From an uncultured archaeon (GTDB taxonomy: Archaea; Asgardarchaeota; Thorarchaeia; Thorarchaeales; Thorarchaeaceae), in the NCBI GenBank assembly GCA_964610875.1, contig CAZSWP010000005.1, positions 37,728 through 101,727 of the forward strand: a DNA stretch of 64,000 nucleotides, written 5' to 3'. Every line of letters starts with the position of its first letter. Positions within the stretch are counted from its first letter, which is position 1. Under the pieces are notes generated by a model. That model had not been told where the DNA came from, made no database searches, and saw only the letters and a program-made list of their open reading frames with translations. Below, in pieces: positions 1-64,000 of this stretch. The position numbers and the translations under genes were made by a program.

Positions 1-95
1 TAATTGGCGGTTGTAGCAAGACCGAATCCACTTACAACACCAAGTACAATCATAATTACAACGATAAGATTTTGCGGCTTTGTGTCTGATATCAC
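1..95 (-). CDS. 5' part of a membrane/secreted protein running off the window edge
   Basis: GTG at 95 behind AAGGTGA; reads (M)ISDTKPQNLIVVIMIVLGVVSGFGLATTAN, hydrophobic and open to the edge. Confidence 0.55.
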   Translation of the reverse strand, partial: MISDTKPQNLIVVIMIVLGVVSGFGLATTAN

Positions 96-170
96 AACGA
101 GTCACCTTGATTAAATTCCCAATATTTCCAATATCTTACTTCCGCTCCACGCAGATTTCTTGTTTTCATG

Positions 171-1040
171 TCACACACCTAGTATTATCAAACCAGCTAT
201 ATGTATAATCCAAGGGGCTATAGCAAGAATAGCTGGGAGTGGAATAGCAGGCAGGATTTCATCATCCTTAGCTAAGATAGTCACATTGATAATAATACCT
301 GCAAGCGCAAGTATCATTGACATCAACCAGACATAGATTGGAAAGAAGACGAATGCATGTGCAGACACTAATGAGAATGCAACATAATCTCCCACCCCAA
401 CTGTAACAGTTTGACTTTGAATTCTGGTATAGTCAAATGGATCATCACCAATTCGACCAGACATCATTGCAGCTTCTGCCACGGGAGAATATCTCGTGAG
501 AAAGAAATCCTCTACAACCAAAGTTACTACTAAGACAAACATTGTTGAAGTAACCATTGTTATCCCAAGAAATATTCCGAATATACTACCATAGAATGCA
601 ACAAAGATATTTTTCAGTAGAGGAGGGATGGCGTCCATAAGTATCATTGCGAGCGAGAGCATAGCCACTCCTAGTGATACTATCATAACAATCCCTTGGA
701 ATATGTTTCCAGCACCTTTGAAGAGTATCAATAGAAAAGATTCCCCAATAAAGACCGACACGAAATAGAGAATTGGAGATACAATGAATGCGATCATGAG
801 TCTCTTGGCTCCGCGACCTCTACGCTTCAAGACCCAGAAAAGCGAAAGAATAACTACTGTTCCCAGCAGAACCGACACAAATGCCTGCAGAACCAATTGG
901 TTGGGAGTATAGGTTGGAGCGGAACCTATGATTTGACCGATATATGATGAATCTAAGACTGATGCTGCAAATATTGAACCAATTGCAAGGGGCAGTGCTG
1001 AAAGAAACACCATAATCTGGTAGGGTCTATCTGTATTCAA
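171..1040 (-). CDS. Presenilin/signal-peptide-peptidase-type (A22, GxGD) intramembrane aspartyl protease
   Basis: Multi-pass membrane protein; VEDFF (first Asp, YD-equivalent), GVGD and C-terminal LPAIP (PAL-like) motifs in the expected order. Confidence 0.75.
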   Translation of the reverse strand: MNTDRPYQIMVFLSALPLAIGSIFAASVLDSSYIGQIIGSAPTYTPNQLVLQAFVSVLLGTVVILSLFWVLKRRGRGAKRLMIAFIVSPILYFVSVFIGESFLLILFKGAGNIFQGIVMIVSLGVAMLSLAMILMDAIPPLLKNIFVAFYGSIFGIFLGITMVTSTMFVLVVTLVVEDFFLTRYSPVAEAAMMSGRIGDDPFDYTRIQSQTVTVGVGDYVAFSLVSAHAFVFFPIYVWLMSMILALAGIIINVTILAKDDEILPAIPLPAILAIAPWIIHIAGLIILGV

Positions 1041-1144
1041 CTATTCTCACCTGATTAGTAGAACTTCTATATCCATTAAAGAAAATAGGTTTGAGCAAGA
1101 GATGCTGAAGGATGATAAGAGGTTATTGAAAAAAAAGAAAGGTG

Positions 1145-1161
1145 AGGGGACGAAGTCCCCT
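1145..1161 (-). terminator. Stem-loop plus T-tract downstream of oppA
   Basis: AGGGGAC-GAA-GTCCCCT, followed on the minus strand by a T-rich run (about 1129-1140). Confidence 0.65.
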
Positions 1162-1175
1162 AAATATTACTAGAA

Positions 1176-3011
1176 CTATTTCTGTCTCATTAATACATAG
1201 CCACCAACAAGGATGACCACTGCAGCACCGACTGCACCAGCAACAATTGCCATTGTGAAGTCGACTGGTTCTTCAGTAGTCGGACCAGTATCGGTGTCTT
1301 GTGTCCTATCAAGACCGTAGAAGTAATTCTCGTTGTAGGTCAGCTCTGTGAACTCACCGGCAACATAGTCACTACAGTAGAATGGACCGGATGTAATCAT
1401 TTCATCTGGATCAGTTGGGTCTGGATTCCAGAGATTCCATCCATCAAGACCAATGTCTGTAAAGATATGCTTTGGTAGGATTGGTTTGTAAGACACAGTG
1501 TGCAGATGCCAGAATGATTCAGAGCTAAATTCAACAACCAATTGATAGGTTGTTGGTGCGAAAGCGGCTGTCATATCAGTCAAATCTGCACCGTATGGAT
1601 TACCAGGAGCATCACGGAAGTAGTTCAATGAGAATGCTACATCTGCAGCGGTAAGTGGTGTTCCATCAGACCAAGTAGCGTTCTGAACCATATCAAATGT
1701 AAATCGGGTGTAACCCTCAGGTACATCATCATTGTCGTCACTGGTTTCAGCAATGTATGACTCAGCAAGCCACATTACATCTGTACCATCTGGGGCAATG
1801 CCAAATAAGCCATCCCACATCATGTTGTTCACGTTTGCCGCATATGCAGATGAACTGACCATGAAGTTGAATGAGTCAATGTCAAGTGGATTGCTCCAGC
1901 GGAATGTTCCACCGAATGGACCACCCTCAGACTCCTTCAAGTGAACCTTGTAGTTGGTCCACCAACCTGGTACACCATCACTTACATCGTTAACGTAACC
2001 TTCGAACTTATCAGTTCTGTAAGCTGAAAGAAGGACGTTCTCATAACAGATGATCATTGGTGATTGATATATCCAGACCTTCTGCATCTCGATAGCTGCC
2101 TCATATACATCATCATAGTCTGTTGCGTAGAGGAGCTGGTTTCTCCAGGAATCATAAGTGTCGTTTCTGAAGTTGGGGAAGTTCCAGTAGGGTTCGTCTG
2201 CATATTCTGACCAGAATTCATATGCAAGCCAGTCAACATCAAATGAACCGAATGAAGATCCAAGGAATACGATATCGTAGTCTCCGTGGAAGTACAATCT
2301 GTTCAGATACTCGTAGAAATCAGTTGGTGTTGAACTTGCATCAATGTGTAATGCATTGAGTGCTTCAGCGACCTTCTGACCGACTTCAATAGCAATGCTT
2401 GACGACTGAGCACATTCTACAAGAATATCGAATGCGTTACCATGTGGATCATTTCTGAATCCAGTAACTTCATCAATATCGAAACCACTGTCATTCAACA
2501 TCTGGTTACCAAGTAGAACATTTGCCTCATAGTAAGTCTCAGTCAACTGTTTCTCAATTGAGAATGGGTTTACCTGTGGTACAACGCTGTCCTGTGGGAA
2601 TGATAGACCATCCCACACGTCGTCTGAGATTGCTTCTTTGTCAACTGCGAATGCAAGTGCACGTCGTAAAACAGTATAGTTTAACGGGTTTTTGGCTGTG
2701 TTAATTGTAACATATCCATAACCATTACGAAGCACATTCGCAACATCAATGTTTTCGGCTTCTTCCAGAGCTGGTAAGAAGCTTGGATCAACCATATCGC
2801 CAATAAGGTCGATCTCATTATTTTGTAGCGCTAGTACTTGCTGATCGTCCTGCGTGATTACGTTGAAGACTAGTTTGTCAATATATGGACCACTTTTGGA
2901 ATGACCCGGTAAAGTAGTCTGGGCATTAACAAACATAGGTGAAATAGCCATCAACATAAAAGCAGCAGTTAACGATAAGGCAAGTGCTCTTTTAGCACGA
3001 CTGCTAGCCAT
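1176..3011 (-). CDS. oppA: Peptide ABC transporter substrate-binding protein (family 5, OppA/DppA), C-terminally anchored
   Basis: Signal peptide; WSDGTPLTAADVAFS, LRRALAFAVDK, SGPF motifs; Thr-rich linker and C-terminal TM anchor. Confidence 0.9.
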   Translation of the reverse strand: MASSRAKRALALSLTAAFMLMAISPMFVNAQTTLPGHSKSGPYIDKLVFNVITQDDQQVLALQNNEIDLIGDMVDPSFLPALEEAENIDVANVLRNGYGYVTINTAKNPLNYTVLRRALAFAVDKEAISDDVWDGLSFPQDSVVPQVNPFSIEKQLTETYYEANVLLGNQMLNDSGFDIDEVTGFRNDPHGNAFDILVECAQSSSIAIEVGQKVAEALNALHIDASSTPTDFYEYLNRLYFHGDYDIVFLGSSFGSFDVDWLAYEFWSEYADEPYWNFPNFRNDTYDSWRNQLLYATDYDDVYEAAIEMQKVWIYQSPMIICYENVLLSAYRTDKFEGYVNDVSDGVPGWWTNYKVHLKESEGGPFGGTFRWSNPLDIDSFNFMVSSSAYAANVNNMMWDGLFGIAPDGTDVMWLAESYIAETSDDNDDVPEGYTRFTFDMVQNATWSDGTPLTAADVAFSLNYFRDAPGNPYGADLTDMTAAFAPTTYQLVVEFSSESFWHLHTVSYKPILPKHIFTDIGLDGWNLWNPDPTDPDEMITSGPFYCSDYVAGEFTELTYNENYFYGLDRTQDTDTGPTTEEPVDFTMAIVAGAVGAAVVILVGGYVLMRQK

Positions 3012-3221
3012 TGTCTCTCTATCTCCTTAATTCCGAGTCGAATCGGATAACAGATAAAAACAATTCCATCATAAAAGGCTTATGCTGTTTCTCAATACAC
3101 ATTCCTGCATATAGCTTTTGTCAATAGATATTTGAAAAAATGAGAAGTTCGTAATCATTTTCAGAAAGCAGAGAGAGATGAGTGAGAAGAAAATCCTCCC
3201 ACTCCATCTATAGTTATATGC

Positions 3222-4793
3222 CTATCTTTCTCTTAATCTTGGGTTTAATACTTGGTCCAGCGTATGACCAACAAATGTGAATGCAAGCGAGATACTTGTA
3301 ATCATCAGCCCTGGGAAAACAACTACCCACCAGGCACCATTGCTGAAACCACCTGAACCTTGTGCATCAGCTAGCATTCTACCCCAGCTTGGAGCGCTCG
3401 GATCAGTCAATCCAAGAAATGCAAGCCCTGATTCTGAGAGGATCGCACCTACAACACCTAGTGTGATGTTAGCAAAGAGGATTGGTGTCACGTTAGGCAA
3501 AATGTGTCTGAATATGATATAAGTGTCAGACGCACCAATAGCGCGTGCTGACTCCACGTAAGCCTTGTTCTTCTCAGCCATCACCTGCGACCGTATCAGT
3601 CGCGACGTCCCCGTCCAACCAAGTATTGAAATCACGACGATAATGTTCTCAATGGTCGGTCCGAGGAATGCTGCCAAGACCATCATAAGCGGTAATCCGG
3701 GGATGACAAGCAGGAAGTCTACTACTCGCATGAGGGCTTCATCAATTTTCCCACCGAAGTATCCTGCAACTAGTCCTACAATAACACCAACCGCTGTAGA
3801 TAGTCCTGTTGCTACAATACCAATTGTCAGAGATACTTGAGAACCGTAAACGAGTTGACTCCACGCATCTGCACCTTTATCTGTAGAACCGAGAAGGCCA
3901 AAATAATCACCATAGGCTTTTACTTCAAGTCCGACCAAGGAAACTTTGACAGACCCAGTATATTCTTCCCATGGATGAGATCCTAGATAATCCTGAAAAT
4001 AGTTTGTCGGTGCTAGACCTACTGCCATTGTAAGTTCATCCAGTGGATCATCTTGATTACCATCCTCGTCAGCAACCATTCCACGCCAGCCAGCACGGAT
4101 ATCAAAGTAGTTCAAATCAATCCTACGCGATTGTATCATTTCACTATATGGAGGATAGGACTGATAGACTCTCTGCCAATTGCCAGATGAATCAATCAGC
4201 CAGAGATATAGTTTGAACATAAGGCCCCCCGCTTCACGAGTCTTAAAATCACCAGTAAGATGGGTTGAAAATGACAATGTGATGTTCACGTCACTTGGAA
4301 GGGCTTCATAAGGCCATTCAAACGTCTGAGTGAGATACACAAAGTCAAGGGTATCAGGCAATTGTCCATCAGGTTCAGAACGATACGACACACCATCACC
4401 CGCGGCATAATCCCATGTTAGATTTGTATGAGTAAGTCCAAAAGTACTATTTTCGTCCCCATGAGAAACAGAATATTGTTCAGTATGATTACCAGTAATC
4501 GTATAATCAGGTTCAAGAGTGAAATAAGGATTAGGCACAACTTGATTTGTGACTACACCATTAGGGTCGAATACAGACATCCATTCAGGGGCGAGAAAAC
4601 TCGGAGCGACTTTATTGTTTGGTGATGGGTCGTGAGTAGCCAACGTAGGAGCAGTTAGTGCCATTCCAGTATAGAATAACAGGATTAGAAGACCAATAAT
4701 CCCAATTTTATGTCTACTGAATTCTTTCCAAAATCCTACAATACTGACATACCAGTTGCTATCACGCCAGGATCCATGTTTTACTTGACTCAT
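3222..4793 (-). CDS. oppC: Peptide ABC permease OppC/DppC with large extracellular insertion (copy 1)
   Basis: LLGSTDKGAD, YVESARAIGAS (EAA loop), HILPN, PSWGRML, LNPRLR. Confidence 0.9.
   Translation of the reverse strand: MSQVKHGSWRDSNWYVSIVGFWKEFSRHKIGIIGLLILLFYTGMALTAPTLATHDPSPNNKVAPSFLAPEWMSVFDPNGVVTNQVVPNPYFTLEPDYTITGNHTEQYSVSHGDENSTFGLTHTNLTWDYAAGDGVSYRSEPDGQLPDTLDFVYLTQTFEWPYEALPSDVNITLSFSTHLTGDFKTREAGGLMFKLYLWLIDSSGNWQRVYQSYPPYSEMIQSRRIDLNYFDIRAGWRGMVADEDGNQDDPLDELTMAVGLAPTNYFQDYLGSHPWEEYTGSVKVSLVGLEVKAYGDYFGLLGSTDKGADAWSQLVYGSQVSLTIGIVATGLSTAVGVIVGLVAGYFGGKIDEALMRVVDFLLVIPGLPLMMVLAAFLGPTIENIIVVISILGWTGTSRLIRSQVMAEKNKAYVESARAIGASDTYIIFRHILPNVTPILFANITLGVVGAILSESGLAFLGLTDPSAPSWGRMLADAQGSGGFSNGAWWVVVFPGLMITSISLAFTFVGHTLDQVLNPRLRER
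3319..3914. repeat. 596-bp direct repeat, copy 1 (within oppC copy 1)
   Basis: Reads identical to 7002-7597 (offset 3683). Confidence 0.9.
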
Positions 4794-4948
4794 TGTACTT
4801 ACCTCTGAAACTATTCTATGGGAACATCAATGGTCCACTTTTTTTTTGGCATTACAAAGGCATGTGCTTCGGAGCGAAATAATGACTGCTTATCAAGATA
4901 TCTGAATGTACTGTAAAATTACAGTCCGATATTCAAAAAGAAACGAAA

Positions 4949-4969
4949 GGATGCCCCGGAGGGACATCC
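4949..4969 (-). terminator. Imperfect stem-loop plus T-tract downstream of oppB
   Basis: GGATGCCCCGGAGGGACATCC followed on the minus strand by TTTCGTTTCTTTTT. Confidence 0.5.
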
Positions 4970-4984
4970 ATGTTTCAACCTTGA

Positions 4985-6034
4985 CTACCCATACTTGATA
5001 CGCGGATCAAGCACACCATAGAGAAGGTCTGCTATGAAGTTAGCCAAAATGGCTGTAATTGCAATGATCATAAAGATTGCCTGAACGACTGGATAGTCCA
5101 GAATGAATAGGCTATCAAAGATATACCGACCCAGACCATACCAGTTGAACACCGTTTCTGTCAACGTTGCACCATTTATCAGGAATCCAAAAGTCATAGC
5201 AATGATAGTTACCATTGGCAACATTGCGTTCTTCAGTCCATGCTTGTACAGCACCTGGTTCTCATCAAGACCCTTTGCTCGTGCTGTGAGGATGTAATCC
5301 TCGGTCATCACGTCAATGAGGTTGTTTCTCATATAAAGAAAATATCCTCCATACCCGCCTACTCCAAGCGCAATCATCGGCAAGATGAGATGATGGAGGA
5401 TGTTTCCAGCAAGGACAAGTGCACCAAGTGGGTCATTCTTCACGCTTACCCACACGGAATAATCGATGGTTCCACCAAGTGGAAACGAAATGAGATTACC
5501 CGTCATTGCAGGTAGATAGAATGCGAATATCATCAAAAGCATCATACCCAACCAGAATATGGGAAGTGCATAGATGAAGAGTGCCACCGTGACAGCACTC
5601 ACGTCTTTTCGAGAACCGGGGTCAGCTGCAACTTTGACACCTGTCCAGATACCGAGAATGATTGAAACAATGGATGATGTACCCATTAACAACAGAGTGT
5701 TGGGTAATCGTGCCATTATCTCTTCCATTACGGGTTTCTGAGAAACAAATGATATACCAAAGTTTCCTGTGAACATGTTGACAACATAGCGCCAGAACAT
5801 GTAGATCCAGTCAAAGATGTCTGGATCAGGAACGAGTCCAAACCGTAGATACAGTTGTTCAAGAGCATCACGGGTGAGGTTCCTTCTAAGTTCCTCACTA
5901 ATCATAAGGTCAACTGGGCTGACACCTAATACAAGCGTTGGGAGTCTGAAGAGAAAGAAGTTGAAACACACTACAGCTACCACTAAGAGGAACATGTAGA
6001 TGCTTCTTCTAATAACGTACTCTCTAAGTCCCAT
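4985..6034 (-). CDS. oppB: Peptide ABC permease OppB/DppB
   Basis: GNFGISF, RLPNTLLL, DYILTARAKGL, ETVFNWYGLG, DPRIKY; start taken at MGLREY. Confidence 0.92.
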   Translation of the reverse strand: MGLREYVIRRSIYMFLLVVAVVCFNFFLFRLPTLVLGVSPVDLMISEELRRNLTRDALEQLYLRFGLVPDPDIFDWIYMFWRYVVNMFTGNFGISFVSQKPVMEEIMARLPNTLLLMGTSSIVSIILGIWTGVKVAADPGSRKDVSAVTVALFIYALPIFWLGMMLLMIFAFYLPAMTGNLISFPLGGTIDYSVWVSVKNDPLGALVLAGNILHHLILPMIALGVGGYGGYFLYMRNNLIDVMTEDYILTARAKGLDENQVLYKHGLKNAMLPMVTIIAMTFGFLINGATLTETVFNWYGLGRYIFDSLFILDYPVVQAIFMIIAITAILANFIADLLYGVLDPRIKYG

Positions 6035-6204
6035 TGTCAGACTCACCACATTTAGTACCTAGTGTCACTAAGTACTTTAAGGCTATATAATTCAAAGATT
6101 TCTTCCTAATAAGGATAATGTTCAAGGCGTTAATTATTCTAAGAAAAAATTGAGTAAATTTTTAGTTCATAGGTTCGTGCCTACTTACTCTATAGTGTAT
6201 GTAC

Positions 6205-6584
6205 CTATGTCAGATTCACATGTCCACGTTCCGAGTCATTAGAGATTGCATGTGCAATGCTGAACTCATCAGCGTTAATACAAAGTGCACCGTACTCTGG
6301 CATCTCTGTCAGATATTGGTCTGGCATATATTCGTTTGTTGCAACACCTTCAGGGTCGAACACAGACATCTATGATGGAGCAAGTAAACTGGGTGTAACC
6401 CTGATGTTTGGGGGTCGATTATTGGTTGCTACAAATGATGCACCAAATGCCATTCCAAAACAAAAAAAATGAGAAGTATTAAACCAAACATTCCAATTTT
6501 GTGATTACGATGTTGTTTCTAAAAATTGGAGAAACTAACATACCAATTACTTTCACGCCAATTAGATGTTTTTCCTCTGTTCAC
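6205..6584 (-). pseudogene. Decayed 5' fragment of a third oppC copy
   Basis: Aligns to about 8099-8476; retains WRESNWYVSF, HKIG, SVFDPEGV, YMPDQYLTEMPEY, ERGHVNLT; three TAG stops, a frameshift and truncation; upstream TACCTCTGAA matches that upstream of oppC copy 1. Confidence 0.85.
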
Positions 6585-6904
6585 AGTCTTTACCTCTGAA
6601 AGAATTTATGCATTATTAGAAATCATTACTAATCATTCTTTCAGGTAGTAATTGTATCGAATAATAAAAAGGATAATTTTCAGAGCATCTTTGTGTCATA
6701 GTTATTTGGTAAAATATGACTAATTACAAACTTAGAATTGTTTCCACCATTATCATTTGAACCTAACTATGTCATCAAATCAATACATTTACAGTTGGAA
6801 GTCATTCAAGATACTGATAAAAAGAAACAAATGCATTATTGCCGAAAAAAGAACAAAAAAGGAGATAGATGGGTCCCATGGTGGGCCCATCATTACTTTG
6901 AAAA

Positions 6905-8476
6905 TTACCTCTCGCGTAATCTTGGATTCAGAACCTGGTCCAGCGTATGACCAACAAATGTGAATGCCAATGATAGAACGGTAATCATCATTCCTGGAAA
7001 GACAACTACCCACCAGGCACCATTGCTGAAACCACCTGAACCTTGTGCATCAGCTAGCATTCTACCCCAGCTTGGAGCGCTCGGATCAGTCAATCCAAGA
7101 AATGCAAGCCCTGATTCTGAGAGGATCGCACCTACAACACCTAGTGTGATGTTAGCAAAGAGGATTGGTGTCACGTTAGGCAAAATGTGTCTGAATATGA
7201 TATAAGTGTCAGACGCACCAATAGCGCGTGCTGACTCCACGTAAGCCTTGTTCTTCTCAGCCATCACCTGCGACCGTATCAGTCGCGACGTCCCCGTCCA
7301 ACCAAGTATTGAAATCACGACGATAATGTTCTCAATGGTCGGTCCGAGGAATGCTGCCAAGACCATCATAAGCGGTAATCCGGGGATGACAAGCAGGAAG
7401 TCTACTACTCGCATGAGGGCTTCATCAATTTTCCCACCGAAGTATCCTGCAACTAGTCCTACAATAACACCAACCGCTGTAGATAGTCCTGTTGCTACAA
7501 TACCAATTGTCAGAGATACTTGAGAACCGTAAACGAGTTGACTCCACGCATCTGCACCTTTATCTGTAGAACCGAGAAGGCCAAAATAATCACCATAAAC
7601 CAAAGCACTAACTCTTGTGATTGTAACTGTGACAGAACCTTCCCATTCTGTTTCAGGAGATCCTCCCTGATAGTTACGGAAGTTGTTTGTTGGAGCCAGT
7701 CCAACTCGAACTTTCAGAACATCCTCAGGATCTATTTGATTACCATTCTCATCTTCAATCATCCCTCTCCAACCTTCAGCCATATCAAAATAGTTTAAGT
7801 CAATTCTTCTTGACTGAGGACTTTCACTGTAAGGAGGATAAGATTGATAGACTTTTTGCCAATCACCAGATGAATCATATAACCACATGTATACTTTGAA
7901 CATCAGTCCTCCTTCTACATTTTCTGCAAAATCACCAGTAAGAGCAGTAGCGAACTCGAGAGTCATGTTGACATCACTCGGCATACTCTCATAAGGCCAG
8001 TCAAATTGTTGTTCAAAGTAAATGAAATCGTAAGCATCAGGCAAGTTGCCAGTCGGGTCTGGAGGGACTCTCCAGAACATCTCACCAGGTGAGTGTTCCC
8101 ATGTCAGATTCACGTGTCCACGTTCTGATTCTTCTGAGAATGCATGTGCAATACTGAACTCATCGGAATTGCTACCCAACTTACTGTACTCTGGCATCTC
8201 TGTTAAGTATTGGTCTGGCATGTACTCATTTGTAATTACACCTTCAGGATCGAACACACTCATCCATGATGGTGCTAAGAAACCGGGTGCGACCTTTATA
8301 TTTGGTGATGGATCATGGGTTGCTAGAAAAGGAGCACCAAACGCCATTCCAACGTAGAAACCCAGCAGTAACAAGCCGAGTAGTCCAATTTTATGTTTGC
8401 GGTATTCTTTCCAGAAACCGGAAAAACTGACATACCAGTTACTGTCTCGCCAACCGCCTTTCTTTTTTTCAGTCAT
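6905..8476 (-). CDS. oppC: Peptide ABC permease OppC/DppC with large extracellular insertion (copy 2)
   Basis: Same motifs as copy 1; also 523 aa. Confidence 0.9.
   Translation of the reverse strand: MTEKKKGGWRDSNWYVSFSGFWKEYRKHKIGLLGLLLLGFYVGMAFGAPFLATHDPSPNIKVAPGFLAPSWMSVFDPEGVITNEYMPDQYLTEMPEYSKLGSNSDEFSIAHAFSEESERGHVNLTWEHSPGEMFWRVPPDPTGNLPDAYDFIYFEQQFDWPYESMPSDVNMTLEFATALTGDFAENVEGGLMFKVYMWLYDSSGDWQKVYQSYPPYSESPQSRRIDLNYFDMAEGWRGMIEDENGNQIDPEDVLKVRVGLAPTNNFRNYQGGSPETEWEGSVTVTITRVSALVYGDYFGLLGSTDKGADAWSQLVYGSQVSLTIGIVATGLSTAVGVIVGLVAGYFGGKIDEALMRVVDFLLVIPGLPLMMVLAAFLGPTIENIIVVISILGWTGTSRLIRSQVMAEKNKAYVESARAIGASDTYIIFRHILPNVTPILFANITLGVVGAILSESGLAFLGLTDPSAPSWGRMLADAQGSGGFSNGAWWVVVFPGMMITVLSLAFTFVGHTLDQVLNPRLRER
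7002..7597. repeat. 596-bp direct repeat, copy 2 (within oppC copy 2)
   Basis: Reads identical to 3319-3914. Confidence 0.9.
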
Positions 8477-8659
8477 TTTTCGGCCTCCGTATGAGTAAAA
8501 AGCTTCTTTATTCCGTTCTTAAAAACGCAACACAGTAAGACTTTTACTCTCTACTATCGTTCTTCCTAAGTAAGCCCTTGAGTTTGCACTAAAAAGCCTG
8601 CCTGTCTATGCGGAATATTCCAAAATAATTTGGAGAAATAAATGAACATTGGTAAATTC

Positions 8660-8968
8660 TCAAGCCTCATCTAGCTCATCTGTAAAAGGGTCGTAATCAT
8701 CCTCAGATGCATTTTCGTGTTCCTCATCGCGTTTCTCTCTAGCTTTGAAGATATCTTTTGTTCTTCTTGATGCCGCCCAAAGATCTGCAAATACCATTCC
8801 CACTAGGAAAACTGTAAGTACTCCTGTTAATGCCAATATTGAACCAATAAATTGAAGCGTTGGATGTAACCAAGCAAGTCCAAGACCTCCAAAAAGTAAG
8901 AGAATAGGTATTAGAAGAATTCTTTTTTTGGGTTCATCACGGGTTTTGGGGAATGTTTTAATTTTCAT
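8660..8968 (-). CDS. Small two-TM membrane protein with acidic tail
   Basis: 102-aa ORF with two hydrophobic helices, fills the gap. Confidence 0.6.
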   Translation of the reverse strand: MKIKTFPKTRDEPKKRILLIPILLLFGGLGLAWLHPTLQFIGSILALTGVLTVFLVGMVFADLWAASRRTKDIFKAREKRDEEHENASEDDYDPFTDELDEA

Positions 8969-9106
8969 AACAAAACCACAAATCCATAATCTATGACAAG
9001 CCTTTTACTGTTTTCGAAATGAGCGAGCAACAAATAAGGACTCAAGGTACTAACGTTACCATATCACGAGAAAACCTTTTGCCACTTCAGGTTTCTAGGA
9101 GTAAAG

Positions 9107-10606
9107 GTGCCCAGTGTAATGCTTAGAGTAAAAGCTTTGGATTCAGTGAAAAATAAGGGCATTAAGAGAGATCACGAGTATAATCTCTATCTTGTCGATT
9201 CCCATCATCATATGGGCAGAGAATCAGGACATCAAAACACACCATCAACTGCATATGAGTTCTACACTTTACTATGGTTCGAATTGAAGCGTGCTGCATC
9301 AGAGATGAAGAACAATGATAGATTACTATTCAAACCAATAGATGTGCAACCACTTGACTTTGTTTCAGATGTATATTCGATAAGAAAGAGTTGGAGATCA
9401 CTATCCCATGGTTGGTTGGTAGATAGGACTGTTGTATTTCCTTATACTGATGATTACTCCTTACCAACGAAAAAAGGAAGAGCATCTTTTGAAGTGTCGA
9501 ATGAAAGGATTTCTGGTTGGACAACTAGGTCACCTCATTCATCGAGATTGATAGGTTTTGGACGTGTGAATCCATCAGATGCTGAACAGACATCAATTAA
9601 GGTCCCAGTTGGCGAGCTAGATCGTTGCGTAAGCAAACTTGGTTTAAGAGGTTTGAAACTTCATCCTCTCGCACAACTTTTTCTGGAAGATATCGAATCC
9701 AATCCTACAAAACAAATTGTGAAGAGAGCTGCAACTCATAAGATACCCATAATTTTTGATACACGTAATATCAAGACTGTGATGAGAATTCATAATTTAG
9801 TAAGAGCATTGGAAACTGAAGACAAATCAATTGTAGAAAATCTTAGAATCATTTTAGCTCACTGTGGCATGAGTCCCGCCGATTCTAGACTATATGATGC
9901 TCTTTCACACCCATGCATATTTGCGGACACATCCAGTCTACATGGACAAGATGTGCCTTTATTGTTCGAGAACGCATTTCGACGCCTTCCAACGTTTTGG
10001 TCAGACAAGCTCCTTTTTGGAACAGATTACAGTTTTCTTACAGTACAAGCAATAGATGTCATTCTCTATCTTCTATCAAAACAATTTCCTGGAACTCTAA
10101 TCGAAGCTCAGAAAATTCTTGCAGGGAATATTTTACGTCTAATTGGAAGACCATTTTCACGAAACACGGGGAAGACTCCACCTCAAAGACTATTGGGACC
10201 TTTGGAATGCGGAAGCACAAGAAAGGGGATAGAACAAGAGATTATCAGATTGATAAAAAGCAAGGCATGGTCATTGGCGTCTATTGATTTTATGCTACCG
10301 CCAAATCATACTTGGCCAGAAATACAACCCATTACAGAGGGAGGAGAAAATGGAATATACAAGAATTCAATGATTGTTTCACTAATAGATGAGAACAATG
10401 ATGAAGTTCAGATCTGGATTCATGAGCTTCCGGATAATCTTATTGGCGTAGTTCTTTCTGGAACTAACAATATGTATTGTATTGATACATTGGAGTATTC
10501 AAGTCAAGCACTGCAAAAGGTTCTGACACAAGAATTAGTAGCGAAAACAATCTATGTCAAAGATAGTAAATCATTGGCGCGAGAGATTTTCCAAAGATTA
10601 TCATAA
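9107..10606 (+). CDS. Amidohydrolase_2-family metallohydrolase with C-terminal extension
   Basis: VDSHHHMG, GLKLHP, LAHCG, ADTS, LLFGTDY, KILAGN. Confidence 0.8.
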   Translation: MPSVMLRVKALDSVKNKGIKRDHEYNLYLVDSHHHMGRESGHQNTPSTAYEFYTLLWFELKRAASEMKNNDRLLFKPIDVQPLDFVSDVYSIRKSWRSLSHGWLVDRTVVFPYTDDYSLPTKKGRASFEVSNERISGWTTRSPHSSRLIGFGRVNPSDAEQTSIKVPVGELDRCVSKLGLRGLKLHPLAQLFLEDIESNPTKQIVKRAATHKIPIIFDTRNIKTVMRIHNLVRALETEDKSIVENLRIILAHCGMSPADSRLYDALSHPCIFADTSSLHGQDVPLLFENAFRRLPTFWSDKLLFGTDYSFLTVQAIDVILYLLSKQFPGTLIEAQKILAGNILRLIGRPFSRNTGKTPPQRLLGPLECGSTRKGIEQEIIRLIKSKAWSLASIDFMLPPNHTWPEIQPITEGGENGIYKNSMIVSLIDENNDEVQIWIHELPDNLIGVVLSGTNNMYCIDTLEYSSQALQKVLTQELVAKTIYVKDSKSLAREIFQRLS

Positions 10607-10675
10607 AGCTTCACTCTTACTATTCTTTATAACATTATAACTCAATTCTATGACAGCTAACTTGAACTGGAGGAA

Positions 10676-11971
10676 ATTAAAATCACCAACAAAATCAGTC
10701 TCGAAATCATTGATGGTGGAGATCTTCGAGGTTATGCACATCTACATCCAGCAACAGCGGAATCTCTTGAAGCCGAGATTGGGTCAATTGTGATTTTTGA
10801 AGATCCAAACAGTAGTTTTTGGGGAGCATCTGAGATAAGAAAAAATGATGAGGTTGATAAAGACAAAATCATTATTGATTCACTTGTTCTTGAAGCGTCC
10901 TTACTTATGGAAGGAGACACAGTGGAAGCCGTTCTCTATGATAGTGATATGATTGCTCTCGATTATGTTGAATTTGGTCTCAAACCACTCACAGAAGATG
11001 CCAACACAGATGACCTAGTATCACGAGCTGCAAAAGAAGTTGAATCACTAGAGAAACTGATTGGAGGTCGTCTAGTCTATCCAGGAATGTCATTTAATTG
11101 GGCTGATTTAGATGTTAAGGTCGAAATTATGAATACAAGACCAAATCTTGTAGGAAAGAGCTTTGCAAAACTTGCATTTGAAGCACTGAAGGAACGAACA
11201 GGTTATCAGTTCAAAACGGTGGGTATTGCAACTCCCTTTAATGCGATTCTTTGTATTGATACAAGTGGCTCCATGAAAACCACAGATGTTCCAGTTCAAG
11301 ATATTGCACATGCAAGGGAGGGACTAAAAGACCTTGCAGGAGACAATCCAGAAGTTCAGGCATTCCTAGACAGATTTGAAGAGGGGAGAAATGTGAGTAG
11401 AGCTGAAGCTGCAGCAATGGCGGTTCTGCTTTACTTAGCAGAAAAAGTAGGAAGAGGTTACGGCGAAAAAGTTGCGGTCATCACCTTTGAGAAAGAGGTT
11501 TCAGAGATGACATTCCTAAACTCAGACACAGGAGAGGTGATGCCATTTGTCGAATGTACAGGAAGAGAGAAGGCATTGGGTCTGCAAATAATCAGCACAC
11601 ATGTTGTTGACAAAGTTGAAGAGGGGGGAACACTCACAAATATGGGCAGTGCTCTGGAGAAAGCTCATGACATCCTTGAGTCTTTTGGAGACCCCACAAA
11701 GCCAACAATGCTTATACTTCTCACTGATGGAATGACCACTACTGGTCCACCACCATTAAAACTCCTGAAAGACAAATTCACCGATAGAAGCCGCATCGTA
11801 TTATACACCATTGGTCTTGGAGAAAGAAGTGAGATTGATGAAGAATTAATGCTTGCCATTTCTCAGTATGGTAATGGTAATTATAGACATGTAGATAATA
11901 TGAGAGATCTTCTCGAATGGTATGGACGGCTAGCTAGTGAATTCGCAATTGTGGTTAGAGAATCAAACTAG
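10676..11971 (+). CDS. Cdc48/VAT-N-like domain fused to a vWA domain (intact MIDAS)
   Basis: Frame is open from 10661; GYAHLHPATAESLEAEIGSIVIF and IIIDSLVLEASLLMEGDTV resemble double-psi barrel halves; vWA motifs LCIDTSGSM, TNMGSAL, ILLTDG, YTIGLG; start uncertain (ATT 10676 / ATC 10682 after GGAGGA). Confidence 0.75.
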   Translation: MKITNKISLEIIDGGDLRGYAHLHPATAESLEAEIGSIVIFEDPNSSFWGASEIRKNDEVDKDKIIIDSLVLEASLLMEGDTVEAVLYDSDMIALDYVEFGLKPLTEDANTDDLVSRAAKEVESLEKLIGGRLVYPGMSFNWADLDVKVEIMNTRPNLVGKSFAKLAFEALKERTGYQFKTVGIATPFNAILCIDTSGSMKTTDVPVQDIAHAREGLKDLAGDNPEVQAFLDRFEEGRNVSRAEAAAMAVLLYLAEKVGRGYGEKVAVITFEKEVSEMTFLNSDTGEVMPFVECTGREKALGLQIISTHVVDKVEEGGTLTNMGSALEKAHDILESFGDPTKPTMLILLTDGMTTTGPPPLKLLKDKFTDRSRIVLYTIGLGERSEIDEELMLAISQYGNGNYRHVDNMRDLLEWYGRLASEFAIVVRESN

Positions 11972-11976
11972 TAATC

Positions 11977-13290
11977 TTATCTCGGTTCAAGAGCTTCAGC
12001 TAGACCTTTGAGTGTATCAACGTCCATTTCTTCAATCTGCTCTTCAGGTATTCCATCCAACATGTCTTGGGGTAAAGTTATCAGAATTTTCGCTTTCTTC
12101 ACACCATATTTCGATACAAAATACTCTTCACGTGATTCTTGATCAGAAGGACCAGTACTTTCTTCTAGAAGCTCTTCGATCTCTGCTTTTTTCATCCGCT
12201 TCAATGTACTTGGTGCGATTTCTTCCTTTACTTCATCGGGAAGGGATTTAATAAGCTCCTTCTTAGTTTTTGGTGTGTCATCAGATTCTCTAAAACTCTT
12301 TTCTTCTTCAGACATCTCTTCATCATCAGTTGCAATCAGTGCCTCCAAATCTTCAATACTGAGTTCGTTAAGAGCTCCCTCTGGCAAAGAATCTTTGACC
12401 TCATCTGGAATCTTCTCAATCAAATCTTCTCTTGATTTAGTCTTCTTTTTAGGGACTTTCTTTACCTTTCGAACCTTCACTTTCTTCTTTTTCTTCTTAG
12501 AAGGAGGCTTCTCTTCTGGTTCTTCCTCTCTCTCAGGGAGTGACTCCTTAAGTGAGTCCACTAGTTCTCTTGCGGTCTTTACAGTCAATCGACGCATATC
12601 TTCAGGAGGGAGTGTTTTACGAATCTCCTCAGGTAACTCCGCGAGTATTTCTTCGACTTCATGAGAAATACCGGTCTTTGCCGAGGGGGTAGTAGTAGCA
12701 ACTGAAGGTACTTCTGCATCAGGTAGAATTATAGGACGTGCTTCAAGTTCTTCTTCTAACATTTGAGTATCAATTTCAACATTCTCAAATCCTTCACTTT
12801 TCCATCGAAGAAGTTTGTTGATTGCTACTTCACTTAATTTCAGACCCGAAAGAAAGAGTTGTATTTCTTCATCAGTCATATCTGGAAAGTCATCTAAAAT
12901 TTTATCAATGTCTTCCTTAGGAACTCTTGCCCAAATTGGACCGTTCATCAGTTTTGAGAGACCTCGTGCACAATGAGAACGTACCCAAGTGTTTGAATCC
13001 TTGAGACCTTTAAGAAGATTAGGAACTGTTCTTGGTTGATGATAGAAAGCTAAGGCTTCAGCAGCAGCAATTCTAACATCCTCTTCATCATCAGAGAGAG
13101 ATTTTACTATCTCGTTTACTATCTCAGGATCGCCAAGATCAATAGATGCAAATAAGGCGCGTTCTCGAACAACATCGGAAGCGTCTCCAAGTGCACGAAT
13201 AAGTTCTTCTCGTGCTTTCTTGTTTTCTCTCGCTTTCTTTGCTACAACTTCCGTTTCGAAATCCAATAGTAACCTTCTGGTTTCTGACAA
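11977..13290 (-). CDS. HEAT-repeat protein with charged C-terminal helical repeats
   Basis: LGDASDVVRERA, LSDDEEDVRIAAAEAL, LKDSNTWVRSHCARGL; four LPEEI-type repeats; Lys-rich tract. Confidence 0.8.
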   Translation of the reverse strand: MSETRRLLLDFETEVVAKKARENKKAREELIRALGDASDVVRERALFASIDLGDPEIVNEIVKSLSDDEEDVRIAAAEALAFYHQPRTVPNLLKGLKDSNTWVRSHCARGLSKLMNGPIWARVPKEDIDKILDDFPDMTDEEIQLFLSGLKLSEVAINKLLRWKSEGFENVEIDTQMLEEELEARPIILPDAEVPSVATTTPSAKTGISHEVEEILAELPEEIRKTLPPEDMRRLTVKTARELVDSLKESLPEREEEPEEKPPSKKKKKKVKVRKVKKVPKKKTKSREDLIEKIPDEVKDSLPEGALNELSIEDLEALIATDDEEMSEEEKSFRESDDTPKTKKELIKSLPDEVKEEIAPSTLKRMKKAEIEELLEESTGPSDQESREEYFVSKYGVKKAKILITLPQDMLDGIPEEQIEEMDVDTLKGLAEALEPR

Positions 13291-13483
13291 CGGCCTGTTC
13301 TCCCAATTTTATGAATATTCTTTTGTATACATCTATCATGAATCGATGTATCACAAGAGGTCGAATTGTATCAACTACTTAAATCAGTTGGCTCTATGTA
13401 TATCCTTTTTGTATGAATACGCAATACACAGAAAATATCCCTCTGAAAGAAGATACTTAAACAAGGGAGAGTTCAGCTCGCAC

Positions 13484-14326
13484 ATGGCGTTTGAAATGGA
13501 TTCTCAGAGAGAGCTGAATACAGTTAGGATAGTGCTCTTCGTATTTGTCATGTTTTTAGTTGTAGAGTTCTATCCTGTGATAACAGGTCTTGTAGAAGGC
13601 ACAGAAGCGTACGGTCTTGTGGCAACAGCAGGTTTCTTCCTTCATTTCTTCTTCATGTATATTGCAGTAATTGGGTTTCTGAAGTGGGAACAATCCACTT
13701 CAGAATCCAGACGTCCATTAACAACCGATGATCTTGGAGCTAGCATTGACGATCGAAATTTTCTAAAGAATTTGATAATCGGAGCATTAGCAGGAACTAT
13801 CGCGGCTGGGTCAGTTTTAGTTATTGCAAGTATATTCAATGCCGATTTGCGACCACTAAATGAAATCACAGCTGACTTAATTCTAAATCAGATAATAATC
13901 ACTATACCAACTGCTTTCATTGAGGAACTTGCTTATCGCGGATACATGCTAACAAGAATGAGTAGACTCTGGGGACGAGGCATAGGAATAATAGTCAGTT
14001 CTGTGGTATTTTCTTTGTTTCATTTTAATTGGTGGTTTCCATTGGGAACAGTACCTATGCTATTGGTTGGCTTGTTCACATTGAATCTGTTTCTTGGAGG
14101 TGTGGTGCTTTCAATTGGTTATTTCTACTCCGGAGAGAAACTATGGTTGCCAGTGGCATTTCATTTCATGTGGAATATGATTGCATATCTATTCTTTCTG
14201 AATTATCCGAGAGATACTGTATTGATGCCTGAAATCTTTCAAATTGAATGGGGAATTACAACAGTAATAGGATTCCTGATAGGGTTAGTTGTAATAATTC
14301 TGGCTTTAAGAACCTCAAAGAAATAA
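13484..14326 (+). CDS. CPBP (CAAX/Abi, Rce1-like) intramembrane protease
   Basis: EELAYRG, FSLFH, FHFMWN; start moved to MAFEMD to avoid overlap with the divergent gene. Confidence 0.88.
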   Translation: MAFEMDSQRELNTVRIVLFVFVMFLVVEFYPVITGLVEGTEAYGLVATAGFFLHFFFMYIAVIGFLKWEQSTSESRRPLTTDDLGASIDDRNFLKNLIIGALAGTIAAGSVLVIASIFNADLRPLNEITADLILNQIIITIPTAFIEELAYRGYMLTRMSRLWGRGIGIIVSSVVFSLFHFNWWFPLGTVPMLLVGLFTLNLFLGGVVLSIGYFYSGEKLWLPVAFHFMWNMIAYLFFLNYPRDTVLMPEIFQIEWGITTVIGFLIGLVVIILALRTSKK

Positions 14327-14331
14327 TATTG

Positions 14332-14357
14332 GAGTGGGTATTATGACCTACCCACTC
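14332..14357. terminator. Hairpin between convergent genes
   Basis: GAGTGGGTA-N8-TACCCACTC. Confidence 0.55.
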
Positions 14358-14359
14358 TT

Positions 14360-15067
14360 CTAATTCGTCATTGACGCATCGGATTCTCGTGAAACAATCA
14401 TTGTCATGCCACTAATACCTAGCACTGCAACTTTTTCACCAGAACTAATTGGTGGTCCAGTTGTTCTTGCCCACCAGATTTCCGCTCCGAATTTCACCTT
14501 TCCTCTTGGATTAATATCTGTGATAGCCTTGACTTCACGGAATTGCCCATAATTCCATTCAGGCCACTTATCATAGTCACGAAGGGCAAACCAATAGATC
14601 GCCATAAGACATACAATAGTACCCGTCATGATGTATACTGTTGTACGAAGTGTTGGGTCAACGAAAGCTGAAACAATGATAGCTAATCCATAGACCGGAA
14701 ACAGCTTCAATGCCACTTTTGCATCCACAAAGCCGCCCTCTAGGACTCCGCTTCCGCCAGTAAACATTGCGAACATCAGATACAGCATGATTCCAACGAT
14801 TATCAGCATCCAAGGCTCAAATGTGAATGTGGGATTGAGAAAAATCTGGAATACGAACAGGATAATAATCAGTGGTACAACGACTTGTGCCATCGCTTTT
14901 CCTGATGCGGGTTCTAATGTTACTACAAGGAGTGTAAGTAGCACTCCAAGAAGAATCAATCCCATAAAGGGATTCATTGTGATTATCCCGACAGCTAACC
15001 CAAGAGCTGACATTAGCATTAGAACCACGAATATTTTTACCCAAGCGTCCATTTCTCTTTCCACCAA
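14360..15067 (-). CDS. NfeD-like membrane protein (C-terminal OB domain)
   Basis: TM helices, then GKVKFGAEIWWAR...GEKVAVLGISGMTMIV; directly downstream of the SPFH gene. Confidence 0.8.
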   Translation of the reverse strand: MVEREMDAWVKIFVVLMLMSALGLAVGIITMNPFMGLILLGVLLTLLVVTLEPASGKAMAQVVVPLIIILFVFQIFLNPTFTFEPWMLIIVGIMLYLMFAMFTGGSGVLEGGFVDAKVALKLFPVYGLAIIVSAFVDPTLRTTVYIMTGTIVCLMAIYWFALRDYDKWPEWNYGQFREVKAITDINPRGKVKFGAEIWWARTTGPPISSGEKVAVLGISGMTMIVSRESDASMTN

Positions 15068-15082
15068 CCACTAACAAATTGA

Positions 15083-15910
15083 CTATTCATCTCTGCCTTT
15101 ATTCTTTGGCAACCTCATTCCACCAGTACCCGCAGTCAGCGCTGCAGCAGTACCTACTGTCGTGCCTACCTCAGGAAGGTTAGTTGGAACCATTATGATA
15201 AGATTAGCATTCTTGCTGATCTCCTGCATGATGTTCCATGTACGCAGTACAAAACCGATGTTTGATTCTTCATACATTCGAGCTGCCTTGAGCATAGCTT
15301 CTGAAGATTCAAGCTCTGCTTGTGCGAGAGTTATCCTTGCTCTCCTTTCTCGCTCTGCCTGAGCTTCTCTACTCATAGCATCTTGCAATTGAGTCGGAAT
15401 TACAACATCACGTATCTCAACAGCAGTGACTTTAACACCCCAGTGTTCAGTCTTCTCATCAATGAGTTCCTGCAAATGAGCTGCAATTTTATCACGCTCT
15501 GAAAGCAACTCATCAAGTGTTACTTTGCCATTAGTTTCACGGAGTGTGGTCTGTGCAGCAAGCTCCACTGCGATTGTGTACCGTTCTACACTCAGAATTG
15601 CTAATTCAGGGTCAATCACTCTGAAATACATGACTGCGTCGACGACAACTGGAACGTTGTCTTTGGTCAGCGACCGTTCTGTCTTGAAAGCATATGTCTG
15701 CAATCTCAATGATACTCTCATAGCTACTTTATCCAATAATGGCCATACCCAGATAATACCTGGGCCTTTTATGTGCTTGAATTTGCCAAGTCGGAGAATT
15801 GCGACACGCTCCCATTCCTTCAACACCTTGATTCCGCTAGCAACGAACATCAAGAGGAAGAAACCTATTACTACAAATACAAATGTTAATGCAAATACAT
15901 CCAGCTGCAA
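15083..15910 (-). CDS. SPFH/band-7 stomatin-like protein
   Basis: EWERVAILRLGK, GPGI, LTKDNVPVVVDAV, WGVKVTAVEIRD, AERERRA. Confidence 0.93.
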   Translation of the reverse strand: MQLDVFALTFVFVVIGFFLLMFVASGIKVLKEWERVAILRLGKFKHIKGPGIIWVWPLLDKVAMRVSLRLQTYAFKTERSLTKDNVPVVVDAVMYFRVIDPELAILSVERYTIAVELAAQTTLRETNGKVTLDELLSERDKIAAHLQELIDEKTEHWGVKVTAVEIRDVVIPTQLQDAMSREAQAERERRARITLAQAELESSEAMLKAARMYEESNIGFVLRTWNIMQEISKNANLIIMVPTNLPEVGTTVGTAAALTAGTGGMRLPKNKGRDE

Positions 15911-16053
15911 TATCGTGTTACTCCCAAAAACCTAATTCACTTTAGGTTCACAAGTGAACGGTATAGAAACTCCCGTTCTAAGTAACCATTTACGTGAAGG
16001 CTTATGAAGTTTAACACTTCTCTCATTTTCTTGACAACAATTTTGATCTTCAG

Positions 16054-16857
16054 CTACTTGATGTCCTCATCTAATTCCAGTATTTCTGTTTCTGGATTCA
16101 GTCTGAGTGGAAGACCAAGACCAATCCGAATAGCACTAATTGATACCGCTGAAACAACCAATGTAGCAATAAAAGCCCCAATAAAACGCTCAATGGGATA
16201 CACGAAGGTAATGGGTAGATAAATCGCAGCCAGGGCCTCGACATTAAAACCAGTCACAAAGACAAGATAGTACACTGTTATTGCACTGCCTATAGAACTA
16301 TCAACAATTAACCCTGTAAGTATTACAAGGAATAGAGCTGGGGCGGTTAGCGGTTTTACTAGATCTGGATGTAAATCAAGTAATGAATACAGTTTTGCAC
16401 CGATTGGGGGGATGATTATAGGAATGTTCACAAGGAACATGACTACAAATAGCCATACGTAGATTATGGTTTGTTCCCCAATGGGACTAACAAGATAGAG
16501 AAGCGTTGATACAGCCAAGAACAGAGGACTAACCCACATTTTCATTTCTCTAAAGGACCCGACTGAGATTGCACATGCAGTAGGAGCTAGTGTTGGCACG
16601 ATTGGACCAAGAATACCACCCAAATTGAAAACACCTACACCCAATAAGGAACCAATGAAAACAGAGATTGCCCCATAGATTGGACCCAATAGAAAGCCGA
16701 TTACTGGGGCAGAGATCATTCCCCATGTAATGAAGCCTCCACCTGTCCCCAGTACACTATAAGGAATCAATGACATTACTGTGTGAAAAGCGGCAAATAT
16801 GCCTACTAAAGCCCATGGATATGCTTTTGAATCAACAAAATTGGACAAAGAATACAC
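16054..16857 (-). CDS. Membrane protein, ECF S-component-like
   Basis: APVIGFLLGPIYGAISVFIG pattern; multi-TM. Confidence 0.55.
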   Translation of the reverse strand: MYSLSNFVDSKAYPWALVGIFAAFHTVMSLIPYSVLGTGGGFITWGMISAPVIGFLLGPIYGAISVFIGSLLGVGVFNLGGILGPIVPTLAPTACAISVGSFREMKMWVSPLFLAVSTLLYLVSPIGEQTIIYVWLFVVMFLVNIPIIIPPIGAKLYSLLDLHPDLVKPLTAPALFLVILTGLIVDSSIGSAITVYYLVFVTGFNVEALAAIYLPITFVYPIERFIGAFIATLVVSAVSISAIRIGLGLPLRLNPETEILELDEDIK

Positions 16858-17155
16858 CTACTCCATGTTGATGGTTTGCAATCCTAGTATGATATAACGT
16901 TTCCTAAAAAAACGGCTCTGTAGAAAAAGTCTGGTCTATGTCAGATGGAATCATCATTTAGCTTACAATATCTCAATAATTCACAAAATAACTACATAAA
17001 TCGTCTAACAAAAGGGGTATAATCTAAATGATATCCGAATTATTCTACAGAGCCTAAAAAAACACAAATCGAATGAGAGGAATAACTCGAGCAGGTGTGA
17101 CTATTAGAACGAACGCTTCAGATGGAAATATGGTATCAGGGCCTATCAAGTGGCA

Positions 17156-18076
17156 TTAAATGCTCCTTAATGCTCTCGCCAACCCATCAGACTCCACTTT
17201 AGACTTGATGTCGATTTCCTCTGATTCAGCCATCTTCAGAAGCGGAGGCATAAGAGCCATCTCGATTCCAATATGCTTTGCCAGCTGGGTTTCTTTTAGT
17301 TTTGCGTCAGACACTCTGAGGATCTCTTTCAACTTTTCATATGCATAATATATCTTAGATAACTCGTTCTTCAGTTTGAAAGAACCATCTTTATCATCAA
17401 GGGATTCTTTCACCATATTCTCAAAACGATGAATGTCAATCTTCATCCCTTCATAGATATACTTACGTTCTTGAAGATCATAAATGCAAGGTTGTCTATC
17501 TTTTATGGAGGGGATTTGAATGTGTGGAATAGTATGAAGTGCAAGATCTTGATTTGTGAATAAATCAGATATTCTACGCAAGATTTTGGAACCTGTATCG
17601 GGGTCGTCATGAATCAAGTACACAGGATTTGAAAGAAGGATTTGCATTAGCAGATTTCCGAGAACTTTTACATTCTCCTTTTTTCCTAAGCCAAAAGAAT
17701 CGAGTAGTTCGGGGAGATTGATATTAGCGCTTGCAGGTAATTCTGGCGCTGCTTTTTCTTCGGCAATCGCATCTTCACCCTCAGCAACAATCGCATAAGG
17801 ATATTCGATTCCTCGCACAGTAAGATTTCTGTCAAGATAAACCATAATCGCGTGAGGGGGCTCACCATGCATCGAAACGAGAGGTGTGATTACAGTAGAG
17901 ATGGCTCTAAGCTTAGTTACGTCAACAAGAATTCCTATATTCCTTTTGCATATCTTGCAGAACACGAAGATTTCTGTTGAATCCGAATCATGAGCACTAT
18001 CTGTGGACAAGAAAACACCTGCTAAGTTGTGCGTTTCCATACAATTGAATTTTTCCATTTCGAAGAAGCCCATCAT
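17156..18076 (-). CDS. Hypothetical protein with CxxC...HxxxxH putative Zn domain
   Basis: FCKICK...MHGEPPHAIMVYLDRNLTVRGIE; helical C-terminus. Confidence 0.65.
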   Translation of the reverse strand: MMGFFEMEKFNCMETHNLAGVFLSTDSAHDSDSTEIFVFCKICKRNIGILVDVTKLRAISTVITPLVSMHGEPPHAIMVYLDRNLTVRGIEYPYAIVAEGEDAIAEEKAAPELPASANINLPELLDSFGLGKKENVKVLGNLLMQILLSNPVYLIHDDPDTGSKILRRISDLFTNQDLALHTIPHIQIPSIKDRQPCIYDLQERKYIYEGMKIDIHRFENMVKESLDDKDGSFKLKNELSKIYYAYEKLKEILRVSDAKLKETQLAKHIGIEMALMPPLLKMAESEEIDIKSKVESDGLARALRSI

Positions 18077-18118
18077 TTCATACTATAGGATTGAGGATAA
18101 TAGGCTTCTTGCGGATAT

Positions 18119-18886
18119 TCAAGTTGGTGGTTGTCTGAGTACAGCTATTGCTAGCAATAGCATACCAATCCCGCCCAAGGGAGGATTGAGGAATGCGGTC
18201 ACAGGTGATAGGAAGGTCACCTGTCCAAGGACAACTAGAGCCCAACCAATCAAGAGGCTAAGAGCTTTTGTCCTATAGAAGGCTTCAGTTTCGCGTATTA
18301 CCATCTGAATGAGGAGTATGAATGTGATAGCAGCTGTAGTCAGAATAAACACGAGTACGAGAGCGTAATTCGGAATAAAGGGACTAAGAGAGTAATGAGC
18401 TAACGAATCATCAGTGAATGTATAGACTGCATCAGAAGTTAGCGTAACGAAAACCTCTGCAACTAGCTCGATTGCTACCACTGCTAGTATTGCTTTGTAG
18501 ACCTTCTCCATTAAAGTACCTTCTTTCTGTTTTATTAAAGGAAGGACAATGAAAAATGTGAGAAGCGTTGCAAGCATCATTGGGGCAATCAAGGTAAACC
18601 TGAATAATAGGATATCCTCAGGTTGACTTGCAGTATAGAAACCTCGTGCAAAGAACATGACTCCAGTAATTACGTAGGTCAATAAGAACAAAGAAAAAAT
18701 CAAAGTTAAGAAATTCCTCTCGGTGATGTATCGACGGAGCGTCAATATGAAACAGATACCAAGAAGAATTGAACCGAGTAGAAATGTGAAATGTACTATT
18801 CCAAACATCGCAAACACCTCAATAATAATAAACATCGATTTACTTACGTATAGATGTTTTCCTGATATCATATATAGGGATATCAA
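18119..18886 (-). CDS. Multi-pass (about 7 TM) membrane protein
   Basis: Hydrophobic helix pattern; true start may be MFGIVH. Confidence 0.65.
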   Translation of the reverse strand: MISLYMISGKHLYVSKSMFIIIEVFAMFGIVHFTFLLGSILLGICFILTLRRYITERNFLTLIFSLFLLTYVITGVMFFARGFYTASQPEDILLFRFTLIAPMMLATLLTFFIVLPLIKQKEGTLMEKVYKAILAVVAIELVAEVFVTLTSDAVYTFTDDSLAHYSLSPFIPNYALVLVFILTTAAITFILLIQMVIRETEAFYRTKALSLLIGWALVVLGQVTFLSPVTAFLNPPLGGIGMLLLAIAVLRQPPT

Positions 18887-19463
18887 GGAATATCAGACCA
18901 CTCTACACAATTTACTCCTCGCGGAAAATTGATCTTTGTAACTCGCCTACTTCAGTAAGATCTAATCGGATTCTTTTCAGTATAGTATGATTGTATAAAG
19001 TGAAAATTTGATAAGTAGAAGCATCGAGATTTTTATTGGCGGTTTCGATGAGGCATAGGTCTGATTCTGAGCTTCGGCTATGACGAATCGGTGAGCAGCT
19101 GAGAACCACCACTTCCTAAATAGCAAGAAGTAATCATAATGCTTCTTTGATTCTAAATATTATCCATAATCCTTATTTTTTAATTTTAAAATACCATAAT
19201 TCCTAATATCTATAAGGGCTCAAACCTAATTTACCTAAGGAAAACGTAGGTATAGAACGAGTGACGTTCGGACCTGTCAATTATCAGACAGGTAGTGACA
19301 ATCAAAAGATTCAGACAGTATTCCCCCTACTTTTTTCTCCAAATATCTGTCTGATAGAAAGGTGAAAGTAAATGTGTGAGAAGAAAATGATCAGTGTACC
19401 AGTACCAGTTAGCGAATGGCCTGAACTTGATAGAAATGGAGCCATAGTGAGTAGAATGACAGC

Positions 19464-20369
19464 GGAGCCCAACCAATGACACTTATGAGCAGCGAAGAGA
19501 TCACAAGAGCCTTCTTTGATGGAGCGGATGATGATACTCTGAATGTTGAGCCAATCCACATGCGAGCATTGATCGAGAAGTGTGATGCATACATCTTCAT
19601 CCGATCACCTATGAACATCACAGCCTTAGCGAATGTCGATCCAAAGAAGATACTATTGCAGAACAAAGCGAATCAGGAGATTCAGGCAATCCGATTATCA
19701 AAGAAATGGTGCTTGACAGTACATCCATGTCTTACACTTGCCCAGCAAGCAAACATGAGTATGGACGAATACCAGAACTTCGTCTACGGAGCGACACTAA
19801 ACGATTGGAAGGAAGAAAGCAAGAATTTGTATTTGATGAAAGAGCATCTAGAAAGACACAATGACATTCGATTCATTGGTCCTGAAACGGATCTTTACGC
19901 GAAGACTGAAGGAAGAATATGGATTGCTTCAGATGGAAAGCATAACCTTCCTAGTGGGGAAGTTTTCACAGCACCAATCGAGGATTCTGTCGAGGGTAAG
20001 ATATACTTCGACATTCCATTCCTCCAGCAGGGAAAGGTCATTGAAGGGGTCAGATTGACCTTTGAGAAGGGAGAAGTAGTAGACTTCTCATCAGAGAAAT
20101 CAGAGGAAACCCTCAAGTCAATAATAGACACTGATGATGGTTCTCCTAGGCTTGGAGAGATGGCTATCGGCACTAATCGAGGCATCAAGCAATATACACT
20201 CAACATGCTCTTTGATGAGAAGATTGGCGATACCATTCATTGTGCACTAGGAAGGGCTTACAAGGACTGCAATGGAGTGAATGACTCAGCTATACATGTA
20301 GACATGATAAAGACAATGTTCGATGGCGAGGTTATCGCTGGCGACGAAACCATATATTCGAAGGGTTGA
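19464..20369 (+). pseudogene. M29 aminopeptidase (AmpT/PepS family), 5'-truncated
   Basis: NLPSGEVFTAP, LGEMAIGTN, LFDEKIGDTIHCALG, SAIHVDM; begins at the internal GAQP motif with an in-frame TAG at 19452, so the N-terminal part is missing. Confidence 0.7.
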
Positions 20370-20371
20370 TA

Positions 20372-20540
20372 ACTGATTCGCCCATTGTATTTCTTTGCGA
20401 TTCTAACACTCTGAGTTATACCAATACCACCAAATCTCCTCTCAGAATCGAAAAGGCCACCCACAAGATGAGATGGAATGTCAGGACCGTTGTCAGCAAT
20501 TGAAATGAAAAACTCGTTTTCGTTGCAACTGAGTAACCGA
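20372..20540 (-). pseudogene. Orphan fragment of a histidine-kinase HATPase_c domain
   Basis: Minus strand reads FFISIADNGPDIPSHLVGGLFDSERRFGGIGITQSVRIAKKYNGRI (G1, F and G2 boxes) with no N-terminal part. Confidence 0.7.
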
Positions 20541-20577
20541 TTAAAAAGCCAAAGATCGCCTTTGCCACATATATATT

Positions 20578-21495
20578 TTAGTTACTAGACGAAGCCAAAA
20601 TCCAGAAGAAAAGACCACCAAGAATCCAGACAAATAGGCCTGCACCTAGTACAACACCTAGAGTTGCACCTATTCCAGAAGAACCAAGATTCACATGCAT
20701 GTTGGTGAATCGTTTAAAGCCACCAATATATTTAGTTTCATAATCACAGTGGAATTCTTTATCGGTAACAGCCCCGCATATTTCGCAAACAAACTTATTC
20801 TGGAAGACTGCACCAAGAAGACTGTCCATATTGCATCCAATGAAAGCAGTCAGAACGGATAGTGGAAAAATCAGTAGTAATTGATCAAAGGTGAATACCG
20901 GAATCCATCCAGGAGCAAGGAAAGCAAAGAAAAGGCATATAAAACCTACAATTGTACCAGCTAGAATTGCCACACCCTCACCCAATAGAGAAACCGCACC
21001 TATTGTACCTCTAGGAACTTTTCTCCTCAGATTTGTAATGAGACGAGGCTTCCGACTACTAAACACTCCAACCTCACTTGCTAGAGTATCAGCAGCTGTA
21101 GTTGCTACAGCACCAACGTAAGCAGCAAACATAGCAAAAGGATAGAATGGATCTGTTGTTAGCTGTTGAGATACAAAAATCCCAATTGAGAAAATCATTG
21201 GTATTATCCCACTGCCAAAAACATTCTTCCATGAACGTTTACCTTTCCCTTCTTGAGCAACATTGCGTTTCAATTTGGCCTTGTACTTGTATTTGGTTGC
21301 TAACCCCGCACTAACAAAGAAGAATAGAAGCAATGTGAAAGCAGCCACTCCACCTGTATACCAAACAGTAAATCCCACAACGAAAGCACCGATTAGTCCT
21401 GAAACGTCAACAAATCTAAGCCTATAAGTCAATGCACCAATGAAAGCCATGACAATTAGTCCCGACACTACAGGGTGCGTTAGCAGTTCAAACAT
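20578..21495 (-). CDS. DUF92/TMEM19-family membrane protein
   Basis: RSWKNVFG, ADTLASEVG, PRLIT, GAVSLLG, DSLLGA; CEICG...HC zinc-ribbon insert. Confidence 0.88.
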   Translation of the reverse strand: MFELLTHPVVSGLIVMAFIGALTYRLRFVDVSGLIGAFVVGFTVWYTGGVAAFTLLLFFFVSAGLATKYKYKAKLKRNVAQEGKGKRSWKNVFGSGIIPMIFSIGIFVSQQLTTDPFYPFAMFAAYVGAVATTAADTLASEVGVFSSRKPRLITNLRRKVPRGTIGAVSLLGEGVAILAGTIVGFICLFFAFLAPGWIPVFTFDQLLLIFPLSVLTAFIGCNMDSLLGAVFQNKFVCEICGAVTDKEFHCDYETKYIGGFKRFTNMHVNLGSSGIGATLGVVLGAGLFVWILGGLFFWILASSSN

Positions 21496-21785
21496 CTCGT
21501 TTACTTCCTCTTCGTTTCTAGTAGTATCTCGGGCGAGGTTTGTTCGAGGGGACTCGCCATTGTTCTATGAGCATATATTATATAATAGTCAAATGCTCCG
21601 ATTATATTAGCATCCGGTTTCTGCCCCTATTATACCTTTGCAATGAACTGTATAATATGTCGAATTGTATTTCGCCAATTTTGATACTTTTTGGTCAAAC
21701 AATGGTTCTTATGCAGTCTTTTTTGCGCATTTCAAGAGATATGAGAGTTATATGATTGTAGAATAATCTCTACAAGTAAATAATG

Positions 21786-24700
21786 CTAATAAACTGTAAA
21801 TTGTTTCCGAATTTGTTCAACAGCCCGTTCAGGAAGCAGTTTCTCACGATGTTCTATACCAGCTTCAAGATAATATGCAGTCACCATATCGACAGAAGGG
21901 GTTGTCCAAGGGAGAGATACTTCTATAGGCTTGTTATCTTCAAATGACAAAGCAGTTTCAAATTGCTTGACCAGATCTCGTCTTGATAAAACTCTAACAA
22001 GTAATACTATGTCTTCAATATTTGCAATCAAAGGTGTAATAACTGCTGAAATTTTTACAGGAGTAATTCTTGGTACTAATCCAGGTACTTCAGAACCGTC
22101 ATTTCTTAGAAGAGCAACTCTAATTGAAAAGATAGGTTCATCAATAGACTTTATTTTGATGCGTACACTGTTCTTGGCAATCTTGCCATTTATGGCAATG
22201 GTTGCAGTCAAATGGGCGGTACTCAATTCAGCAGAAAGGGGTATTTTGAAATCAACTGGATAAATTGCAGAATCATTTACTGGAATCACAGCATCTATTC
22301 GACTTACTAAATCATTTCCAGTGGGGGTTTCTAAATGCACATTGAGCTTGCCACGGATTCTTTCTTTAGTGATGTTAGAAATATGTATGGCCGCATGCAA
22401 TGATTCGTTTGGAGAAGCGAACTTAGGAACACCAGTAATTGCAATCCTAGCTTTTTCATCAATTGGTGTTTCTGTGAGGGAGATAGTCTTTGTTCTTATG
22501 TCGAGTGTGTTGCCTTGATATATTAGAGATCCCCTTAGAACAACAGATGTTTGGTTGATATTACTCGGAATTGGGATTTGAAGAGGGCCATATGCAACCG
22601 ATAGATTTCTACTTGCTTTGATTTCCTGCTTAAGTGCAGTAATCTCCTGTCCGTCTGGAAAAACAAATGATAAGTTTAGATGAATTGGTCCACCATATTC
22701 AGTATTCCGTCGAATTCTCAACCATCCGGATATACTTCCTCCAAGATTTGCCTTTAGTGGTGCCTTAAGCGAATCAATCGTCGCACGAACACCTACTCTT
22801 TCTATTGAGAACTTACTCGATTCAGCTGCTGTAATTAATTCTCCATTACTAACTAGTTCAGTACGAATCACTCCAGTCCTATCAGCTGTTGTTCTTACAG
22901 TGAGATCGGGAACAGTCCATTGAAACCCGATGGAACCTGAGAGAAGTGCAGCAAGTTTGAACGCTGAAATCTCAATTCTTTCATTTGAATCACTAACATA
23001 TAACACCTTGACTAGACTATCTTCTTTAATTGAGGAGCCACGCGTTCTTATTCCAACTTCTCCACTTAGAATACTCCCAGGAGATATACTAGTTCTTAGT
23101 GGAGCGCGTAATAGCAGCTGCGGGCCTTGACTCACATAACCGATGTAGAAGGGTCTGGATGTTCCTAGTGTTACTTCTTTATTCTTGTCATCAATAATGT
23201 TTAATGTTATTAGACATCTTTCAACTCCCTGAGTGTCCGCTGAAGGTATAATCAATGACGGAAAACTGGTTTCATCAAAAATTAAAGGAGAACTACCAGA
23301 CACTTTTAATTCTGATTCAGAGGATGCAAGTAGCATTTCCGTTCCTGGAACATATACAGAAATTTTTGCATTGAGTCGAGTTTCACGAGGATAATTTGTA
23401 TCAATTTCCCCATTGTACAAAACGGGAGATTTACCATCCACAAACTGTGTTGTTGTCCTGGGTCTGATTGTAGCCCGAATCCAGAAAGTATTGATTGTAT
23501 TGCTGAGTTTGATTGATTTGCCGGCTATAATAATCTCAACAAAAATATTGTACGCAGATACATCCTTCTGGGTCTCAAAGGAAACAGACTTTACAAATAT
23601 CTCACCAGGCTCCACCTCGGGTATTGATACAACATTGTGCTCAATCAAATGTCTACTAGAATCTTCAACTCGATAGCTAACAGACAGATTTGTTGCAGAA
23701 CGCTCTAGAGCATTCTTGATTGATATTAGAAATTGTGCTTCTTGACCAGCAAACACTCGCTCTGTCTCTGTTACAATTTCCGGTTCTATTCCTTTCCACC
23801 AGCAAAGCCATGTTGGTAAATTTGGTGTGCCTTCCAACGGATCATAAAGCCAGTTTGTACAACACTCACGTGTAATGGATTCTAATTCCTTCATTAGAAC
23901 TACCATATTCATATCCGATCGAGCATATACTTGTAATTGAAAATCTGCACCTGTTGTTCGAGGTTTAACAAACTCGCTACCAAAAACTGACAAAAGCAAC
24001 GGCTGTAGGAAAGCATTCTCAATGGCTTCTAGTTCTTCCAACTCATCACGAATGAAAAACAACATTGATGCAACCGCATCTGCGAGAAATCGATTTCGAA
24101 GTTTCTTATTATAAGTGCCGTCATCAAGTAATTGCATATTGTATGAATTTCCAAATTCATCAGATTCAGTAGTATCAGTTGGTCTGAAAGGACCCCAAAG
24201 ACCAGCTTCAATAGCTGCTTCACGATTTGCAGCTAGAATCTTAGCCCCTACATCAATCACTCTCTCTCCATTTTCCAACATCTTTTTTGTTTTCAGTGCC
24301 AGTGCTTGAAGTAGTATAGCCAACCCAATCCGACGAGGGACAGAGAGTTGGGTGTCAAAGATTCTAAGTTCAATCGTTCCATAATCAGTGAATGGGTAGA
24401 TATCTACCATTCTCGGAGGGCTTCTATTCACATGTCTCGCAAATAGCTCTTTATCTGCAGTTTCAAGGAATGGTATAAGCTCGAATTCATTTGTTGGACC
24501 CATTTGTGTTGTATTTTTTGTCAAACGAATTGATCTCTTACACCTAGGAGCTCTGACATTCCCGTTTTCATCAATGTACACTTGGTCAGTTGGTGCTTTA
24601 TTTTCAAAGGGAGAATTTACTGAAAGCGCGATTAGATGAGGCATGAAGTTTCTGAACATATTATAAACTGCAATACGGAGCCCATCACTGGTGTCAGGAC

Positions 24701-25211
24701 CCAAAATATGATGATGCTCACCAAATGAAAGATTCTTCAAATAGTCTTGTGTTGGATTCAGACCAGTTGATACTAGAATAACTTTGGATTCTCTAGGAAT
24801 CGAATCATAAGAGATCGCTACAAGCGTTTGTACCCACCATGCAAGTTCTTCCAAGGTCGTACATGGAGGTGTCGCAATCTCAAGAATCCAAGTCAAACTT
24901 GTGACATTGGGATCATGTCCAATCAATGTATACTCGCGAACTTTCCCCCCTGGGTCTTCATAGCTTGCAACAACGCGAGAACCTCTTTCACCTTCTTCCG
25001 TCTGAGATGAATGCTTGTATTTCGTCCTTACTGACTTTATATCGGTGTCACGTATCCTCTTATCCAGTAGACTTTTGGCACTGGAAACCAACCTATCAAA
25101 TACTTCAAGTACGTCATCACCCCTAAGCCAAGTACCATCCTTTCTAATAACTTGGAGCTCTACTTCTATACCATGTGGAAATGGCAACTCCAACTCATTT
25201 TGTTCAGCCAT
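21786..25211 (-). CDS. GCS2-family (glutamate-cysteine ligase-like) carboxylate-amine ligase fused to multiple Ig-like beta domains
   Basis: HGIEVELQV, LEIATPP, GEHHHI, HLIALSVNSPF, TIELRIFD in the N-terminal ~450 aa; ~650 aa of beta-rich repeats follow. Confidence 0.78.
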   Translation of the reverse strand: MAEQNELELPFPHGIEVELQVIRKDGTWLRGDDVLEVFDRLVSSAKSLLDKRIRDTDIKSVRTKYKHSSQTEEGERGSRVVASYEDPGGKVREYTLIGHDPNVTSLTWILEIATPPCTTLEELAWWVQTLVAISYDSIPRESKVILVSTGLNPTQDYLKNLSFGEHHHILGPDTSDGLRIAVYNMFRNFMPHLIALSVNSPFENKAPTDQVYIDENGNVRAPRCKRSIRLTKNTTQMGPTNEFELIPFLETADKELFARHVNRSPPRMVDIYPFTDYGTIELRIFDTQLSVPRRIGLAILLQALALKTKKMLENGERVIDVGAKILAANREAAIEAGLWGPFRPTDTTESDEFGNSYNMQLLDDGTYNKKLRNRFLADAVASMLFFIRDELEELEAIENAFLQPLLLSVFGSEFVKPRTTGADFQLQVYARSDMNMVVLMKELESITRECCTNWLYDPLEGTPNLPTWLCWWKGIEPEIVTETERVFAGQEAQFLISIKNALERSATNLSVSYRVEDSSRHLIEHNVVSIPEVEPGEIFVKSVSFETQKDVSAYNIFVEIIIAGKSIKLSNTINTFWIRATIRPRTTTQFVDGKSPVLYNGEIDTNYPRETRLNAKISVYVPGTEMLLASSESELKVSGSSPLIFDETSFPSLIIPSADTQGVERCLITLNIIDDKNKEVTLGTSRPFYIGYVSQGPQLLLRAPLRTSISPGSILSGEVGIRTRGSSIKEDSLVKVLYVSDSNERIEISAFKLAALLSGSIGFQWTVPDLTVRTTADRTGVIRTELVSNGELITAAESSKFSIERVGVRATIDSLKAPLKANLGGSISGWLRIRRNTEYGGPIHLNLSFVFPDGQEITALKQEIKASRNLSVAYGPLQIPIPSNINQTSVVLRGSLIYQGNTLDIRTKTISLTETPIDEKARIAITGVPKFASPNESLHAAIHISNITKERIRGKLNVHLETPTGNDLVSRIDAVIPVNDSAIYPVDFKIPLSAELSTAHLTATIAINGKIAKNSVRIKIKSIDEPIFSIRVALLRNDGSEVPGLVPRITPVKISAVITPLIANIEDIVLLVRVLSRRDLVKQFETALSFEDNKPIEVSLPWTTPSVDMVTAYYLEAGIEHREKLLPERAVEQIRKQFTVY

Positions 25212-25890
25212 TCTTTCTCACCACACGGTCAATAATAACACGAAGTATTTCTGCTAGTAGTCCATTATTGAGTATTGTTTCCTGAATAGTAATTTCATAT
25301 GCAAACACATAGTCCAGTGATTTCAAAGACTCCAAAATGGAGAAGACAAGTGGACCACCACCATAGAGATATCGATCTTCCAAAACATGCATGCCTTTTG
25401 ACTCTAAATCTTTTCGAATCGATTTCAGGAGATCACCAGTATCTCTGAAATATCGTTTTCCAAAAATAACCGTCTTTGCGAGTGTGAAAGGTCTGCCAAG
25501 AGGGAACACTTTGAGATTTAGAAACACCAATCCTGAAGATATTTTTTTAGCTCTGGTTTGAATGAGGTCCTGAATCATACTACAGATATTTTTTGGTTCG
25601 GATGTGTCTTTCACTTCAATCAAGGTTGGTTGATTTTTGGGAGAAAGACTATCAACGAACCTACGAATCTCTTTGGATTCTATAATATTAGTAGTAGCAC
25701 AAACCACCATATTACCAGACCCTTGATTGAGTAGTTCGTATCCATCCTTCTCGATACATTTCAAGGCATCATCAGTTGAGTCCACCAACTCATGTAATCG
25801 AGTTACAACTTCATCAACTTTATGTAATACTGCTTGGGTCTTATGCAATTCATTGAGAAAGGATTCTTGCGGCAAACCATAGACCCTCAT
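25204..25890 (-). CDS. Hypothetical protein, overlapping and probably translationally coupled to the GCS2-Ig gene
   Basis: 228-aa ORF; 8-bp overlap with the downstream start. Confidence 0.65.
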   Translation of the reverse strand: MRVYGLPQESFLNELHKTQAVLHKVDEVVTRLHELVDSTDDALKCIEKDGYELLNQGSGNMVVCATTNIIESKEIRRFVDSLSPKNQPTLIEVKDTSEPKNICSMIQDLIQTRAKKISSGLVFLNLKVFPLGRPFTLAKTVIFGKRYFRDTGDLLKSIRKDLESKGMHVLEDRYLYGGGPLVFSILESLKSLDYVFAYEITIQETILNNGLLAEILRVIIDRVVRKNG

Positions 25891-25973
25891 TCAGATTATC
25901 ATTATGAAGTCAGTCGAATGAAACGTTATTATCTTTGCTAGCGGTATAACGTGAAGAACTTGAAACGTGCGAG

Positions 25974-26411
25974 TCATTGTGATGAAACAAGCTTGAACAC
26001 ATGCTCAACCTTTTGGCTGATTTCTCTTAGACGGTACCAAACAGATTCGCGACCTGAACGTTCAGCAAGCCGGTCCACAATCATTGTGAAATCAAATTGA
26101 GCAAGATCCTTTAACAATACTAATGCTTTATCATCAGTGAAATGAGATTCATTTACTCGACTGTCATTGAATCTTCTGACTAGGGGAGCTAGAGCCTTTT
26201 CTGCAGAATCTACTTCAATCAACGCTTCCCTGTATTTTTTCTTAGGGTCTTGCATTGCATAACCACCTACCAAGGGAGACATTCCTGCACCAATATTACC
26301 ACGACCAATTTCATCAAGTGAATCCATAGCATTTTGAAAGTGGTCGAAAGAATCTGAAAGACACTTTTTGATAGCTCGAAGTATTCTTGGACGGTCAGAT
26401 ACTTCAGTCAT
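25974..26411 (-). CDS. Hypothetical helical protein
   Basis: 145-aa ORF with GAGGGGA upstream. Confidence 0.65.
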   Translation of the reverse strand: MTEVSDRPRILRAIKKCLSDSFDHFQNAMDSLDEIGRGNIGAGMSPLVGGYAMQDPKKKYREALIEVDSAEKALAPLVRRFNDSRVNESHFTDDKALVLLKDLAQFDFTMIVDRLAERSGRESVWYRLREISQKVEHVFKLVSSQ

Positions 26412-26450
26412 GGATTCCCCTCATATTTGTCACATAAAAAGAATAAGAAC

Positions 26451-26469
26451 TGGGCGGATAATCCGCCCA
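26451..26469 (-). terminator. Stem-loop plus T-tract downstream of oppF
   Basis: TGGGCGGA-TAA-TCCGCCCA, then TTCTTATTCTTTTT on the minus strand. Confidence 0.65.
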
Positions 26470-26479
26470 TTGAACTTTT

Positions 26480-27544
26480 CTACATTGGAGGTGCGTCGCC
26501 AAGCTCACCAGCAAAGTGACAAGCAACATAATGACCATCACCCATATCTCTGTCTTCGGGAATCTCCCGGACACAAATCTCCTGTGCGTATGGACATCGT
26601 GGATGGAACCTGCACCCAGGAGGTACGTTGATAGGGCTCGGTGGTTCACCTTTGAGTGACTCAACTCGTCGCTTTACTGTTGGGTCGCCAGATGGTACTG
26701 CAGAGATTAGAGCTCGTGTATAGGGATGGTACGGGTTAAATGCAACCTCATGAGCTGGACCAATCTCCATGATTTTTCCAAGATACATGATAGCAATTCT
26801 GTCAGCAATGTATGTAGCAACTGCAAGGTCATGTGTGATGAACATATATGTTAGTCCAAGTTCTTCTCTAAGTTGTAGTAGAAGATTAAGAATCTCTGCA
26901 CGAATAGATACATCAAGCATTGATACCGGCTCGTCAGCCACCATAAATTCAGGATGTAGAATAAGTGCCCTTGCAACTGATATTCTCTGACGTTGACCAC
27001 CTGATAGTTCATGTGGATAACGGTCAATATAATCCTCAGCAGGTGTGAGTGCAACGCTTTCAAGCGCTTCAAGTACACGCTCTCTCCGCTGACTTGGAGT
27101 GAGAGGTATTCTATGCACCGTGATTGGTTCCTCTACAATACTAGCAATACTCTGTTTGGGGTTGAGTGATTCATATGGATCTTGAAAAGTGATTTGCATT
27201 CTCTTCCTGAGCTCCTTGAGTTCGTTTCTATCAAGGTTAGACAAATCCAGTCCAGCATATACAACCTGTCCATCAGTAGGGATTTCCAAGTGAATGACAC
27301 AACGTCCGGTAGTTGTCTTCCCACAGCCAGATTCACCTGCAAGCACGAGGACCTCTCCTTTGTATATATCAAAAGATACACCGTCAACAGCTTTCACAAA
27401 CAATTCCTGTTTGTATAGCAATGATGAGAGAAATCCCGTATTAACGGGGAACCATTTTCTCATGTTTCTTACTTGAATGAGTGGTTCTCCAGCCCTGATA
27501 TGTGAGGACTGTTCAAGTACTTCGCTTCTATCTTCAATTGTCAT
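26480..27544 (-). CDS. oppF: Oligopeptide ABC ATPase OppF/DppF
   Basis: [39 protein letters not shown]. Confidence 0.95.
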   Translation of the reverse strand: MTIEDRSEVLEQSSHIRAGEPLIQVRNMRKWFPVNTGFLSSLLYKQELFVKAVDGVSFDIYKGEVLVLAGESGCGKTTTGRCVIHLEIPTDGQVVYAGLDLSNLDRNELKELRKRMQITFQDPYESLNPKQSIASIVEEPITVHRIPLTPSQRRERVLEALESVALTPAEDYIDRYPHELSGGQRQRISVARALILHPEFMVADEPVSMLDVSIRAEILNLLLQLREELGLTYMFITHDLAVATYIADRIAIMYLGKIMEIGPAHEVAFNPYHPYTRALISAVPSGDPTVKRRVESLKGEPPSPINVPPGCRFHPRCPYAQEICVREIPEDRDMGDGHYVACHFAGELGDAPPM

Positions 27545-27556
27545 TTCTTTGTCCTC

Positions 27557-28549
27557 CTAATCAAGATCGACGGTCAGTTCGCCTCTGAGCTGCTCGTGGA
27601 AGTGACATGCCACATATCTGCCGGGTTCAACCTCATCAAACGATGGCTCCTCACGAGAACAAATCTCTTGTGCATACGGACATCGCGGATGAAACCTGCA
27701 TCCAGTTGGCGGGTCAATCAAATCCGGAGGTGAGCCAGGAATGGAAGTCAATTTCTTCATTTCTGCTTTCACCATGCTTGGAATAGCACCAACGAGACCG
27801 GTAGCATATGGGTGAATTGGTTCCTTGAATACAGATACAACATCTGCAAGTTCTGCAATCCTACCCGCATACATAATTGCGGTCTTATCACAAGTTTCTG
27901 CAATAACACTCAGGTCGTGTGTGATCAGAATGAGAGATAATCCTAGGTCTTTCTGAAGTTTCTGCATCAGTTTGAGAATCTGAGCTTGGATTGTAACGTC
28001 CAATGCTGTTGTTGGTTCGTCTGCAATCACAAGGTCAGGATTACATGCAAGAGCCATAGCAATCATAGCTCGCTGACGCATACCACCTGAGAACTCGTGT
28101 GGATAGTTATGTATTCTCCCAGGGTCTAAACCGACCATTTCAAAGAGTTTGGCACATCTATCCAGAGCTTCTTCTTCAGTCACGTTTTCGTGCATGAGGA
28201 TAGCCTCTGCAATTTGTTCGCCAATCTCAAAGACTGGGTTCAATGCGTTCATAGCACCTTGGAAGATGATTGCTACATTCTTCCAGCGTATGTCACGCAT
28301 CTCTTTTGATGTCTTCTTCAGAAGGTCGTCACCTTTGAAGTAAATATTACCACCAACAATATTGGCTGCAGGGGGCAGGAGCTGCATAATTGAATATGCA
28401 AGACTGCTCTTACCACAACCGGATTCGCCTGCAAGACCTATCGACTCACCTGATTCAAGATCAAGCGATACATTGTCGACGGCTTTGACAAGCCCTTTTT
28501 GTGTCGTGTAATACATCCTTAGCGCTCTAATATCAAGTAGGCTAGTCAT
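27557..28549 (-). CDS. oppD: Oligopeptide ABC ATPase OppD/DppD
   Basis: [39 protein letters not shown]; start at MTSLL. Confidence 0.95.
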
Positions 28550-28803
28550 GTTCGTACACCCCAATTTAAACAAGAGCTAATGCTGAGCATGAGTCTGCAC
28601 CGTCTATATACGAAGCCTGCTGACGTTGCACTTCTTAAATACCTAACGGCAGGAGCACGTCAGTGGCTTTTGTGTGATTGATGAGTCCAAGATTTAATAG
28701 TATTAAAGTTTCTCAGACCAAGCAATATTCTAGATTCATAGACACTATGCATAAATTCATTCTCTTCTAGGAAGATTCAATGATTTTAGGGGTCGAATAC
28801 TGA

Positions 28804-31434
28804 TTGATTGTCGCTGAAGACCAAGAAACTGGAGAAATTCGCCAATTCATGGTCATTGATGCAAATGTGAGACTTGGAGTTGTTCAGGCAGGAACACATA
28901 TTCGTACATTCGATCCCAAGCGCTTACTAAATTACTATACACTAGTAGAAAATCAGTTGAATGATTATGCTGCAAGATATCCAAATTCTTTCAAGTTTCT
29001 CCCACGAAGAGCATATTCCTACTTGATGCAACCAGATATTCTAGGCGAACTAAGTGATAGCCCTCTTGATACAGGAGGCGACAACTGGTTCTCAGATTTG
29101 TTTATGATTTATTCTTTGGCAGACATCAGAGATAGACCGATTCCAAAGTATCAGCAGAAAGCAAACATAGATTCATCATTTCGATGGTCAACGACCGCAC
29201 CTTGGGGCACACGAACATATTATCTCCAAGATCTTAGATATGGTAGTAGCTCTAGAAGAGGCTGGGGATGTGTGGTAGATGCGAGTAGGATTACCGATAC
29301 CATGAGGGGTTCAGAAAGAAATGATCTTATCCAGTATGTTTCAAAGGGACTTCCAATTTTCCTCGAGCTAAACGAACTGTCTGATTTTGATGAATTGATG
29401 CAATGGTTAGTTAATCTTAAGGAGAGTGGTCTCCCAGCACCAAAAATAGTCTACTCGATAAGAACTCATAAAAATTGGAGAGGAAAACTGAGTGAACTCT
29501 TAGAGATTCCAAGTAGCTATCTACTGATATCAGGCTCTATGATCACAACACTTTCTGATCTAGTCAATGACACACAATTTGCTAACAATGAAGAATGGTC
29601 ACGAAGGCTGATTTATGGTAGTGCATACCCTGAAACACAGAATGGAGATGGCATTCCAGAAATCTTGAGTTTCTTACTAAGTAAAACACTTGATGCATCA
29701 CCCGAAGCTTTACAACGAGTACTAGCTGGAAATATACTCTCCTTACTACCACCCAAACCCCCGTTCATCAAATACAGAGAACCAAGTATGACGGCTGTTC
29801 TGGAAGGGACACTCGGAAGGACGGGACTAGTCGAGCTATCTAGAGTTCTTAGACTTTTATCCGCCAAGGGAGAAGCAGATATTGTGTCATTGGATCCGAT
29901 GATAAGTGATGACGGTGGAAAAGTCACATCGAACCCATTAGTTCTCACTCTTAGAAAACCCAATAGTACCGAGGGAATTAGTTTTATTGTATTTCGTGAA
30001 AGAAACGGCTCACTTCATATAGCAGGATGGAAATCAGCTTATGATGAGAAAATAATTGATAGAGATACAGGGAATATCAGCACTCTGCTAAGAACAATAT
30101 CAAAAACAGATGCATCTATATTAGAATCTCCTGAACATCTTGTAACTTTCATCCACACCCTACTCATGAATGTCCATGTCGAAGACCTCCAAGGAGCGAT
30201 CTCCGCATTACACTTCAAGTTACTCTCCCATGATGGAAAGCCGGGAGTTTTACATATCAATGAACATGACGCAGAAATGATTGGAATATCAGACGGAGAG
30301 ATGCTTCTAGTAATAGATTATGATACAGGACAATGGTGGGGAAATAAATCACGAATAACAAGAACCTGTACTGAAAGATGTGTGATAATGGATGCAAAAG
30401 AAATGGTCCTAAGGGGGCTTTCAGAAGCTGCACGCTTAGATGTAATCAAATATACTGGACCAATCAAGGATCTTTCGGATATGGCTTTATCATACAACAT
30501 TCCGTTAGAATTTGAAGTCGAAACAAACGCATATTTACAAATCCAGAAGGAGAAACTTTTGAAAGGTCTGAAAGGCCTCTACATCAGTCGTGGCTCTCGG
30601 ATACAAATAGGACATTCAGAGAATCCAATCAGCATGATTCTTGCAGGTTCAACACCTGAAATTGAAAATGGCCAACTTGGTTATATTTCTGATGTCCGTT
30701 TAGATTTCGTATCGGACCAATTCTTGAAAGCCATTAATATCATTCTCTGTTTCATTCCTGATAATTCAATGAAGAATAAGGACATATCTTTCGAAACGAA
30801 ATTCTCTACGATTCAAGCATTAGAAACCATTACGTTACACACAAAGGACATCGATAGCAGAATAAAACAATTCCAGGATGAATTGGAAAGAAGAGATGCT
30901 GCATTGTTATTCAGTTTCATCCTGATGAATGCAATTCAGTATAATAATTCAGAAGGTAAATTTGGTTTAGTAGATGTGTCTGAGAAAGCAGCAAAATTCT
31001 CGGTTCAAAAACAAGATTCGATACAGTCATACGTTTCATTTGCTGATGAGTTATGTACTCGAGAAGTATTAATTTCAGTTCTTTATTTCATTTCAGACAC
31101 AATGGAGGTTGTGACGAACAAATCTAATTTGAATCAAGGTTATAGAGCAATTGCAGAGCTAATGGAAGATTTTGGCAATGATCTACCAACTCTGGTATTG
31201 ATACTCGGCTCTGATATGGGAGACCAGAGTTACGAAAAATATCCCTTTTTGAAATCAATTTTAAAGATGGAACGATATCAAATGGAATACTTGAATTTCC
31301 AGAAATCCTCAGAAAATAATGTGACTTTCACCATCCCTGAAGGGATTAAAGGACGTGTTATACCAATTGAAGAGTTCTCAGTTCATTCTGTGATTGGATA
31401 TTTGGCAATGATGATTGGTGGTTTGACACGTTAG
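28804..31434 (+). CDS. Fusion of degenerate amidohydrolase, Cdc48-N-like and degenerate vWA domains
   Basis: Colinear similarity to the 9107-10606 protein and then the 10676-11971 protein (see findings). Confidence 0.75.
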   Translation: MIVAEDQETGEIRQFMVIDANVRLGVVQAGTHIRTFDPKRLLNYYTLVENQLNDYAARYPNSFKFLPRRAYSYLMQPDILGELSDSPLDTGGDNWFSDLFMIYSLADIRDRPIPKYQQKANIDSSFRWSTTAPWGTRTYYLQDLRYGSSSRRGWGCVVDASRITDTMRGSERNDLIQYVSKGLPIFLELNELSDFDELMQWLVNLKESGLPAPKIVYSIRTHKNWRGKLSELLEIPSSYLLISGSMITTLSDLVNDTQFANNEEWSRRLIYGSAYPETQNGDGIPEILSFLLSKTLDASPEALQRVLAGNILSLLPPKPPFIKYREPSMTAVLEGTLGRTGLVELSRVLRLLSAKGEADIVSLDPMISDDGGKVTSNPLVLTLRKPNSTEGISFIVFRERNGSLHIAGWKSAYDEKIIDRDTGNISTLLRTISKTDASILESPEHLVTFIHTLLMNVHVEDLQGAISALHFKLLSHDGKPGVLHINEHDAEMIGISDGEMLLVIDYDTGQWWGNKSRITRTCTERCVIMDAKEMVLRGLSEAARLDVIKYTGPIKDLSDMALSYNIPLEFEVETNAYLQIQKEKLLKGLKGLYISRGSRIQIGHSENPISMILAGSTPEIENGQLGYISDVRLDFVSDQFLKAINIILCFIPDNSMKNKDISFETKFSTIQALETITLHTKDIDSRIKQFQDELERRDAALLFSFILMNAIQYNNSEGKFGLVDVSEKAAKFSVQKQDSIQSYVSFADELCTREVLISVLYFISDTMEVVTNKSNLNQGYRAIAELMEDFGNDLPTLVLILGSDMGDQSYEKYPFLKSILKMERYQMEYLNFQKSSENNVTFTIPEGIKGRVIPIEEFSVHSVIGYLAMMIGGLTR

Positions 31435-31443
31435 TAATTGACA

Positions 31444-31710
31444 TTATTTGATACTAAATCCAGATAGATTCTTTTCAAGTGATAGTATTTTACTCTCAAT
31501 TGATTCCAGGGATTCCAATATAGCATCTGTAGTTTTAATCAATTCCGCCTCTACAGAACTATTCTCATCTTTATTATGGATTTCAGCTTTCTGTTGAACA
31601 ATCAATTCTTCTAAGGCAGTAATTCGTGCGCTTATACTATGTAAAATCTTCAGATTTCTTTCTATGGATTTGTATTTATCAACAGCAGACATTTTATCAT
31701 TCTTCACCAA
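31444..31710 (-). CDS. Small coiled-coil protein
   Basis: 88 aa with heptad pattern; overlaps the upstream gene's stop. Confidence 0.6.
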   Translation of the reverse strand: MVKNDKMSAVDKYKSIERNLKILHSISARITALEELIVQQKAEIHNKDENSSVEAELIKTTDAILESLESIESKILSLEKNLSGFSIK

Positions 31711-32905
31711 GAACTCTCTTCATATCATTCTCAATTCCTTCAAGCCTTCTTACCAAGTCTTCTAATCTCTGTGTGACATTTCTAATCCTAACATCAATTT
31801 GACTTGATCTCGTTCGATCGTGATGTGTTTGATATGAGGATTTACTAAGGACAAGATTTTCTAGTCTCTCCAACCTATCAAGTAATCCGAGTATATCAAC
31901 TTCTTTCATAATTTTCTGAATAGATGTAATCTTTTCTTCAAGAGCAGGTGATTCAGTATATACTGCTTGCTTTTCCTTCTCTCTTTCCTTTCTTACGACA
32001 ACTTTTGGTTCAATTGCTTGAGAGGGTATTTCTTCAGATGATTTAGCCCAAAGGGGAAGCAGTAATGCTGATGATAATTTTTCTATTCTATTATGTGCGT
32101 ATACTCCGAAGAATGCAACACCATTTGGGCGATTCCAGAGAATAATCTCAGTTCTATTGCTTTTCATCAATAAACAAGCTGCGACTAACTCTTTTGAATG
32201 TCGTTCACCGACCACGGAGGTAAGACTTTCTGTAAATAACAATCCGAAGATTGGAGAGTGCTTCAAATTCTCTGTGCGAACTTGGGATTCATCATCATCT
32301 TCAGATTTTTTTACAGCTTCTCGTAACCAAGTACGTGGCACCAGTTTTTGGGTGGGAATGTCCACTACTAGACCTTCAGTAATATCACCATTGGCAATAT
32401 CAGATCGGATAGTTTCAATGTAATCAATATTGGGTTCATCAAAATCAGTTGAAATATCTTTTCCCATTTTATACTGCAATAAAAGGGTAACAATTTCATG
32501 CGAAGTCAATCCATCACTAATTATAATCATAAAGTAAAGGAAAGGTTTACCAGATTTTCTTCTCGCAAAGAGTGTATATTTTTTGTTTTGACTGCCTTGA
32601 GGCCCAAGGATTGCCATTGCATAGTTACCCTCTGTAGAAATATCACGGTCTATGAATGCTTTTAGGAGCCTTTGAGTCGGTTGTATATATTCAGCCTGAT
32701 TGCTTTTTGAAGAAACTGACCCTTTTATGTCGACCACATCAAAATGTTCCTCTATTTTTTCGACTTTATTACCTAGCTCAATTTCTCCCACTATGTATCC
32801 CAATATTTTCCCCGAATCCTTGAGTGATTTCATTTTTGAAATTGTATCATTCACTATAATTGACCCTCCGAGATAATTTTGAGAATATAGATGTAACAAT
32901 TTCAT
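31697..32905 (-). CDS. Hypothetical protein with C-terminal coiled coil
   Basis: 402-aa ORF; LLDRLERLENL, LEDLVRRLEGIE; true start probably near 32850-32832. Confidence 0.7.
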   Translation of the reverse strand: MKLLHLYSQNYLGGSIIVNDTISKMKSLKDSGKILGYIVGEIELGNKVEKIEEHFDVVDIKGSVSSKSNQAEYIQPTQRLLKAFIDRDISTEGNYAMAILGPQGSQNKKYTLFARRKSGKPFLYFMIIISDGLTSHEIVTLLLQYKMGKDISTDFDEPNIDYIETIRSDIANGDITEGLVVDIPTQKLVPRTWLREAVKKSEDDDESQVRTENLKHSPIFGLLFTESLTSVVGERHSKELVAACLLMKSNRTEIILWNRPNGVAFFGVYAHNRIEKLSSALLLPLWAKSSEEIPSQAIEPKVVVRKEREKEKQAVYTESPALEEKITSIQKIMKEVDILGLLDRLERLENLVLSKSSYQTHHDRTRSSQIDVRIRNVTQRLEDLVRRLEGIENDMKRVLGEE

Positions 32906-33992
32906 TGGTTTCCGAATCAGTACTAGCTCTAGTTACACTGCCATTCATAACTGCACCTATTCCATCTAGAAGAGGTGAATCAACATTATCACCAAGAGAA
33001 ATACACCAAAAGGAAACAAAACCGCACAGGTCTGATTCCTTTAGAAGTTTAATAGGATTGGGACCAGAAGAATATGCACCATTGGAAATTAGAATCATTA
33101 ACACATCGTATCCATTTTCTTCGCACATCAGGTTGGTGTACTCTATTGCTGCAACCAGAGCTCTTCCAGGATTTGCAGGACCTATTGAAATTTCATCCGA
33201 TTTTGTATGAAGCCAATTTTCATAAGCAGCAATTATTGAACTATCAGATATTTGTGTGAGTATTGTTTTTTCACCGGTATCAGTAGAATACGTTTCAAAG
33301 AACACAGGCTCACTAGAATAGATAGCTGAAGCAAAGAGAGAATATTCCTGTTCAGAATGGAGGAACCGAATGATTTTTCCGGTTAGGTCACAAATCCAGT
33401 TTTCTACAGGATTCTCAATGCTACCTTCGGATTTTGCCTTCTTAATGATAGAAACATCAACGAGTGTGAAGAGATTGATTTTTCTCTTGCTCTTTGCAAT
33501 GGCGGGGACGAGTTCAACACGTTGAAGTTCGCTCCATTTGATTTTTGCAAAATGCTTTGATTTTGGGACAAGACTATCAATTACTAATTTAATGCCAAGT
33601 GAATCGAATTCAAGAACATCTCCCTCTCTTAGAATCAATCCATCTAACAAAGGCTTGAGATCTCGAATTCTCTGAGATAAAGCTTCAGCAATATCTTGAC
33701 TATCAATACCCTTGGTAGAAACCACTGAGAGAACAGCTTCTCTACAATTTACAATATCACCATCAACGATGGAGAGACTAACAAGTGAATCATCTGAACA
33801 GCCAATTCTTTGCTGTATTGAATTATCTAGTATGATTATGTCAGGAGGCACTCTATCTGATTGTTTCAAAGTAGTAATAGCATGTTTTCCATTGAACTCC
33901 ACAAAAACAGGACCTTCCTCAAAACCATTGGGAATCGATTTGACAAAGCTGATTCCTCTTTGATTACGTCCATTTTTGCATTGAACTTTCAA
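32847..33992 (-). CDS. Cdc48-N-like domain fused to degenerate vWA (paralog of 10676-11971)
   Basis: IIILDNSIQQRIGCSDDSLVSL, LDGLILREGD; NLFTLVDVS, NPGRAL, MILISNGAYSSGPNPIKLLKE, CISLG. Confidence 0.7.
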   Translation of the reverse strand: MKVQCKNGRNQRGISFVKSIPNGFEEGPVFVEFNGKHAITTLKQSDRVPPDIIILDNSIQQRIGCSDDSLVSLSIVDGDIVNCREAVLSVVSTKGIDSQDIAEALSQRIRDLKPLLDGLILREGDVLEFDSLGIKLVIDSLVPKSKHFAKIKWSELQRVELVPAIAKSKRKINLFTLVDVSIIKKAKSEGSIENPVENWICDLTGKIIRFLHSEQEYSLFASAIYSSEPVFFETYSTDTGEKTILTQISDSSIIAAYENWLHTKSDEISIGPANPGRALVAAIEYTNLMCEENGYDVLMILISNGAYSSGPNPIKLLKESDLCGFVSFWCISLGDNVDSPLLDGIGAVMNGSVTRASTDSETNEIVTSIFSKLSRRVNYSE

Positions 33993-34003
33993 CTGATTTA
34001 CCC

Positions 34004-35137
34004 CTAGTAGAGTCGTGTTGTGTATATCTTGGATGAAATAGACTTTGAACCATAGAATATCTCAACTTTAATTGAAGCCTTTCCTTTGAATTCAGTCATA
34101 GGGACCAATCGGAATGTTATTTCCCTGTCAGTTTTAGGTCCAATATCATGATGCTCACTTGCTATCTCAGAAACATCTTCTTCAGTAATTAGATTAGCAA
34201 CCAATCGTATTCCCATTAATGTTGCACTCGGATTTCTTACTCTTATGACGTAATCAAATGCCTTACCTACAATGATGGCATCCGGAATATGACTCATCTC
34301 AATTTCTAATTCCATTTGACTACTTGTTAACGGCTGACCTTTTGGCCATCGTGCAATTTTACCTAACTCCAACAACCGAGAGAGTGATGTTTTCAAGCTT
34401 CGTAATTCCATATTCAGCTCTGATGCTGCTGTTGCCATGTCAAACGACCCATCGTTTGCTTCATAGAACTGTAAAACCCTGCGGTCATCAGCTATTAAAT
34501 CACTCACTCCTTCTAAGATTTTTAGTATCGCTTGTGGAAGCTGGGATGCTTCACTCAATGAATAGTACTTGCCATTATCAACTGCTTCAGAAATCTCTCT
34601 GAAAGAGGTTTCAACAAGTGGATTGCAACCACATACAAAAATGAAAGCAGTATCACCATGATCTGATTTCATGGCTCGGACCTCATCTCGAGGATCATAT
34701 CCCTTTGGGCAACCATTTGGAAAATAGTCATCACCCAATTGATTGTATTCATTCCCGTGTGGTGGAGCATCACCAACAAGTAGAAGAACTTTGTATGCAT
34801 CCTTGTCCCATGAAAGTTTCACTCGAGCATCATGCAATCCATCAGCAACGGCTTCAGGTGTGTCTCCACCTTCTGATGGCTTTAGTCTAGATATTACCTT
34901 ATGTACATCTTTTATTTTCTCGGTGAAATCAAATATTCTGGTCACATAGGTTCTATCTTGAGGTGGATGGTCTCTATATGAAACAATTCCAAATCTGATA
35001 GTCAGACCTGTAGTTTTTGATACAATTTTATCAACTATTCTGAAGAGCGAGTCTTTCACAGCATTAATGTCGTCTTTCATGGATCCAGTTGTGTCAACCA
35101 CAAATGCAACATCGAGTTTCGCTTTCTGTAACGGAAT
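34004..35137 (-). CDS. vWA-domain protein with winged-helix and C-terminal Ig-like domains
   Basis: LDVAFVVDTTGSM, FGIVSYRDH, GGDTPEA, LSW, LVGDAPPHG; the first vWA strand lies upstream of the GTG at 35101. Confidence 0.8.
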   Translation of the reverse strand: MPLQKAKLDVAFVVDTTGSMKDDINAVKDSLFRIVDKIVSKTTGLTIRFGIVSYRDHPPQDRTYVTRIFDFTEKIKDVHKVISRLKPSEGGDTPEAVADGLHDARVKLSWDKDAYKVLLLVGDAPPHGNEYNQLGDDYFPNGCPKGYDPRDEVRAMKSDHGDTAFIFVCGCNPLVETSFREISEAVDNGKYYSLSEASQLPQAILKILEGVSDLIADDRRVLQFYEANDGSFDMATAASELNMELRSLKTSLSRLLELGKIARWPKGQPLTSSQMELEIEMSHIPDAIIVGKAFDYVIRVRNPSATLMGIRLVANLITEEDVSEIASEHHDIGPKTDREITFRLVPMTEFKGKASIKVEIFYGSKSISSKIYTTRLY

Positions 35138-35245
35138 CCACTCCTGTTAGAATTCAAATACAGTAGCAATTAAGCCTTTGCAGAAAAAAAGACAAGCAAA
35201 GGAAATTTTAGAAACTTTGCAGGAATATTAGACCTGTGAAAGGAC

Positions 35246-35626
35246 ATGAATGAAAGTGAAATTAGAATTGTCATAGAGTTTGAAAACAATATAGTGATGG
35301 AAATCATACTGGACAGAGTCCTTGCACCACTGATTGTAGAGTCGATTATCTCACGTTTGCCAATGGAAGGAAAAGCCGCATTTCTTAGAGGTGAGATGAA
35401 TATAACTCTAGAACTGAATAAAGGAAATTTGAAACCAACAAAGACTGTGAAAAGAGGAGATGTGGCTTATGTGCCCCTTGGTGATACACTATGTATCTAT
35501 ACTCAGGATAAGTCAACATTTAGTCAGGTGAATATAATAGGGCATGTCATTTCAAAATCAGAGGGACTGGAGCTTTTGCATGAAGTAAGAAGGGGCAGTC
35601 AAGCAACAATTCGTTTAGTAGATTGA
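35246..35626 (+). CDS. Cyclophilin-like fold protein (TM1367/DUF369 type)
   Basis: LAPLIVESIISRLP, GDVAYVPLGDTLCIY, VNIIG. Confidence 0.75.
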   Translation: MNESEIRIVIEFENNIVMEIILDRVLAPLIVESIISRLPMEGKAAFLRGEMNITLELNKGNLKPTKTVKRGDVAYVPLGDTLCIYTQDKSTFSQVNIIGHVISKSEGLELLHEVRRGSQATIRLVD

Positions 35627-35629
35627 AAA

Positions 35630-36187
35630 TCACAACCTCTGTAAACTTTTGATCAGCGACCGATTTTCATCAGACTCGATTTCAGTTGGATCTACTACCA
35701 TCCCAGATTCATGTGTTTCTATAACTACTTCAACACCTGAATCAGCTACCTTCTTAAAACCTCGTGAAGAAGTAGCACGAACTGTTAATGTCCGAGTGTC
35801 AAATTCTGTCTTTCCACTAGCCTCAACAGCTTGTGTATCAGTTCTGATTTTTGATTTTGCAACTCGTAGTTGTTCCTTTGTTTCGGCCAACTGAATTTGT
35901 AAAGTTTTTCTTGATGCTTTTTCTTCTGCAAATTGCTGTTTGATATCTTCGTATTCAGTAACAGCAACGAAATCTTTGGTTTTATCAATCCATGTAACTG
36001 TAGTACCATTGAATCTACGCTTTGTTGTTACTTGGTTAAGAGCTCTAAGAATAGCTATTACATCATACACTCGTCTTTTCGGTACTCCTAGAGTTTCAGC
36101 TAACTGATCACTCCTAATACCCTCTTCATTTGACTCTTTAAGCATACGAATGGCTTGTCTAGCCAGATTTACCAGCTTCAAATGCAC
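35630..36187 (-). CDS. E2F/DP-like winged-helix transcription factor
   Basis: LAETLGVPKRRVYDVIAILRALNQV matches the E2F/DP RRxYD signature; followed by a coiled coil and a beta-rich tail. Confidence 0.75.
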   Translation of the reverse strand: MHLKLVNLARQAIRMLKESNEEGIRSDQLAETLGVPKRRVYDVIAILRALNQVTTKRRFNGTTVTWIDKTKDFVAVTEYEDIKQQFAEEKASRKTLQIQLAETKEQLRVAKSKIRTDTQAVEASGKTEFDTRTLTVRATSSRGFKKVADSGVEVVIETHESGMVVDPTEIESDENRSLIKSLQRL

Positions 36188-36464
36188 ACCCCACTAGGTT
36201 CCGAAAATAACCTCGACAAAGAGGTTCCTAATTTATCTACCTTAGGTTCTATTTTAGTGTTTGTGTTATGAGTTGCGATTTTTCGAGATTGAATCCGTTT
36301 TCGAAAAACCGAAATAACGATTATTAGTGATTTCTTTCGATTTATGGAAATCCTCTTCCAGAAATGAGAGAGATTTCGATATTCAGTACTACCGACAATT
36401 TCATAACGAAGAACAAAAGTCCTCTGACTCAGACTTCAACCCTTCAATGGGGAGTGACAATTTC

Positions 36465-37796
36465 ATGAGTCGGAAGAAAGTTATAATTTTAGGCGCAGCT
36501 GGAAGAGATTTCCACAATTTCAATACTCATTTCCGCGACAACGAGGATTATGAGGTTGTGGCATTCACAGCTGAACAGATTCCAGGTATTGGCGATAGAA
36601 TTTACCCTCCAGAACTCTCTGGAAAGCTCTATCCTAAAGGCATTAAGATTTATCCACAAGGAGACTTACCTAAGCTTATCAAAGAACATGACATTGAACA
36701 ATGTATTCTTGCTTATTCAGATTTATCTCATGATTATGTGGGACATATCATTGCTTGGGTAAACTCACTTGGCGTTGATCTCAGATTAATGGGACCTAAG
36801 ACTACCTACATTAAGAGTAAAAAACCTGTTATTGCGGTCTGTGCAGTTAGAACAGGATGTGGCAAGAGCCAAACATCTCGTCGGGTCAATCAGATACTGG
36901 TAGATATGGGTTTCAAGCCTGTTAATATCAGACACCCAATGCCATATGATCCAGATTTAACCACTCAGATCGCTCAGAGATATGAAAAAGTAGAAGATAT
37001 GGACAAATACAATTGCACAATAGAAGAGCGTGAAGAATACGAACCAATAATCAATATGGGAGTTATTCTTTATGCTGGTGTCGACTATGGGAAAATTATC
37101 GAGCAGGCTGAGAAGGAAGCAGATGTGATTACATGGGATGGTGGTAATAATGACTTTCCATTCTATAAACCAGATTTGCTAATAGTAATAGCAGATCCGC
37201 ATAGACCTGGGCATGAAATCAGCTATTATCCAGGAGAAACAAATCTGCGAATGGCCGATGTTGTGATAATAAACAAGATTGATACAGCAGATTATGAGGA
37301 TGTCGAAGAAGTAAGAGAGAACATTCTCGAAGTAAACCCAAATGCAATAATTATCGATGCAGCATCTCCTGTCGGAATTGCAGACATGTCAGTCATTAAG
37401 AACAAACGCGTTCTTATAGTAGAAGATGGTCCTACAGTTACCCATGGAGAAATGCCTTACGGGGCAGGATACATCGCCTCAAGAAAGGCAGGAGCCACCA
37501 TTATTGACCCACGACCATTTGCAGTAGGCAGTATCGTTCATACATTTGAGAAGTATACACATCTTGAAGCGGTACTTCCAGCAATGGGATATGGACAAGA
37601 ACAGATGAACGAGCTTGAGAAGACAATCAATGCGGCAGATGTTGATGCCGTTGTGATTGGAACTCCTATCGATCTTGCCAAGCTTATCAAAATCAACAAG
37701 CCAAATACTCGTATCAGATATGACCTCCAAGAGATTGGAAAACCAGATCTTGAAGATGTCCTGAAAGAATTTGTTGAGAAACACAAACTCAAGTGA
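36465..37796 (+). CDS. COG2403-type P-loop protein (cyclic 2,3-diphosphoglycerate synthetase / arginine synthetase-like)
   Basis: ILGAAGRDFHNFN, AVRTGCGKSQ, RHPMPY, TIEEREEYE, WDGGNND, VEDGPT; start at MSRKK. Confidence 0.85.
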   Translation: MSRKKVIILGAAGRDFHNFNTHFRDNEDYEVVAFTAEQIPGIGDRIYPPELSGKLYPKGIKIYPQGDLPKLIKEHDIEQCILAYSDLSHDYVGHIIAWVNSLGVDLRLMGPKTTYIKSKKPVIAVCAVRTGCGKSQTSRRVNQILVDMGFKPVNIRHPMPYDPDLTTQIAQRYEKVEDMDKYNCTIEEREEYEPIINMGVILYAGVDYGKIIEQAEKEADVITWDGGNNDFPFYKPDLLIVIADPHRPGHEISYYPGETNLRMADVVIINKIDTADYEDVEEVRENILEVNPNAIIIDAASPVGIADMSVIKNKRVLIVEDGPTVTHGEMPYGAGYIASRKAGATIIDPRPFAVGSIVHTFEKYTHLEAVLPAMGYGQEQMNELEKTINAADVDAVVIGTPIDLAKLIKINKPNTRIRYDLQEIGKPDLEDVLKEFVEKHKLK

Positions 37797-37805
37797 CAAG
37801 AACTT

Positions 37806-37831
37806 TAGACTCCGATTTGAATCGGAGTCTA
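37806..37831. terminator. Perfect hairpin between convergent genes
   Basis: TAGACTCCGAT-TTGA-ATCGGAGTCTA followed by a T-tract. Confidence 0.65.
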
Positions 37832-37842
37832 CATTACTTTTT

Positions 37843-38769
37843 TTACTGCAAGTATTCTTCCATCTTCATCAATGATCTTGCCTTCAGGTCTTTATACAAT
37901 ACAACTGGAAATATCAAAGGTATTGCGGTGAAAAAGAGATCCATGATTATCCGCTCAATGATTAGTGAGATTGGTGTGTTCATCAACGCAACTGGTGTCA
38001 GGAAAAGTGCAACACCAAGTTGAATGATGAAAATGAGTAGAAAGATGAAGATTTGTGCAATGAAGACGTGAAAGAATCTACCTCTTGTTAACTCAAAAGC
38101 TCTAGTAAGAGCCTGTGAAGGTGAGAGACCTTCAGCAATGACCACAGCTAATGCAGGGGCTAGTCTAACATAAGCATAGAGAGCAATTATGATTCCCACC
38201 AAAAACATCAGAAAGCCAGTAGTTAGAGTGTTTACATCCTGAGTAACTGTGGAAATGCTCATCAATACTATTCCCGGAGCTACAACAATTGATGAAACCA
38301 ATCCAATAGCCAGTTGTGTGACAATCAATTTCATGCCTTTGGATAAAGCATTACTGAGGCTTCTACCCACGTCAGTATCATTTCCTAAATAATCATCAAG
38401 AGCATGAGACATTGCAGCACCTGTGATTATAGCAAAAATAATCATCCCAACAAAGAGGAAGAGTGATGCGGTCATCACTACCTGCACAGGGTCAGCAGGA
38501 GCATCAGTTGAGATGAATAGATAGAAGACATTGAGAAGGAATGTGAGGGGGTCTGATGCCATATAATTCGAAAGATTTACTCCATAGATGAATAAGGAGA
38601 TACCAATTTTTACGATTGTGAACAAGACAGAGATTATCCCTACGATGATGATGTAATCACTGATTTTTCTGAGCCAAAGACTCAGAGTTTGTGTGATCAA
38701 ACCTGTCGACCCTACGATATAAGACTCCTCAGCATATGTTGGACTCTCTTTTCCATCTATGGCCATCAC
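37843..38769 (-). CDS. Multi-pass membrane protein (GDPD membrane-domain-like)
   Basis: ALTRAFELTRGRFFHVF, VVLYKDLKAR. Confidence 0.65.
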   Translation of the reverse strand: MMAIDGKESPTYAEESYIVGSTGLITQTLSLWLRKISDYIIIVGIISVLFTIVKIGISLFIYGVNLSNYMASDPLTFLLNVFYLFISTDAPADPVQVVMTASLFLFVGMIIFAIITGAAMSHALDDYLGNDTDVGRSLSNALSKGMKLIVTQLAIGLVSSIVVAPGIVLMSISTVTQDVNTLTTGFLMFLVGIIIALYAYVRLAPALAVVIAEGLSPSQALTRAFELTRGRFFHVFIAQIFIFLLIFIIQLGVALFLTPVALMNTPISLIIERIIMDLFFTAIPLIFPVVLYKDLKARSLMKMEEYLQ

Positions 38770-38842
38770 AAAATCCTCGGGATGGCCTTAATTCCAATAG
38801 GGATATAACACCTTTGGAGGAGGTGCCTTGAAGTACCATTAA

Positions 38843-40435
38843 TTAGGCAGGTTTTGGACGAACATCTGCTATCTCCATGAATTTCATCCCGCCAGCCTTC
38901 TCTATCAGTTCTTCAAAGGGTAGTATGAAGACCCCAGGAGTGACTTCTGTACTCGTCTTTGTCATTTTCTGGACCTGAAGTATCAAAGATGAATAATCAC
39001 CATTTACCGGACCACGTGGAGCGATATAGAGATTTAGAACATCCATGCTATATGGATCACTCATATCTTCCTTTGCAACTTCTATCTGCAATTCTTCTAT
39101 TTCAGATAGCGATAACAGATCAGAACGGAGTGCGGTAAGGTTGACCGTGGCACCTTTAATTTTCTTCTCAGCAAGCCCCATAACTTCAATTTGTGCTTCA
39201 GCGTCATTTGTTCTACCAATATCCCAGAAGAATGGTCCATCCATTCCACAAATCGGGCACTTCCCACGTTCCTGATGGGATGCTACATCTCCTAATAAGA
39301 ATCCTTCAAAGATGGAACCGGCACCATCAAGGTGGAACAAGCAAACATGACCGGGTTCATCATCTCCTACGAAGTCATAGGTGCCATCATCATTCAATGC
39401 AACTAATTCAAAACTTAATACAAGTGGAGATACATTGTGGTAAGGTCCTTTCCGCTCACATTGAACTGCGAATGAAATCTTACTCTCTGATGATGCATAT
39501 CCTCCAACAGAGTGTACTTCCTTTGCCCCTTTATCTGTGAGTGTTTCAATCATGTCATCAAGAACGGGGTCGTAGATTTTCTCACCTGCTAGAAGCAACA
39601 CAATCCTGTCAGGTGCAGAATACTCCTTTTCAGCCATTGCACGGAAGAATCTGTTACGTAGATAGCTGGGCATTCCAGCAAATGCATTTACTTTAAAGAG
39701 ATTAGCCATATCTACAAGTTTGTCACTAGGAATAGCTCCTCCTGCACTTGTTGCTACGTAGAATTTTGACATCTGCTTGAGACCCATGTCAACTGCATGC
39801 CATCCTAGATGAGGTGCATAAGGGAACAGGTTCATACTTGATACTTCATAATCAGTCCCAGAAAAATAATCAACAGCCATCTGTCCAACCTTTACACAAT
39901 TCTTGTAGAGCATCTCATTATCATATCTAGTAAGGAAAACCGGTGCTGGCATTCCTGATGCACGTCCAGAAGATAGCCAGAATTGTAGTGGTGCATATTG
40001 ATGAGTCAGTTTATTTTTGAGACGCTCCATAGCAGCGCCACCACCAATTTTGGTCTTTACACGAATACCATTGTTTCTGATGAATTTGTAAAGTTCAGAA
40101 TTCCCAGATTTTTTAGCATGTGTCATTAAATTCGATACAATATCTGCAGGAGGTCTTTCTTTATCATCGACCTGTGATGGATTCAAGACAAACTGCCGTA
40201 GATTGTCTTTGTAATCCGTCTTTCGTACTAAAGGAATCTTATACCTAGCCCAGTCTTCGATACAGGTGATATTGTATGGGTCTACATTTTGTTCCTTGAA
40301 CAAACGCCTATAGTACGGATGATTTGGCCATACTTGGTATCTGATAAAGGCTCTAAACTTCTTATCTTGGAGCTCTTTGATCTCCCTATGATTGGTACGT
40401 TTTAATTCTTCAAAAGTAAATGTCTGTTTGACCAT
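38843..40435 (-). CDS. Phenylacetate-CoA-ligase-like adenylate-forming enzyme
   Basis: HPYYRRLF, IPLVRK, SSGRASG, LAGEK, GYASSE, LLGD, GR..IKGATV; start at MVKQTF. Confidence 0.75.
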   Translation of the reverse strand: MVKQTFTFEELKRTNHREIKELQDKKFRAFIRYQVWPNHPYYRRLFKEQNVDPYNITCIEDWARYKIPLVRKTDYKDNLRQFVLNPSQVDDKERPPADIVSNLMTHAKKSGNSELYKFIRNNGIRVKTKIGGGAAMERLKNKLTHQYAPLQFWLSSGRASGMPAPVFLTRYDNEMLYKNCVKVGQMAVDYFSGTDYEVSSMNLFPYAPHLGWHAVDMGLKQMSKFYVATSAGGAIPSDKLVDMANLFKVNAFAGMPSYLRNRFFRAMAEKEYSAPDRIVLLLAGEKIYDPVLDDMIETLTDKGAKEVHSVGGYASSESKISFAVQCERKGPYHNVSPLVLSFELVALNDDGTYDFVGDDEPGHVCLFHLDGAGSIFEGFLLGDVASHQERGKCPICGMDGPFFWDIGRTNDAEAQIEVMGLAEKKIKGATVNLTALRSDLLSLSEIEELQIEVAKEDMSDPYSMDVLNLYIAPRGPVNGDYSSLILQVQKMTKTSTEVTPGVFILPFEELIEKAGGMKFMEIADVRPKPA

Positions 40436-40618
40436 CTTTATTGCACCCCAAAGCGTTTCACAACGTCGATTCGCTGTCTTTTCGCGAATAATAAACATTC
40501 CGAGTTGATGTTATATTATGCCTGTAACACATTTCCTCAATAGCCAGTAGAAAGTCATATAGGTATTGAAATCGCATTTGTGAAATAGTTACTTTGTAGA
40601 ATTTGGAGGAAACCAGCG

Positions 40619-41050
40619 TTGTCCGAAACCGATGAGAAATTACAGCGGGGAATTATAGAACTCGATAAGGGTAATGACAAGAAGGCATTCAGTTTATTCA
40701 AAGATGTATTTGAGAGTAGACAAGAACGCCTTCTGAAAAAAGTTCAGGATAATCCTAAATCCCCCACTTTGATGTTAGACGCGTTATACATGATTCATGC
40801 ATTAGTTTGGCTTAGAGTAGCAGAAGCTGGTAAAGAAAAGAACAGAAGTGTAGAATTGATGGGCAAGGCAGTTGGAACAGTAGAGGCTGCTCGAACAGCT
40901 CTAGGTCCACTTGTCACAGGTCTCGCTCAATGGGCAAAGGAGAAGAATATCAAAGTAGTACACAACAAAGCTCTTGGTCTACTTGCCGCAACCAAGGATC
41001 TTGAAGAGATGGCAAAGAAAGCACTTGAAGCAAGAAGAAAGATGAAATAG
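40619..41050 (+). CDS. Hypothetical helical protein
   Basis: 143 aa; TTG start after GGAGG. Confidence 0.65.
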   Translation: MSETDEKLQRGIIELDKGNDKKAFSLFKDVFESRQERLLKKVQDNPKSPTLMLDALYMIHALVWLRVAEAGKEKNRSVELMGKAVGTVEAARTALGPLVTGLAQWAKEKNIKVVHNKALGLLAATKDLEEMAKKALEARRKMK

Positions 41051-41064
41051 GCCGAATTTACAAA

Positions 41065-41403
41065 TCATTTAGATTTCATGTATTTGGACCACTCTTCCGC
41101 TGGAAAACGTTCCTCCATTATTTTCATCTCAGACAGAACAGCATCTTCTAAGTCGATATCGAAATGATTGGCTAGTTGTACAAAGAGATTAAAGGCCTGA
41201 GCAAATTCCCGTGCCAAGTCAGATTTCTCAGGAGCGGCATGTCCCAATCCAATAGCCTTGTATCCTTCCTCAATAGATATGAACCGTGAGATTTCACCAA
41301 TCTCCTCAACTAGATGTGTAAAGACCTGTGATGCATCAAATTTATCCCAACCTCTAGACACCTCGAATGCTCTCTTCATCTCTTGGATAGATTTCAATTC
41401 CAT
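41065..41403 (-). CDS. MazG-like NTP pyrophosphohydrolase
   Basis: HLVEEIGEI, REFAQ, LANHFDIDLE. Confidence 0.8.
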   Translation of the reverse strand: MELKSIQEMKRAFEVSRGWDKFDASQVFTHLVEEIGEISRFISIEEGYKAIGLGHAAPEKSDLAREFAQAFNLFVQLANHFDIDLEDAVLSEMKIMEERFPAEEWSKYMKSK

Positions 41404-42105
41404 TCATCTCATCCTCTTTGTAATCTGCATCACCTGAGCTCTAGCTTGGTCGAGTGCACTTGGAGGCACCATCTCCATCTTTCCAAGTGAAGAGTCATCG
41501 GGTAACGTTTCTCCACCAAGAAACATTGCTTCACTGACCACATCCATCATCTCAACTGGAGGTAGAATTGCACACACCATTTTACTACTAGATCTGATAT
41601 TGGATATATTTGTAGCGATATTCCATATCTTTTTACCATCAGAACAACGGCACTCAGTCAGATTTTTTGATCCCTCAATTGGTTTAGTTTGACTTATTTC
41701 AACTGCAAGAATGTCAACAGCATAAGCGGGGTCATCATTTCTGTTAACCATACGTTCTGGAAATCCTTTGATAATCCTAAAAGCATACTCCATCTCAGCA
41801 ATCACCAACATTTCCTTTGAACTCTGTGGCTTGAATCCATCTATTGCCTTTCGGTATATTTCCTCGAGTTCCTTCATAGAATCTAATATACCCCTCATTG
41901 ACGGGAGCTCGACGATTTTCTCGGGTTCAGTATAAGAATACTTAACCTCATAGAATAGACTTCCAGCAGATTTGAGTAACTCGTTAAGTTTCCCATATTC
42001 TATGTGTAACTTTAATTTTCTATTCCCAATTATTTCATTCAATCGTCTAAGTGCATCTTCTAAAACTAATATACGGGTATCTTTTGCAGTATCCATAATC
42101 AACAC
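41404..42105 (-). CDS. Archaeal tRNA-binding (EMAP/OB-fold, COG2517-like) protein
   Basis: MDTAKDTRI, AVDILAVEI, ATN, LPPVEMMDVVSEAMFLG. Confidence 0.75.
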   Translation of the reverse strand: MLIMDTAKDTRILVLEDALRRLNEIIGNRKLKLHIEYGKLNELLKSAGSLFYEVKYSYTEPEKIVELPSMRGILDSMKELEEIYRKAIDGFKPQSSKEMLVIAEMEYAFRIIKGFPERMVNRNDDPAYAVDILAVEISQTKPIEGSKNLTECRCSDGKKIWNIATNISNIRSSSKMVCAILPPVEMMDVVSEAMFLGGETLPDDSSLGKMEMVPPSALDQARAQVMQITKRMR

Positions 42106-42250
42106 CCTACGAGTTCCTGCTTATGAATTGAGTAGATAAAGGCTCTTCTACAGGGAATAATATAAGAGAAAATCGATTTGATAAGGTCACGAGAAGTGAT
42201 ATAAAGCTACAAATGCTATGCTATTACAATCCTGAGAGGAGACACGTAAA

Positions 42251-42865
42251 TTGATTCAGGCACTCTACATATTAATCGCAGATAGCGGCCTGTGTGTACT
42301 TGACAGAAAGTATGGAGAGGCTGAAATGGATCCCAATCTCATAAGTGGGTTTCTCACAGCTTTGATATCATTTGGACAAGAATTGAGCTCAGGAAATCGA
42401 GTGCATGTCATTGACTTTGGTGTTTTCGATATCTGTTTGTCTCTAAAGAACAATATTATAGTTGCTGCATCTGTAGACAAGACGGATGATGGAAATGCTG
42501 CAATGGCAGTCCTCGCAGACGTGAATAATGAATTTGTAAAACACTTCGGCAAGATGCTTGGTAATTGGGATGGAAACTTAGAGCCTTTTGAAGCATTTGC
42601 GCCAAGAATAGACGAAATTACTAAAGATGGTCGTGCATCTGAACTAAGAATTGTGGTTCCAATCCTGAAAGGAAAAGTATCACCGATGCTGGTTCGCTTG
42701 GGACAAATCAGTGAGGACGTTTATGATGTTGCCCTGATGTGTAAGGGAAAATTGACAGCTAGGGATATTGCAGACCAATTAGGAAAACAGATGAAAGATG
42801 TCCAGAAAGCATTGAATAGTTTAGAAGATATGAAGATGCTGGAATGGAAAGAGATTGGTAATTGA
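42251..42865 (+). CDS. Longin-like domain fused to C-terminal winged helix
   Basis: MIQALYILIADSGLCV...DPNLISGFLTALISFGQEL; CKGKLTARDIADQLG...LNSLEDMKML. Confidence 0.75.
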   Translation: MIQALYILIADSGLCVLDRKYGEAEMDPNLISGFLTALISFGQELSSGNRVHVIDFGVFDICLSLKNNIIVAASVDKTDDGNAAMAVLADVNNEFVKHFGKMLGNWDGNLEPFEAFAPRIDEITKDGRASELRIVVPILKGKVSPMLVRLGQISEDVYDVALMCKGKLTARDIADQLGKQMKDVQKALNSLEDMKMLEWKEIGN

Positions 42866-42930
42866 ACTAGCTCTCTCTATCATGTTCCAGCATATCTGAA
42901 TGACTTATGAACACCATTGGATAATAGTAA

Positions 42931-43638
42931 CTATTGTGTCTGGCCCCATTCATTACCTGTAGCAATCAAGATGAGTCCAATAACAATTAATCCTGGAGCT
43001 AGAACTCCACTAATACTATAGTTAAGAATCAGAGTGGTTTCTAGCATAAAGCGTATAGAATGAATAACTCTGCCTGCAAATAGAATTAGGAAGCCTAATC
43101 CAAGAATGAAATTTGATCTTCTTAGAATTCCACCAGATTGCCATGAAAGGTAAAAGAATAGGAACGGTATGAATAGTGCATAAACAATTCCCCCAATGGC
43201 AACCAAACCTGAAGTCATTTCAAAAGGTAATGTTGCTAGAGTCACACCGATTGCTACTGCAGGAATTGCAAATCCAATTTCTGCCCACCTCTTTCCAAAT
43301 ATCATGAAACCAGCTGTTGCAGCCAGAGCTGCTAGAGCCATCCATTGGAAGAATCCACCTAACCGAATCCAACCATCGGCTGCTATTAGGAAGGAGGATA
43401 ATCCAGAAACATCATTAGGTAATGACCTAGCATCAGCATAGAAATCACCAACGAAATAGAATACTCTTCCTACAGCTAGTAACAAGAAGAATAACGCCAT
43501 TGCAAATTGAAACGGATTTCGATTTACACGCCATCTGAAAAATAGCAGGAAGATGAACACATAGAAGTAATATCCGACAACCAGAAACCAAAGTCCGATA
43601 TGCACTTCTCTAATAATCATGTCAATTGTCTGTAGCAT
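42931..43638 (-). CDS. Multi-pass (about 7 TM) membrane protein
   Basis: Hydrophobic helices; FFLLLAVGRVFYFVGDF. Confidence 0.7.
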   Translation of the reverse strand: MLQTIDMIIREVHIGLWFLVVGYYFYVFIFLLFFRWRVNRNPFQFAMALFFLLLAVGRVFYFVGDFYADARSLPNDVSGLSSFLIAADGWIRLGGFFQWMALAALAATAGFMIFGKRWAEIGFAIPAVAIGVTLATLPFEMTSGLVAIGGIVYALFIPFLFFYLSWQSGGILRRSNFILGLGFLILFAGRVIHSIRFMLETTLILNYSISGVLAPGLIVIGLILIATGNEWGQTQ

Positions 43639-43743
43639 GATGGACCGTCCTTATTTGCCTTTGAATGAAACGTGTGCGTACAACCAAATAAAACTATTCT
43701 GCATACCTAGATTAGTACAGCAAAACAACTTCTATATTTAATA

Positions 43744-44178
43744 GTGTATCACATTAACCTTGGTGTTTCCTTGAGCTCTAACAGAATCTGGAAATTAAAA
43801 CACAAGGATGGCACATTAGAGGAGTTCATAGATATTAGAAGATTGGTCGGTAATAGAGTAATTAGGGCATATTTGCTAAAAGATATACTCGATAGTGAAT
43901 ATGTCCAATACCTTGAAGCATCTTTAAGAACTCCAAAGGATGAGTTCAAGGATTTCGATAAATTTCTCATTGTAGAGGCAACTGTAAATGGGTTTCAATT
44001 CAGAATTCTAGTTGAATCGGGAGTCTATGAAAACTTACGAATAGTTGCCACTAATAATGTGGATGTGATGAATATTGACCCAGATGATTTGATCAACATG
44101 TTTGTGGAAGCCCTAAACAAGCCAAGTGAATATAATCTGATTCTTATTCTGAGTCCAGAAACACGAGTAAAATCTTAG
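43744..44178 (+). CDS. Hypothetical protein
   Basis: 144-aa ORF filling the gap; start uncertain. Confidence 0.6.
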   Translation: MYHINLGVSLSSNRIWKLKHKDGTLEEFIDIRRLVGNRVIRAYLLKDILDSEYVQYLEASLRTPKDEFKDFDKFLIVEATVNGFQFRILVESGVYENLRIVATNNVDVMNIDPDDLINMFVEALNKPSEYNLILILSPETRVKS

Positions 44179-44205
44179 ATATATTGAGTACATAGAGGAA
44201 GTATA

Positions 44206-44397
44206 ATGCTACAGAGATATGCAGATTGTCCCGTTTGCAAGAAGAAGACGGTTCTCAAAGTCCCAGAAGGAATACTAAAGAAAGCAAAACGATTTCCTTT
44301 CTTAATTAAAGTAAAGCATGATGATCATTATTTTTACATTAATATAGATAGTCAAGCATATATCACAGACATATTGAGTCCAGAATTGGTTGAATGA
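44206..44397 (+). CDS. Small CxxC...HxxH putative zinc-binding protein
   Basis: CPVCKK...KHDDHYFYINID; GAGGA upstream. Confidence 0.65.
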   Translation: MLQRYADCPVCKKKTVLKVPEGILKKAKRFPFLIKVKHDDHYFYINIDSQAYITDILSPELVE

Positions 44398-44398
44398 A

Positions 44399-45193
44399 CT
44401 ATCCAATATAGCGATCAGACGGTCGATCATTTGATAAACTATCTGTACCGCCCCTTGATGCAATCTCAGTTTTTGCCCACTCGATGAACTCCACAACCTT
44501 CTCTACTGCTTCATCTAGAATATCAAATTGTGCTTTCAATTTGACGACTTGTCTTATTGTATCCAGAACTTCTCTTGATGCACGGTAGTCAACCTTTATC
44601 ACACCTAAAGTTTCTCCCAGAAGACACGCACCATCAATGCTATAAAGTGAAGAGGCCCATGCGGGAATCACACCATTGGCACCATTAATGACTCCTTCTT
44701 CTGTTGCTACTGTTCCAGGGATTCCAAGTATCTCATCCAAGAGTTCTCTTGAATTTGAAGAAGTGAAAATGCGGGGGGGATTTGGATACCTTTCGAAGAA
44801 ATCTTGATATCTTGATTCATAAGCGGCCATTGCGAATATTGATTGAACACCTAGTTTATTGAACTCCTTAGTGATAAAATCAGCATATTCAAACACTCCT
44901 TTCGGTGTTGCAGGTTGGAAATCGGCAGAAAGAATCATCAAATCGTGGGGTTCATCAGGTGCAGATCTATAGAGGGAAATTACGGATGATGGAAAATAGG
45001 AGATTCCATCTCTAACAAAAACTCGAGCTGGGAAATCATCACTGTAAAATCTGAGCATTGGTTGTGCGTTGATAACATCCACAAGAGTTTCAGCAGCAAC
45101 CCTACCCACATTTCCAATACCAGGGAGACCTATAATTGCAATAGGTTCTTTGAGAGAGGATGGTTCAGGAGTTATGAAACGCTGAGTGTACAT
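44399..45193 (-). CDS. PAC2-family proteasome assembly chaperone
   Basis: IIGLPGIGNVGR, FYSDDFP, DFQP, GACLLGET, C-terminal RYIG. Confidence 0.88.
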   Translation of the reverse strand: MYTQRFITPEPSSLKEPIAIIGLPGIGNVGRVAAETLVDVINAQPMLRFYSDDFPARVFVRDGISYFPSSVISLYRSAPDEPHDLMILSADFQPATPKGVFEYADFITKEFNKLGVQSIFAMAAYESRYQDFFERYPNPPRIFTSSNSRELLDEILGIPGTVATEEGVINGANGVIPAWASSLYSIDGACLLGETLGVIKVDYRASREVLDTIRQVVKLKAQFDILDEAVEKVVEFIEWAKTEIASRGGTDSLSNDRPSDRYIG

Positions 45194-45245
45194 AGTAAGT
45201 CAATACCATAATTATATCCAAATAATCCCATATGGCACTATTGGT

Positions 45246-46004
45246 CTATCTCTTCAAATCATAAAACATCATTGCGTTACGTGTTGTGGTCTCTGCAACA
45301 ATATCCTCATCCATATCAAGTATCCGGGCAAGAGATTCACAGCCATGGATGATCTTTGCTGGTTCATTGCGGCCCTCATCAGGTGAGAGGTAGGGTCCAT
45401 CAGTTTCTAACATGATTTGGTCTAAGGGCATCATTTCAGCGGCTTTAACTCGATTTCTGTATCTCGAAAAGTTCGCTGGCAGAGTGATATACCATCCATT
45501 ATCAGATATTCGTTTGGTCACATCTGGAGGACCATCATAGCAATGCATCAACACATCACCTTGATAATACCGTTCAAGAAATTCAGTCGCTTCGAATTCA
45601 GCTTTCCTCGAATGGATAACTATGGGGAGATTCAACTCCATTGCCAATTCGATAAACATCAGAAATAGGGGTTCTTGTGCTTTTCGCCCTGCAGAGTCCT
45701 TTATCCAATGATAGTCGAGTCCAACTTCGCCAACTGCTACAATCTGTGATGCATATTTTCGTGTCAATTCAATTGTCTTTTTTGCATCTTCGAGAGTAAG
45801 TAGTGAAACTCCTGTTCCAGCTGAATGATGTACATAACCCCTATGCTTTTTGATAATTCCAAGAGTCCTTCTAAAAGAACCGGGGTTTATTGAGCATGTG
45901 ACCATTCCAACTAATCCGTTCTCTTTTGCTCTTTGTATGACCTTTTGTCTATCATTCTTGAAATGTCGCATGTCTATGTGAGTATGAGCATCGAAGAGTT
46001 TCAT
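45246..46004 (-). CDS. tatD: TatD-family nuclease
   Basis: DAHTH, VGEVGLDY, IHSR, MHCY, LETDGP, RNEP. Confidence 0.92.
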   Translation of the reverse strand: MKLFDAHTHIDMRHFKNDRQKVIQRAKENGLVGMVTCSINPGSFRRTLGIIKKHRGYVHHSAGTGVSLLTLEDAKKTIELTRKYASQIVAVGEVGLDYHWIKDSAGRKAQEPLFLMFIELAMELNLPIVIHSRKAEFEATEFLERYYQGDVLMHCYDGPPDVTKRISDNGWYITLPANFSRYRNRVKAAEMMPLDQIMLETDGPYLSPDEGRNEPAKIIHGCESLARILDMDEDIVAETTTRNAMMFYDLKR

Positions 46005-46077
46005 GTATATCACGACTGTATGGATACCTGCAAGATTCTCTTTTATTCTGTCCGGATAAGGAGATTCTTGAACCACC

Positions 46078-46977
46078 TTGTCAGACCCAAATGATAGACT
46101 AAGAGAAAAGACAGTGATGATTGCTGCACTGAATCAGAAACTTGAAACATTGCAAGCACAACTAAGTGGAGCTCAAAAGAGATCTCTACAATTGGGAGAG
46201 AAAGTATCACAGCTGGAGAGTGATGTATCCAAGCGCGATTATGAGATTCAGTCACTAAAAGCAGATCTTTCCAGAACACAAGGGGCATTGGAAACTGTAG
46301 GAAAAGAGATGCGAGAAATTAAATCGGGACATACACAGAGCCTTTCGAGAGCTAAACCACAGCAAGATAGTGTTGTATCAAAAGAAGAATTGTTGAAAGC
46401 AGAAAGAAAAATTGCTACTCTAAAAGCAGATATCAAATTACTATCAGAAGCTGCAACCGAAGTATTGCTTGGAGATGACGAGGCAATGGAGAATCTTCGA
46501 GAGGTTGTAAGGAAAGTGGGAGACCCTCGATATCGCATTATAAATCTGGTTTTGGAAAAACGGTCAGTAAAGATAGACGAGTTGGCTTCGATTCTTGTAA
46601 TGGACATATCTGAAATTCGAGAGATAACAGATATGCTGCAGACTGAGGGAGAGATTATGTTCAAGGATGAAAGTACGGTAATTCCTGCTAAGAAATACCG
46701 CGAAGTGAAAATTCCGCTTGATGATTGGAGGAGATGGGATCCATTCCAAATCTTCGAATCATTAGAAGAAATTATTGAGAAAGCAGAAGGAAATGAAACT
46801 ATCGTAGAAGCATTGGAAAATGCAGTAGATATAATCGAGCAGAAACTTGCAAGAGGCGGTGCACTCATTTTTCAAATGAGGAAAACTGCTGGCTTTTGGA
46901 AGCGACAGGCAGGCGATACACAAGAATTACTCTATACAATCAAGGATTGGAAATCAAGAGCATTGCAATTATCTTAA
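46078..46977 (+). CDS. Coiled-coil protein with winged-helix domain
   Basis: N-terminal heptads; DPRYRIINLVLEKRSVKIDELASIL...LQTEGEI. Confidence 0.7.
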   Translation: MSDPNDRLREKTVMIAALNQKLETLQAQLSGAQKRSLQLGEKVSQLESDVSKRDYEIQSLKADLSRTQGALETVGKEMREIKSGHTQSLSRAKPQQDSVVSKEELLKAERKIATLKADIKLLSEAATEVLLGDDEAMENLREVVRKVGDPRYRIINLVLEKRSVKIDELASILVMDISEIREITDMLQTEGEIMFKDESTVIPAKKYREVKIPLDDWRRWDPFQIFESLEEIIEKAEGNETIVEALENAVDIIEQKLARGGALIFQMRKTAGFWKRQAGDTQELLYTIKDWKSRALQLS

Positions 46978-47369
46978 TCCGAACCATCTTTCTTAATCGC
47001 TTCACGAACATATGCACCAAAGTCAGATACTTCACCATCACGTTGTATCCGAATCTTAGGTCCTTCACCTTTAATTTGCCTCTCAATGTACCGAACATCA
47101 AGACTACTGAACATTTGTCTTACTCCACGATAGACAATAAGATATAGAATAATCTCTTCAATCTTTGAGGCGATGTGTGGTTCTGTTTTTTTCAAGGCTG
47201 TCAAATACGACTTTGCTTCGGTTGCCAAGAAGCGCTCTAGTAATTTCTCTCTCTCAGCTTCTACTTTTTCTTGTTTCTCTTTTGTGGCTTTCAGCTGCTT
47301 CTCTCGCTGCATTATTTCTGCCATCTTCTTTCTTCGAATCATAGATAATTCAGAATCATCATCAGCCAC
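46974..47369 (-). CDS. PDCD5-like double-stranded DNA-binding protein
   Basis: DSELSMIRRKKMAEI; KIRIQR near the C-terminus. Confidence 0.7.
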   Translation of the reverse strand: MADDDSELSMIRRKKMAEIMQREKQLKATKEKQEKVEAEREKLLERFLATEAKSYLTALKKTEPHIASKIEEIILYLIVYRGVRQMFSSLDVRYIERQIKGEGPKIRIQRDGEVSDFGAYVREAIKKDGSD

Positions 47370-47499
47370 CGTATTTGCCTCATGGTTTTGATTTGAAGAG
47401 TGCCCTTAAGCGTGTCGATACAGCGAGGATTGGTTTTTTAGCAATCTTGTCTATGAGAATATCAAGTCCTTCTAGTATTATGAAACAGGTGAGTCATGG

Positions 47500-48441
47500 A
47501 TGTCAATACTTGACAGTGAAGATTGTGATAAGCTTGAGGGAGATGCTGATGACTATTCGTGCAAATTGAGGAATGAAAAACTACACCCAGCAGAAGTAAA
47601 AGAAAAATGCAAGAAGCCAGAACTTTCTGTCATTTGTGTTGACGCATATAGCTCATTATCCAGAGGACAGGAGAGCATGGACGCTGGTAGTACTGATGCA
47701 TTTCCTTGGTTCTTAGAATCAGCAAATCAGTTTGAAAATCTTGGTGAAACTGATAATGCAATTATGGCAACTCTAAAAGCTATTGACTATGCCACAAAGC
47801 TGAATCTCTTAGAGAAAGCATACACATTCTATTCTTATGGAAGAACTGTATATGAAGAGGGGAAAGCAACCAATGATCCTGCATTAAAAGACCCTGCAAT
47901 AAAACAGAAGTTATTGAAAGCAGGCCAAAGTATAGTCGCCAAAGCAAAAGAGATCAAAGAAGGATCTGCACTCTCAGATATGCAAGCAGAATTGAAAGCT
48001 AGCATTCTGGGTGGAATCAGTCTACAAAAAGTGAAGAAGGATGAAACCAAAGATTTAGTCATAAGTCACGGAAGAGCATTATATGAGAAAAAAGCAAACG
48101 AGTATCGGGAAGGAGCAGATAATTACATAAAATCCGGTCTAGTGAAAAATGCAGTTATTTTCGCCTGCATGTCGGCACTCTCGGAGCTTATGCTTGGCAA
48201 CCCAAAGGATGGTATGAAATATCTCTCAAGAGTTGCATCAGAACCAGAAAATAAGGAAGAGTTTCATAGCGACCCTTGTTTCCGTTGGACTAAGCTTATT
48301 TTCAAAGCCCTGATTAAAAGAGATACAGAAGCCATTGTGCAAGCAAAGAAATTGTTTCTACAGATACCTTGGAGTTATAAAGATGATAAAGAGTTTGCAA
48401 GGAGAGTAATGGACTCTGTTGCAAGACGACTTAATGCTTAA
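47500..48441 (+). CDS. Helical TPR/SNAP-like protein with Cys-rich N-terminus
   Basis: FLESANQFENLGETDNA and YREGADNYIKSGLVKNA repeats. Confidence 0.6.
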   Translation: MSILDSEDCDKLEGDADDYSCKLRNEKLHPAEVKEKCKKPELSVICVDAYSSLSRGQESMDAGSTDAFPWFLESANQFENLGETDNAIMATLKAIDYATKLNLLEKAYTFYSYGRTVYEEGKATNDPALKDPAIKQKLLKAGQSIVAKAKEIKEGSALSDMQAELKASILGGISLQKVKKDETKDLVISHGRALYEKKANEYREGADNYIKSGLVKNAVIFACMSALSELMLGNPKDGMKYLSRVASEPENKEEFHSDPCFRWTKLIFKALIKRDTEAIVQAKKLFLQIPWSYKDDKEFARRVMDSVARRLNA

Positions 48442-49780
48442 CTCTGAATTTTGCCATAAAGAAGCCATCTGTTTCATTCTTATGTGGGAACATTCGTCGG
48501 ACTCTCTGTGAGCATTTGAATCCCCTGTAGCCATTATTACCGAGATTAGAAACCTCTAGAAGCTCAATCATGTCCCGATCTAAAAGTGAGTCAATTTGTG
48601 ATTCACCTTCATGAGGTAATACAGAACAGGTTGAATAGAGAATTTCTGTTTCGGGGGAGTCTTGATAAGCATTAATGATACCTTCAAGGATTTTGTTCTG
48701 AATCGCCATTATACTGAACAATACATGTTTATTCAAGCGCCATTTGTAATACGGATGGCTCCATATCATGCCAGTTGATGTGCAAGGAGCATCAATCAGA
48801 ATTTTATCAGCGACTAAAACACAGGGATTGGATGCATCAGAGAGAACCCATTCTGTGTTCTTGAAACCATAATCTTGTGACCGTTTTCGAGCAGTTTTTA
48901 TTCTCCGTGGACTGATGTCGGTAGCGATAATTCGACCTTCTCCCTGAAGCATCTCTTCCATAACCTGAGTTTTCATTCCTGGAGCGGCACAAGCATCCCA
49001 CACAGTATCACCTGGTTTTACTTGAAGAGCTTTTGCTGCCATTACACTGGCATAATCTTGGACCAAAATCATCGATTTCTTGTATAGTTCAGAAGCTAGG
49101 AGCTTGGGAAGCCCTTCTTTCAAACGAAAGATGTCCTCATTCCTAGGAAGTTCTTGTAGAATTACACCAACAGGCGAGTTTTCAAGTATCTCATCATTGT
49201 GATTTTTTAATCGATTGATTCTGATATATCTTTGAGGAGGTTGATTATTCCGTCTTAGCAAATCAATAGCATCTTCGTTACCGAGATGTTTTCGCAATAT
49301 TTCAACCAGAAATGTTGGATGAGAGTAAATGATGCTAATCCGATTATCAGAGGGCATTTTTCGAGTGACTACTTCTAAATTGATTTTCTTTGCCTTCCTT
49401 AGAATTTGTTCGTATTTTGACCTGCTAGAGAAATAATCACTGAGAACATCGTCCACCTGAACTGTAGCCCATCTTATCTCAAAGACAGCAAGACGCAACC
49501 TTTGTTGTATATGGGGTGGTAGTCTATTAATATCAAGCCTTCTTGAAGAACGACTCAAAATGAAATCAATCGTGTTTAGAAATCTCATGGTGTTCATTGT
49601 CAAATACGTGATTTTTGATGATAGGTCACGCTTCAGAGAGAACTCCATTTCAAATCTTCTAAGAACAGCTCGTAGTGAAATATCTGATTCTTGATGTTTG
49701 ACTAATACATCAACTGCGTATTTTCGAGCCTTTCGGATTGAACGCAGTTCATATTTGCTATGGTCCATGACAATTACCAA
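48431..49780 (-). CDS. RsmB/NOP2 (Fmu) RNA m5C methyltransferase
   Basis: VQD, DACAAPGMKT, DAPCTSTG, YSTCSV, DGFF. Confidence 0.92.
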   Translation of the reverse strand: MVIVMDHSKYELRSIRKARKYAVDVLVKHQESDISLRAVLRRFEMEFSLKRDLSSKITYLTMNTMRFLNTIDFILSRSSRRLDINRLPPHIQQRLRLAVFEIRWATVQVDDVLSDYFSSRSKYEQILRKAKKINLEVVTRKMPSDNRISIIYSHPTFLVEILRKHLGNEDAIDLLRRNNQPPQRYIRINRLKNHNDEILENSPVGVILQELPRNEDIFRLKEGLPKLLASELYKKSMILVQDYASVMAAKALQVKPGDTVWDACAAPGMKTQVMEEMLQGEGRIIATDISPRRIKTARKRSQDYGFKNTEWVLSDASNPCVLVADKILIDAPCTSTGMIWSHPYYKWRLNKHVLFSIMAIQNKILEGIINAYQDSPETEILYSTCSVLPHEGESQIDSLLDRDMIELLEVSNLGNNGYRGFKCSQRVRRMFPHKNETDGFFMAKFRVKH

Positions 49781-51448
49781 TTATCCAAAGTCTACTTCAG
49801 GACCTATATGTACATATTTCATTCTTGTGAGCATCTCTTGGAAGTACTTCCCTCCGATGATTCCGGAGTCCTTGTAACCTCCTAAATGTGGCATATGTGG
49901 ATCAAAGTACAAGTGGTCTTGCCCCACGTTAATTCCTGCAGCTTGTACACCCTTCACCCACTGCATTCTAATATCAGGATCATCCGTAAAGACTGATGAA
50001 CGCAATCCGAATCGTGATGAATTAGCAATAGCTATTGCTTCTCCCACGGTTGATACTTTCAGAACTGGGAGAGCTGGAGCAAAGACTTCTTCCTTCACAA
50101 TTAGCATGTCAAGAGAGATATTTGTAAGCACCGTGGGTTTGTAAAATAGTCCAGCAGGGTCTCTCTCACCAAGGTAGTTCATCCGATAGCCCCCAGTTTC
50201 TATTTTTGCCCCTTTGCCTAAAGCATCATCCATTTGATCTAGCAATAGATAGAGTGCAGTAAGCCCGATTGGAGGAAGTGTAACATTGGGATTAGAAGGT
50301 CGACCTACTTTGAGTTTTTCAGCTTCATCAACTACTAGTCGAACAAGTTCTTCGAAAAGGGATTCTTGAACTAGAAGACGTTTTACAGCCATACAAGCCT
50401 GGCCACTTCCAAGATATCTGCCCTTCACAATCATCTTTGCTGCAAACTCCAAATCCACATCTCTGCCCCAAACAAGACTGGCGTCGCTGCCAGCAAGTTC
50501 TGGGGCCATTTGGATTCTTCGCCTCACAGCGGTGGACCACAATTCAAGACCACGATCACTATCACCATACCACACAATTGTTCCAACACGTGAGTCGGTA
50601 AGAAAGCGATTCATCAAACCCTTTCCACTACCTGTTATTGCTTGAATCATGGCTGGTGGAAATCCCATCTCGAGGAACTTCTGCATGAAGATTTTACCGA
50701 GTAGTATGGTACTTAGGGGGACTTTACTTGGTGGTTTAAGAATCGTTGAATTACCTGCAAGAATGGATGAAGTTATGCTCAGGATACCAAGTGCTAAAGG
50801 AGAATTATAAGGTGTAAATAGACATGCAACTCCAAAAGGTTCTCTGAACTGATAGTTACTACCACCATCTCGTCCAGGGCTTGTTTTTACATCTAAGGCA
50901 CGACCCCATATCTCAAAGGTATCTCTTTCAAGATATTCTGTAAACATATCCCAAGTCCAATTGAATGTGCCAATTGGAACACCCTCCTTTACAGATACCT
51001 CCTGAACCTTCTTGAATTCATCAGTAACAGCTACTCCCGCTTCATATAATGCATCTATACGTTCATCTAGGGTGACACCCATGTCAGCTCTTTTGAATGG
51101 ATTGAACAGTTTATCATGATCACGAACACCTGCATCCAATGCTCGATTGATATCATCATCTCTTGCTTTGCACACTTTAGCATAAGCTACTTCATCCAGT
51201 TCATCATTGGTGTAATCTGGTATTCCATGGTGTTTTCTAAAATCACGAAGATACCGCATCTCAGGGCTATTCTTTGGTATTAAAGAAGGAATCTTCTCGA
51301 AAACAAATTTCTGTGTTGATGACGACGCACGTAGTTGTAATGCAATTGCTAATCCTGGTTCCGTAATCACTTTGTCCATATCGGGAAAGATGGTATACTG
51401 TCCTGTGTCGACTTCTTTACCATCAACAAGTATTGGGTATACTTCCAT
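49781..51448 (-). CDS. NAD(P)-dependent aldehyde dehydrogenase
   Basis: REPFGV, PYNSP, LKP, ELAGSD, GQACMA, EEVFAP, GGYKDSG. Confidence 0.9.
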   Translation of the reverse strand: MEVYPILVDGKEVDTGQYTIFPDMDKVITEPGLAIALQLRASSSTQKFVFEKIPSLIPKNSPEMRYLRDFRKHHGIPDYTNDELDEVAYAKVCKARDDDINRALDAGVRDHDKLFNPFKRADMGVTLDERIDALYEAGVAVTDEFKKVQEVSVKEGVPIGTFNWTWDMFTEYLERDTFEIWGRALDVKTSPGRDGGSNYQFREPFGVACLFTPYNSPLALGILSITSSILAGNSTILKPPSKVPLSTILLGKIFMQKFLEMGFPPAMIQAITGSGKGLMNRFLTDSRVGTIVWYGDSDRGLELWSTAVRRRIQMAPELAGSDASLVWGRDVDLEFAAKMIVKGRYLGSGQACMAVKRLLVQESLFEELVRLVVDEAEKLKVGRPSNPNVTLPPIGLTALYLLLDQMDDALGKGAKIETGGYRMNYLGERDPAGLFYKPTVLTNISLDMLIVKEEVFAPALPVLKVSTVGEAIAIANSSRFGLRSSVFTDDPDIRMQWVKGVQAAGINVGQDHLYFDPHMPHLGGYKDSGIIGGKYFQEMLTRMKYVHIGPEVDFG

Positions 51449-51558
51449 GAAATCAAATCCTGAGATTTACGTGGAGGAGGCTGGCTTGAGAGCATCTAAT
51501 AGCCTTTTTGAACTGACAGCGTATTGTTCATTTAGTGAAAAACAGAGTTTACAGATAA

Positions 51559-52062
51559 TCATAAAATTCTCTCATATGTCTGAACAAGCATACCCTCGTA
51601 TTGTTCAAATGGTTCACCCCAAGGAGTGAAACCAAACCTTTTCATTAAGCGCTCTCCCACATCCTGCCCAACAAGTATATTGCAATAGTTTCGCTTACAT
51701 CCTTTTGCTCTACCATATTCAGCAAATTGGATGTACATGGCAGAAGCAAGTCCCGTACCTCTACACATTGGCTTCACTGTCTGATGTTCTCCGAAGAGGC
51801 CTTTCTCGGTGATGATAGCTTTATAGAAACCTACAATCTTTCCTTCAAGGCGTGAGCCAAAATAATGCTGGCCTGAGTTCATATCCTCAATAATCTGATC
51901 AATGGAATACATTCTCTTTTGTCGCCACTCTTCAGGATATTCTGTAGCAAGAGGCCATACCTCTTTCATAAGCTGAGAGAGTTCTTCGGCATCCCGTTCA
52001 CCGAATTCAATAATTCGAATCTCTTCAGCTGGAAAATCTGACATATGAACACATGAGGTCAA
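51559..52062 (-). CDS. GNAT-family N-acetyltransferase
   Basis: GKIVGF, TVKPMCRGTGLAS, KRFGF. Confidence 0.8.
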   Translation of the reverse strand: MTSCVHMSDFPAEEIRIIEFGERDAEELSQLMKEVWPLATEYPEEWRQKRMYSIDQIIEDMNSGQHYFGSRLEGKIVGFYKAIITEKGLFGEHQTVKPMCRGTGLASAMYIQFAEYGRAKGCKRNYCNILVGQDVGERLMKRFGFTPWGEPFEQYEGMLVQTYERIL

Positions 52063-52092
52063 AGGTCAAACTTCTTGATAAAACTCTCTGTG

Positions 52093-53217
52093 TCATATCA
52101 TGTCCGCTGCTGCATCATAAGCTTCCTGGATTGGAGTGCAAGCACCACATCTAGAGCATCCAGCAATGGTTTTGCTTGGTTCTAAATTATTGGAAAACAA
52201 GATTTTACCTAATGATTCAAAAAATGAAACCGCACCATCAAGATTACCAATATATGTTGGTACTGAATTGGCCAGTTGACTACCTTGAGCTGGTCGTACA
52301 GGAGTGACTATAGGCAGTACACCAAGATTGGTTATCTCCGCACATTTCCTTAATGTTAATTCCTCATCTTCTCCAAGACCATAAAGAACGAATGTTGTAA
52401 CGTTTCCTTTCCCAAATATCTCAATAGCTCTTTTCCACGACTGAAGATATCTTTCATATGTTGCATAGGAGTGTTTGCCAGGGCATATATCTCGACGTAT
52501 TTCATCATCCATGCTTTCAATATGTATTCCAACTGAATTGACACCTGCTTGTTTGAGATTAAGCATCTCGTTGTCATTCATTGGTGGTTCAAATTGTACT
52601 GCAATCGGAAGAGAACTCACATGGCGAACGGCTTTTGTAATAGACACAAGATTATCAATACCAACATCATCTTTGTTTGGAGTCCCTGTAGTTAATAGCA
52701 AATCCTGAACTACACCTTCAGCCAGTGCCTTTTCAAGAACTTCCGCTATTTGTTTGGGGGTCTTTTCTAGTAGCGTATCTCCTCTAAGATATGAATTTGG
52801 GATAGTACAGAACTTGCATTGAGTACCAGAAGTCCAATATCTACATGATTGATAGACGGTTGTTGCTAGGCAATCCTGACCATGGAGCAATGCAATTTGA
52901 CGAAATAGAACACCATCCCTATTTATTTTGGAATAGAATTGAGGAATTGGTACGACCTGAAGCTCGAATTCATTGTCATACAGCCAAATAGACTTCTTTT
53001 CGGTTGGTCGTAAAGAGGCTGATCCATATATCTTTGCCTCATCTTGTGTTCGGATTGGAATTCCACATGGACGTCCATTAGGCAACAAAAAGTATCGTCC
53101 ACCGACAGGTCCTGCTCCCCCCCTTCTTCCAGTGTCCTCACCTTCAGGAATGGTAGCACCTTCGGTGAGTAACCGGATTTTCAAGCGAAGGATTACTGAT
53201 GAGTCCATGAGATTCAA
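52093..53217 (-). CDS. Radical SAM protein, MSMEG_0568-like
   Basis: GRRGGAGP, IALLHGQDCLATTV, Cx8CxxC (CRYWTSGTQCKFC), LLTTGT, GCSRCGAC. Confidence 0.85.
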   Translation of the reverse strand: MNLMDSSVILRLKIRLLTEGATIPEGEDTGRRGGAGPVGGRYFLLPNGRPCGIPIRTQDEAKIYGSASLRPTEKKSIWLYDNEFELQVVPIPQFYSKINRDGVLFRQIALLHGQDCLATTVYQSCRYWTSGTQCKFCTIPNSYLRGDTLLEKTPKQIAEVLEKALAEGVVQDLLLTTGTPNKDDVGIDNLVSITKAVRHVSSLPIAVQFEPPMNDNEMLNLKQAGVNSVGIHIESMDDEIRRDICPGKHSYATYERYLQSWKRAIEIFGKGNVTTFVLYGLGEDEELTLRKCAEITNLGVLPIVTPVRPAQGSQLANSVPTYIGNLDGAVSFFESLGKILFSNNLEPSKTIAGCSRCGACTPIQEAYDAAADMI

Positions 53218-53232
53218 ATCCTTGAATGACTG

Positions 53233-54345
53233 TTATTCTTTGCCTTTCAATGCTTTAAGTACTAACTCTGGGAGGTCAATAACTGACATCCCATCAGATT
53301 TCCGAGCATCAAGCATATTCTTACAGAAAGGACATGCAGTGACGATGATGTCCGCACCAACATTGGAGGCATCTTCGACTCGCTTTTCACCAATTATCTT
53401 TGCTTTTTCAGTGAATAACATTCGCATACCTGCACCATTACCACAACAGGTTGCATCATCACGATTACGCTCCATTTCAACAAATTCATCTCGCGCAATA
53501 CTTTCGATTATACTCCTTGGTGGGAGGTATACACCCATGTGTCGTCCAAGATGACAGGGGTCGTGGTAGGTCAATTTCCGAGTCATTTTCAGCGGAGGAA
53601 TATTTTCCAGATGTTTCTCGAGAAACTGACTCAGATGAATGACAGGCTTATTGAGTACATATCCAAGTTTAGGATAGTCCTCACTCAGGACCCTGTAGCA
53701 CCCCGGACAGGTTACAACAATCATTTTAGCATCACTAGAATTAAGCAATTGAGAGTTGTGCTTTGCTACTTCTTCAGCATCATCTCTGAAACCAGTTCTG
53801 AGAAGAGGAGATCCACAACAGTATTCATCTGAGAGTATTTCGACTTGATAATTAAGGTATTCAAGAACCTCTACCGTGTCTCTAGCTATCTCCTTCTCGC
53901 GATATACTGCAGTACACCCCGTGAAATACAATACCTTTGCATCATTGTTGTCTTTAGAATACAACCATGTATTTCGATTTTCATGTGGTTCACTGAAGGG
54001 ATTATGATTTTTCGCAATAGATTCACGAAGTGTATCAAGTCCTCTAGGATAATCACCATCTTCTACTAATCTCACCCTAGTCTGTTCTACAATTGCAGCT
54101 ATGTCAACCTCAGGTTTGCACCAGGTAAAACAATGGCTACATTCAAGACATTGATAGAGAACTTCAATCGCTCTCTCATCGAGCTTTCTTACTCCTTCAT
54201 TTTCTTGGTACAGGACCAATGCACGTCCATGAGGAGTAGGTGAATCGGATCTCCATGCTAGGAAGGTGGGACAAACATGGCGACACATCTTTGGACAAGC
54301 AGCACATAAGCGAAGCATGTCACCCAATTTTTCATCTTCTATCAT
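53233..54345 (-). CDS. Fe-S/CCG-domain oxidoreductase (GlpC/HdrD-like)
   Basis: CAACPKMCRHVCP, CLECSHC...C, YCCG, YHDPCHLGR, TCCG, TACPFC. Confidence 0.88.
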   Translation of the reverse strand: MIEDEKLGDMLRLCAACPKMCRHVCPTFLAWRSDSPTPHGRALVLYQENEGVRKLDERAIEVLYQCLECSHCFTWCKPEVDIAAIVEQTRVRLVEDGDYPRGLDTLRESIAKNHNPFSEPHENRNTWLYSKDNNDAKVLYFTGCTAVYREKEIARDTVEVLEYLNYQVEILSDEYCCGSPLLRTGFRDDAEEVAKHNSQLLNSSDAKMIVVTCPGCYRVLSEDYPKLGYVLNKPVIHLSQFLEKHLENIPPLKMTRKLTYHDPCHLGRHMGVYLPPRSIIESIARDEFVEMERNRDDATCCGNGAGMRMLFTEKAKIIGEKRVEDASNVGADIIVTACPFCKNMLDARKSDGMSVIDLPELVLKALKGKE

Positions 54346-55769
54346 TCTCGCAACCCCAATCCAAGTTTTCCAGGATTCATGATTCCCTTTGGATCTAATG
54401 TCTGTTTGATTTCTTTCAGTACACTAAAACTAGAGCCAAGTTCATCTTCAGTATATGTACTACGAGATAGTCCAACACCATGTTGATGGCTCATTGTTCC
54501 ACCCTCTCTAAGACATGCTGCAACTCCATCATCCCAAATTTTTTTGTAAGTTGCCCATGCTGTTTCAGCATCAGGCTGTGAAGAGAAAAATATCATGTAG
54601 ATACTGCCGCCATTCTCATACATATGAGAAAAGTGGGACATAACGAATGCATCATGTACCTCCATGGCTTCCTTCATTGCAATGTATACATTCTCTAGTT
54701 TATCGTATGTCGCTACTATGTCTATGGTGTCCCCTATTGCATACCCACCAGTTGTGAACTTTGTCGGATAGTACATATCGAACCGGTGTTCCCACCACCT
54801 CTTGGATGGACCCTCACCCCAATCTACACCCTTGAACTGATTACAGATTTCTTGACACTTCTTATCTTCATAGTCTACTTTAGTTGTATCTCCATCAAAA
54901 GCAAGAAGAAGCATACACCATCCCTCTTGAACAGAGAAGTGTGCACTCATACTCATTGCTGTATCTTCTGGGTCATAGAGCCTGACAACAGAGGGCTTTA
55001 TGCCGTTCCTGAATATGACCCTGATTGCTTCTAAACCGGAATGTAAATCTGGAAATGCAATACTCCGAAATATTCTTTGTTCAGGGAAGGGAAAGAGACG
55101 TAGTGTAGCTTTTGTAATTACGCCCAAACATCCTTCTGAACCAATGAACAACTGTTTCAAGTCAGGACCCACAGAATGTCTAGGTACTGCTTTGAATTCG
55201 ATTATATCGCCTTGTGGGAGGATAACTTCCATACCGAGTGTCATGTCTTCTATTTTCCCGTAGAGAGAGGACATAGATCCTCCAGAACGTGTTGCGATGA
55301 ATCCTCCTAAATTGGATGCGCGGACAGATGTGGGGGTATGACCAGTCGTATATCCTCTCCGATTTACAGCTTCTTCTAACTCGATGCCAACTATACCAGC
55401 TTCTGCAGTTACTAACATGGATTCATCATCAATATGCAAAATCTTGTCCATGCGTTTCAAATCAAGCTGGATCCCGCCATAAATTGGTAATGTTCCACCG
55501 CATGTGCCAGCCCCGCCACCAACAGGAGTGACCGGTACTTCAAGTTTATTACATATTTTCAATACTTGAGAAACCTCTTCTGGTGACGCTGGATAGACAA
55601 TTGCATCAGCAAGAGGTAGCATTTCACCTGCGCGTATCTTAGCCTCGCTTAATGGCCAAGCATCATGAGCGTTGAGAATTCTATCCGTTACTTGTATTGT
55701 TATGTATTCATTGCCAACTATCTTTGAGATTTGGGATTCAAGTTCAGAGAGCATTTCTTCAGACAGCAT
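54342..55769 (-). CDS. FAD-linked oxidase, alkyl-DHAP-synthase (AGPS)-like
   Basis: PVGGGAG, GHTPTS, GGFIATRSGG, YGKIED, GPDLKQLFIGSEG, RLYD, SHQHGVG, DPKGIMNPGK. Confidence 0.8.
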   Translation of the reverse strand: MLSEEMLSELESQISKIVGNEYITIQVTDRILNAHDAWPLSEAKIRAGEMLPLADAIVYPASPEEVSQVLKICNKLEVPVTPVGGGAGTCGGTLPIYGGIQLDLKRMDKILHIDDESMLVTAEAGIVGIELEEAVNRRGYTTGHTPTSVRASNLGGFIATRSGGSMSSLYGKIEDMTLGMEVILPQGDIIEFKAVPRHSVGPDLKQLFIGSEGCLGVITKATLRLFPFPEQRIFRSIAFPDLHSGLEAIRVIFRNGIKPSVVRLYDPEDTAMSMSAHFSVQEGWCMLLLAFDGDTTKVDYEDKKCQEICNQFKGVDWGEGPSKRWWEHRFDMYYPTKFTTGGYAIGDTIDIVATYDKLENVYIAMKEAMEVHDAFVMSHFSHMYENGGSIYMIFFSSQPDAETAWATYKKIWDDGVAACLREGGTMSHQHGVGLSRSTYTEDELGSSFSVLKEIKQTLDPKGIMNPGKLGLGLRE

Positions 55770-55776
55770 TCATACT

Positions 55777-57015
55777 TCACTCCTTGAGAGGTAGATGCCT
55801 GGCAATAAATACAGCCAAATCAAAGACCTCCACATCACTACCTTTTCTAAAGAGGTTCTCTTCAATCTGAGCTGAGCAAAGAGGACATGGCGTGACTAGC
55901 ATAGTTGCGCCCGTATTCTCTATGGCTGTCATATTCTCTTCTACTATCTTTCTTGCTACATCGGGAGCGTGTCGAACAACAAGACCACCGCCGCCACAGC
56001 AGTTATCATATGCTTCAGAAACCTTCACTTGAACCCCAGGTATGAGACCCGCAATACCAATTGCATATTCAGTGATCTGTCGTGAAGTGTGGCGGATTAA
56101 GTGACACGGGTCATGCAATGTGATTGTGAGTTTTTGTTGTTCTGCAACACGTTTGAATTCTTCAGCTACACGATCCAAGCCTATTTTCTCAACGATAAAT
56201 TCAAGAAGATGGTAAACCCTAACACCCCAGTCATGAAGGGTAGTGAGTTCATTCAAATTCGAAGTGCAACCTGCACAGGTTGTGACTATAGTCTTGATCC
56301 CCATTTTCCTAAGCTTCTTGTTAAGTGTATCAGTTAGTTCAGTTGCTTTTTCAGAATCACCGATAAGACGAGAGGGAAGACTACAGCATGATAGTTCATC
56401 AAGCATGGTATATTTGATGTTGAAGTGTTTTAGAATGAGTTTTCCAGCCTCACGGACTTCTTGTGCAAGCTCTTCAGCTTGACAACCGGGATAGAAAAGA
56501 AGTTCAGAATCAGATTCGAGAGGATCTTCGATGAATGGAAGCTTCAATCTTTCCAATCGCATCATTTTGCTATCCAGCTTCTCTTCAGGATCCACCCATG
56601 GTTCAAAAGCAAGGTTATGTTTACGAACTATCTCAGCTTGTTCTACAAGACCTTTTGGTACTAATTCTGGCATTTGATTGAATATCCTTCGTCTCACAAG
56701 ATTGACTATTTCAGGGATATTGACATTCTTCGGACATACTTCCCTACATGTGCCACATCCTGTACAGAGATAGACTTTGTCTGCAGTCGACCAGAACTCG
56801 GGAGGAGTTCTACTCAATTCGACCGCAATACTTCTCGGTCCTGAGAATCTATCAACACCTACCGCCGTTACGACTGGACAATGATTGATACAGAGACCAC
56901 AGTTTATGCAGTCCTCCGAACTTTTCACAAATTCAAGTTCCCCTGGAGAATACTGGATTATTTTTTCTTCCTTCAGTGTTCCTTTTACAAATTCATATGC
57001 TTCTTCTTCACTCAT
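55777..57015 (-). CDS. glpC: Anaerobic glycerol-3-phosphate dehydrogenase subunit C-like
   Basis: Two CxxCxxCxxxCP motifs, CCG domains, directly after glpB. Confidence 0.78.
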   Translation of the reverse strand: MSEEEAYEFVKGTLKEEKIIQYSPGELEFVKSSEDCINCGLCINHCPVVTAVGVDRFSGPRSIAVELSRTPPEFWSTADKVYLCTGCGTCREVCPKNVNIPEIVNLVRRRIFNQMPELVPKGLVEQAEIVRKHNLAFEPWVDPEEKLDSKMMRLERLKLPFIEDPLESDSELLFYPGCQAEELAQEVREAGKLILKHFNIKYTMLDELSCCSLPSRLIGDSEKATELTDTLNKKLRKMGIKTIVTTCAGCTSNLNELTTLHDWGVRVYHLLEFIVEKIGLDRVAEEFKRVAEQQKLTITLHDPCHLIRHTSRQITEYAIGIAGLIPGVQVKVSEAYDNCCGGGGLVVRHAPDVARKIVEENMTAIENTGATMLVTPCPLCSAQIEENLFRKGSDVEVFDLAVFIARHLPLKE

Positions 57016-58382
57016 ACAGAAACCTCCTTCAATTTTGATGATGCAAGTTTTCCGACAACACGACCTGTCGTCAGAGCGACACCCAGACCGCTTTTTTCTA
57101 CAGGATAATTATATCCACAAAGAATGGCACCTGCTGCAAAGACGTTGGTTGAGAACACCTCTCCAGTGACTGTTGTAGGTCTGAACTTGTTATCAAATCC
57201 GATTCCAATTCCAAAAATAGCATGTCCTTCAGATTGTACTGGGACAATTGTAGTTAATCTTCTTGGGGATGTTTCAGACACTAATTCTCTACTTGAATCA
57301 AGAATAGGCAGACCAAATAAGGATTCAAAGAAACTGTGGTCATTGCTAGTGATGCCACCTCCAATGAATTTGCCTGTAGTCAAGATTACACTTTTTGGTC
57401 GAACATGTACTCGTCTTCTAGGACTCTGTAAAGTGATTTTATTTACTTGTTCATCGTTTAGGGTATATTCGACTGCTTCGTGACCGATGAGTAACTTGCC
57501 ACCAGCATTCTTCAAAGCGGACTCAAGAGACCGAAGTAACCTAAATCCAGGAACAGAAGGTGGAAATGACAGTAATTCGAATATCTCAGCACCTGTTTCT
57601 TTCTCTAAATATTCACGAACCGTGATTGAATTTTTCAATCCCATCACAGGAGGAATAGCAACCAGTGTTGCATTTGTCTGTTTTACAGCTTTTTGTAATT
57701 GGTCTGTGAGCGTTTCTAATCCTTCTTCTGTATCAATAAAACGAGCTATTTCAATTGGGGAAATATTGAATTCCTTTCCAAAGGGAGAGCAACTAATCAT
57801 TGTATTGATTATCTTCCTTGGACCCCTTTCTCCTGATATTGTCGAGTCCATCATTGATTTCGCGGCTGCCAAGGCATTATAGGAAGCAAGACCTTTGATT
57901 CCTACGAAAAGCAGAGTTTCATCCTCATTCTCAATTTTTGATGAGTACATTGTTTTCTGGACAAGGCATGTAGGTTTCTTAGTACCAATCTGTGTTAATG
58001 CCATGATATTTTTAGATAGACTACCTTTAACTGCTGCAGGTGTTTTTTCAAGTGTCTTCTTTATCCATTCAATAGACTCTCTTACTGTATCAACAATGAC
58101 TTGTACATCTGTGTGAACCTCAGAGTCAGACACCCCTAGAGTCGAATATGGATGCAACGGGCATAATGCAGAGTATGCGGTTAATCCCTCAATAGAGGTT
58201 AGGAAAGGAGCCTCTCCACCAATCATATACCCTGCCACATCAATGGCTCCTGATGAATCAGCAGTAGAACCTTGACCTTTACGAACAACAAGAGTTTCAA
58301 CACCTTGTTCAGCTGCAGTGATTCCTGCTACAAGCCCAGCCATACCTCCACCGATGACCAGAACGTCAGCGTCTATATCCAT
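57012..58382 (-). CDS. glpB: Anaerobic glycerol-3-phosphate dehydrogenase subunit B
   Basis: VIGGGMAG, SSGAID, PPSVPGFRL, TGKFIGGG, NVFAAG, SGLGVA. Confidence 0.87.
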   Translation of the reverse strand: MDIDADVLVIGGGMAGLVAGITAAEQGVETLVVRKGQGSTADSSGAIDVAGYMIGGEAPFLTSIEGLTAYSALCPLHPYSTLGVSDSEVHTDVQVIVDTVRESIEWIKKTLEKTPAAVKGSLSKNIMALTQIGTKKPTCLVQKTMYSSKIENEDETLLFVGIKGLASYNALAAAKSMMDSTISGERGPRKIINTMISCSPFGKEFNISPIEIARFIDTEEGLETLTDQLQKAVKQTNATLVAIPPVMGLKNSITVREYLEKETGAEIFELLSFPPSVPGFRLLRSLESALKNAGGKLLIGHEAVEYTLNDEQVNKITLQSPRRRVHVRPKSVILTTGKFIGGGITSNDHSFFESLFGLPILDSSRELVSETSPRRLTTIVPVQSEGHAIFGIGIGFDNKFRPTTVTGEVFSTNVFAAGAILCGYNYPVEKSGLGVALTTGRVVGKLASSKLKEVSV

Positions 58383-60035
58383 TTAATTCTCCTCCCATGG
58401 TTTCGTTCGATATCCAATGAATTCGCGATCCAAATTACCCACACAAGCATAGATACCCTGTGAGAGTTCTTCCTGAGCAAGCGCAACTCCTTTGATGGGT
58501 GGTCGCTTTCCTTTCCAGCGTTCTGATAAGTAATCTAGAATTTCCTCTTGCATTTGACTTCCACTTAGTTCTAACTCATCAGCAAGAATTGCAGCTGCTT
58601 TGAAAGTACAGAATGTACCTTGACAGGGTCCAGTACCGAGACGTACTCTTCTTCTAAGATCATTGAGTGTCAGAGGAAATTCATTTCTTATTGAATACCG
58701 CAATTCTGCTTCAAGTACTGGTTCACAGGTACACACAGTGTTAATCCAGTTTGGGTTTTCTTTCGTCAATTCCAGAATTGATTTCGTTTCAGTACCTCTC
58801 CGCGCTCGAAGACGCTCAACCGCATGTTGTGAAACTCCGTGTTCAGAAGCAAGTGAAAGAATGTCAACATCATCTTCATTGCCCGGCAGAGGTTTAATGT
58901 GTGTTTGACATGGAGTGTCATTTCCTAGTTGTTTCGCGACCATATTAGTAACTGCTTCTGCCATGTGGCGGCACATCACTAGTTTGCCACCTACGAAACT
59001 AAAGAACCCTCTGAAACCTTCAGTTTCGTGGTCAATGATCTCATAACCTCTAGTTACATCATCCTCAGGAACTTTCCATTGAGCAATAAGAGGACGTACA
59101 CCTTCCATTGTTCTGATTATTCGTGCTTCTCTTATTTTAGGTACAACCCATTCCATGCTTTTAATCAAATATTCAATTTCATCTTGAGATGCTACAAGTG
59201 TGTCAGGATCATCCCATGTATCAAGAGCAGTTGTACCAAGCAGCGTCGTGTTCTCATGAGGAAATAGATAGATCATCCGTCCATCCACGGCACGTGTTAT
59301 GACTCCGACATTTACAATACGTCTATCAAATATCACATGTGCACCCTTGTTCAATCTTAGTTCGACATTGGCACCAGCTAATTCTCCAATCTGAGTAGCC
59401 CAAGGACCTCCTGCATTAATAACCACTTTTCCGGAGATTTTTTCAATCTCTCCCGTGATTCGATTGAATATTTCAACACCTGTTACTTGGTGATTCTCTA
59501 TAGAAATGGAAATAACCTCAGCATAGGTTTTGATGTCAGCACCATGTTTTCTTGCATCTAAAGCTTGCAGGATGCAAAGTCTGAAAGGATCGATGAAGAA
59601 TTCTTCAAAATACATGCTTGCTATAATTGCTGGATTTAGCATAGGTTCTATTTCGAGAGAGTCTTCTGGTGTTAGAAATAGTACCGGCGGGACATCTCTT
59701 TCAGCTGCACGTTTCGAGTATTCTTCTGCAAAATTACCACCTGTTGAGAGGTCACTCATCTTCAACATTGGTGTTAGAATAGGATTCTTCTCGATGATGT
59801 GTCGTGCGATTCGATTGAAATGAATAACCTCTTCACTGCACATGTCAACAACATTAGGTTCTTCCATGTATTTCAGGCCAGATGAGATCATTCCTGCACA
59901 GGTCCCAACTGTTGCAGAAGCAATGTCATCACGCTCAAGTAAAAGGGTCTTGAGTCCACGTATTGCACAATCTCGAGTGACAGCAGTACCAGTACTTCCT
60001 CCACCAATGACAATAACATCATAGTCAGTCAACAT
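58383..60035 (-). CDS. glpA: Anaerobic glycerol-3-phosphate dehydrogenase subunit A
   Basis: IGGGSTG, RDCAIRG, NAGGPW, GVRPL, GGKL, CTCE, RRRVRLGTGPCQGTFC. Confidence 0.9.
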   Translation of the reverse strand: MLTDYDVIVIGGGSTGTAVTRDCAIRGLKTLLLERDDIASATVGTCAGMISSGLKYMEEPNVVDMCSEEVIHFNRIARHIIEKNPILTPMLKMSDLSTGGNFAEEYSKRAAERDVPPVLFLTPEDSLEIEPMLNPAIIASMYFEEFFIDPFRLCILQALDARKHGADIKTYAEVISISIENHQVTGVEIFNRITGEIEKISGKVVINAGGPWATQIGELAGANVELRLNKGAHVIFDRRIVNVGVITRAVDGRMIYLFPHENTTLLGTTALDTWDDPDTLVASQDEIEYLIKSMEWVVPKIREARIIRTMEGVRPLIAQWKVPEDDVTRGYEIIDHETEGFRGFFSFVGGKLVMCRHMAEAVTNMVAKQLGNDTPCQTHIKPLPGNEDDVDILSLASEHGVSQHAVERLRARRGTETKSILELTKENPNWINTVCTCEPVLEAELRYSIRNEFPLTLNDLRRRVRLGTGPCQGTFCTFKAAAILADELELSGSQMQEEILDYLSERWKGKRPPIKGVALAQEELSQGIYACVGNLDREFIGYRTKPWEEN

Positions 60036-60242
60036 TAAGGTCTCCGTTGTTTTTTGAGGGAAGGATTCGTATGTACATCTTCTTTACTCTGACCCAACTG
60101 CAGATATTCTACAATACAAGGATTTCGGAACGGCGCGAGAAGGACTTTTACTATATACACAAGCTAGATAGATTAAAAGGAGAAATAACCCAGCATCGAG
60201 TAGTCAAGTACACAATAGCAGTACTTGGCATAGGTGAGAACT

Positions 60243-60491
60243 ATGCCCACATACAATTTAGGAACGCTTACAATAATCGACCACGATGTTCCAAAACTGA
60301 CCGATGCACTTGGAGTACCTGAGCACAGGTTTGACGATCTCGTAGATCACGCCCGTCGTGCTTATGATTACGAAGATACAATTTCAGAATCAATTGAATG
60401 GCTGGCACAACGTCTCAATGGGTCCGAGCTTGTTTTAGCTATGGTGTTCTTTGGTCGAATTTGGGAACAAAAGCAGGAAGACAGTCAATAG
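60243..60491 (+). CDS. Small hypothetical protein
   Basis: ATG after AGGTGA; 82 aa. Confidence 0.65.
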   Translation: MPTYNLGTLTIIDHDVPKLTDALGVPEHRFDDLVDHARRAYDYEDTISESIEWLAQRLNGSELVLAMVFFGRIWEQKQEDSQ

Positions 60492-60528
60492 ACTATCTTG
60501 CACATGAGATGAAAGGATAGTGCTTACT

Positions 60529-60552
60529 AGAGGGCGGTAGAAGGCGCCCTCT
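60529..60552. terminator. Hairpin between convergent genes
   Basis: AGAGGGCG-N8-CGCCCTCT. Confidence 0.55.
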
Positions 60553-60564
60553 TGCACGTCTTCA

Positions 60565-62022
60565 CTAGGAAGTTAACTCAATTAACTCACCCAATTCTGC
60601 AACAAGTAATTTATTGAATATACCATATTGCTTTTCGTAAATTGCTACATTTTCTGGGATGGGTTCGCGGCGCTCTTCAACTCGAAACATGTTTGACACG
60701 GCCTCCTCATAACTACCATAGATACCAGTTCCGACCGTCCCTAACATAGCAGCTCCGATAACAGTGGAATCTCTAATTCGTGGAAGCACAGCAGTCTTGT
60801 TTGTACAATCCGCCTGAATCTGTCGCCATAGAGGTGAATTTGCACCACCACCATCAATACGGATTTCGCTGAATTCCATATCTAGAATACCTTCCATCAT
60901 CTGCACATACATCTGGATTCCATATCCATTAGCTTCCATGATGGCACGAGCTACATGAGCACGAGTATGTGAAAATCCAAGATTGTAGATTATGCCTTTG
61001 TTATAAGCCATGAAGGGAAAGACCACTAATCCATCACTTCCTGCAGGAACTGATGCAGCAGACTGTTCCATTAATTCATAGACATCTTTGTCACTCTTTG
61101 CTGCAAGCGCAATCTCTCGTTCACAGTATTGGTCACGGTACCATTTGTATGCAAGTCCCGTACCCGGAATTGCTCCCTCAAGAATCCAACTACCGGGGAT
61201 AGCAGAAGGATTTGAGAACATGACATATGGGTCTTCAATGAATTCATCTGTATGTGTTATCACAAATGTGCCTGTACCTGTAGTCGCTTTCACAATTCCT
61301 GGTTTTATTGTCCCAGTGCCTAAAGCTGAGCACTGTTGGTCTCCCGAACCCATAATAACAGGTGTGCCTTTACGAAGACCCGTAGCTTTAGCTGCCTCCG
61401 GAGTGATATCACCAATCAGTTTGCCGGGATTTACAATTTCTACTAGTTTGTCCATATCAATTCCAGTCAGTTCACACAAAGATTCAGACCATTCTAAGGT
61501 TTCATGGTTGATAGGACCGTATCGTGCATTGGAGGGTTCAGACACCATAGCTCCGCACAATCGGTAGTTTATTAGTGCGTCCAAGTGTACAAACTTGAAT
61601 GAGTCCTCATAGATTTTCGGTCGTTCTTCAATGAACCACATTATCTTGTTTACGGATTTTCTGGGACCAATATGTTCAGCCATCTCTTTGCTCTTTGAAC
61701 TGGAACGGTTGTCAACCCATGTCACTGTTGGTGAGAGCGGATTACCATCTTCATCTATAGGAGTGACACAGTCTCTAGTTGTGGCAATTACAACTGCAAC
61801 AATTGCTTCTGCTAAAGGGGTCGTCTGACTTAATGCCCTCTGCATAGTGTTGCATGATGCTCTCCAAAAGGTATCTGCAAGTTGCTCATGTGTTGAGAGA
61901 GTTCTTGGAATTGGAGGGTATTCCTCATATGCCCTACTGATTTCTTTTCCTTCTTCATTCACTATCACTGAACGAGTGCCAGTTGTTCCAATATCAAATA
62001 CAGCAAAGAGACGGTCTGACAT
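60565..62022 (-). CDS. FGGY-family carbohydrate kinase
   Basis: FDIGTTGTR, WVDNR, GDQQCSALG, TGTG, DGGGANS, IGAA. Confidence 0.92.
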   Translation of the reverse strand: MSDRLFAVFDIGTTGTRSVIVNEEGKEISRAYEEYPPIPRTLSTHEQLADTFWRASCNTMQRALSQTTPLAEAIVAVVIATTRDCVTPIDEDGNPLSPTVTWVDNRSSSKSKEMAEHIGPRKSVNKIMWFIEERPKIYEDSFKFVHLDALINYRLCGAMVSEPSNARYGPINHETLEWSESLCELTGIDMDKLVEIVNPGKLIGDITPEAAKATGLRKGTPVIMGSGDQQCSALGTGTIKPGIVKATTGTGTFVITHTDEFIEDPYVMFSNPSAIPGSWILEGAIPGTGLAYKWYRDQYCEREIALAAKSDKDVYELMEQSAASVPAGSDGLVVFPFMAYNKGIIYNLGFSHTRAHVARAIMEANGYGIQMYVQMMEGILDMEFSEIRIDGGGANSPLWRQIQADCTNKTAVLPRIRDSTVIGAAMLGTVGTGIYGSYEEAVSNMFRVEERREPIPENVAIYEKQYGIFNKLLVAELGELIELTS

Positions 62023-62107
62023 TATATCACCATTAATGATTGTCTTATCTGTAAACGACCTAGCTCGATAAGACTTTACCGACCAAGAGAATTATCAGCA
62101 AGTAATC

Positions 62108-63058
62108 ATGCTAAGATGTGTGACATCTGAATATAACGTCCTTCTTGAGATTGAACCGAGAGTATACTTGCTACGAGGTGCAAACAACGCACGATTCCCA
62201 GAAGCGAATTGTATGCTTCTTGATGATGATGTTCTAACACTAGTGGATGCAGGAGCTAATATCAAACACATAACCAAAGGCCTGAAGACACTTGGACATG
62301 AAATTGAAGATATTGACCGGATTGTACTAACTCACTTTCACATTGACCATAAGGGTCACTCTGAATACATCCGCAATATTTCAGAATGTGAAGTAATTTG
62401 CCATCCACTTGCTGTAAAAGGAGTAGAATCATTCAAAGGAATGGCAGAATATTATGGGATTCAGAATCATCCTCTTTTTGGTAAATGGAAAACAACACTA
62501 AATGAATGGTTACCTCATGTCATTGGTGATTATGATATTACTGGGACCTTTACAGAGGGAAGGTCGATTAACTCTGGTACAATCGATTTGATACCAATTC
62601 ATACACCTGGTCACACGATAGATCATACAGTATTTGGAATCAATGGAACACAGACGCTCTTTCTTGTAGATATAGACCTTACAAAATTCGGACCTTGGTA
62701 CGGAAATGTTGTTAGTGATATTCAGAACTTCAGAACATCCATTGAGAAAATCATGAAACTACAACCAGTAGTTGGGATTAGTAGTCATTTGTTAGAACCT
62801 GTGACTGAAGATTTAGAAATAAATCTCTCCAAGTATCTTCAGATATTTGAAAATAGAGAGAAAGACATTCTTAGTGCAATAGAAGATGGATACAATACTT
62901 TAGAAAAACTTGTACAGCGACCTACAATATACCCTAAGATTCCTAGAGACCTTTACTATGTCTTTGAGGAGTTCATGCTCTTAAAGCACCTAGAAGATCT
63001 TAAAATGCGAAAGATGATTACCATGGATTCCAGTAATCGATTCAAGATAGTTGATTGA
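62108..63058 (+). CDS. Metallo-beta-lactamase-fold hydrolase
   Basis: LVDAG, THFHIDH, HTPGHT, SSH. Confidence 0.88.
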   Translation: MLRCVTSEYNVLLEIEPRVYLLRGANNARFPEANCMLLDDDVLTLVDAGANIKHITKGLKTLGHEIEDIDRIVLTHFHIDHKGHSEYIRNISECEVICHPLAVKGVESFKGMAEYYGIQNHPLFGKWKTTLNEWLPHVIGDYDITGTFTEGRSINSGTIDLIPIHTPGHTIDHTVFGINGTQTLFLVDIDLTKFGPWYGNVVSDIQNFRTSIEKIMKLQPVVGISSHLLEPVTEDLEINLSKYLQIFENREKDILSAIEDGYNTLEKLVQRPTIYPKIPRDLYYVFEEFMLLKHLEDLKMRKMITMDSSNRFKIVD

Positions 63059-63082
63059 CTGCCCCAAGTCAATGGAGCAGTC
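63057..63082. terminator. Imperfect hairpin between convergent genes
   Basis: GACTGCCCCA-AGTCAA-TGGAGCAGTC. Confidence 0.4.
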
Positions 63083-63096
63083 GTTTAGTATTCTAA

Positions 63097-63882
63097 CTAC
63101 TTATGTTTGAATGTCGGTTCTCTCTTCGAGAGAAATGCGTCAACTCCTTCGTCTTTATCTTCTGTATCAAAGACTTCACAGAACCTATCAACTTCGTATT
63201 CTAGATTCTCTTTAATAGGTAGAGTCCATGCGTTATTCAAACTCATCTTACAGAATTTCAAAGCGACACCGGGTTTAGATACTAGTTTCTTAGCAAGTGC
63301 ATGCACACCAATATGTAATGCATCCACCGAATCAAACAACTTGTTTACAAGACCAATTCTATATGCCTCGTCAGCCTTAATCGGATCACCTGTATAAACT
63401 AGTTCTTTTGCTATACCAAGACCCACCAAACGAGGTAGTCTGACAGAGCCGCCAAATCCAGGAATGATACCTAAATTAATCTCAGGTTGTCCAAAACGAG
63501 CATTGGTTGAAGCGTACCGAATATCGCAAGCCATTGCAATCTCACAACCGCCTCCTAATGCGAATCCGTTAATGGCTGCCACCACTGGCTTCGACATTGA
63601 CTCCATATACTTGCATAGCGTCTGACCATTTTCAGCCAATGCACGAACAGTTTTGGAGTTCTTGCCTTTGAATTCCGTTATATCTGCTCCAGCGGCAAAG
63701 GCCTTTTCGCCAGCACCAGTAAGAATCACAACTCGAATCGAATCGTCTTCTTCTGCTTGTTTGAATTTCTCTCTGAGAGATTCTACCACAGAGATATTGA
63801 GTGCATTATACTTACTTGGGCGATTTATCGTGATTTTTGCAATACCTTCATTGACTTCATAGAGAACTTCTTCTTCTGACAT
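63097..63882 (-). CDS. Enoyl-CoA hydratase (crotonase)
   Basis: AFAAGADI, GFALGGGCE, FGQPEINLGIIPG (both catalytic Glu present). Confidence 0.93.
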   Translation of the reverse strand: MSEEEVLYEVNEGIAKITINRPSKYNALNISVVESLREKFKQAEEDDSIRVVILTGAGEKAFAAGADITEFKGKNSKTVRALAENGQTLCKYMESMSKPVVAAINGFALGGGCEIAMACDIRYASTNARFGQPEINLGIIPGFGGSVRLPRLVGLGIAKELVYTGDPIKADEAYRIGLVNKLFDSVDALHIGVHALAKKLVSKPGVALKFCKMSLNNAWTLPIKENLEYEVDRFCEVFDTEDKDEGVDAFLSKREPTFKHK

Positions 63883-64000
63883 TTTGTTCTCCTCCTATCG
63901 AACAAGGCGAATCATTCTCGGTCCTAAATAAGGATTCCCAGAGTATTGGCTCTGTAGAATAATACAAGAATTTAGAGGCGAATTGGCCACGTCACATGAT

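What the first reader, a model, noticed from the sequence alone, without database searches (positions are those of the whole stretch)
9107..35137. Repeated amidohydrolase + Cdc48-N-vWA module: an intact gene pair, a dead fusion of the pair, and a vWA operon (candidate undescribed system)
Seen: the 876-aa protein (28804-31434) is colinear with the adjacent pair 9107-10606 + 10676-11971. Amidohydrolase matches: LYLVDSHHHMG/FMVIDANVRLG, FYTLL/YYTLV, WSDKLLFGTDY/WSRRLIYGSAY, ILYLLSK...QKILAGNILRLI/ILSFLLSK...QRVLAGNILSLL. Cdc48-N matches: GYAHLHPATAESL/GVLHINEHDAEMI, SFWG/QWWG. vWA matches: NAILCIDTSGSMKTTD/NIILCFIPDNSMKNKD, ESFGDPTKPTMLIL/EDFGNDLPTLVLIL. A third Cdc48-N-vWA paralog (32847-33992) lies in an operon with another vWA protein and two coiled-coil proteins. 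Established: gene fusion implies functional partnership; Cdc48/VAT N-domains bind substrates and cofactors; vWA domains often act as adaptors for AAA+ ATPases or the proteasome (e.g. Rpn10, MoxR partners). Inference: a multi-subunit complex of active and pseudo-enzyme subunits in which an N-domain without its ATPase is wired to a vWA domain and a metallohydrolase, perhaps in protein quality control or removal of a modification. I know of no described system with this architecture.
Basis: partly seen in the sequence, partly recalled or inferred. Interest (0 to 1): 0.88.

Follow-up and report, generated by a model that had tools for sequence, protein, structure and literature searches.

The report
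Asgard hydrolase–vWA–ligase gene module
This Thorarchaeota (Asgard archaeon) region carries an undescribed gene set kept together across Asgard archaea: an active metal hydrolase, a docking protein that resembles the front end of the eukaryotic nutrient-signalling protein DEPDC5, an ATP-dependent ligase, and an ancient inactive fused copy of the first two; what it does has not been tested.

Summary
The 876-aa protein is a full-length, colinear homologue of the adjacent pair. hhalign gives E 4e-31 against the amidohydrolase and E 2e-41 against the Cdc48N-vWA protein. The 381-aa protein is a third Cdc48N-vWA paralogue (E 3e-17).

The pair keeps every metal ligand. The fusion has lost them in both halves, yet it is an intact gene conserved across Thorarchaeia and at least two other Asgard families. 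It is an old pseudoenzyme, not a decaying gene.

A GCS2-type carboxylate-amine ligase (21786-25211 here) lies beside or near the hydrolase and the vWA gene in 21 of 22 genomes from ten Asgard families. None of 16 genomes without the vWA gene holds the hydrolase, and only one holds a ligase.

A complex prediction supports hydrolase/N-domain binding (score 0.71, best control 0.00; see report).

The vWA protein's best full-length structural matches are DEPDC5/Iml1 of GATOR1/SEACIT, but no sequence evidence confirms homology.

No paper I could search describes this module. This scan has reached the same reading on other Thorarchaeota genomes. The function is inferred, not shown.

The parts
9107..10606 (+). 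Active Amidohydro_2 metal hydrolase, 499 aa as listed. The probable true start is ATG 9119, which aligns with the 'MLVVRA' start of the orthologues.
   Evidence: Pfam Amidohydro_2 E 9e-12, 45.7 bits against a cut-off of 26.4. D31, H33, H35, H186, H252 and D307 are invariant in 32 family members. AF2 pLDDT 90.4, pTM 0.92. VIA Z 21.4, rmsd 2.6 A, 239 residues aligned to a COG3618 amidohydrolase.
10623..10633 (+). TTCTTTATAAC, a TATA-box-like motif between gene 1 and gene 2. It probably gives gene 2 its own promoter.
   Evidence: The same motif recurs upstream of the gene-2 orthologue in most of the 33 relatives' loci inspected. Promoter function is inferred.
10669..10673 (+). GGAGG ribosome-binding site, 8 nt before ATC 10682.
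   Evidence: GAGG or GGAGG followed 6-8 nt later by ATC is conserved in nearly all relatives.
10682..11971 (+). Cdc48N-vWA protein ('NvWA', 429 aa). It has a complete Cdc48-type N domain (about residues 1-180) and a vWA domain with an intact MIDAS site, and no ATPase. It probably starts at a non-canonical ATC codon.
   Evidence: AF2 pLDDT 90.2, pTM 0.82. N domain matches the p97 N domain. vWA Z 22.6. MIDAS residues D193, S195, S197, T319 and D349 are invariant or nearly so in 41 sequences. 77-84% identical across Thorarchaeia genera. Start codon.
11977..13290 (-). HEAT-repeat protein, convergent with NvWA. A possible Thorarchaeia-specific partner; not tested.
   Evidence: Pfam HEAT_2 E 6e-14. 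Adjacent to NvWA in both Thorarchaeia families. Not found beside the trio in the other Asgard loci compared.
21786..25211 (-). GCS2-type carboxylate-amine ligase (ligase domain about residues 1-470) with a tail of about 670 aa. This is the third core member of the module.
   Evidence: Pfam GCS2 is only just below its cut-off here (20.4 against 21 bits). Orthologues are 33-38% identical in the Asgardarchaeia and Helarchaeota loci and are annotated GCS2 there. Present on the same contig as the hydrolase and NvWA in 21 of 22 genomes.
25204..25890 (-). 228-aa protein of unknown fold. It overlaps the ligase start by 8 nt. Probable fourth member, fast-evolving.
   Evidence: An ORF of 214-263 aa sits in the same position in three other families. 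BLASTP E 1e-6 and 3e-9 link three of them, and they share a GGG(P/S) motif.
28804..31434 (+). 876-aa fused paralogue of the pair. It is a double pseudoenzyme: a dead amidohydrolase half followed by a Cdc48N-vWA half without MIDAS.
   Evidence: hhalign. HxH, the strand-8 Asp, DxSxS and TDG are lost in the family. Orthologues are 32-39% identical and full length. Homologues occur outside Thorarchaeia.
31444..31710 (-). 88-aa predicted coiled-coil protein, last gene of the vWA operon.
   Evidence: Translation. Only weak coiled-coil Pfam hits. Conservation not examined.
31697..32905 (-). 402-aa protein with a globular N part and a C-terminal coiled coil. Variable accessory gene.
   Evidence: 22-25% identical to relatives. 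No match in the G009 locus L034. No family assigned.
32847..33992 (-). Third Cdc48N-vWA paralogue (381 aa) with an eroded MIDAS. Variable accessory gene.
   Evidence: hhalign probability 98.9%, E 3.2e-17. 27% identical to its orthologue in G052. No orthologue found in the G003 and G009 loci.
34004..35137 (-). Integrin-beta-like vWA protein with an intact DTTGS MIDAS. The first canonical start, GTG 35101, would cut off strand beta-1, so ATT 35137 is a candidate start.
   Evidence: Pfam VWA_4 E 1e-10 and VWA E 1e-7. Integrin beta-6 E 8e-4.. 64% identical across Thorarchaeia.

Best explanation
Shown:
- Genes 9107-10606 and 10682-11971 encode an active-looking Amidohydro_2 metal hydrolase and an ATPase-less Cdc48N-vWA protein with an intact MIDAS metal site.
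- Together with a GCS2-type ATP-dependent carboxylate-amine ligase (21786-25211), they form a gene trio that Asgard archaea keep together, duplicate together and lose together.
- The 876-aa protein is an old, conserved, catalytically dead fusion of the first two.

Supported by prediction only:
- The hydrolase and the vWA protein form a heterodimer. The Cdc48-type N domain sits on the loops at the mouth of the hydrolase active site.

Inferred:
- The ligase makes an amide (gamma-glutamyl-type or similar) bond and the hydrolase removes it, on a protein or peptide target.
- The vWA protein is the targeting subunit. Its N domain holds the hydrolase and its MIDAS site grips an acidic group on the target or the tag.
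- The dead fusion, the extra vWA paralogue and the integrin-like vWA protein act as non-catalytic scaffolds or competitors of the active pair.
For: Homology and colinearity.

Intact ligands in the pair: D31/H33/H35/H186/H252/D307 and MIDAS D193/S195/S197/T319/D349.

Folds.

Rosetta-stone fusion, present in Thorarchaeia and in two other Asgard families.

Complex prediction:
- Median score 0.71, best of 3 controls 0.00.
- This mark was reached by 58 of 80 solved complexes and by 2 of 110 mismatched pairs.
- The three runs agree in at least 75% of contacts, and the partner's pLDDT is at least 79.
- My own alignments were used, so the counts hold only roughly.
- The interface is hydrolase residues 37-59, 93-101 and 117-138 with N-domain residues 11-14, 43-46, 67-76, 101-108 and 134-146. 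Hydrolase residues G37, F52 and I135, which touch the N domain, are invariant in the family.

Gene linkage:
- Hydrolase, vWA and ligase are directly adjacent in the genomes of five families (f6, f7, f19, f22, f28); two complete sets occur in each genome of f7 and f19.
- Ligase and hydrolase are adjacent or about 4 kb apart, with the vWA gene 5-56 kb away on the same contig, in f9, f24 and f27.
- In Thorarchaeia family f1 the hydrolase and vWA genes are adjacent and the ligase lies 6-10 kb away.

Joint absence: in 16 genomes without the vWA gene (12 at least 90% complete, 7 of them Thorarchaeia), no family-level hydrolase was found, and the ligase was missing in 15 of 16.

The vWA protein is as conserved as the neighbouring SPFH-domain (stomatin-like) gene: 78-82% against 79-83% identity. 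The hydrolase is 43-50% and the fusion 32-35%. That fits a hub with many contact surfaces.
Against: No substrate, tag or activity is known.

Characterised Amidohydro_2 relatives act on small molecules, as decarboxylases, hydratases and lactonases. None is a protein isopeptidase.

No candidate tag protein was identified.

Binding rests on one prediction, not on a measurement.

In this genome the fusion is separated from the pair by 17 kb, and the ligase lies 10 kb away among unrelated genes. Tight operon coupling is therefore not required.

Related genomes are not independent, so the co-occurrence counts overstate the number of events.
Confidence: 0.5

Rival explanations
1. Small-molecule pathway. 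The ligase and the hydrolase act on a free metabolite, for example gamma-glutamylation of an amine followed by hydrolysis, decarboxylation or hydration. The vWA protein serves as an assembly or metal-insertion factor, or as a regulatory subunit, of the hydrolase. This would resemble the way the vWA proteins CoxE, NorD and CbbO serve metalloenzymes.
For: All the closest solved relatives of the hydrolase are small-molecule enzymes: LigW, IDCase, ACMSD, LigJ and COG3618 lactonases, with Z 19-21. Stand-alone GCS2/YbdK enzymes ligate free amino acids (established knowledge). The predicted N-domain contact lies next to the metal site. A CobW-like GTPase gene is syntenic in Thorarchaeia.
Against: In known cases, vWA maturation factors work with a MoxR-type AAA+ ATPase. 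None lies in the window region annotated here, and no gene family other than the trio is shared across the loci compared. This reading does not explain three things: the roughly 650-900-aa non-catalytic tails on most of the ligases, the dead fused paralogue, or the very high conservation of the vWA protein.
Confidence: 0.25
2. GATOR1-like signalling scaffold. The Cdc48N-vWA protein is an archaeal relative of the NTD-SABA module of DEPDC5/Iml1. It scaffolds longin-domain, Roadblock-domain and Rag-like GTPase proteins. The active and dead hydrolases bound to its N domain act as metabolite sensors. SAMTOR would be an analogous enzyme-derived sensor in eukaryotes (from memory, not checked here).
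For: The nine best Foldseek matches in the PDB, and 11 of the top 17, are DEPDC5 or Iml1 chains, aligned over the whole protein (E 2e-14 to 7e-10, 395-494 columns, TM by query 0.36-0.43). They rank ahead of p97 N-domain entries. VIA gives Z 16.4, rmsd 5.6 A, 261 residues aligned, more than a vWA domain alone. A review describes the DEPDC5 NTD as Sec18/NSF-N-like and SABA as Sec23-like (PMC8534245). An NPRL2-like family was reported in most Thorarchaeota genomes without a DEPDC5 counterpart (bioRxiv 10.1101/2020.10.19.343400).
Against: No sequence support. Pfam IML1 matches neither the family nor this genome. The one profile hit to DEPDC5 (E 4e-4) is to a tandem construct whose two copies inflate the score. 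The vWA domain keeps a MIDAS site and is closer to ordinary vWA domains (Z 20-22) than to DEPDC5. The SHEN, DEP and CTD domains are absent. The family was not found in several Asgard families (f5 0/28, f12 0/19, f14 0/11). NPR2 (PF06218) gave only E 0.16 in this genome. The shared domain order could be convergent.
Confidence: 0.15
3. No system at all. The genes are unlinked paralogues that sit near each other only because gene order is generally conserved among closely related Thorarchaeia.
For: The whole block from the CobW-like gene to the SPFH-domain (stomatin-like) gene is syntenic across Thorarchaeia, including genes with no evident connection. The pair and the fusion are separated in this genome.
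Against: The trio stays linked in ten Asgard families whose other neighbours all differ. It was not found as a set in genomes lacking the vWA gene. It is duplicated as a set. The gene fusion and the complex prediction point the same way.
Confidence: 0.03

Closest known systems
DEPDC5 / Iml1 (Sea1), N-terminal NTD-SABA module of GATOR1 / SEACIT
   Same: Same two-domain order: a Cdc48/NSF-type N domain followed directly by a vWA/Sec23-trunk-type alpha/beta domain, with no ATPase. These are the best full-length structural matches in the PDB. In GATOR1 this module is a docking scaffold (SABA binds NPRL2; PMC8534245, PMC9646525).
   Different: There is no detectable sequence relationship. The Asgard protein keeps a working-looking MIDAS site. 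It ends after the vWA domain, with no SHEN, DEP or CTD. Its conserved partners are a hydrolase and a ligase, not longin-domain GAP subunits.
Cdc48 / p97 / VAT AAA+ unfoldases
   Same: A complete N domain (double-psi barrel plus beta-barrel), at rmsd 3.4-3.8 A over about 185 columns. Pfam CDC48_N matches 18 of 41 family members, best E 1.7e-6. In Cdc48 this domain docks partner proteins.
   Different: No D1 or D2 ATPase domains. The N domain is fused to a vWA domain and is predicted to dock an enzyme.
Pupylation (ligase PafA / deamidase-depupylase Dop) and other writer-eraser amide-tagging systems
   Same: A carboxylate-amine ligase of the glutamine-synthetase / GCS superfamily paired with an enzyme able to hydrolyse amide bonds. 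An inactive paralogue accompanies active ones.
   Different: The hydrolase is a TIM-barrel Amidohydro_2, not a PafA paralogue. No tag protein, proteasome or AAA+ link was found. A protein substrate is only inferred.
vWA-MoxR chaperone pairs (CoxE, NorD/NorQ, CbbO/CbbQ) and ArnA-ArnB
   Same: A MIDAS-type vWA adaptor that serves another protein. ArnB is the best sequence match of the vWA part (profile E 1.4e-14; Z 19.9).
   Different: No MoxR-type ATPase and no FHA/zinc-ribbon partner. The N-terminal Cdc48-type domain and the hydrolase/ligase partners are unique to this module.

Membership tests
Amidohydro_2 (PF04909), amidohydrolase superfamily: gene 9107-10606 | Pfam match above the gathering score | tested here: met
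   45.7 bits against a cut-off of 26.4, E 9e-12
Amidohydro_2 (PF04909), amidohydrolase superfamily: gene 9107-10606 | (beta/alpha)8 barrel fold | tested here: met
   AF2 pLDDT 90.4. VIA Z 21.4, rmsd 2.6 A, 239 residues aligned to 4dlf_A. LigW Z 21.2.
Amidohydro_2 (PF04909), amidohydrolase superfamily: gene 9107-10606 | Metal ligands: HxH after strand 1, His on strands 5 and 6, Asp on strand 8 | tested here: met
   H33, H35, H186, H252 and D307 are invariant in 32 sequences. Assigning them to particular strands rests on the family pattern.
Amidohydro_2 (PF04909), amidohydrolase superfamily: gene 9107-10606 | Hydrolytic or related activity | not testable with these tools
   Needs an enzyme assay.
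Amidohydro_2: N half of the 876-aa fusion | Homology to the family | tested here: met
   hhalign probability 99.9%, E 4.2e-31. Pfam alone gives only E 0.03.
Amidohydro_2: N half of the 876-aa fusion | Metal ligands | tested here: not met
   DANVR stands in place of DxHxH, and GSAYP in place of GTDY. The strand-8 Asp is missing in all 14 orthologues. HxH is kept only in one divergent member.
vWA domain with MIDAS: gene 10682-11971 | vWA fold | tested here: met
   VIA Z 22.6, rmsd 2.0 A, 185 residues aligned (4fx5_A). Pfam VWA_2 E 1e-10.
vWA domain with MIDAS: gene 10682-11971 | MIDAS motif DxSxS...T...D | tested here: met
   D193, S195, S197, T319 and D349 are invariant or at least 90% conserved in 41 sequences.
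vWA domain with MIDAS: C half of the fusion | MIDAS motif | tested here: not met
   IPDNS stands in place of DTSGS, and LGSD in place of LTDG. The motif is lost throughout the family.
Cdc48 / p97 / VAT AAA+ ATPases | N domain (double-psi barrel plus beta-barrel) | tested here: met
   Foldseek 9uw1_B E 3e-10, rmsd 3.4 A, 188 columns, TM by target 0.70. CDC48_N matches 18 of 41 members.
Cdc48 / p97 / VAT AAA+ ATPases | D1/D2 AAA+ ATPase domains | tested here: not met
   The 429-aa protein consists of the N domain and the vWA domain only. Not a member.
DEPDC5 / Iml1 | NTD plus SABA domain order | tested here: met
   Foldseek best nine matches, 395-494 columns, E down to 2e-14. VIA Z 16.4, rmsd 5.6 A, 261 residues aligned. 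This is a resemblance, not proof of common descent.
DEPDC5 / Iml1 | Sequence match to the IML1 family (PF12257) | tested here: not met
   No match among 41 family members or in the whole genome at E up to 10.
DEPDC5 / Iml1 | SHEN, DEP and C-terminal domains | tested here: not met
   The protein ends after the vWA domain.
DEPDC5 / Iml1 | Partnership with NPRL2/NPRL3-type longin proteins | tested here: inconclusive
   PF06218 gives only E 0.16 in this genome. No binding test was run.
vWA-MoxR systems | Neighbouring MoxR-type AAA+ ATPase | tested here: not met
   No MoxR-type AAA+ hit in the window region 6.9-38.8 kb; the only AAA-type hits lie on the two ABC-transporter ATPases. In 11 other loci no family other than the trio recurs in more than three loci; those loci were not domain-annotated.
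Pupylation-type tagging | Ligase of the GS/GCS superfamily | tested here: inconclusive
   Pfam GCS2 scores 20.4 bits against a cut-off of 21 here. Orthologues carry precomputed GCS2 hits: E at most 1e-5 in the Asgardarchaeia locus, weaker (at most 1e-3) in the Helarchaeota locus. The relation to PafA was not tested.
Pupylation-type tagging | Small tag protein and PafA-like deamidase | not tested
   No tag candidate was searched for. The hydrolase is of a different fold from Dop.

The most novel reading that the evidence does not exclude
The Cdc48N-vWA family is the archaeal forerunner, or a sister, of the NTD-SABA scaffold of DEPDC5/Iml1. The hydrolase/ligase trio would then be a pre-eukaryotic nutrient or metabolite-sensing assembly. 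In it, enzyme and pseudoenzyme subunits dock on a GATOR1-like scaffold. That would supply the missing third GATOR1-type component beside the NPRL2-like proteins already reported in Thorarchaeota.
Probability: 0.15. Interest if true: 0.92.

Novelty: categorically new. Interest (0 to 1): 0.74.

Why it matters
If the trio is a writer/eraser/adaptor system, it would be a new kind of reversible amide modification in the archaeal lineage closest to eukaryotes. It would be built from enzyme folds not used by ubiquitin, Pup or glutamylation systems.

It would also show a Cdc48-type N domain working as a docking module without any ATPase.

If the likeness to DEPDC5 reflects common descent, the origin of the GATOR1 scaffold becomes testable in archaea.

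The conserved dead fusion is a clean natural example of a pseudoenzyme retained beside its active parents, and it records which two proteins work together.

All the parts are soluble, and two of them give confident structure models. Binding and activity tests are therefore straightforward.

Tried and rejected
- Single-sequence searches of the own genome with gene 1 or gene 2 found no paralogues at E 0.01. Profiles were needed.
- phmmer of gene 1 against PDB sequences gave nothing.
- Pfam IML1 (PF12257) gave no match in the family or the genome. NPR2 (PF06218) gave only E 0.16.
- ESM Atlas, by features and by shape, returned the family's own cluster and ordinary vWA clusters. No eukaryotic Iml1 cluster was among those shown.
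- In the VIA lists, DEPDC5 ranks below ordinary vWA domains, and p97 entries do not appear because the vWA domain fills the list.
For 31697-32905 I could not reproduce this by sequence: there was no usable Atlas hit, only coiled-coil PDB hits, and no Pfam Robl match.
- Expression: no RNA holder was listed for 28804-35137. Only DNA runs of one microbial-mat study hold it.
- Literature searches for the domain combination or for an Asgard DEPDC5 found no description.
- I considered that the fusion is a decaying pseudogene. I rejected this because frames of about 880-920 aa without stops occur in dozens of genomes and 23 columns are invariant.
- I considered a split or mis-assembled gene for the pair. 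I rejected this because the two-gene form, with its own TATA-like motif and ribosome-binding site, is conserved.

Full report
**What is there**

The window is part of a Thorarchaeota genome. Homologues carry that name, and the DNA occurs in microbial-mat metagenomes.

Gene 1 (9107-10606) matches Pfam Amidohydro_2 above its cut-off. Gene 2 matches vWA models, and CDC48_N only weakly (E 0.097). The 876-aa protein barely registers as an amidohydrolase (E 0.03). Pairwise BLASTP between the fusion and the pair is marginal (E 1e-4 and 0.002), so profiles were needed.

**Checking the observation**

I built family alignments for three families:
- A1, the Cdc48N-vWA protein: 41 sequences from several Asgard classes, drawn from an exhaustive HMMER search.
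- A2, the fusion: 14 sequences.
- A3 and A4, the hydrolase.

Profile-profile comparison gave these results:

| Query | Target | Probability | E-value | Columns |
|---|---|---|---|---|
| Fusion 1-411 | Hydrolase 4-458 | 99.9% | 4.2e-31 | 400 |
| Fusion 463-859 | vWA protein 1-408 | 100% | 2.3e-41 | 389 |
| 381-aa protein | vWA protein family | 98.9% | 3.2e-17 | 338 |

The fusion is therefore a full-length, colinear copy of the pair. This includes the non-catalytic C-terminal domain of the hydrolase.

**Active and dead copies**

In the hydrolase family, D31, H33, H35, H186, H252 and D307 are invariant. That is the full metal-site pattern of the superfamily. The AF2 model (pLDDT 90.4, pTM 0.92) is a TIM barrel. 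Its closest matches are Amidohydro_2 enzymes (Z 21.4, rmsd 2.6 A, 239 residues aligned).

In the vWA family, the MIDAS residues D193, S195, S197, T319 and D349 are invariant or nearly so.

In the fusion family:
- The strand-8 Asp is gone in all 14 members.
- HxH survives in only one divergent member.
- The MIDAS DxSxS and TDG motifs are gone.

Yet the gene is intact. Frames of about 880-920 aa without stops lie next to the pair in dozens of genomes. Orthologues are 32-39% identical over their full length, and 23 columns are invariant.

Fused homologues without the catalytic Asp also occur in two other Asgard families. One is an 893-aa protein (hhalign 99.0%, E 3e-18). The other is an 840-aa protein (98.0%, E 3e-13 over 756 columns). 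'Dead' is correct for catalysis and wrong for the gene.

**The N domain**

The AF2 model of gene 2 is confident (pLDDT 90.2, pTM 0.82). Isolated p97/CDC48A N domains align at rmsd 3.4-3.8 A over about 185 columns, with TM by target 0.70-0.75. Pfam CDC48_N matches 18 of 41 family members, best E 1.7e-6. The double-psi-barrel prediction holds, and there is no ATPase.

**Conserved linkage, and a missed third partner**

Across 87 Thorarchaeia genomes, gene 2 is found in 14 of 17 genera at 77-84% identity. It is 51% identical in the second family of the class.

In four relatives the gene order is contiguous. It runs: CobW-like GTPase, E2F-like protein, cyclophilin-like protein, integrin-like vWA protein, then the 381-aa paralogue and the coiled-coil protein (both variable). 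The fusion follows and is transcribed divergently from the hydrolase and vWA genes. After them come the HEAT protein, an Rce1-like protease, NfeD and an SPFH-domain (stomatin-like) protein.

In this window the block holding the fusion lies 17 kb from the pair and is inverted. This is consistent with a single inversion with one breakpoint in the divergent intergenic region; that is my inference.

Synteny within one class is weak evidence, so I looked further afield. The vWA family extends to Asgardarchaeia, Helarchaeota, Sigynarchaeota, Hermodarchaeota, Promethearchaeota and one Korarchaeota record.
- In an Asgardarchaeia contig, the order is hydrolase, vWA protein, then a convergent 1144-aa GCS2 ligase.
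- In Helarchaeota, the order is vWA protein, a 389-aa protein, GCS2 ligase, hydrolase.
- These are orthologues of the window's genes, with identities of 30-40%. The window's own 1141-aa GCS2-type gene is at 21786-25211.

In 22 genomes from ten Asgard families, all three genes are present on one contig in 21:
- They are directly adjacent in the genomes of five families (f6, f7, f19, f22, f28). Each genome of f7 and f19 carries two complete sets.
- In f9, f24 and f27, ligase and hydrolase are adjacent or about 4 kb apart, and the vWA gene is 5-56 kb away.
- In Thorarchaeia family f1, hydrolase and vWA genes are adjacent and the ligase is 6-10 kb away.

The one genome without the hydrolase also lacks the ligase and has only a weak vWA match.

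In 16 genomes without the vWA gene, no family-level hydrolase was found, and the ligase was absent from 15. Twelve of these are at least 90% complete, and seven are Thorarchaeia.

Clustering all ORFs from 12 loci showed that only these families recur everywhere. A small ORF of 214-263 aa upstream of the long ligases is a probable fast-evolving fourth member.

Related genomes are not independent. Still, repeated joint presence, joint duplication and joint absence in lineages whose other neighbours all differ is hard to explain without a functional link.

**Do the pair bind?**

A complex prediction of the hydrolase with the vWA protein gave a median score of 0.71, and the best of three controls scored 0.00. 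The mark was reached by 58 of 80 solved complexes and by 2 of 110 mismatched pairs. The runs agree in at least 75% of their contacts, and the partner's pLDDT is at least 79. My own alignments were used, so the counts hold only roughly.

The contact is between the Cdc48-type N domain and hydrolase loops 37-59, 93-101 and 117-138. These loops follow the HxH strand. Among the touching residues, G37, F52 and I135 are invariant in the family. I know of no solved complex of this kind that the model could have memorised. This supports binding but does not show it.

**What it resembles**

The best Foldseek matches to the whole vWA protein are DEPDC5 and Iml1/Sea1 chains from GATOR1 and SEACIT structures. 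They take the first nine ranks and 11 of the top 17 (E 2e-14 to 7e-10, 395-494 columns, TM by query 0.36-0.43) and rank ahead of p97 entries. VIA aligns 261 residues at Z 16.4, rmsd 5.6 A.

A review states that the DEPDC5 NTD resembles the Sec18/NSF N domain and that SABA resembles Sec23 (PMC8534245). The domain order is therefore the same.

An Asgard comparative study found NPRL2-like proteins in most Thorarchaeota genomes. The passage I retrieved names no DEPDC5 counterpart (bioRxiv 10.1101/2020.10.19.343400).

Against common descent:
- Pfam IML1 matches nothing.
- The one profile hit to DEPDC5 is to a tandem construct, which inflates the score.
- The vWA domain is closer to ordinary MIDAS vWA domains, at Z 20-22.
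- The SHEN, DEP and C-terminal domains are absent.
- Several Asgard families lack the gene in the genomes sampled.

I therefore treat this as the closest known architecture and as a minority hypothesis.

**Mechanism**

The parts are an ATP-dependent amide-forming ligase, a metal hydrolase with intact ligands, and an adaptor. The adaptor has a protein-docking N domain and a MIDAS site, and MIDAS sites bind carboxylate ligands (established for vWA domains).

The most economical reading is a make-and-break cycle for an amide linkage on a recruited target. The vWA protein would be the targeting subunit of the hydrolase, and the dead paralogues would act as scaffolds or competitors.

Nothing here identifies the substrate. 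The closest solved relatives of the hydrolase all act on small molecules. A metabolite pathway with the vWA protein as a regulatory or maturation subunit is therefore a serious rival.

**Novelty and earlier notes**

Full-text searches found no description of this gene set.

This scan has examined the same module on several other Thorarchaeota genomes. It reached the same reading, including the trio and the likeness to DEPDC5. I read those follow-up notes after I had obtained these results myself. They are not independent evidence.

One of their claims, a Roadblock fold in the coiled-coil protein, I could not reproduce by sequence for this window.

Noticed in passing
window 10661-10684; loci L003-L035: The Cdc48N-vWA gene has no ATG, GTG or TTG between the upstream stop codon and its conserved N domain. 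A conserved GAGG/GGAGG followed 6-8 nt later by an invariant ATC occurs in nearly all Thorarchaeia relatives. One genome (G009) has an ATG directly before that ATC. This points to a conserved non-canonical AUC start, which may set a low translation rate.
   Followed up: partly
window 35101-35143 (- strand): The integrin-like vWA gene shows the same problem. The first canonical start, GTG 35101, falls inside strand beta-1, just before the DTTGS MIDAS motif. An in-frame ATT at 35137 follows a GGAG. This is a second candidate non-canonical start in the same region.
   Followed up: partly
window 9107-28800 compared with L032, L033, L034: Compared with three other Thorarchaeia, the segment from the hydrolase gene to the ABC-transporter ATPase genes appears inverted. 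This splits the shared divergent promoter region of the fusion and the hydrolase. Gene order is otherwise conserved.
   Followed up: partly
window 34004-35137: The lead vWA protein of the operon is most similar to the integrin beta I-like domain (integrin beta-6, E 8e-4). It is 64% identical across Thorarchaeia, far more conserved than the two genes that follow it.
   Followed up: partly
window 35630-36187 and 36327-37796: An E2F/DP-type winged-helix protein (Pfam E2F_TDP, E 5e-10) and a 489-aa protein with a CobW/HypB/UreG-like GTPase stretch sit in conserved synteny with the module in Thorarchaeia. The GTPase-like protein is 79-82% identical across genera. A possible link to metal loading of the hydrolase was not examined.
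   Followed up: no
L040 8001-10019; rows with frames of about 700-770 aa: In Helarchaeota, Sigynarchaeota and the largest family sampled (f9), the vWA protein carries an N-terminal extension of 280-440 aa. In the Helarchaeota protein the extension contains a further copy of the barrel domain: BLASTP E 2e-4 to residues 15-71, and a weak hit to Molydop_binding, a Pfam family I recall as another double-psi-barrel domain.
   Followed up: partly
G091, G153, G120, G111 (families f7, f19): These genomes hold two complete hydrolase-vWA-ligase sets plus a further stand-alone vWA copy (and a fusion-type copy in at least three of them). The stand-alone copy scores best against the family profile. Which copy is orthologous to the Thorarchaeia gene is unresolved.
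   Followed up: no

Follow-up and report, generated by a model that had tools for sequence, protein, structure and literature searches.

In eukaryotes, the genes of S phase are under the master control of E2F/DP, the origin of which belongs to the question of eukaryogenesis. The window analysed here, a stretch of 64,000 nucleotides from an uncultured Thorarchaeial archaeon (G000:C5:37728-101727; the source genome, G000, comprises 3.75 Mb in 124 contigs and is 95% complete), carries a gene whose product an earlier note had described as an E2F/DP-like transcription factor with a DNA-binding domain, a coiled coil and a marked box. The locus thus raises the question of how much of this architecture the archaeal protein has, and which DNA and which genes such a protein would act upon.

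The E2F-like gene occupies positions 35630..36187 of the window on the minus strand, stop codon included. The open reading frame is real, and every string quoted in the earlier note was found in its translation: LAETLGVPKRRVYDVIAILRALNQV at residues 29-53, TVTWID at residues 63-68 and RTLTVRATSS...VADSGVEVVIETHESGMVV at residues 132-165. The product has 185 amino acids if translated from a GTG at 36187, two codons downstream of an in-frame TAG, and 183 amino acids if translated from a TTG at 36181. The latter start yields a protein that begins with MKLV... and has the modal length and N-terminus of its homologues, the full-length members of which (NCBI: Candidatus Thorarchaeota) are 54-67% identical to it over 99% of the length and mostly contain 183 amino acids. 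Database entry P0002 has 171 amino acids and begins at Met15, a start that would deprive the DNA-binding domain of its helix 1.

The winged-helix DNA-binding domain (residues 5-67; 35987..36175, minus strand) is identified by Pfam, AF2 and PDB sequence matches. Pfam E2F_TDP (PF02319) matches these residues with 39.3 bits, the curated cut-off being 25.7, and an E-value of 5.4e-10 (41.7 bits at the locus in a six-frame search of the genome), and it is the sole family above its cut-off; HTH_11 (24.9 bits) and TrmB (16.1 bits) both fall under theirs, and a scan of the protein against NCBIfam gave no match. The recognition helix carries RRVYD (residues 38-42; 36062..36076, minus strand), which alignments equate with the RRxYD signature, and the wing carries a tryptophan, W66 (35990..35992, minus strand). 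Residues R38, R39, Y41, D42 and W66 are invariant in an alignment of 31 Thorarchaeota homologues (A1); in a second alignment of 25 diverse Asgard relatives (A2), R38, R39, D42 and W66 are again invariant and Y41 is nearly so.

[quoted passage not shown] A search of 1.84 billion representatives with the same profile returned 92 proteins, archaeal relatives first, and the first matches outside the archaeal family, from E ~6e-9, were proteins that look like eukaryotic E2Fs; all ten of those scanned with Pfam carry both E2F_TDP and E2F_CC-MB. The winged helix was modelled confidently by AF2 (pLDDT ~88-92). As fold searches with the full-length model (Foldseek, VIA-align) returned generic winged-helix matches only, with no E2F chain among the best rows of this very common fold, family membership rests on sequence. 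By that measure, the DNA-binding domain is a true E2F/DP-family winged helix whose likeness to E2F/DP greatly exceeds what chance would produce, and the part of the earlier description that concerned this domain, its RRxYD signature and its wing tryptophan was borne out: E2F_TDP, and not TrmB or a generic winged-helix family, is its best match.

The family itself is not new, and the statement of the earlier note that E2F-like domains had been noted in Asgard surveys proved to be correct. Asgard E2F/DP homologues (arCOG02749) were described by Eme et al. (2023, Nature 618:992, Supplementary Information 4.1.5), whose tables label the arCOG02749 cluster 'E2F/DP homolog', who remarked on the conserved base-contacting residues and according to whom the Asgard proteins have no dimerisation domain. 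Their sequence file contains near-identical Thorarchaeota proteins of ~183 amino acids with a matching build and tail, as well as short Kariarchaeaceae forms. Eme et al. credit the first mention of Asgard E2F homologues to de Mendoza & Sebe-Pedros (2019), and a 2024 review (PMC7617429) repeats it; a search of the literature for E2F in Thorarchaeota or among eukaryotic signature proteins returned nothing further. The E2F-like gene is a Thorarchaeial member of this published family, with which it shares E2F_TDP as the sole recognised domain, the conserved RRxYD and the length of ~183 amino acids typical of Thorarchaeota. The heptad helix, the conserved β module and the candidate DNA boxes described below add detail to the family and do not make the protein a different kind.

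Within Asgard archaea, E2F_TDP exceeds its cut-off in 88 of 201 genomes, with a patchy distribution by family (38/43 in family 1 and 0/61 in families 5 and 9 together), and it was found in none of 14 well-known prokaryote genomes used as controls. The source genome has one E2F_TDP locus. Among 61 genomes from the same family, the domain was matched in 54, and 53 of these have one copy of it; the two matches in the remaining genome, G055, are fragments on two contigs.

The surroundings of the gene are conserved as well. Across 29 genomes, three neighbours recur at a distance of at most 1.5 kb: a convergent cyclophilin-like gene (PF04126; 35246-35626, plus strand) in 28, and a VWA-domain gene (34004-35101, minus strand) and a divergent gene of 489 amino acids (36327-37796, plus strand), for which a partial cobW/HypB P-loop match is all that was found, in 27 each. 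This may reflect either inherited synteny or a functional link. The E2F-like gene and the divergent cobW-like gene share an intergenic region (36188..36326) that contains the promoter of the former and has no GCGC box. Pfam at E<=0.001 matches neither of two further open reading frames, of 381 amino acids (32847-33992, minus strand) and 551 amino acids (38843-40498, minus strand); the first adjoins the VWA gene, but in 29 relatives it is not among the neighbours of the E2F-like gene at up to 1.5 kb.

Which DNA the protein reads can be approached through the sites known for eukaryotic E2Fs, for which TTTSGCGCS is the textbook consensus and thymidylate synthase a classical target. In the source genome, TTTGGCGCC precedes the ATG of the thymidylate synthase gene (TIGR03283 equivalog, 207 bits; G000:C29:1249-1869, minus strand) by ~105 nt. 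We examined orthologous loci from 30 genomes representing 10 genera of the same family, in which the thymidylate synthase proteins are 72-80% identical, searching the 300 nt upstream of the gene for the strict pattern TTSGCGCS and a weaker form. The strict box is present in 26 of the 30 upstream regions, the weak form in 28 and a GCGC core with a T-rich flank in all 30, compared to three box matches in the remaining 94.7 kb of these loci; because the 30 genomes are relatives, such counts overstate independence. The boxes occur in both orientations, at positions −68 to −169, within flanks that are otherwise unalignable. The consensus of the 30 sites is (A/T)TTGGCGC(G/C), the flanks of which are somewhat biased since the sites were oriented by their likeness to the E2F consensus. 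Across the source genome, intergenic DNA contains eight occurrences of TTTSGCGCS vs an expected 2.7, and coding DNA is not enriched in it.

Two controls were treated in the same way. Upstream of the E2F-like gene itself, both the strict and the weak box are absent from all 30 regions, and the rest of these loci contain one match in 89 kb; as there is also no GCGC in 36188-36326, autoregulation via an E2F-type box was rejected. A Rad51-family paralogue, which was considered as a target on account of TTTGGCGCC 50 nt upstream of it in the source genome, has the strict box in 1/30 and the weak form in 3/30 regions, with 13 matches scattered over the remaining 97.6 kb, mostly in coding sequence; its box, present in one genome of the 30, is not conserved, and we attribute it to chance or to a strain-specific site.

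The source genome encodes a ThyX-type thymidylate synthase too (G000:C2:47808-48326; PF02511, E=1.3e-43). It follows the preceding gene after a short spacer without a box, so that the E2F-type box is found at the ThyA-type gene only. In the Asgard sample, the ThyA type (TIGR03283) is present in 37 of 43 genomes of the Thorarchaeota family vs three elsewhere.

A second promoter with a conserved box belongs to a gene of 204 amino acids (G000:C13:14734-15345; locus L015:235-846, plus strand), whose product has no sequence match in Pfam, NCBIfam or the PDB. One copy of it was found in 39 of 41 genomes and in each of 43 sampled genomes of the family, and it is detectable in 114 of the 201 Asgard genomes. 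In all 30 promoters of this gene, a conserved TATA-like element is followed by a GCGC core at a distance of 10-20 nt, although the placement of the box with respect to the true TATA box is ambiguous and would fit activation as well as repression; the strict TTSGCGCS is present in 14. Neither the strict nor the weak box was found at homologues of the 204-aa gene in families that lack the factor (0/24) or in the factor-bearing families 3, 6, 12 and 19 (0/13), and family 2 has one weak site. Phylum-wide co-occurrence at this gene is therefore uninformative, the box being absent with and without the factor, and its lack in other factor-bearing families means that any such wiring extends no further than the Thorarchaeota order. 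Two loci from a single genus of the factor-bearing family 12 (L163 and L164, in G099 and G152) carry TTTCCCGCGGAG / TTTCCCGCGG 21 nt before the start estimated for the homologue of the 204-aa gene; TTTCCCGCGGAG is another classical variant of the E2F site.

Several other box sites were noted in the source genome. An EMC3/TMCO1-like membrane-insertase gene has two upstream E2F-type boxes, GGCGCGAAT and TTTCGCGCGAG, 50 nt apart (G000:C38:34170 and 34222; locus L007), and single boxes lie upstream of the genes for CDC48, an Arf-like small GTPase, archease, an H+-pyrophosphatase, an SdhA-like protein and an Alg14-like protein. A 243-aa gene on contig C92 that also has a box was dropped, as the gene is present in 3 of 41 genomes.

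The boxes are tied to the E2F-like protein by motif identity, and another factor could bind them. We regard it as somewhat unlikely, and yet the most serious of the alternatives, that the GCGC boxes belong to such a regulator and that the E2F-like protein has sites and a regulon of its own. This reading would explain why a perfect TTTGGCGCGGAA box is kept in G013, a genome in which no E2F_TDP gene was detected, why the factor's own gene is boxless and why the orthologous gene lacks the box in other E2F-bearing Asgard families. G013 is only 91% complete, however, and the box is the textbook E2F consensus while the base-contacting RRxYD residues of the protein are invariant. Furthermore, there is no GCGC in the 360 nt upstream of the thymidylate synthase homologue in three non-Thorarchaeota Asgard genomes without E2F_TDP, which represent two lineages, both AT-rich; this absence fits a link between the box and the factor.

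The part of the protein that follows the winged helix bears on how it would occupy such sites. Residues 76-117 (35837..35962, minus strand) form a long amphipathic heptad helix, a probable coiled coil, that AF2 modelled on A1 as a single helix of 42 residues with a pLDDT of 93-95. In one heptad register, core hydrophobics make up 61% of the a/d positions vs 12% elsewhere, and Pro/Gly content is 0.5%. The coiled coil proposed earlier is thus supported indirectly, by the single modelled helix and its heptad periodicity, and a lone amphipathic helix of this length would imply self-association or a partner.

The helix is followed by a conserved β module (residues 126-166; 35690..35812, minus strand) with strands at residues 135-138, 144-149, 154-158 and 163-166 and, in Thorarchaeota-type proteins only, by a short C-terminal helix (residues 174-183; 35639..35668, minus strand). 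Residues 120-170 have a pLDDT of ~50 in the full-length AF2 monomer. When residues 112-185 were modelled alone on an alignment of 88 family tails (A3), the mean pLDDT was 82, reaching 91-94 in the core, and the model displayed four strands and the terminal helix. The final 60 residues are conserved across Thorarchaeota, and a shorter core, F.T..L.I......I..V...G.EV.IE....G..IEP, is kept in distant Asgard relatives of 160-185 amino acids. In still shorter Asgard forms of 113-137 amino acids, those of Kariarchaeaceae included, the β module directly follows the winged helix and there is no coiled coil, which argues that the β module, and not a unit of the CC-MB kind, is the constant companion of the winged helix. 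This four-stranded module is specific to the Asgard E2F/DP-homologue family. In a separate subgroup of archaeal E2F_TDP-like proteins with 152 amino acids (of the KKRRVYDVLDVL type; P0168, P0169, P0190 and a Hermodarchaeia entry), the C-terminal half is different and non-homologous; within Asgard archaea, the winged helix has consequently become linked to at least two kinds of tail.

A prediction with two copies of residues 70-185 gave an ipSAE of 0.34-0.35 vs 0.00 in three controls, a value that lies under the 0.42 mark and counts neither for nor against a homodimer; homodimerisation of the E2F-like protein is thus a conjecture. The protein ends 19 residues past the β module, which, together with the single E2F_TDP gene in the genome, fits a factor that works without a DP partner.

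Self-association might involve the helix alone, with the β module serving as a sensor or partner-binding domain for a small ligand or a protein. We consider this role of the module unlikely. Its retention in the short helix-less forms speaks for a function of its own, and it folds confidently as a single chain; at the same time, it resembles no known ligand-binding fold or family, and its ~35 ordered residues are few for a ligand pocket.

A further alternative develops the reading of the earlier note. The helix and the β module would be a true homologue of the E2F/DP coiled-coil and marked-box unit, and the protein would represent the E2F/DP ancestor in minimal but complete form, pairing with itself in a symmetric marked-box sandwich. 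The order of domains is the same, with a winged helix, a heptad helix of ~40 residues and a β-rich module; single HMMER alignments of three eukaryotic E2Fs (P0182, P0189 and P0198) span residues 4-177, 5-158 and 4-149 of the query; and the low confidence of the tail in the monomer model would fit a fold that is completed only in the dimer. Sequence comparisons of the tail itself, however, argue against such homology. Neither the query nor any of the 88 family tails has a Pfam match to E2F_CC-MB or DP (PF08781) at E<=10. In hhalign comparisons with ten eukaryotic CC-MB domains confirmed by Pfam, the archaeal β module aligned to their marked-box portion with a probability of 0.1% over six columns, and the whole tail aligned to the CC-MB domains with probabilities of 2.3% and 0.14% (the latter over one column) in two runs. 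The only weak signal, a probability of 21% for helix against helix, is what coiled-coil composition would give. A PDB profile search with the A3 tail returned no E2F or DP chain and nothing relevant. Short relatives, including those of Kariarchaeaceae, moreover join the winged helix to the β module without a coiled coil. Homology of the β module or the tail to the E2F marked box is hence improbable, and so is the complete ancestor built upon it. Fold searches with the tail model (Foldseek, VIA-align wide) returned no match of any kind, an outcome that, for a small domain modelled as a monomer, speaks neither for nor against a marked-box fold. From the architecture proposed earlier, the DNA-binding domain and the conserved β tail stand, the heptad helix stands on the indirect grounds given above and the marked-box identity of the tail found no support.

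Among known regulators, typical E2F1-6 (PF02319 and PF16421) share with the archaeal protein the homologous DNA-binding domain, its RRxYD and wing tryptophan and the succession of this domain, a helix and a β-rich region, and their consensus equals the candidate site TTTSGCGCS. They differ from the archaeal protein in that the latter has no detectable CC-MB homology and no DP partner gene in its genome, would have no room for a pocket-protein-binding tail and has ~185 amino acids vs 350-450 in E2Fs. DP1 and DP2 (PF02319 and PF08781) share the spelling RRVYD and a homologous winged helix, to which the match is weak (DP2, E=0.31), but the archaeal protein has no Pfam match to the DP domain. The atypical E2F7 and E2F8, of which E2F8 is the best PDB match, likewise have no CC-MB and need no DP, but each of their chains contains two tandem DNA-binding domains instead of one domain with a helix and a β module. 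Archaeal TrmB/MarR regulators differ in the signature of their recognition helix and in their C-terminal domains, and their scores are below threshold. That the protein is a generic archaeal winged-helix regulator of the TrmB, MarR or HTH_11 type with RRxYD by chance, which the weak HTH_11 and TrmB scores and the name TrmB given to some homologues in JGI annotation would favour, is very improbable considering (i) that E2F_TDP alone exceeds its curated cut-off, (ii) that the long matches of the family profile are all E2F-like, every one of the ten scanned being an E2F, (iii) that the best PDB sequence matches are E2F8 and E2F4, and (iv) that E2F_TDP is missing from the 14 well-known prokaryote genomes.

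Returning to the E2F-type reading of the locus, we propose the following model. The winged helix would read GCGC-core boxes of the E2F type (TTTSGCGCS), an assignment made from motif and residue conservation. On these boxes, the protein would be self-associated, probably as a dimer, and held together by the helix and/or the β module. No DP-like partner would take part, as the genome has a single gene of this kind. Thymidylate synthase and the conserved 204-aa gene are among the likely targets in Thorarchaeaceae. Taken as a whole, an E2F/DP-family winged helix that reads GCGC-core boxes in self-associated form and has thymidylate synthase among its targets is the best explanation of the locus and probably holds. 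The more specific proposition, that a self-pairing Asgard E2F-type factor composed of this helix and a lineage-specific β module controls dTMP synthesis via TTTSGCGC boxes, is one we advance tentatively.

As a gene annotation, the locus is an ordinary member of a known family. Asgard homologues have so far been published as a DNA-binding domain only, with no assigned function. Beyond this literature, our analysis adds the conserved, family-specific tail of helix and β module and the conserved boxes of the E2F type in the promoters of thymidylate synthase and of one further gene. The conserved C-terminal module qualifies the published statement that these proteins have no dimerisation domain; it is no ground for calling the module a marked box, and the further step of regarding the helix and the β module as the precursor of the E2F/DP coiled-coil and marked-box unit is much less likely. 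If the proposed control of dTMP synthesis is true, regulation of a DNA-precursor gene through an E2F box exists in archaea, and it would represent either ancestral wiring of the kind that later served G1/S control or a striking convergence.
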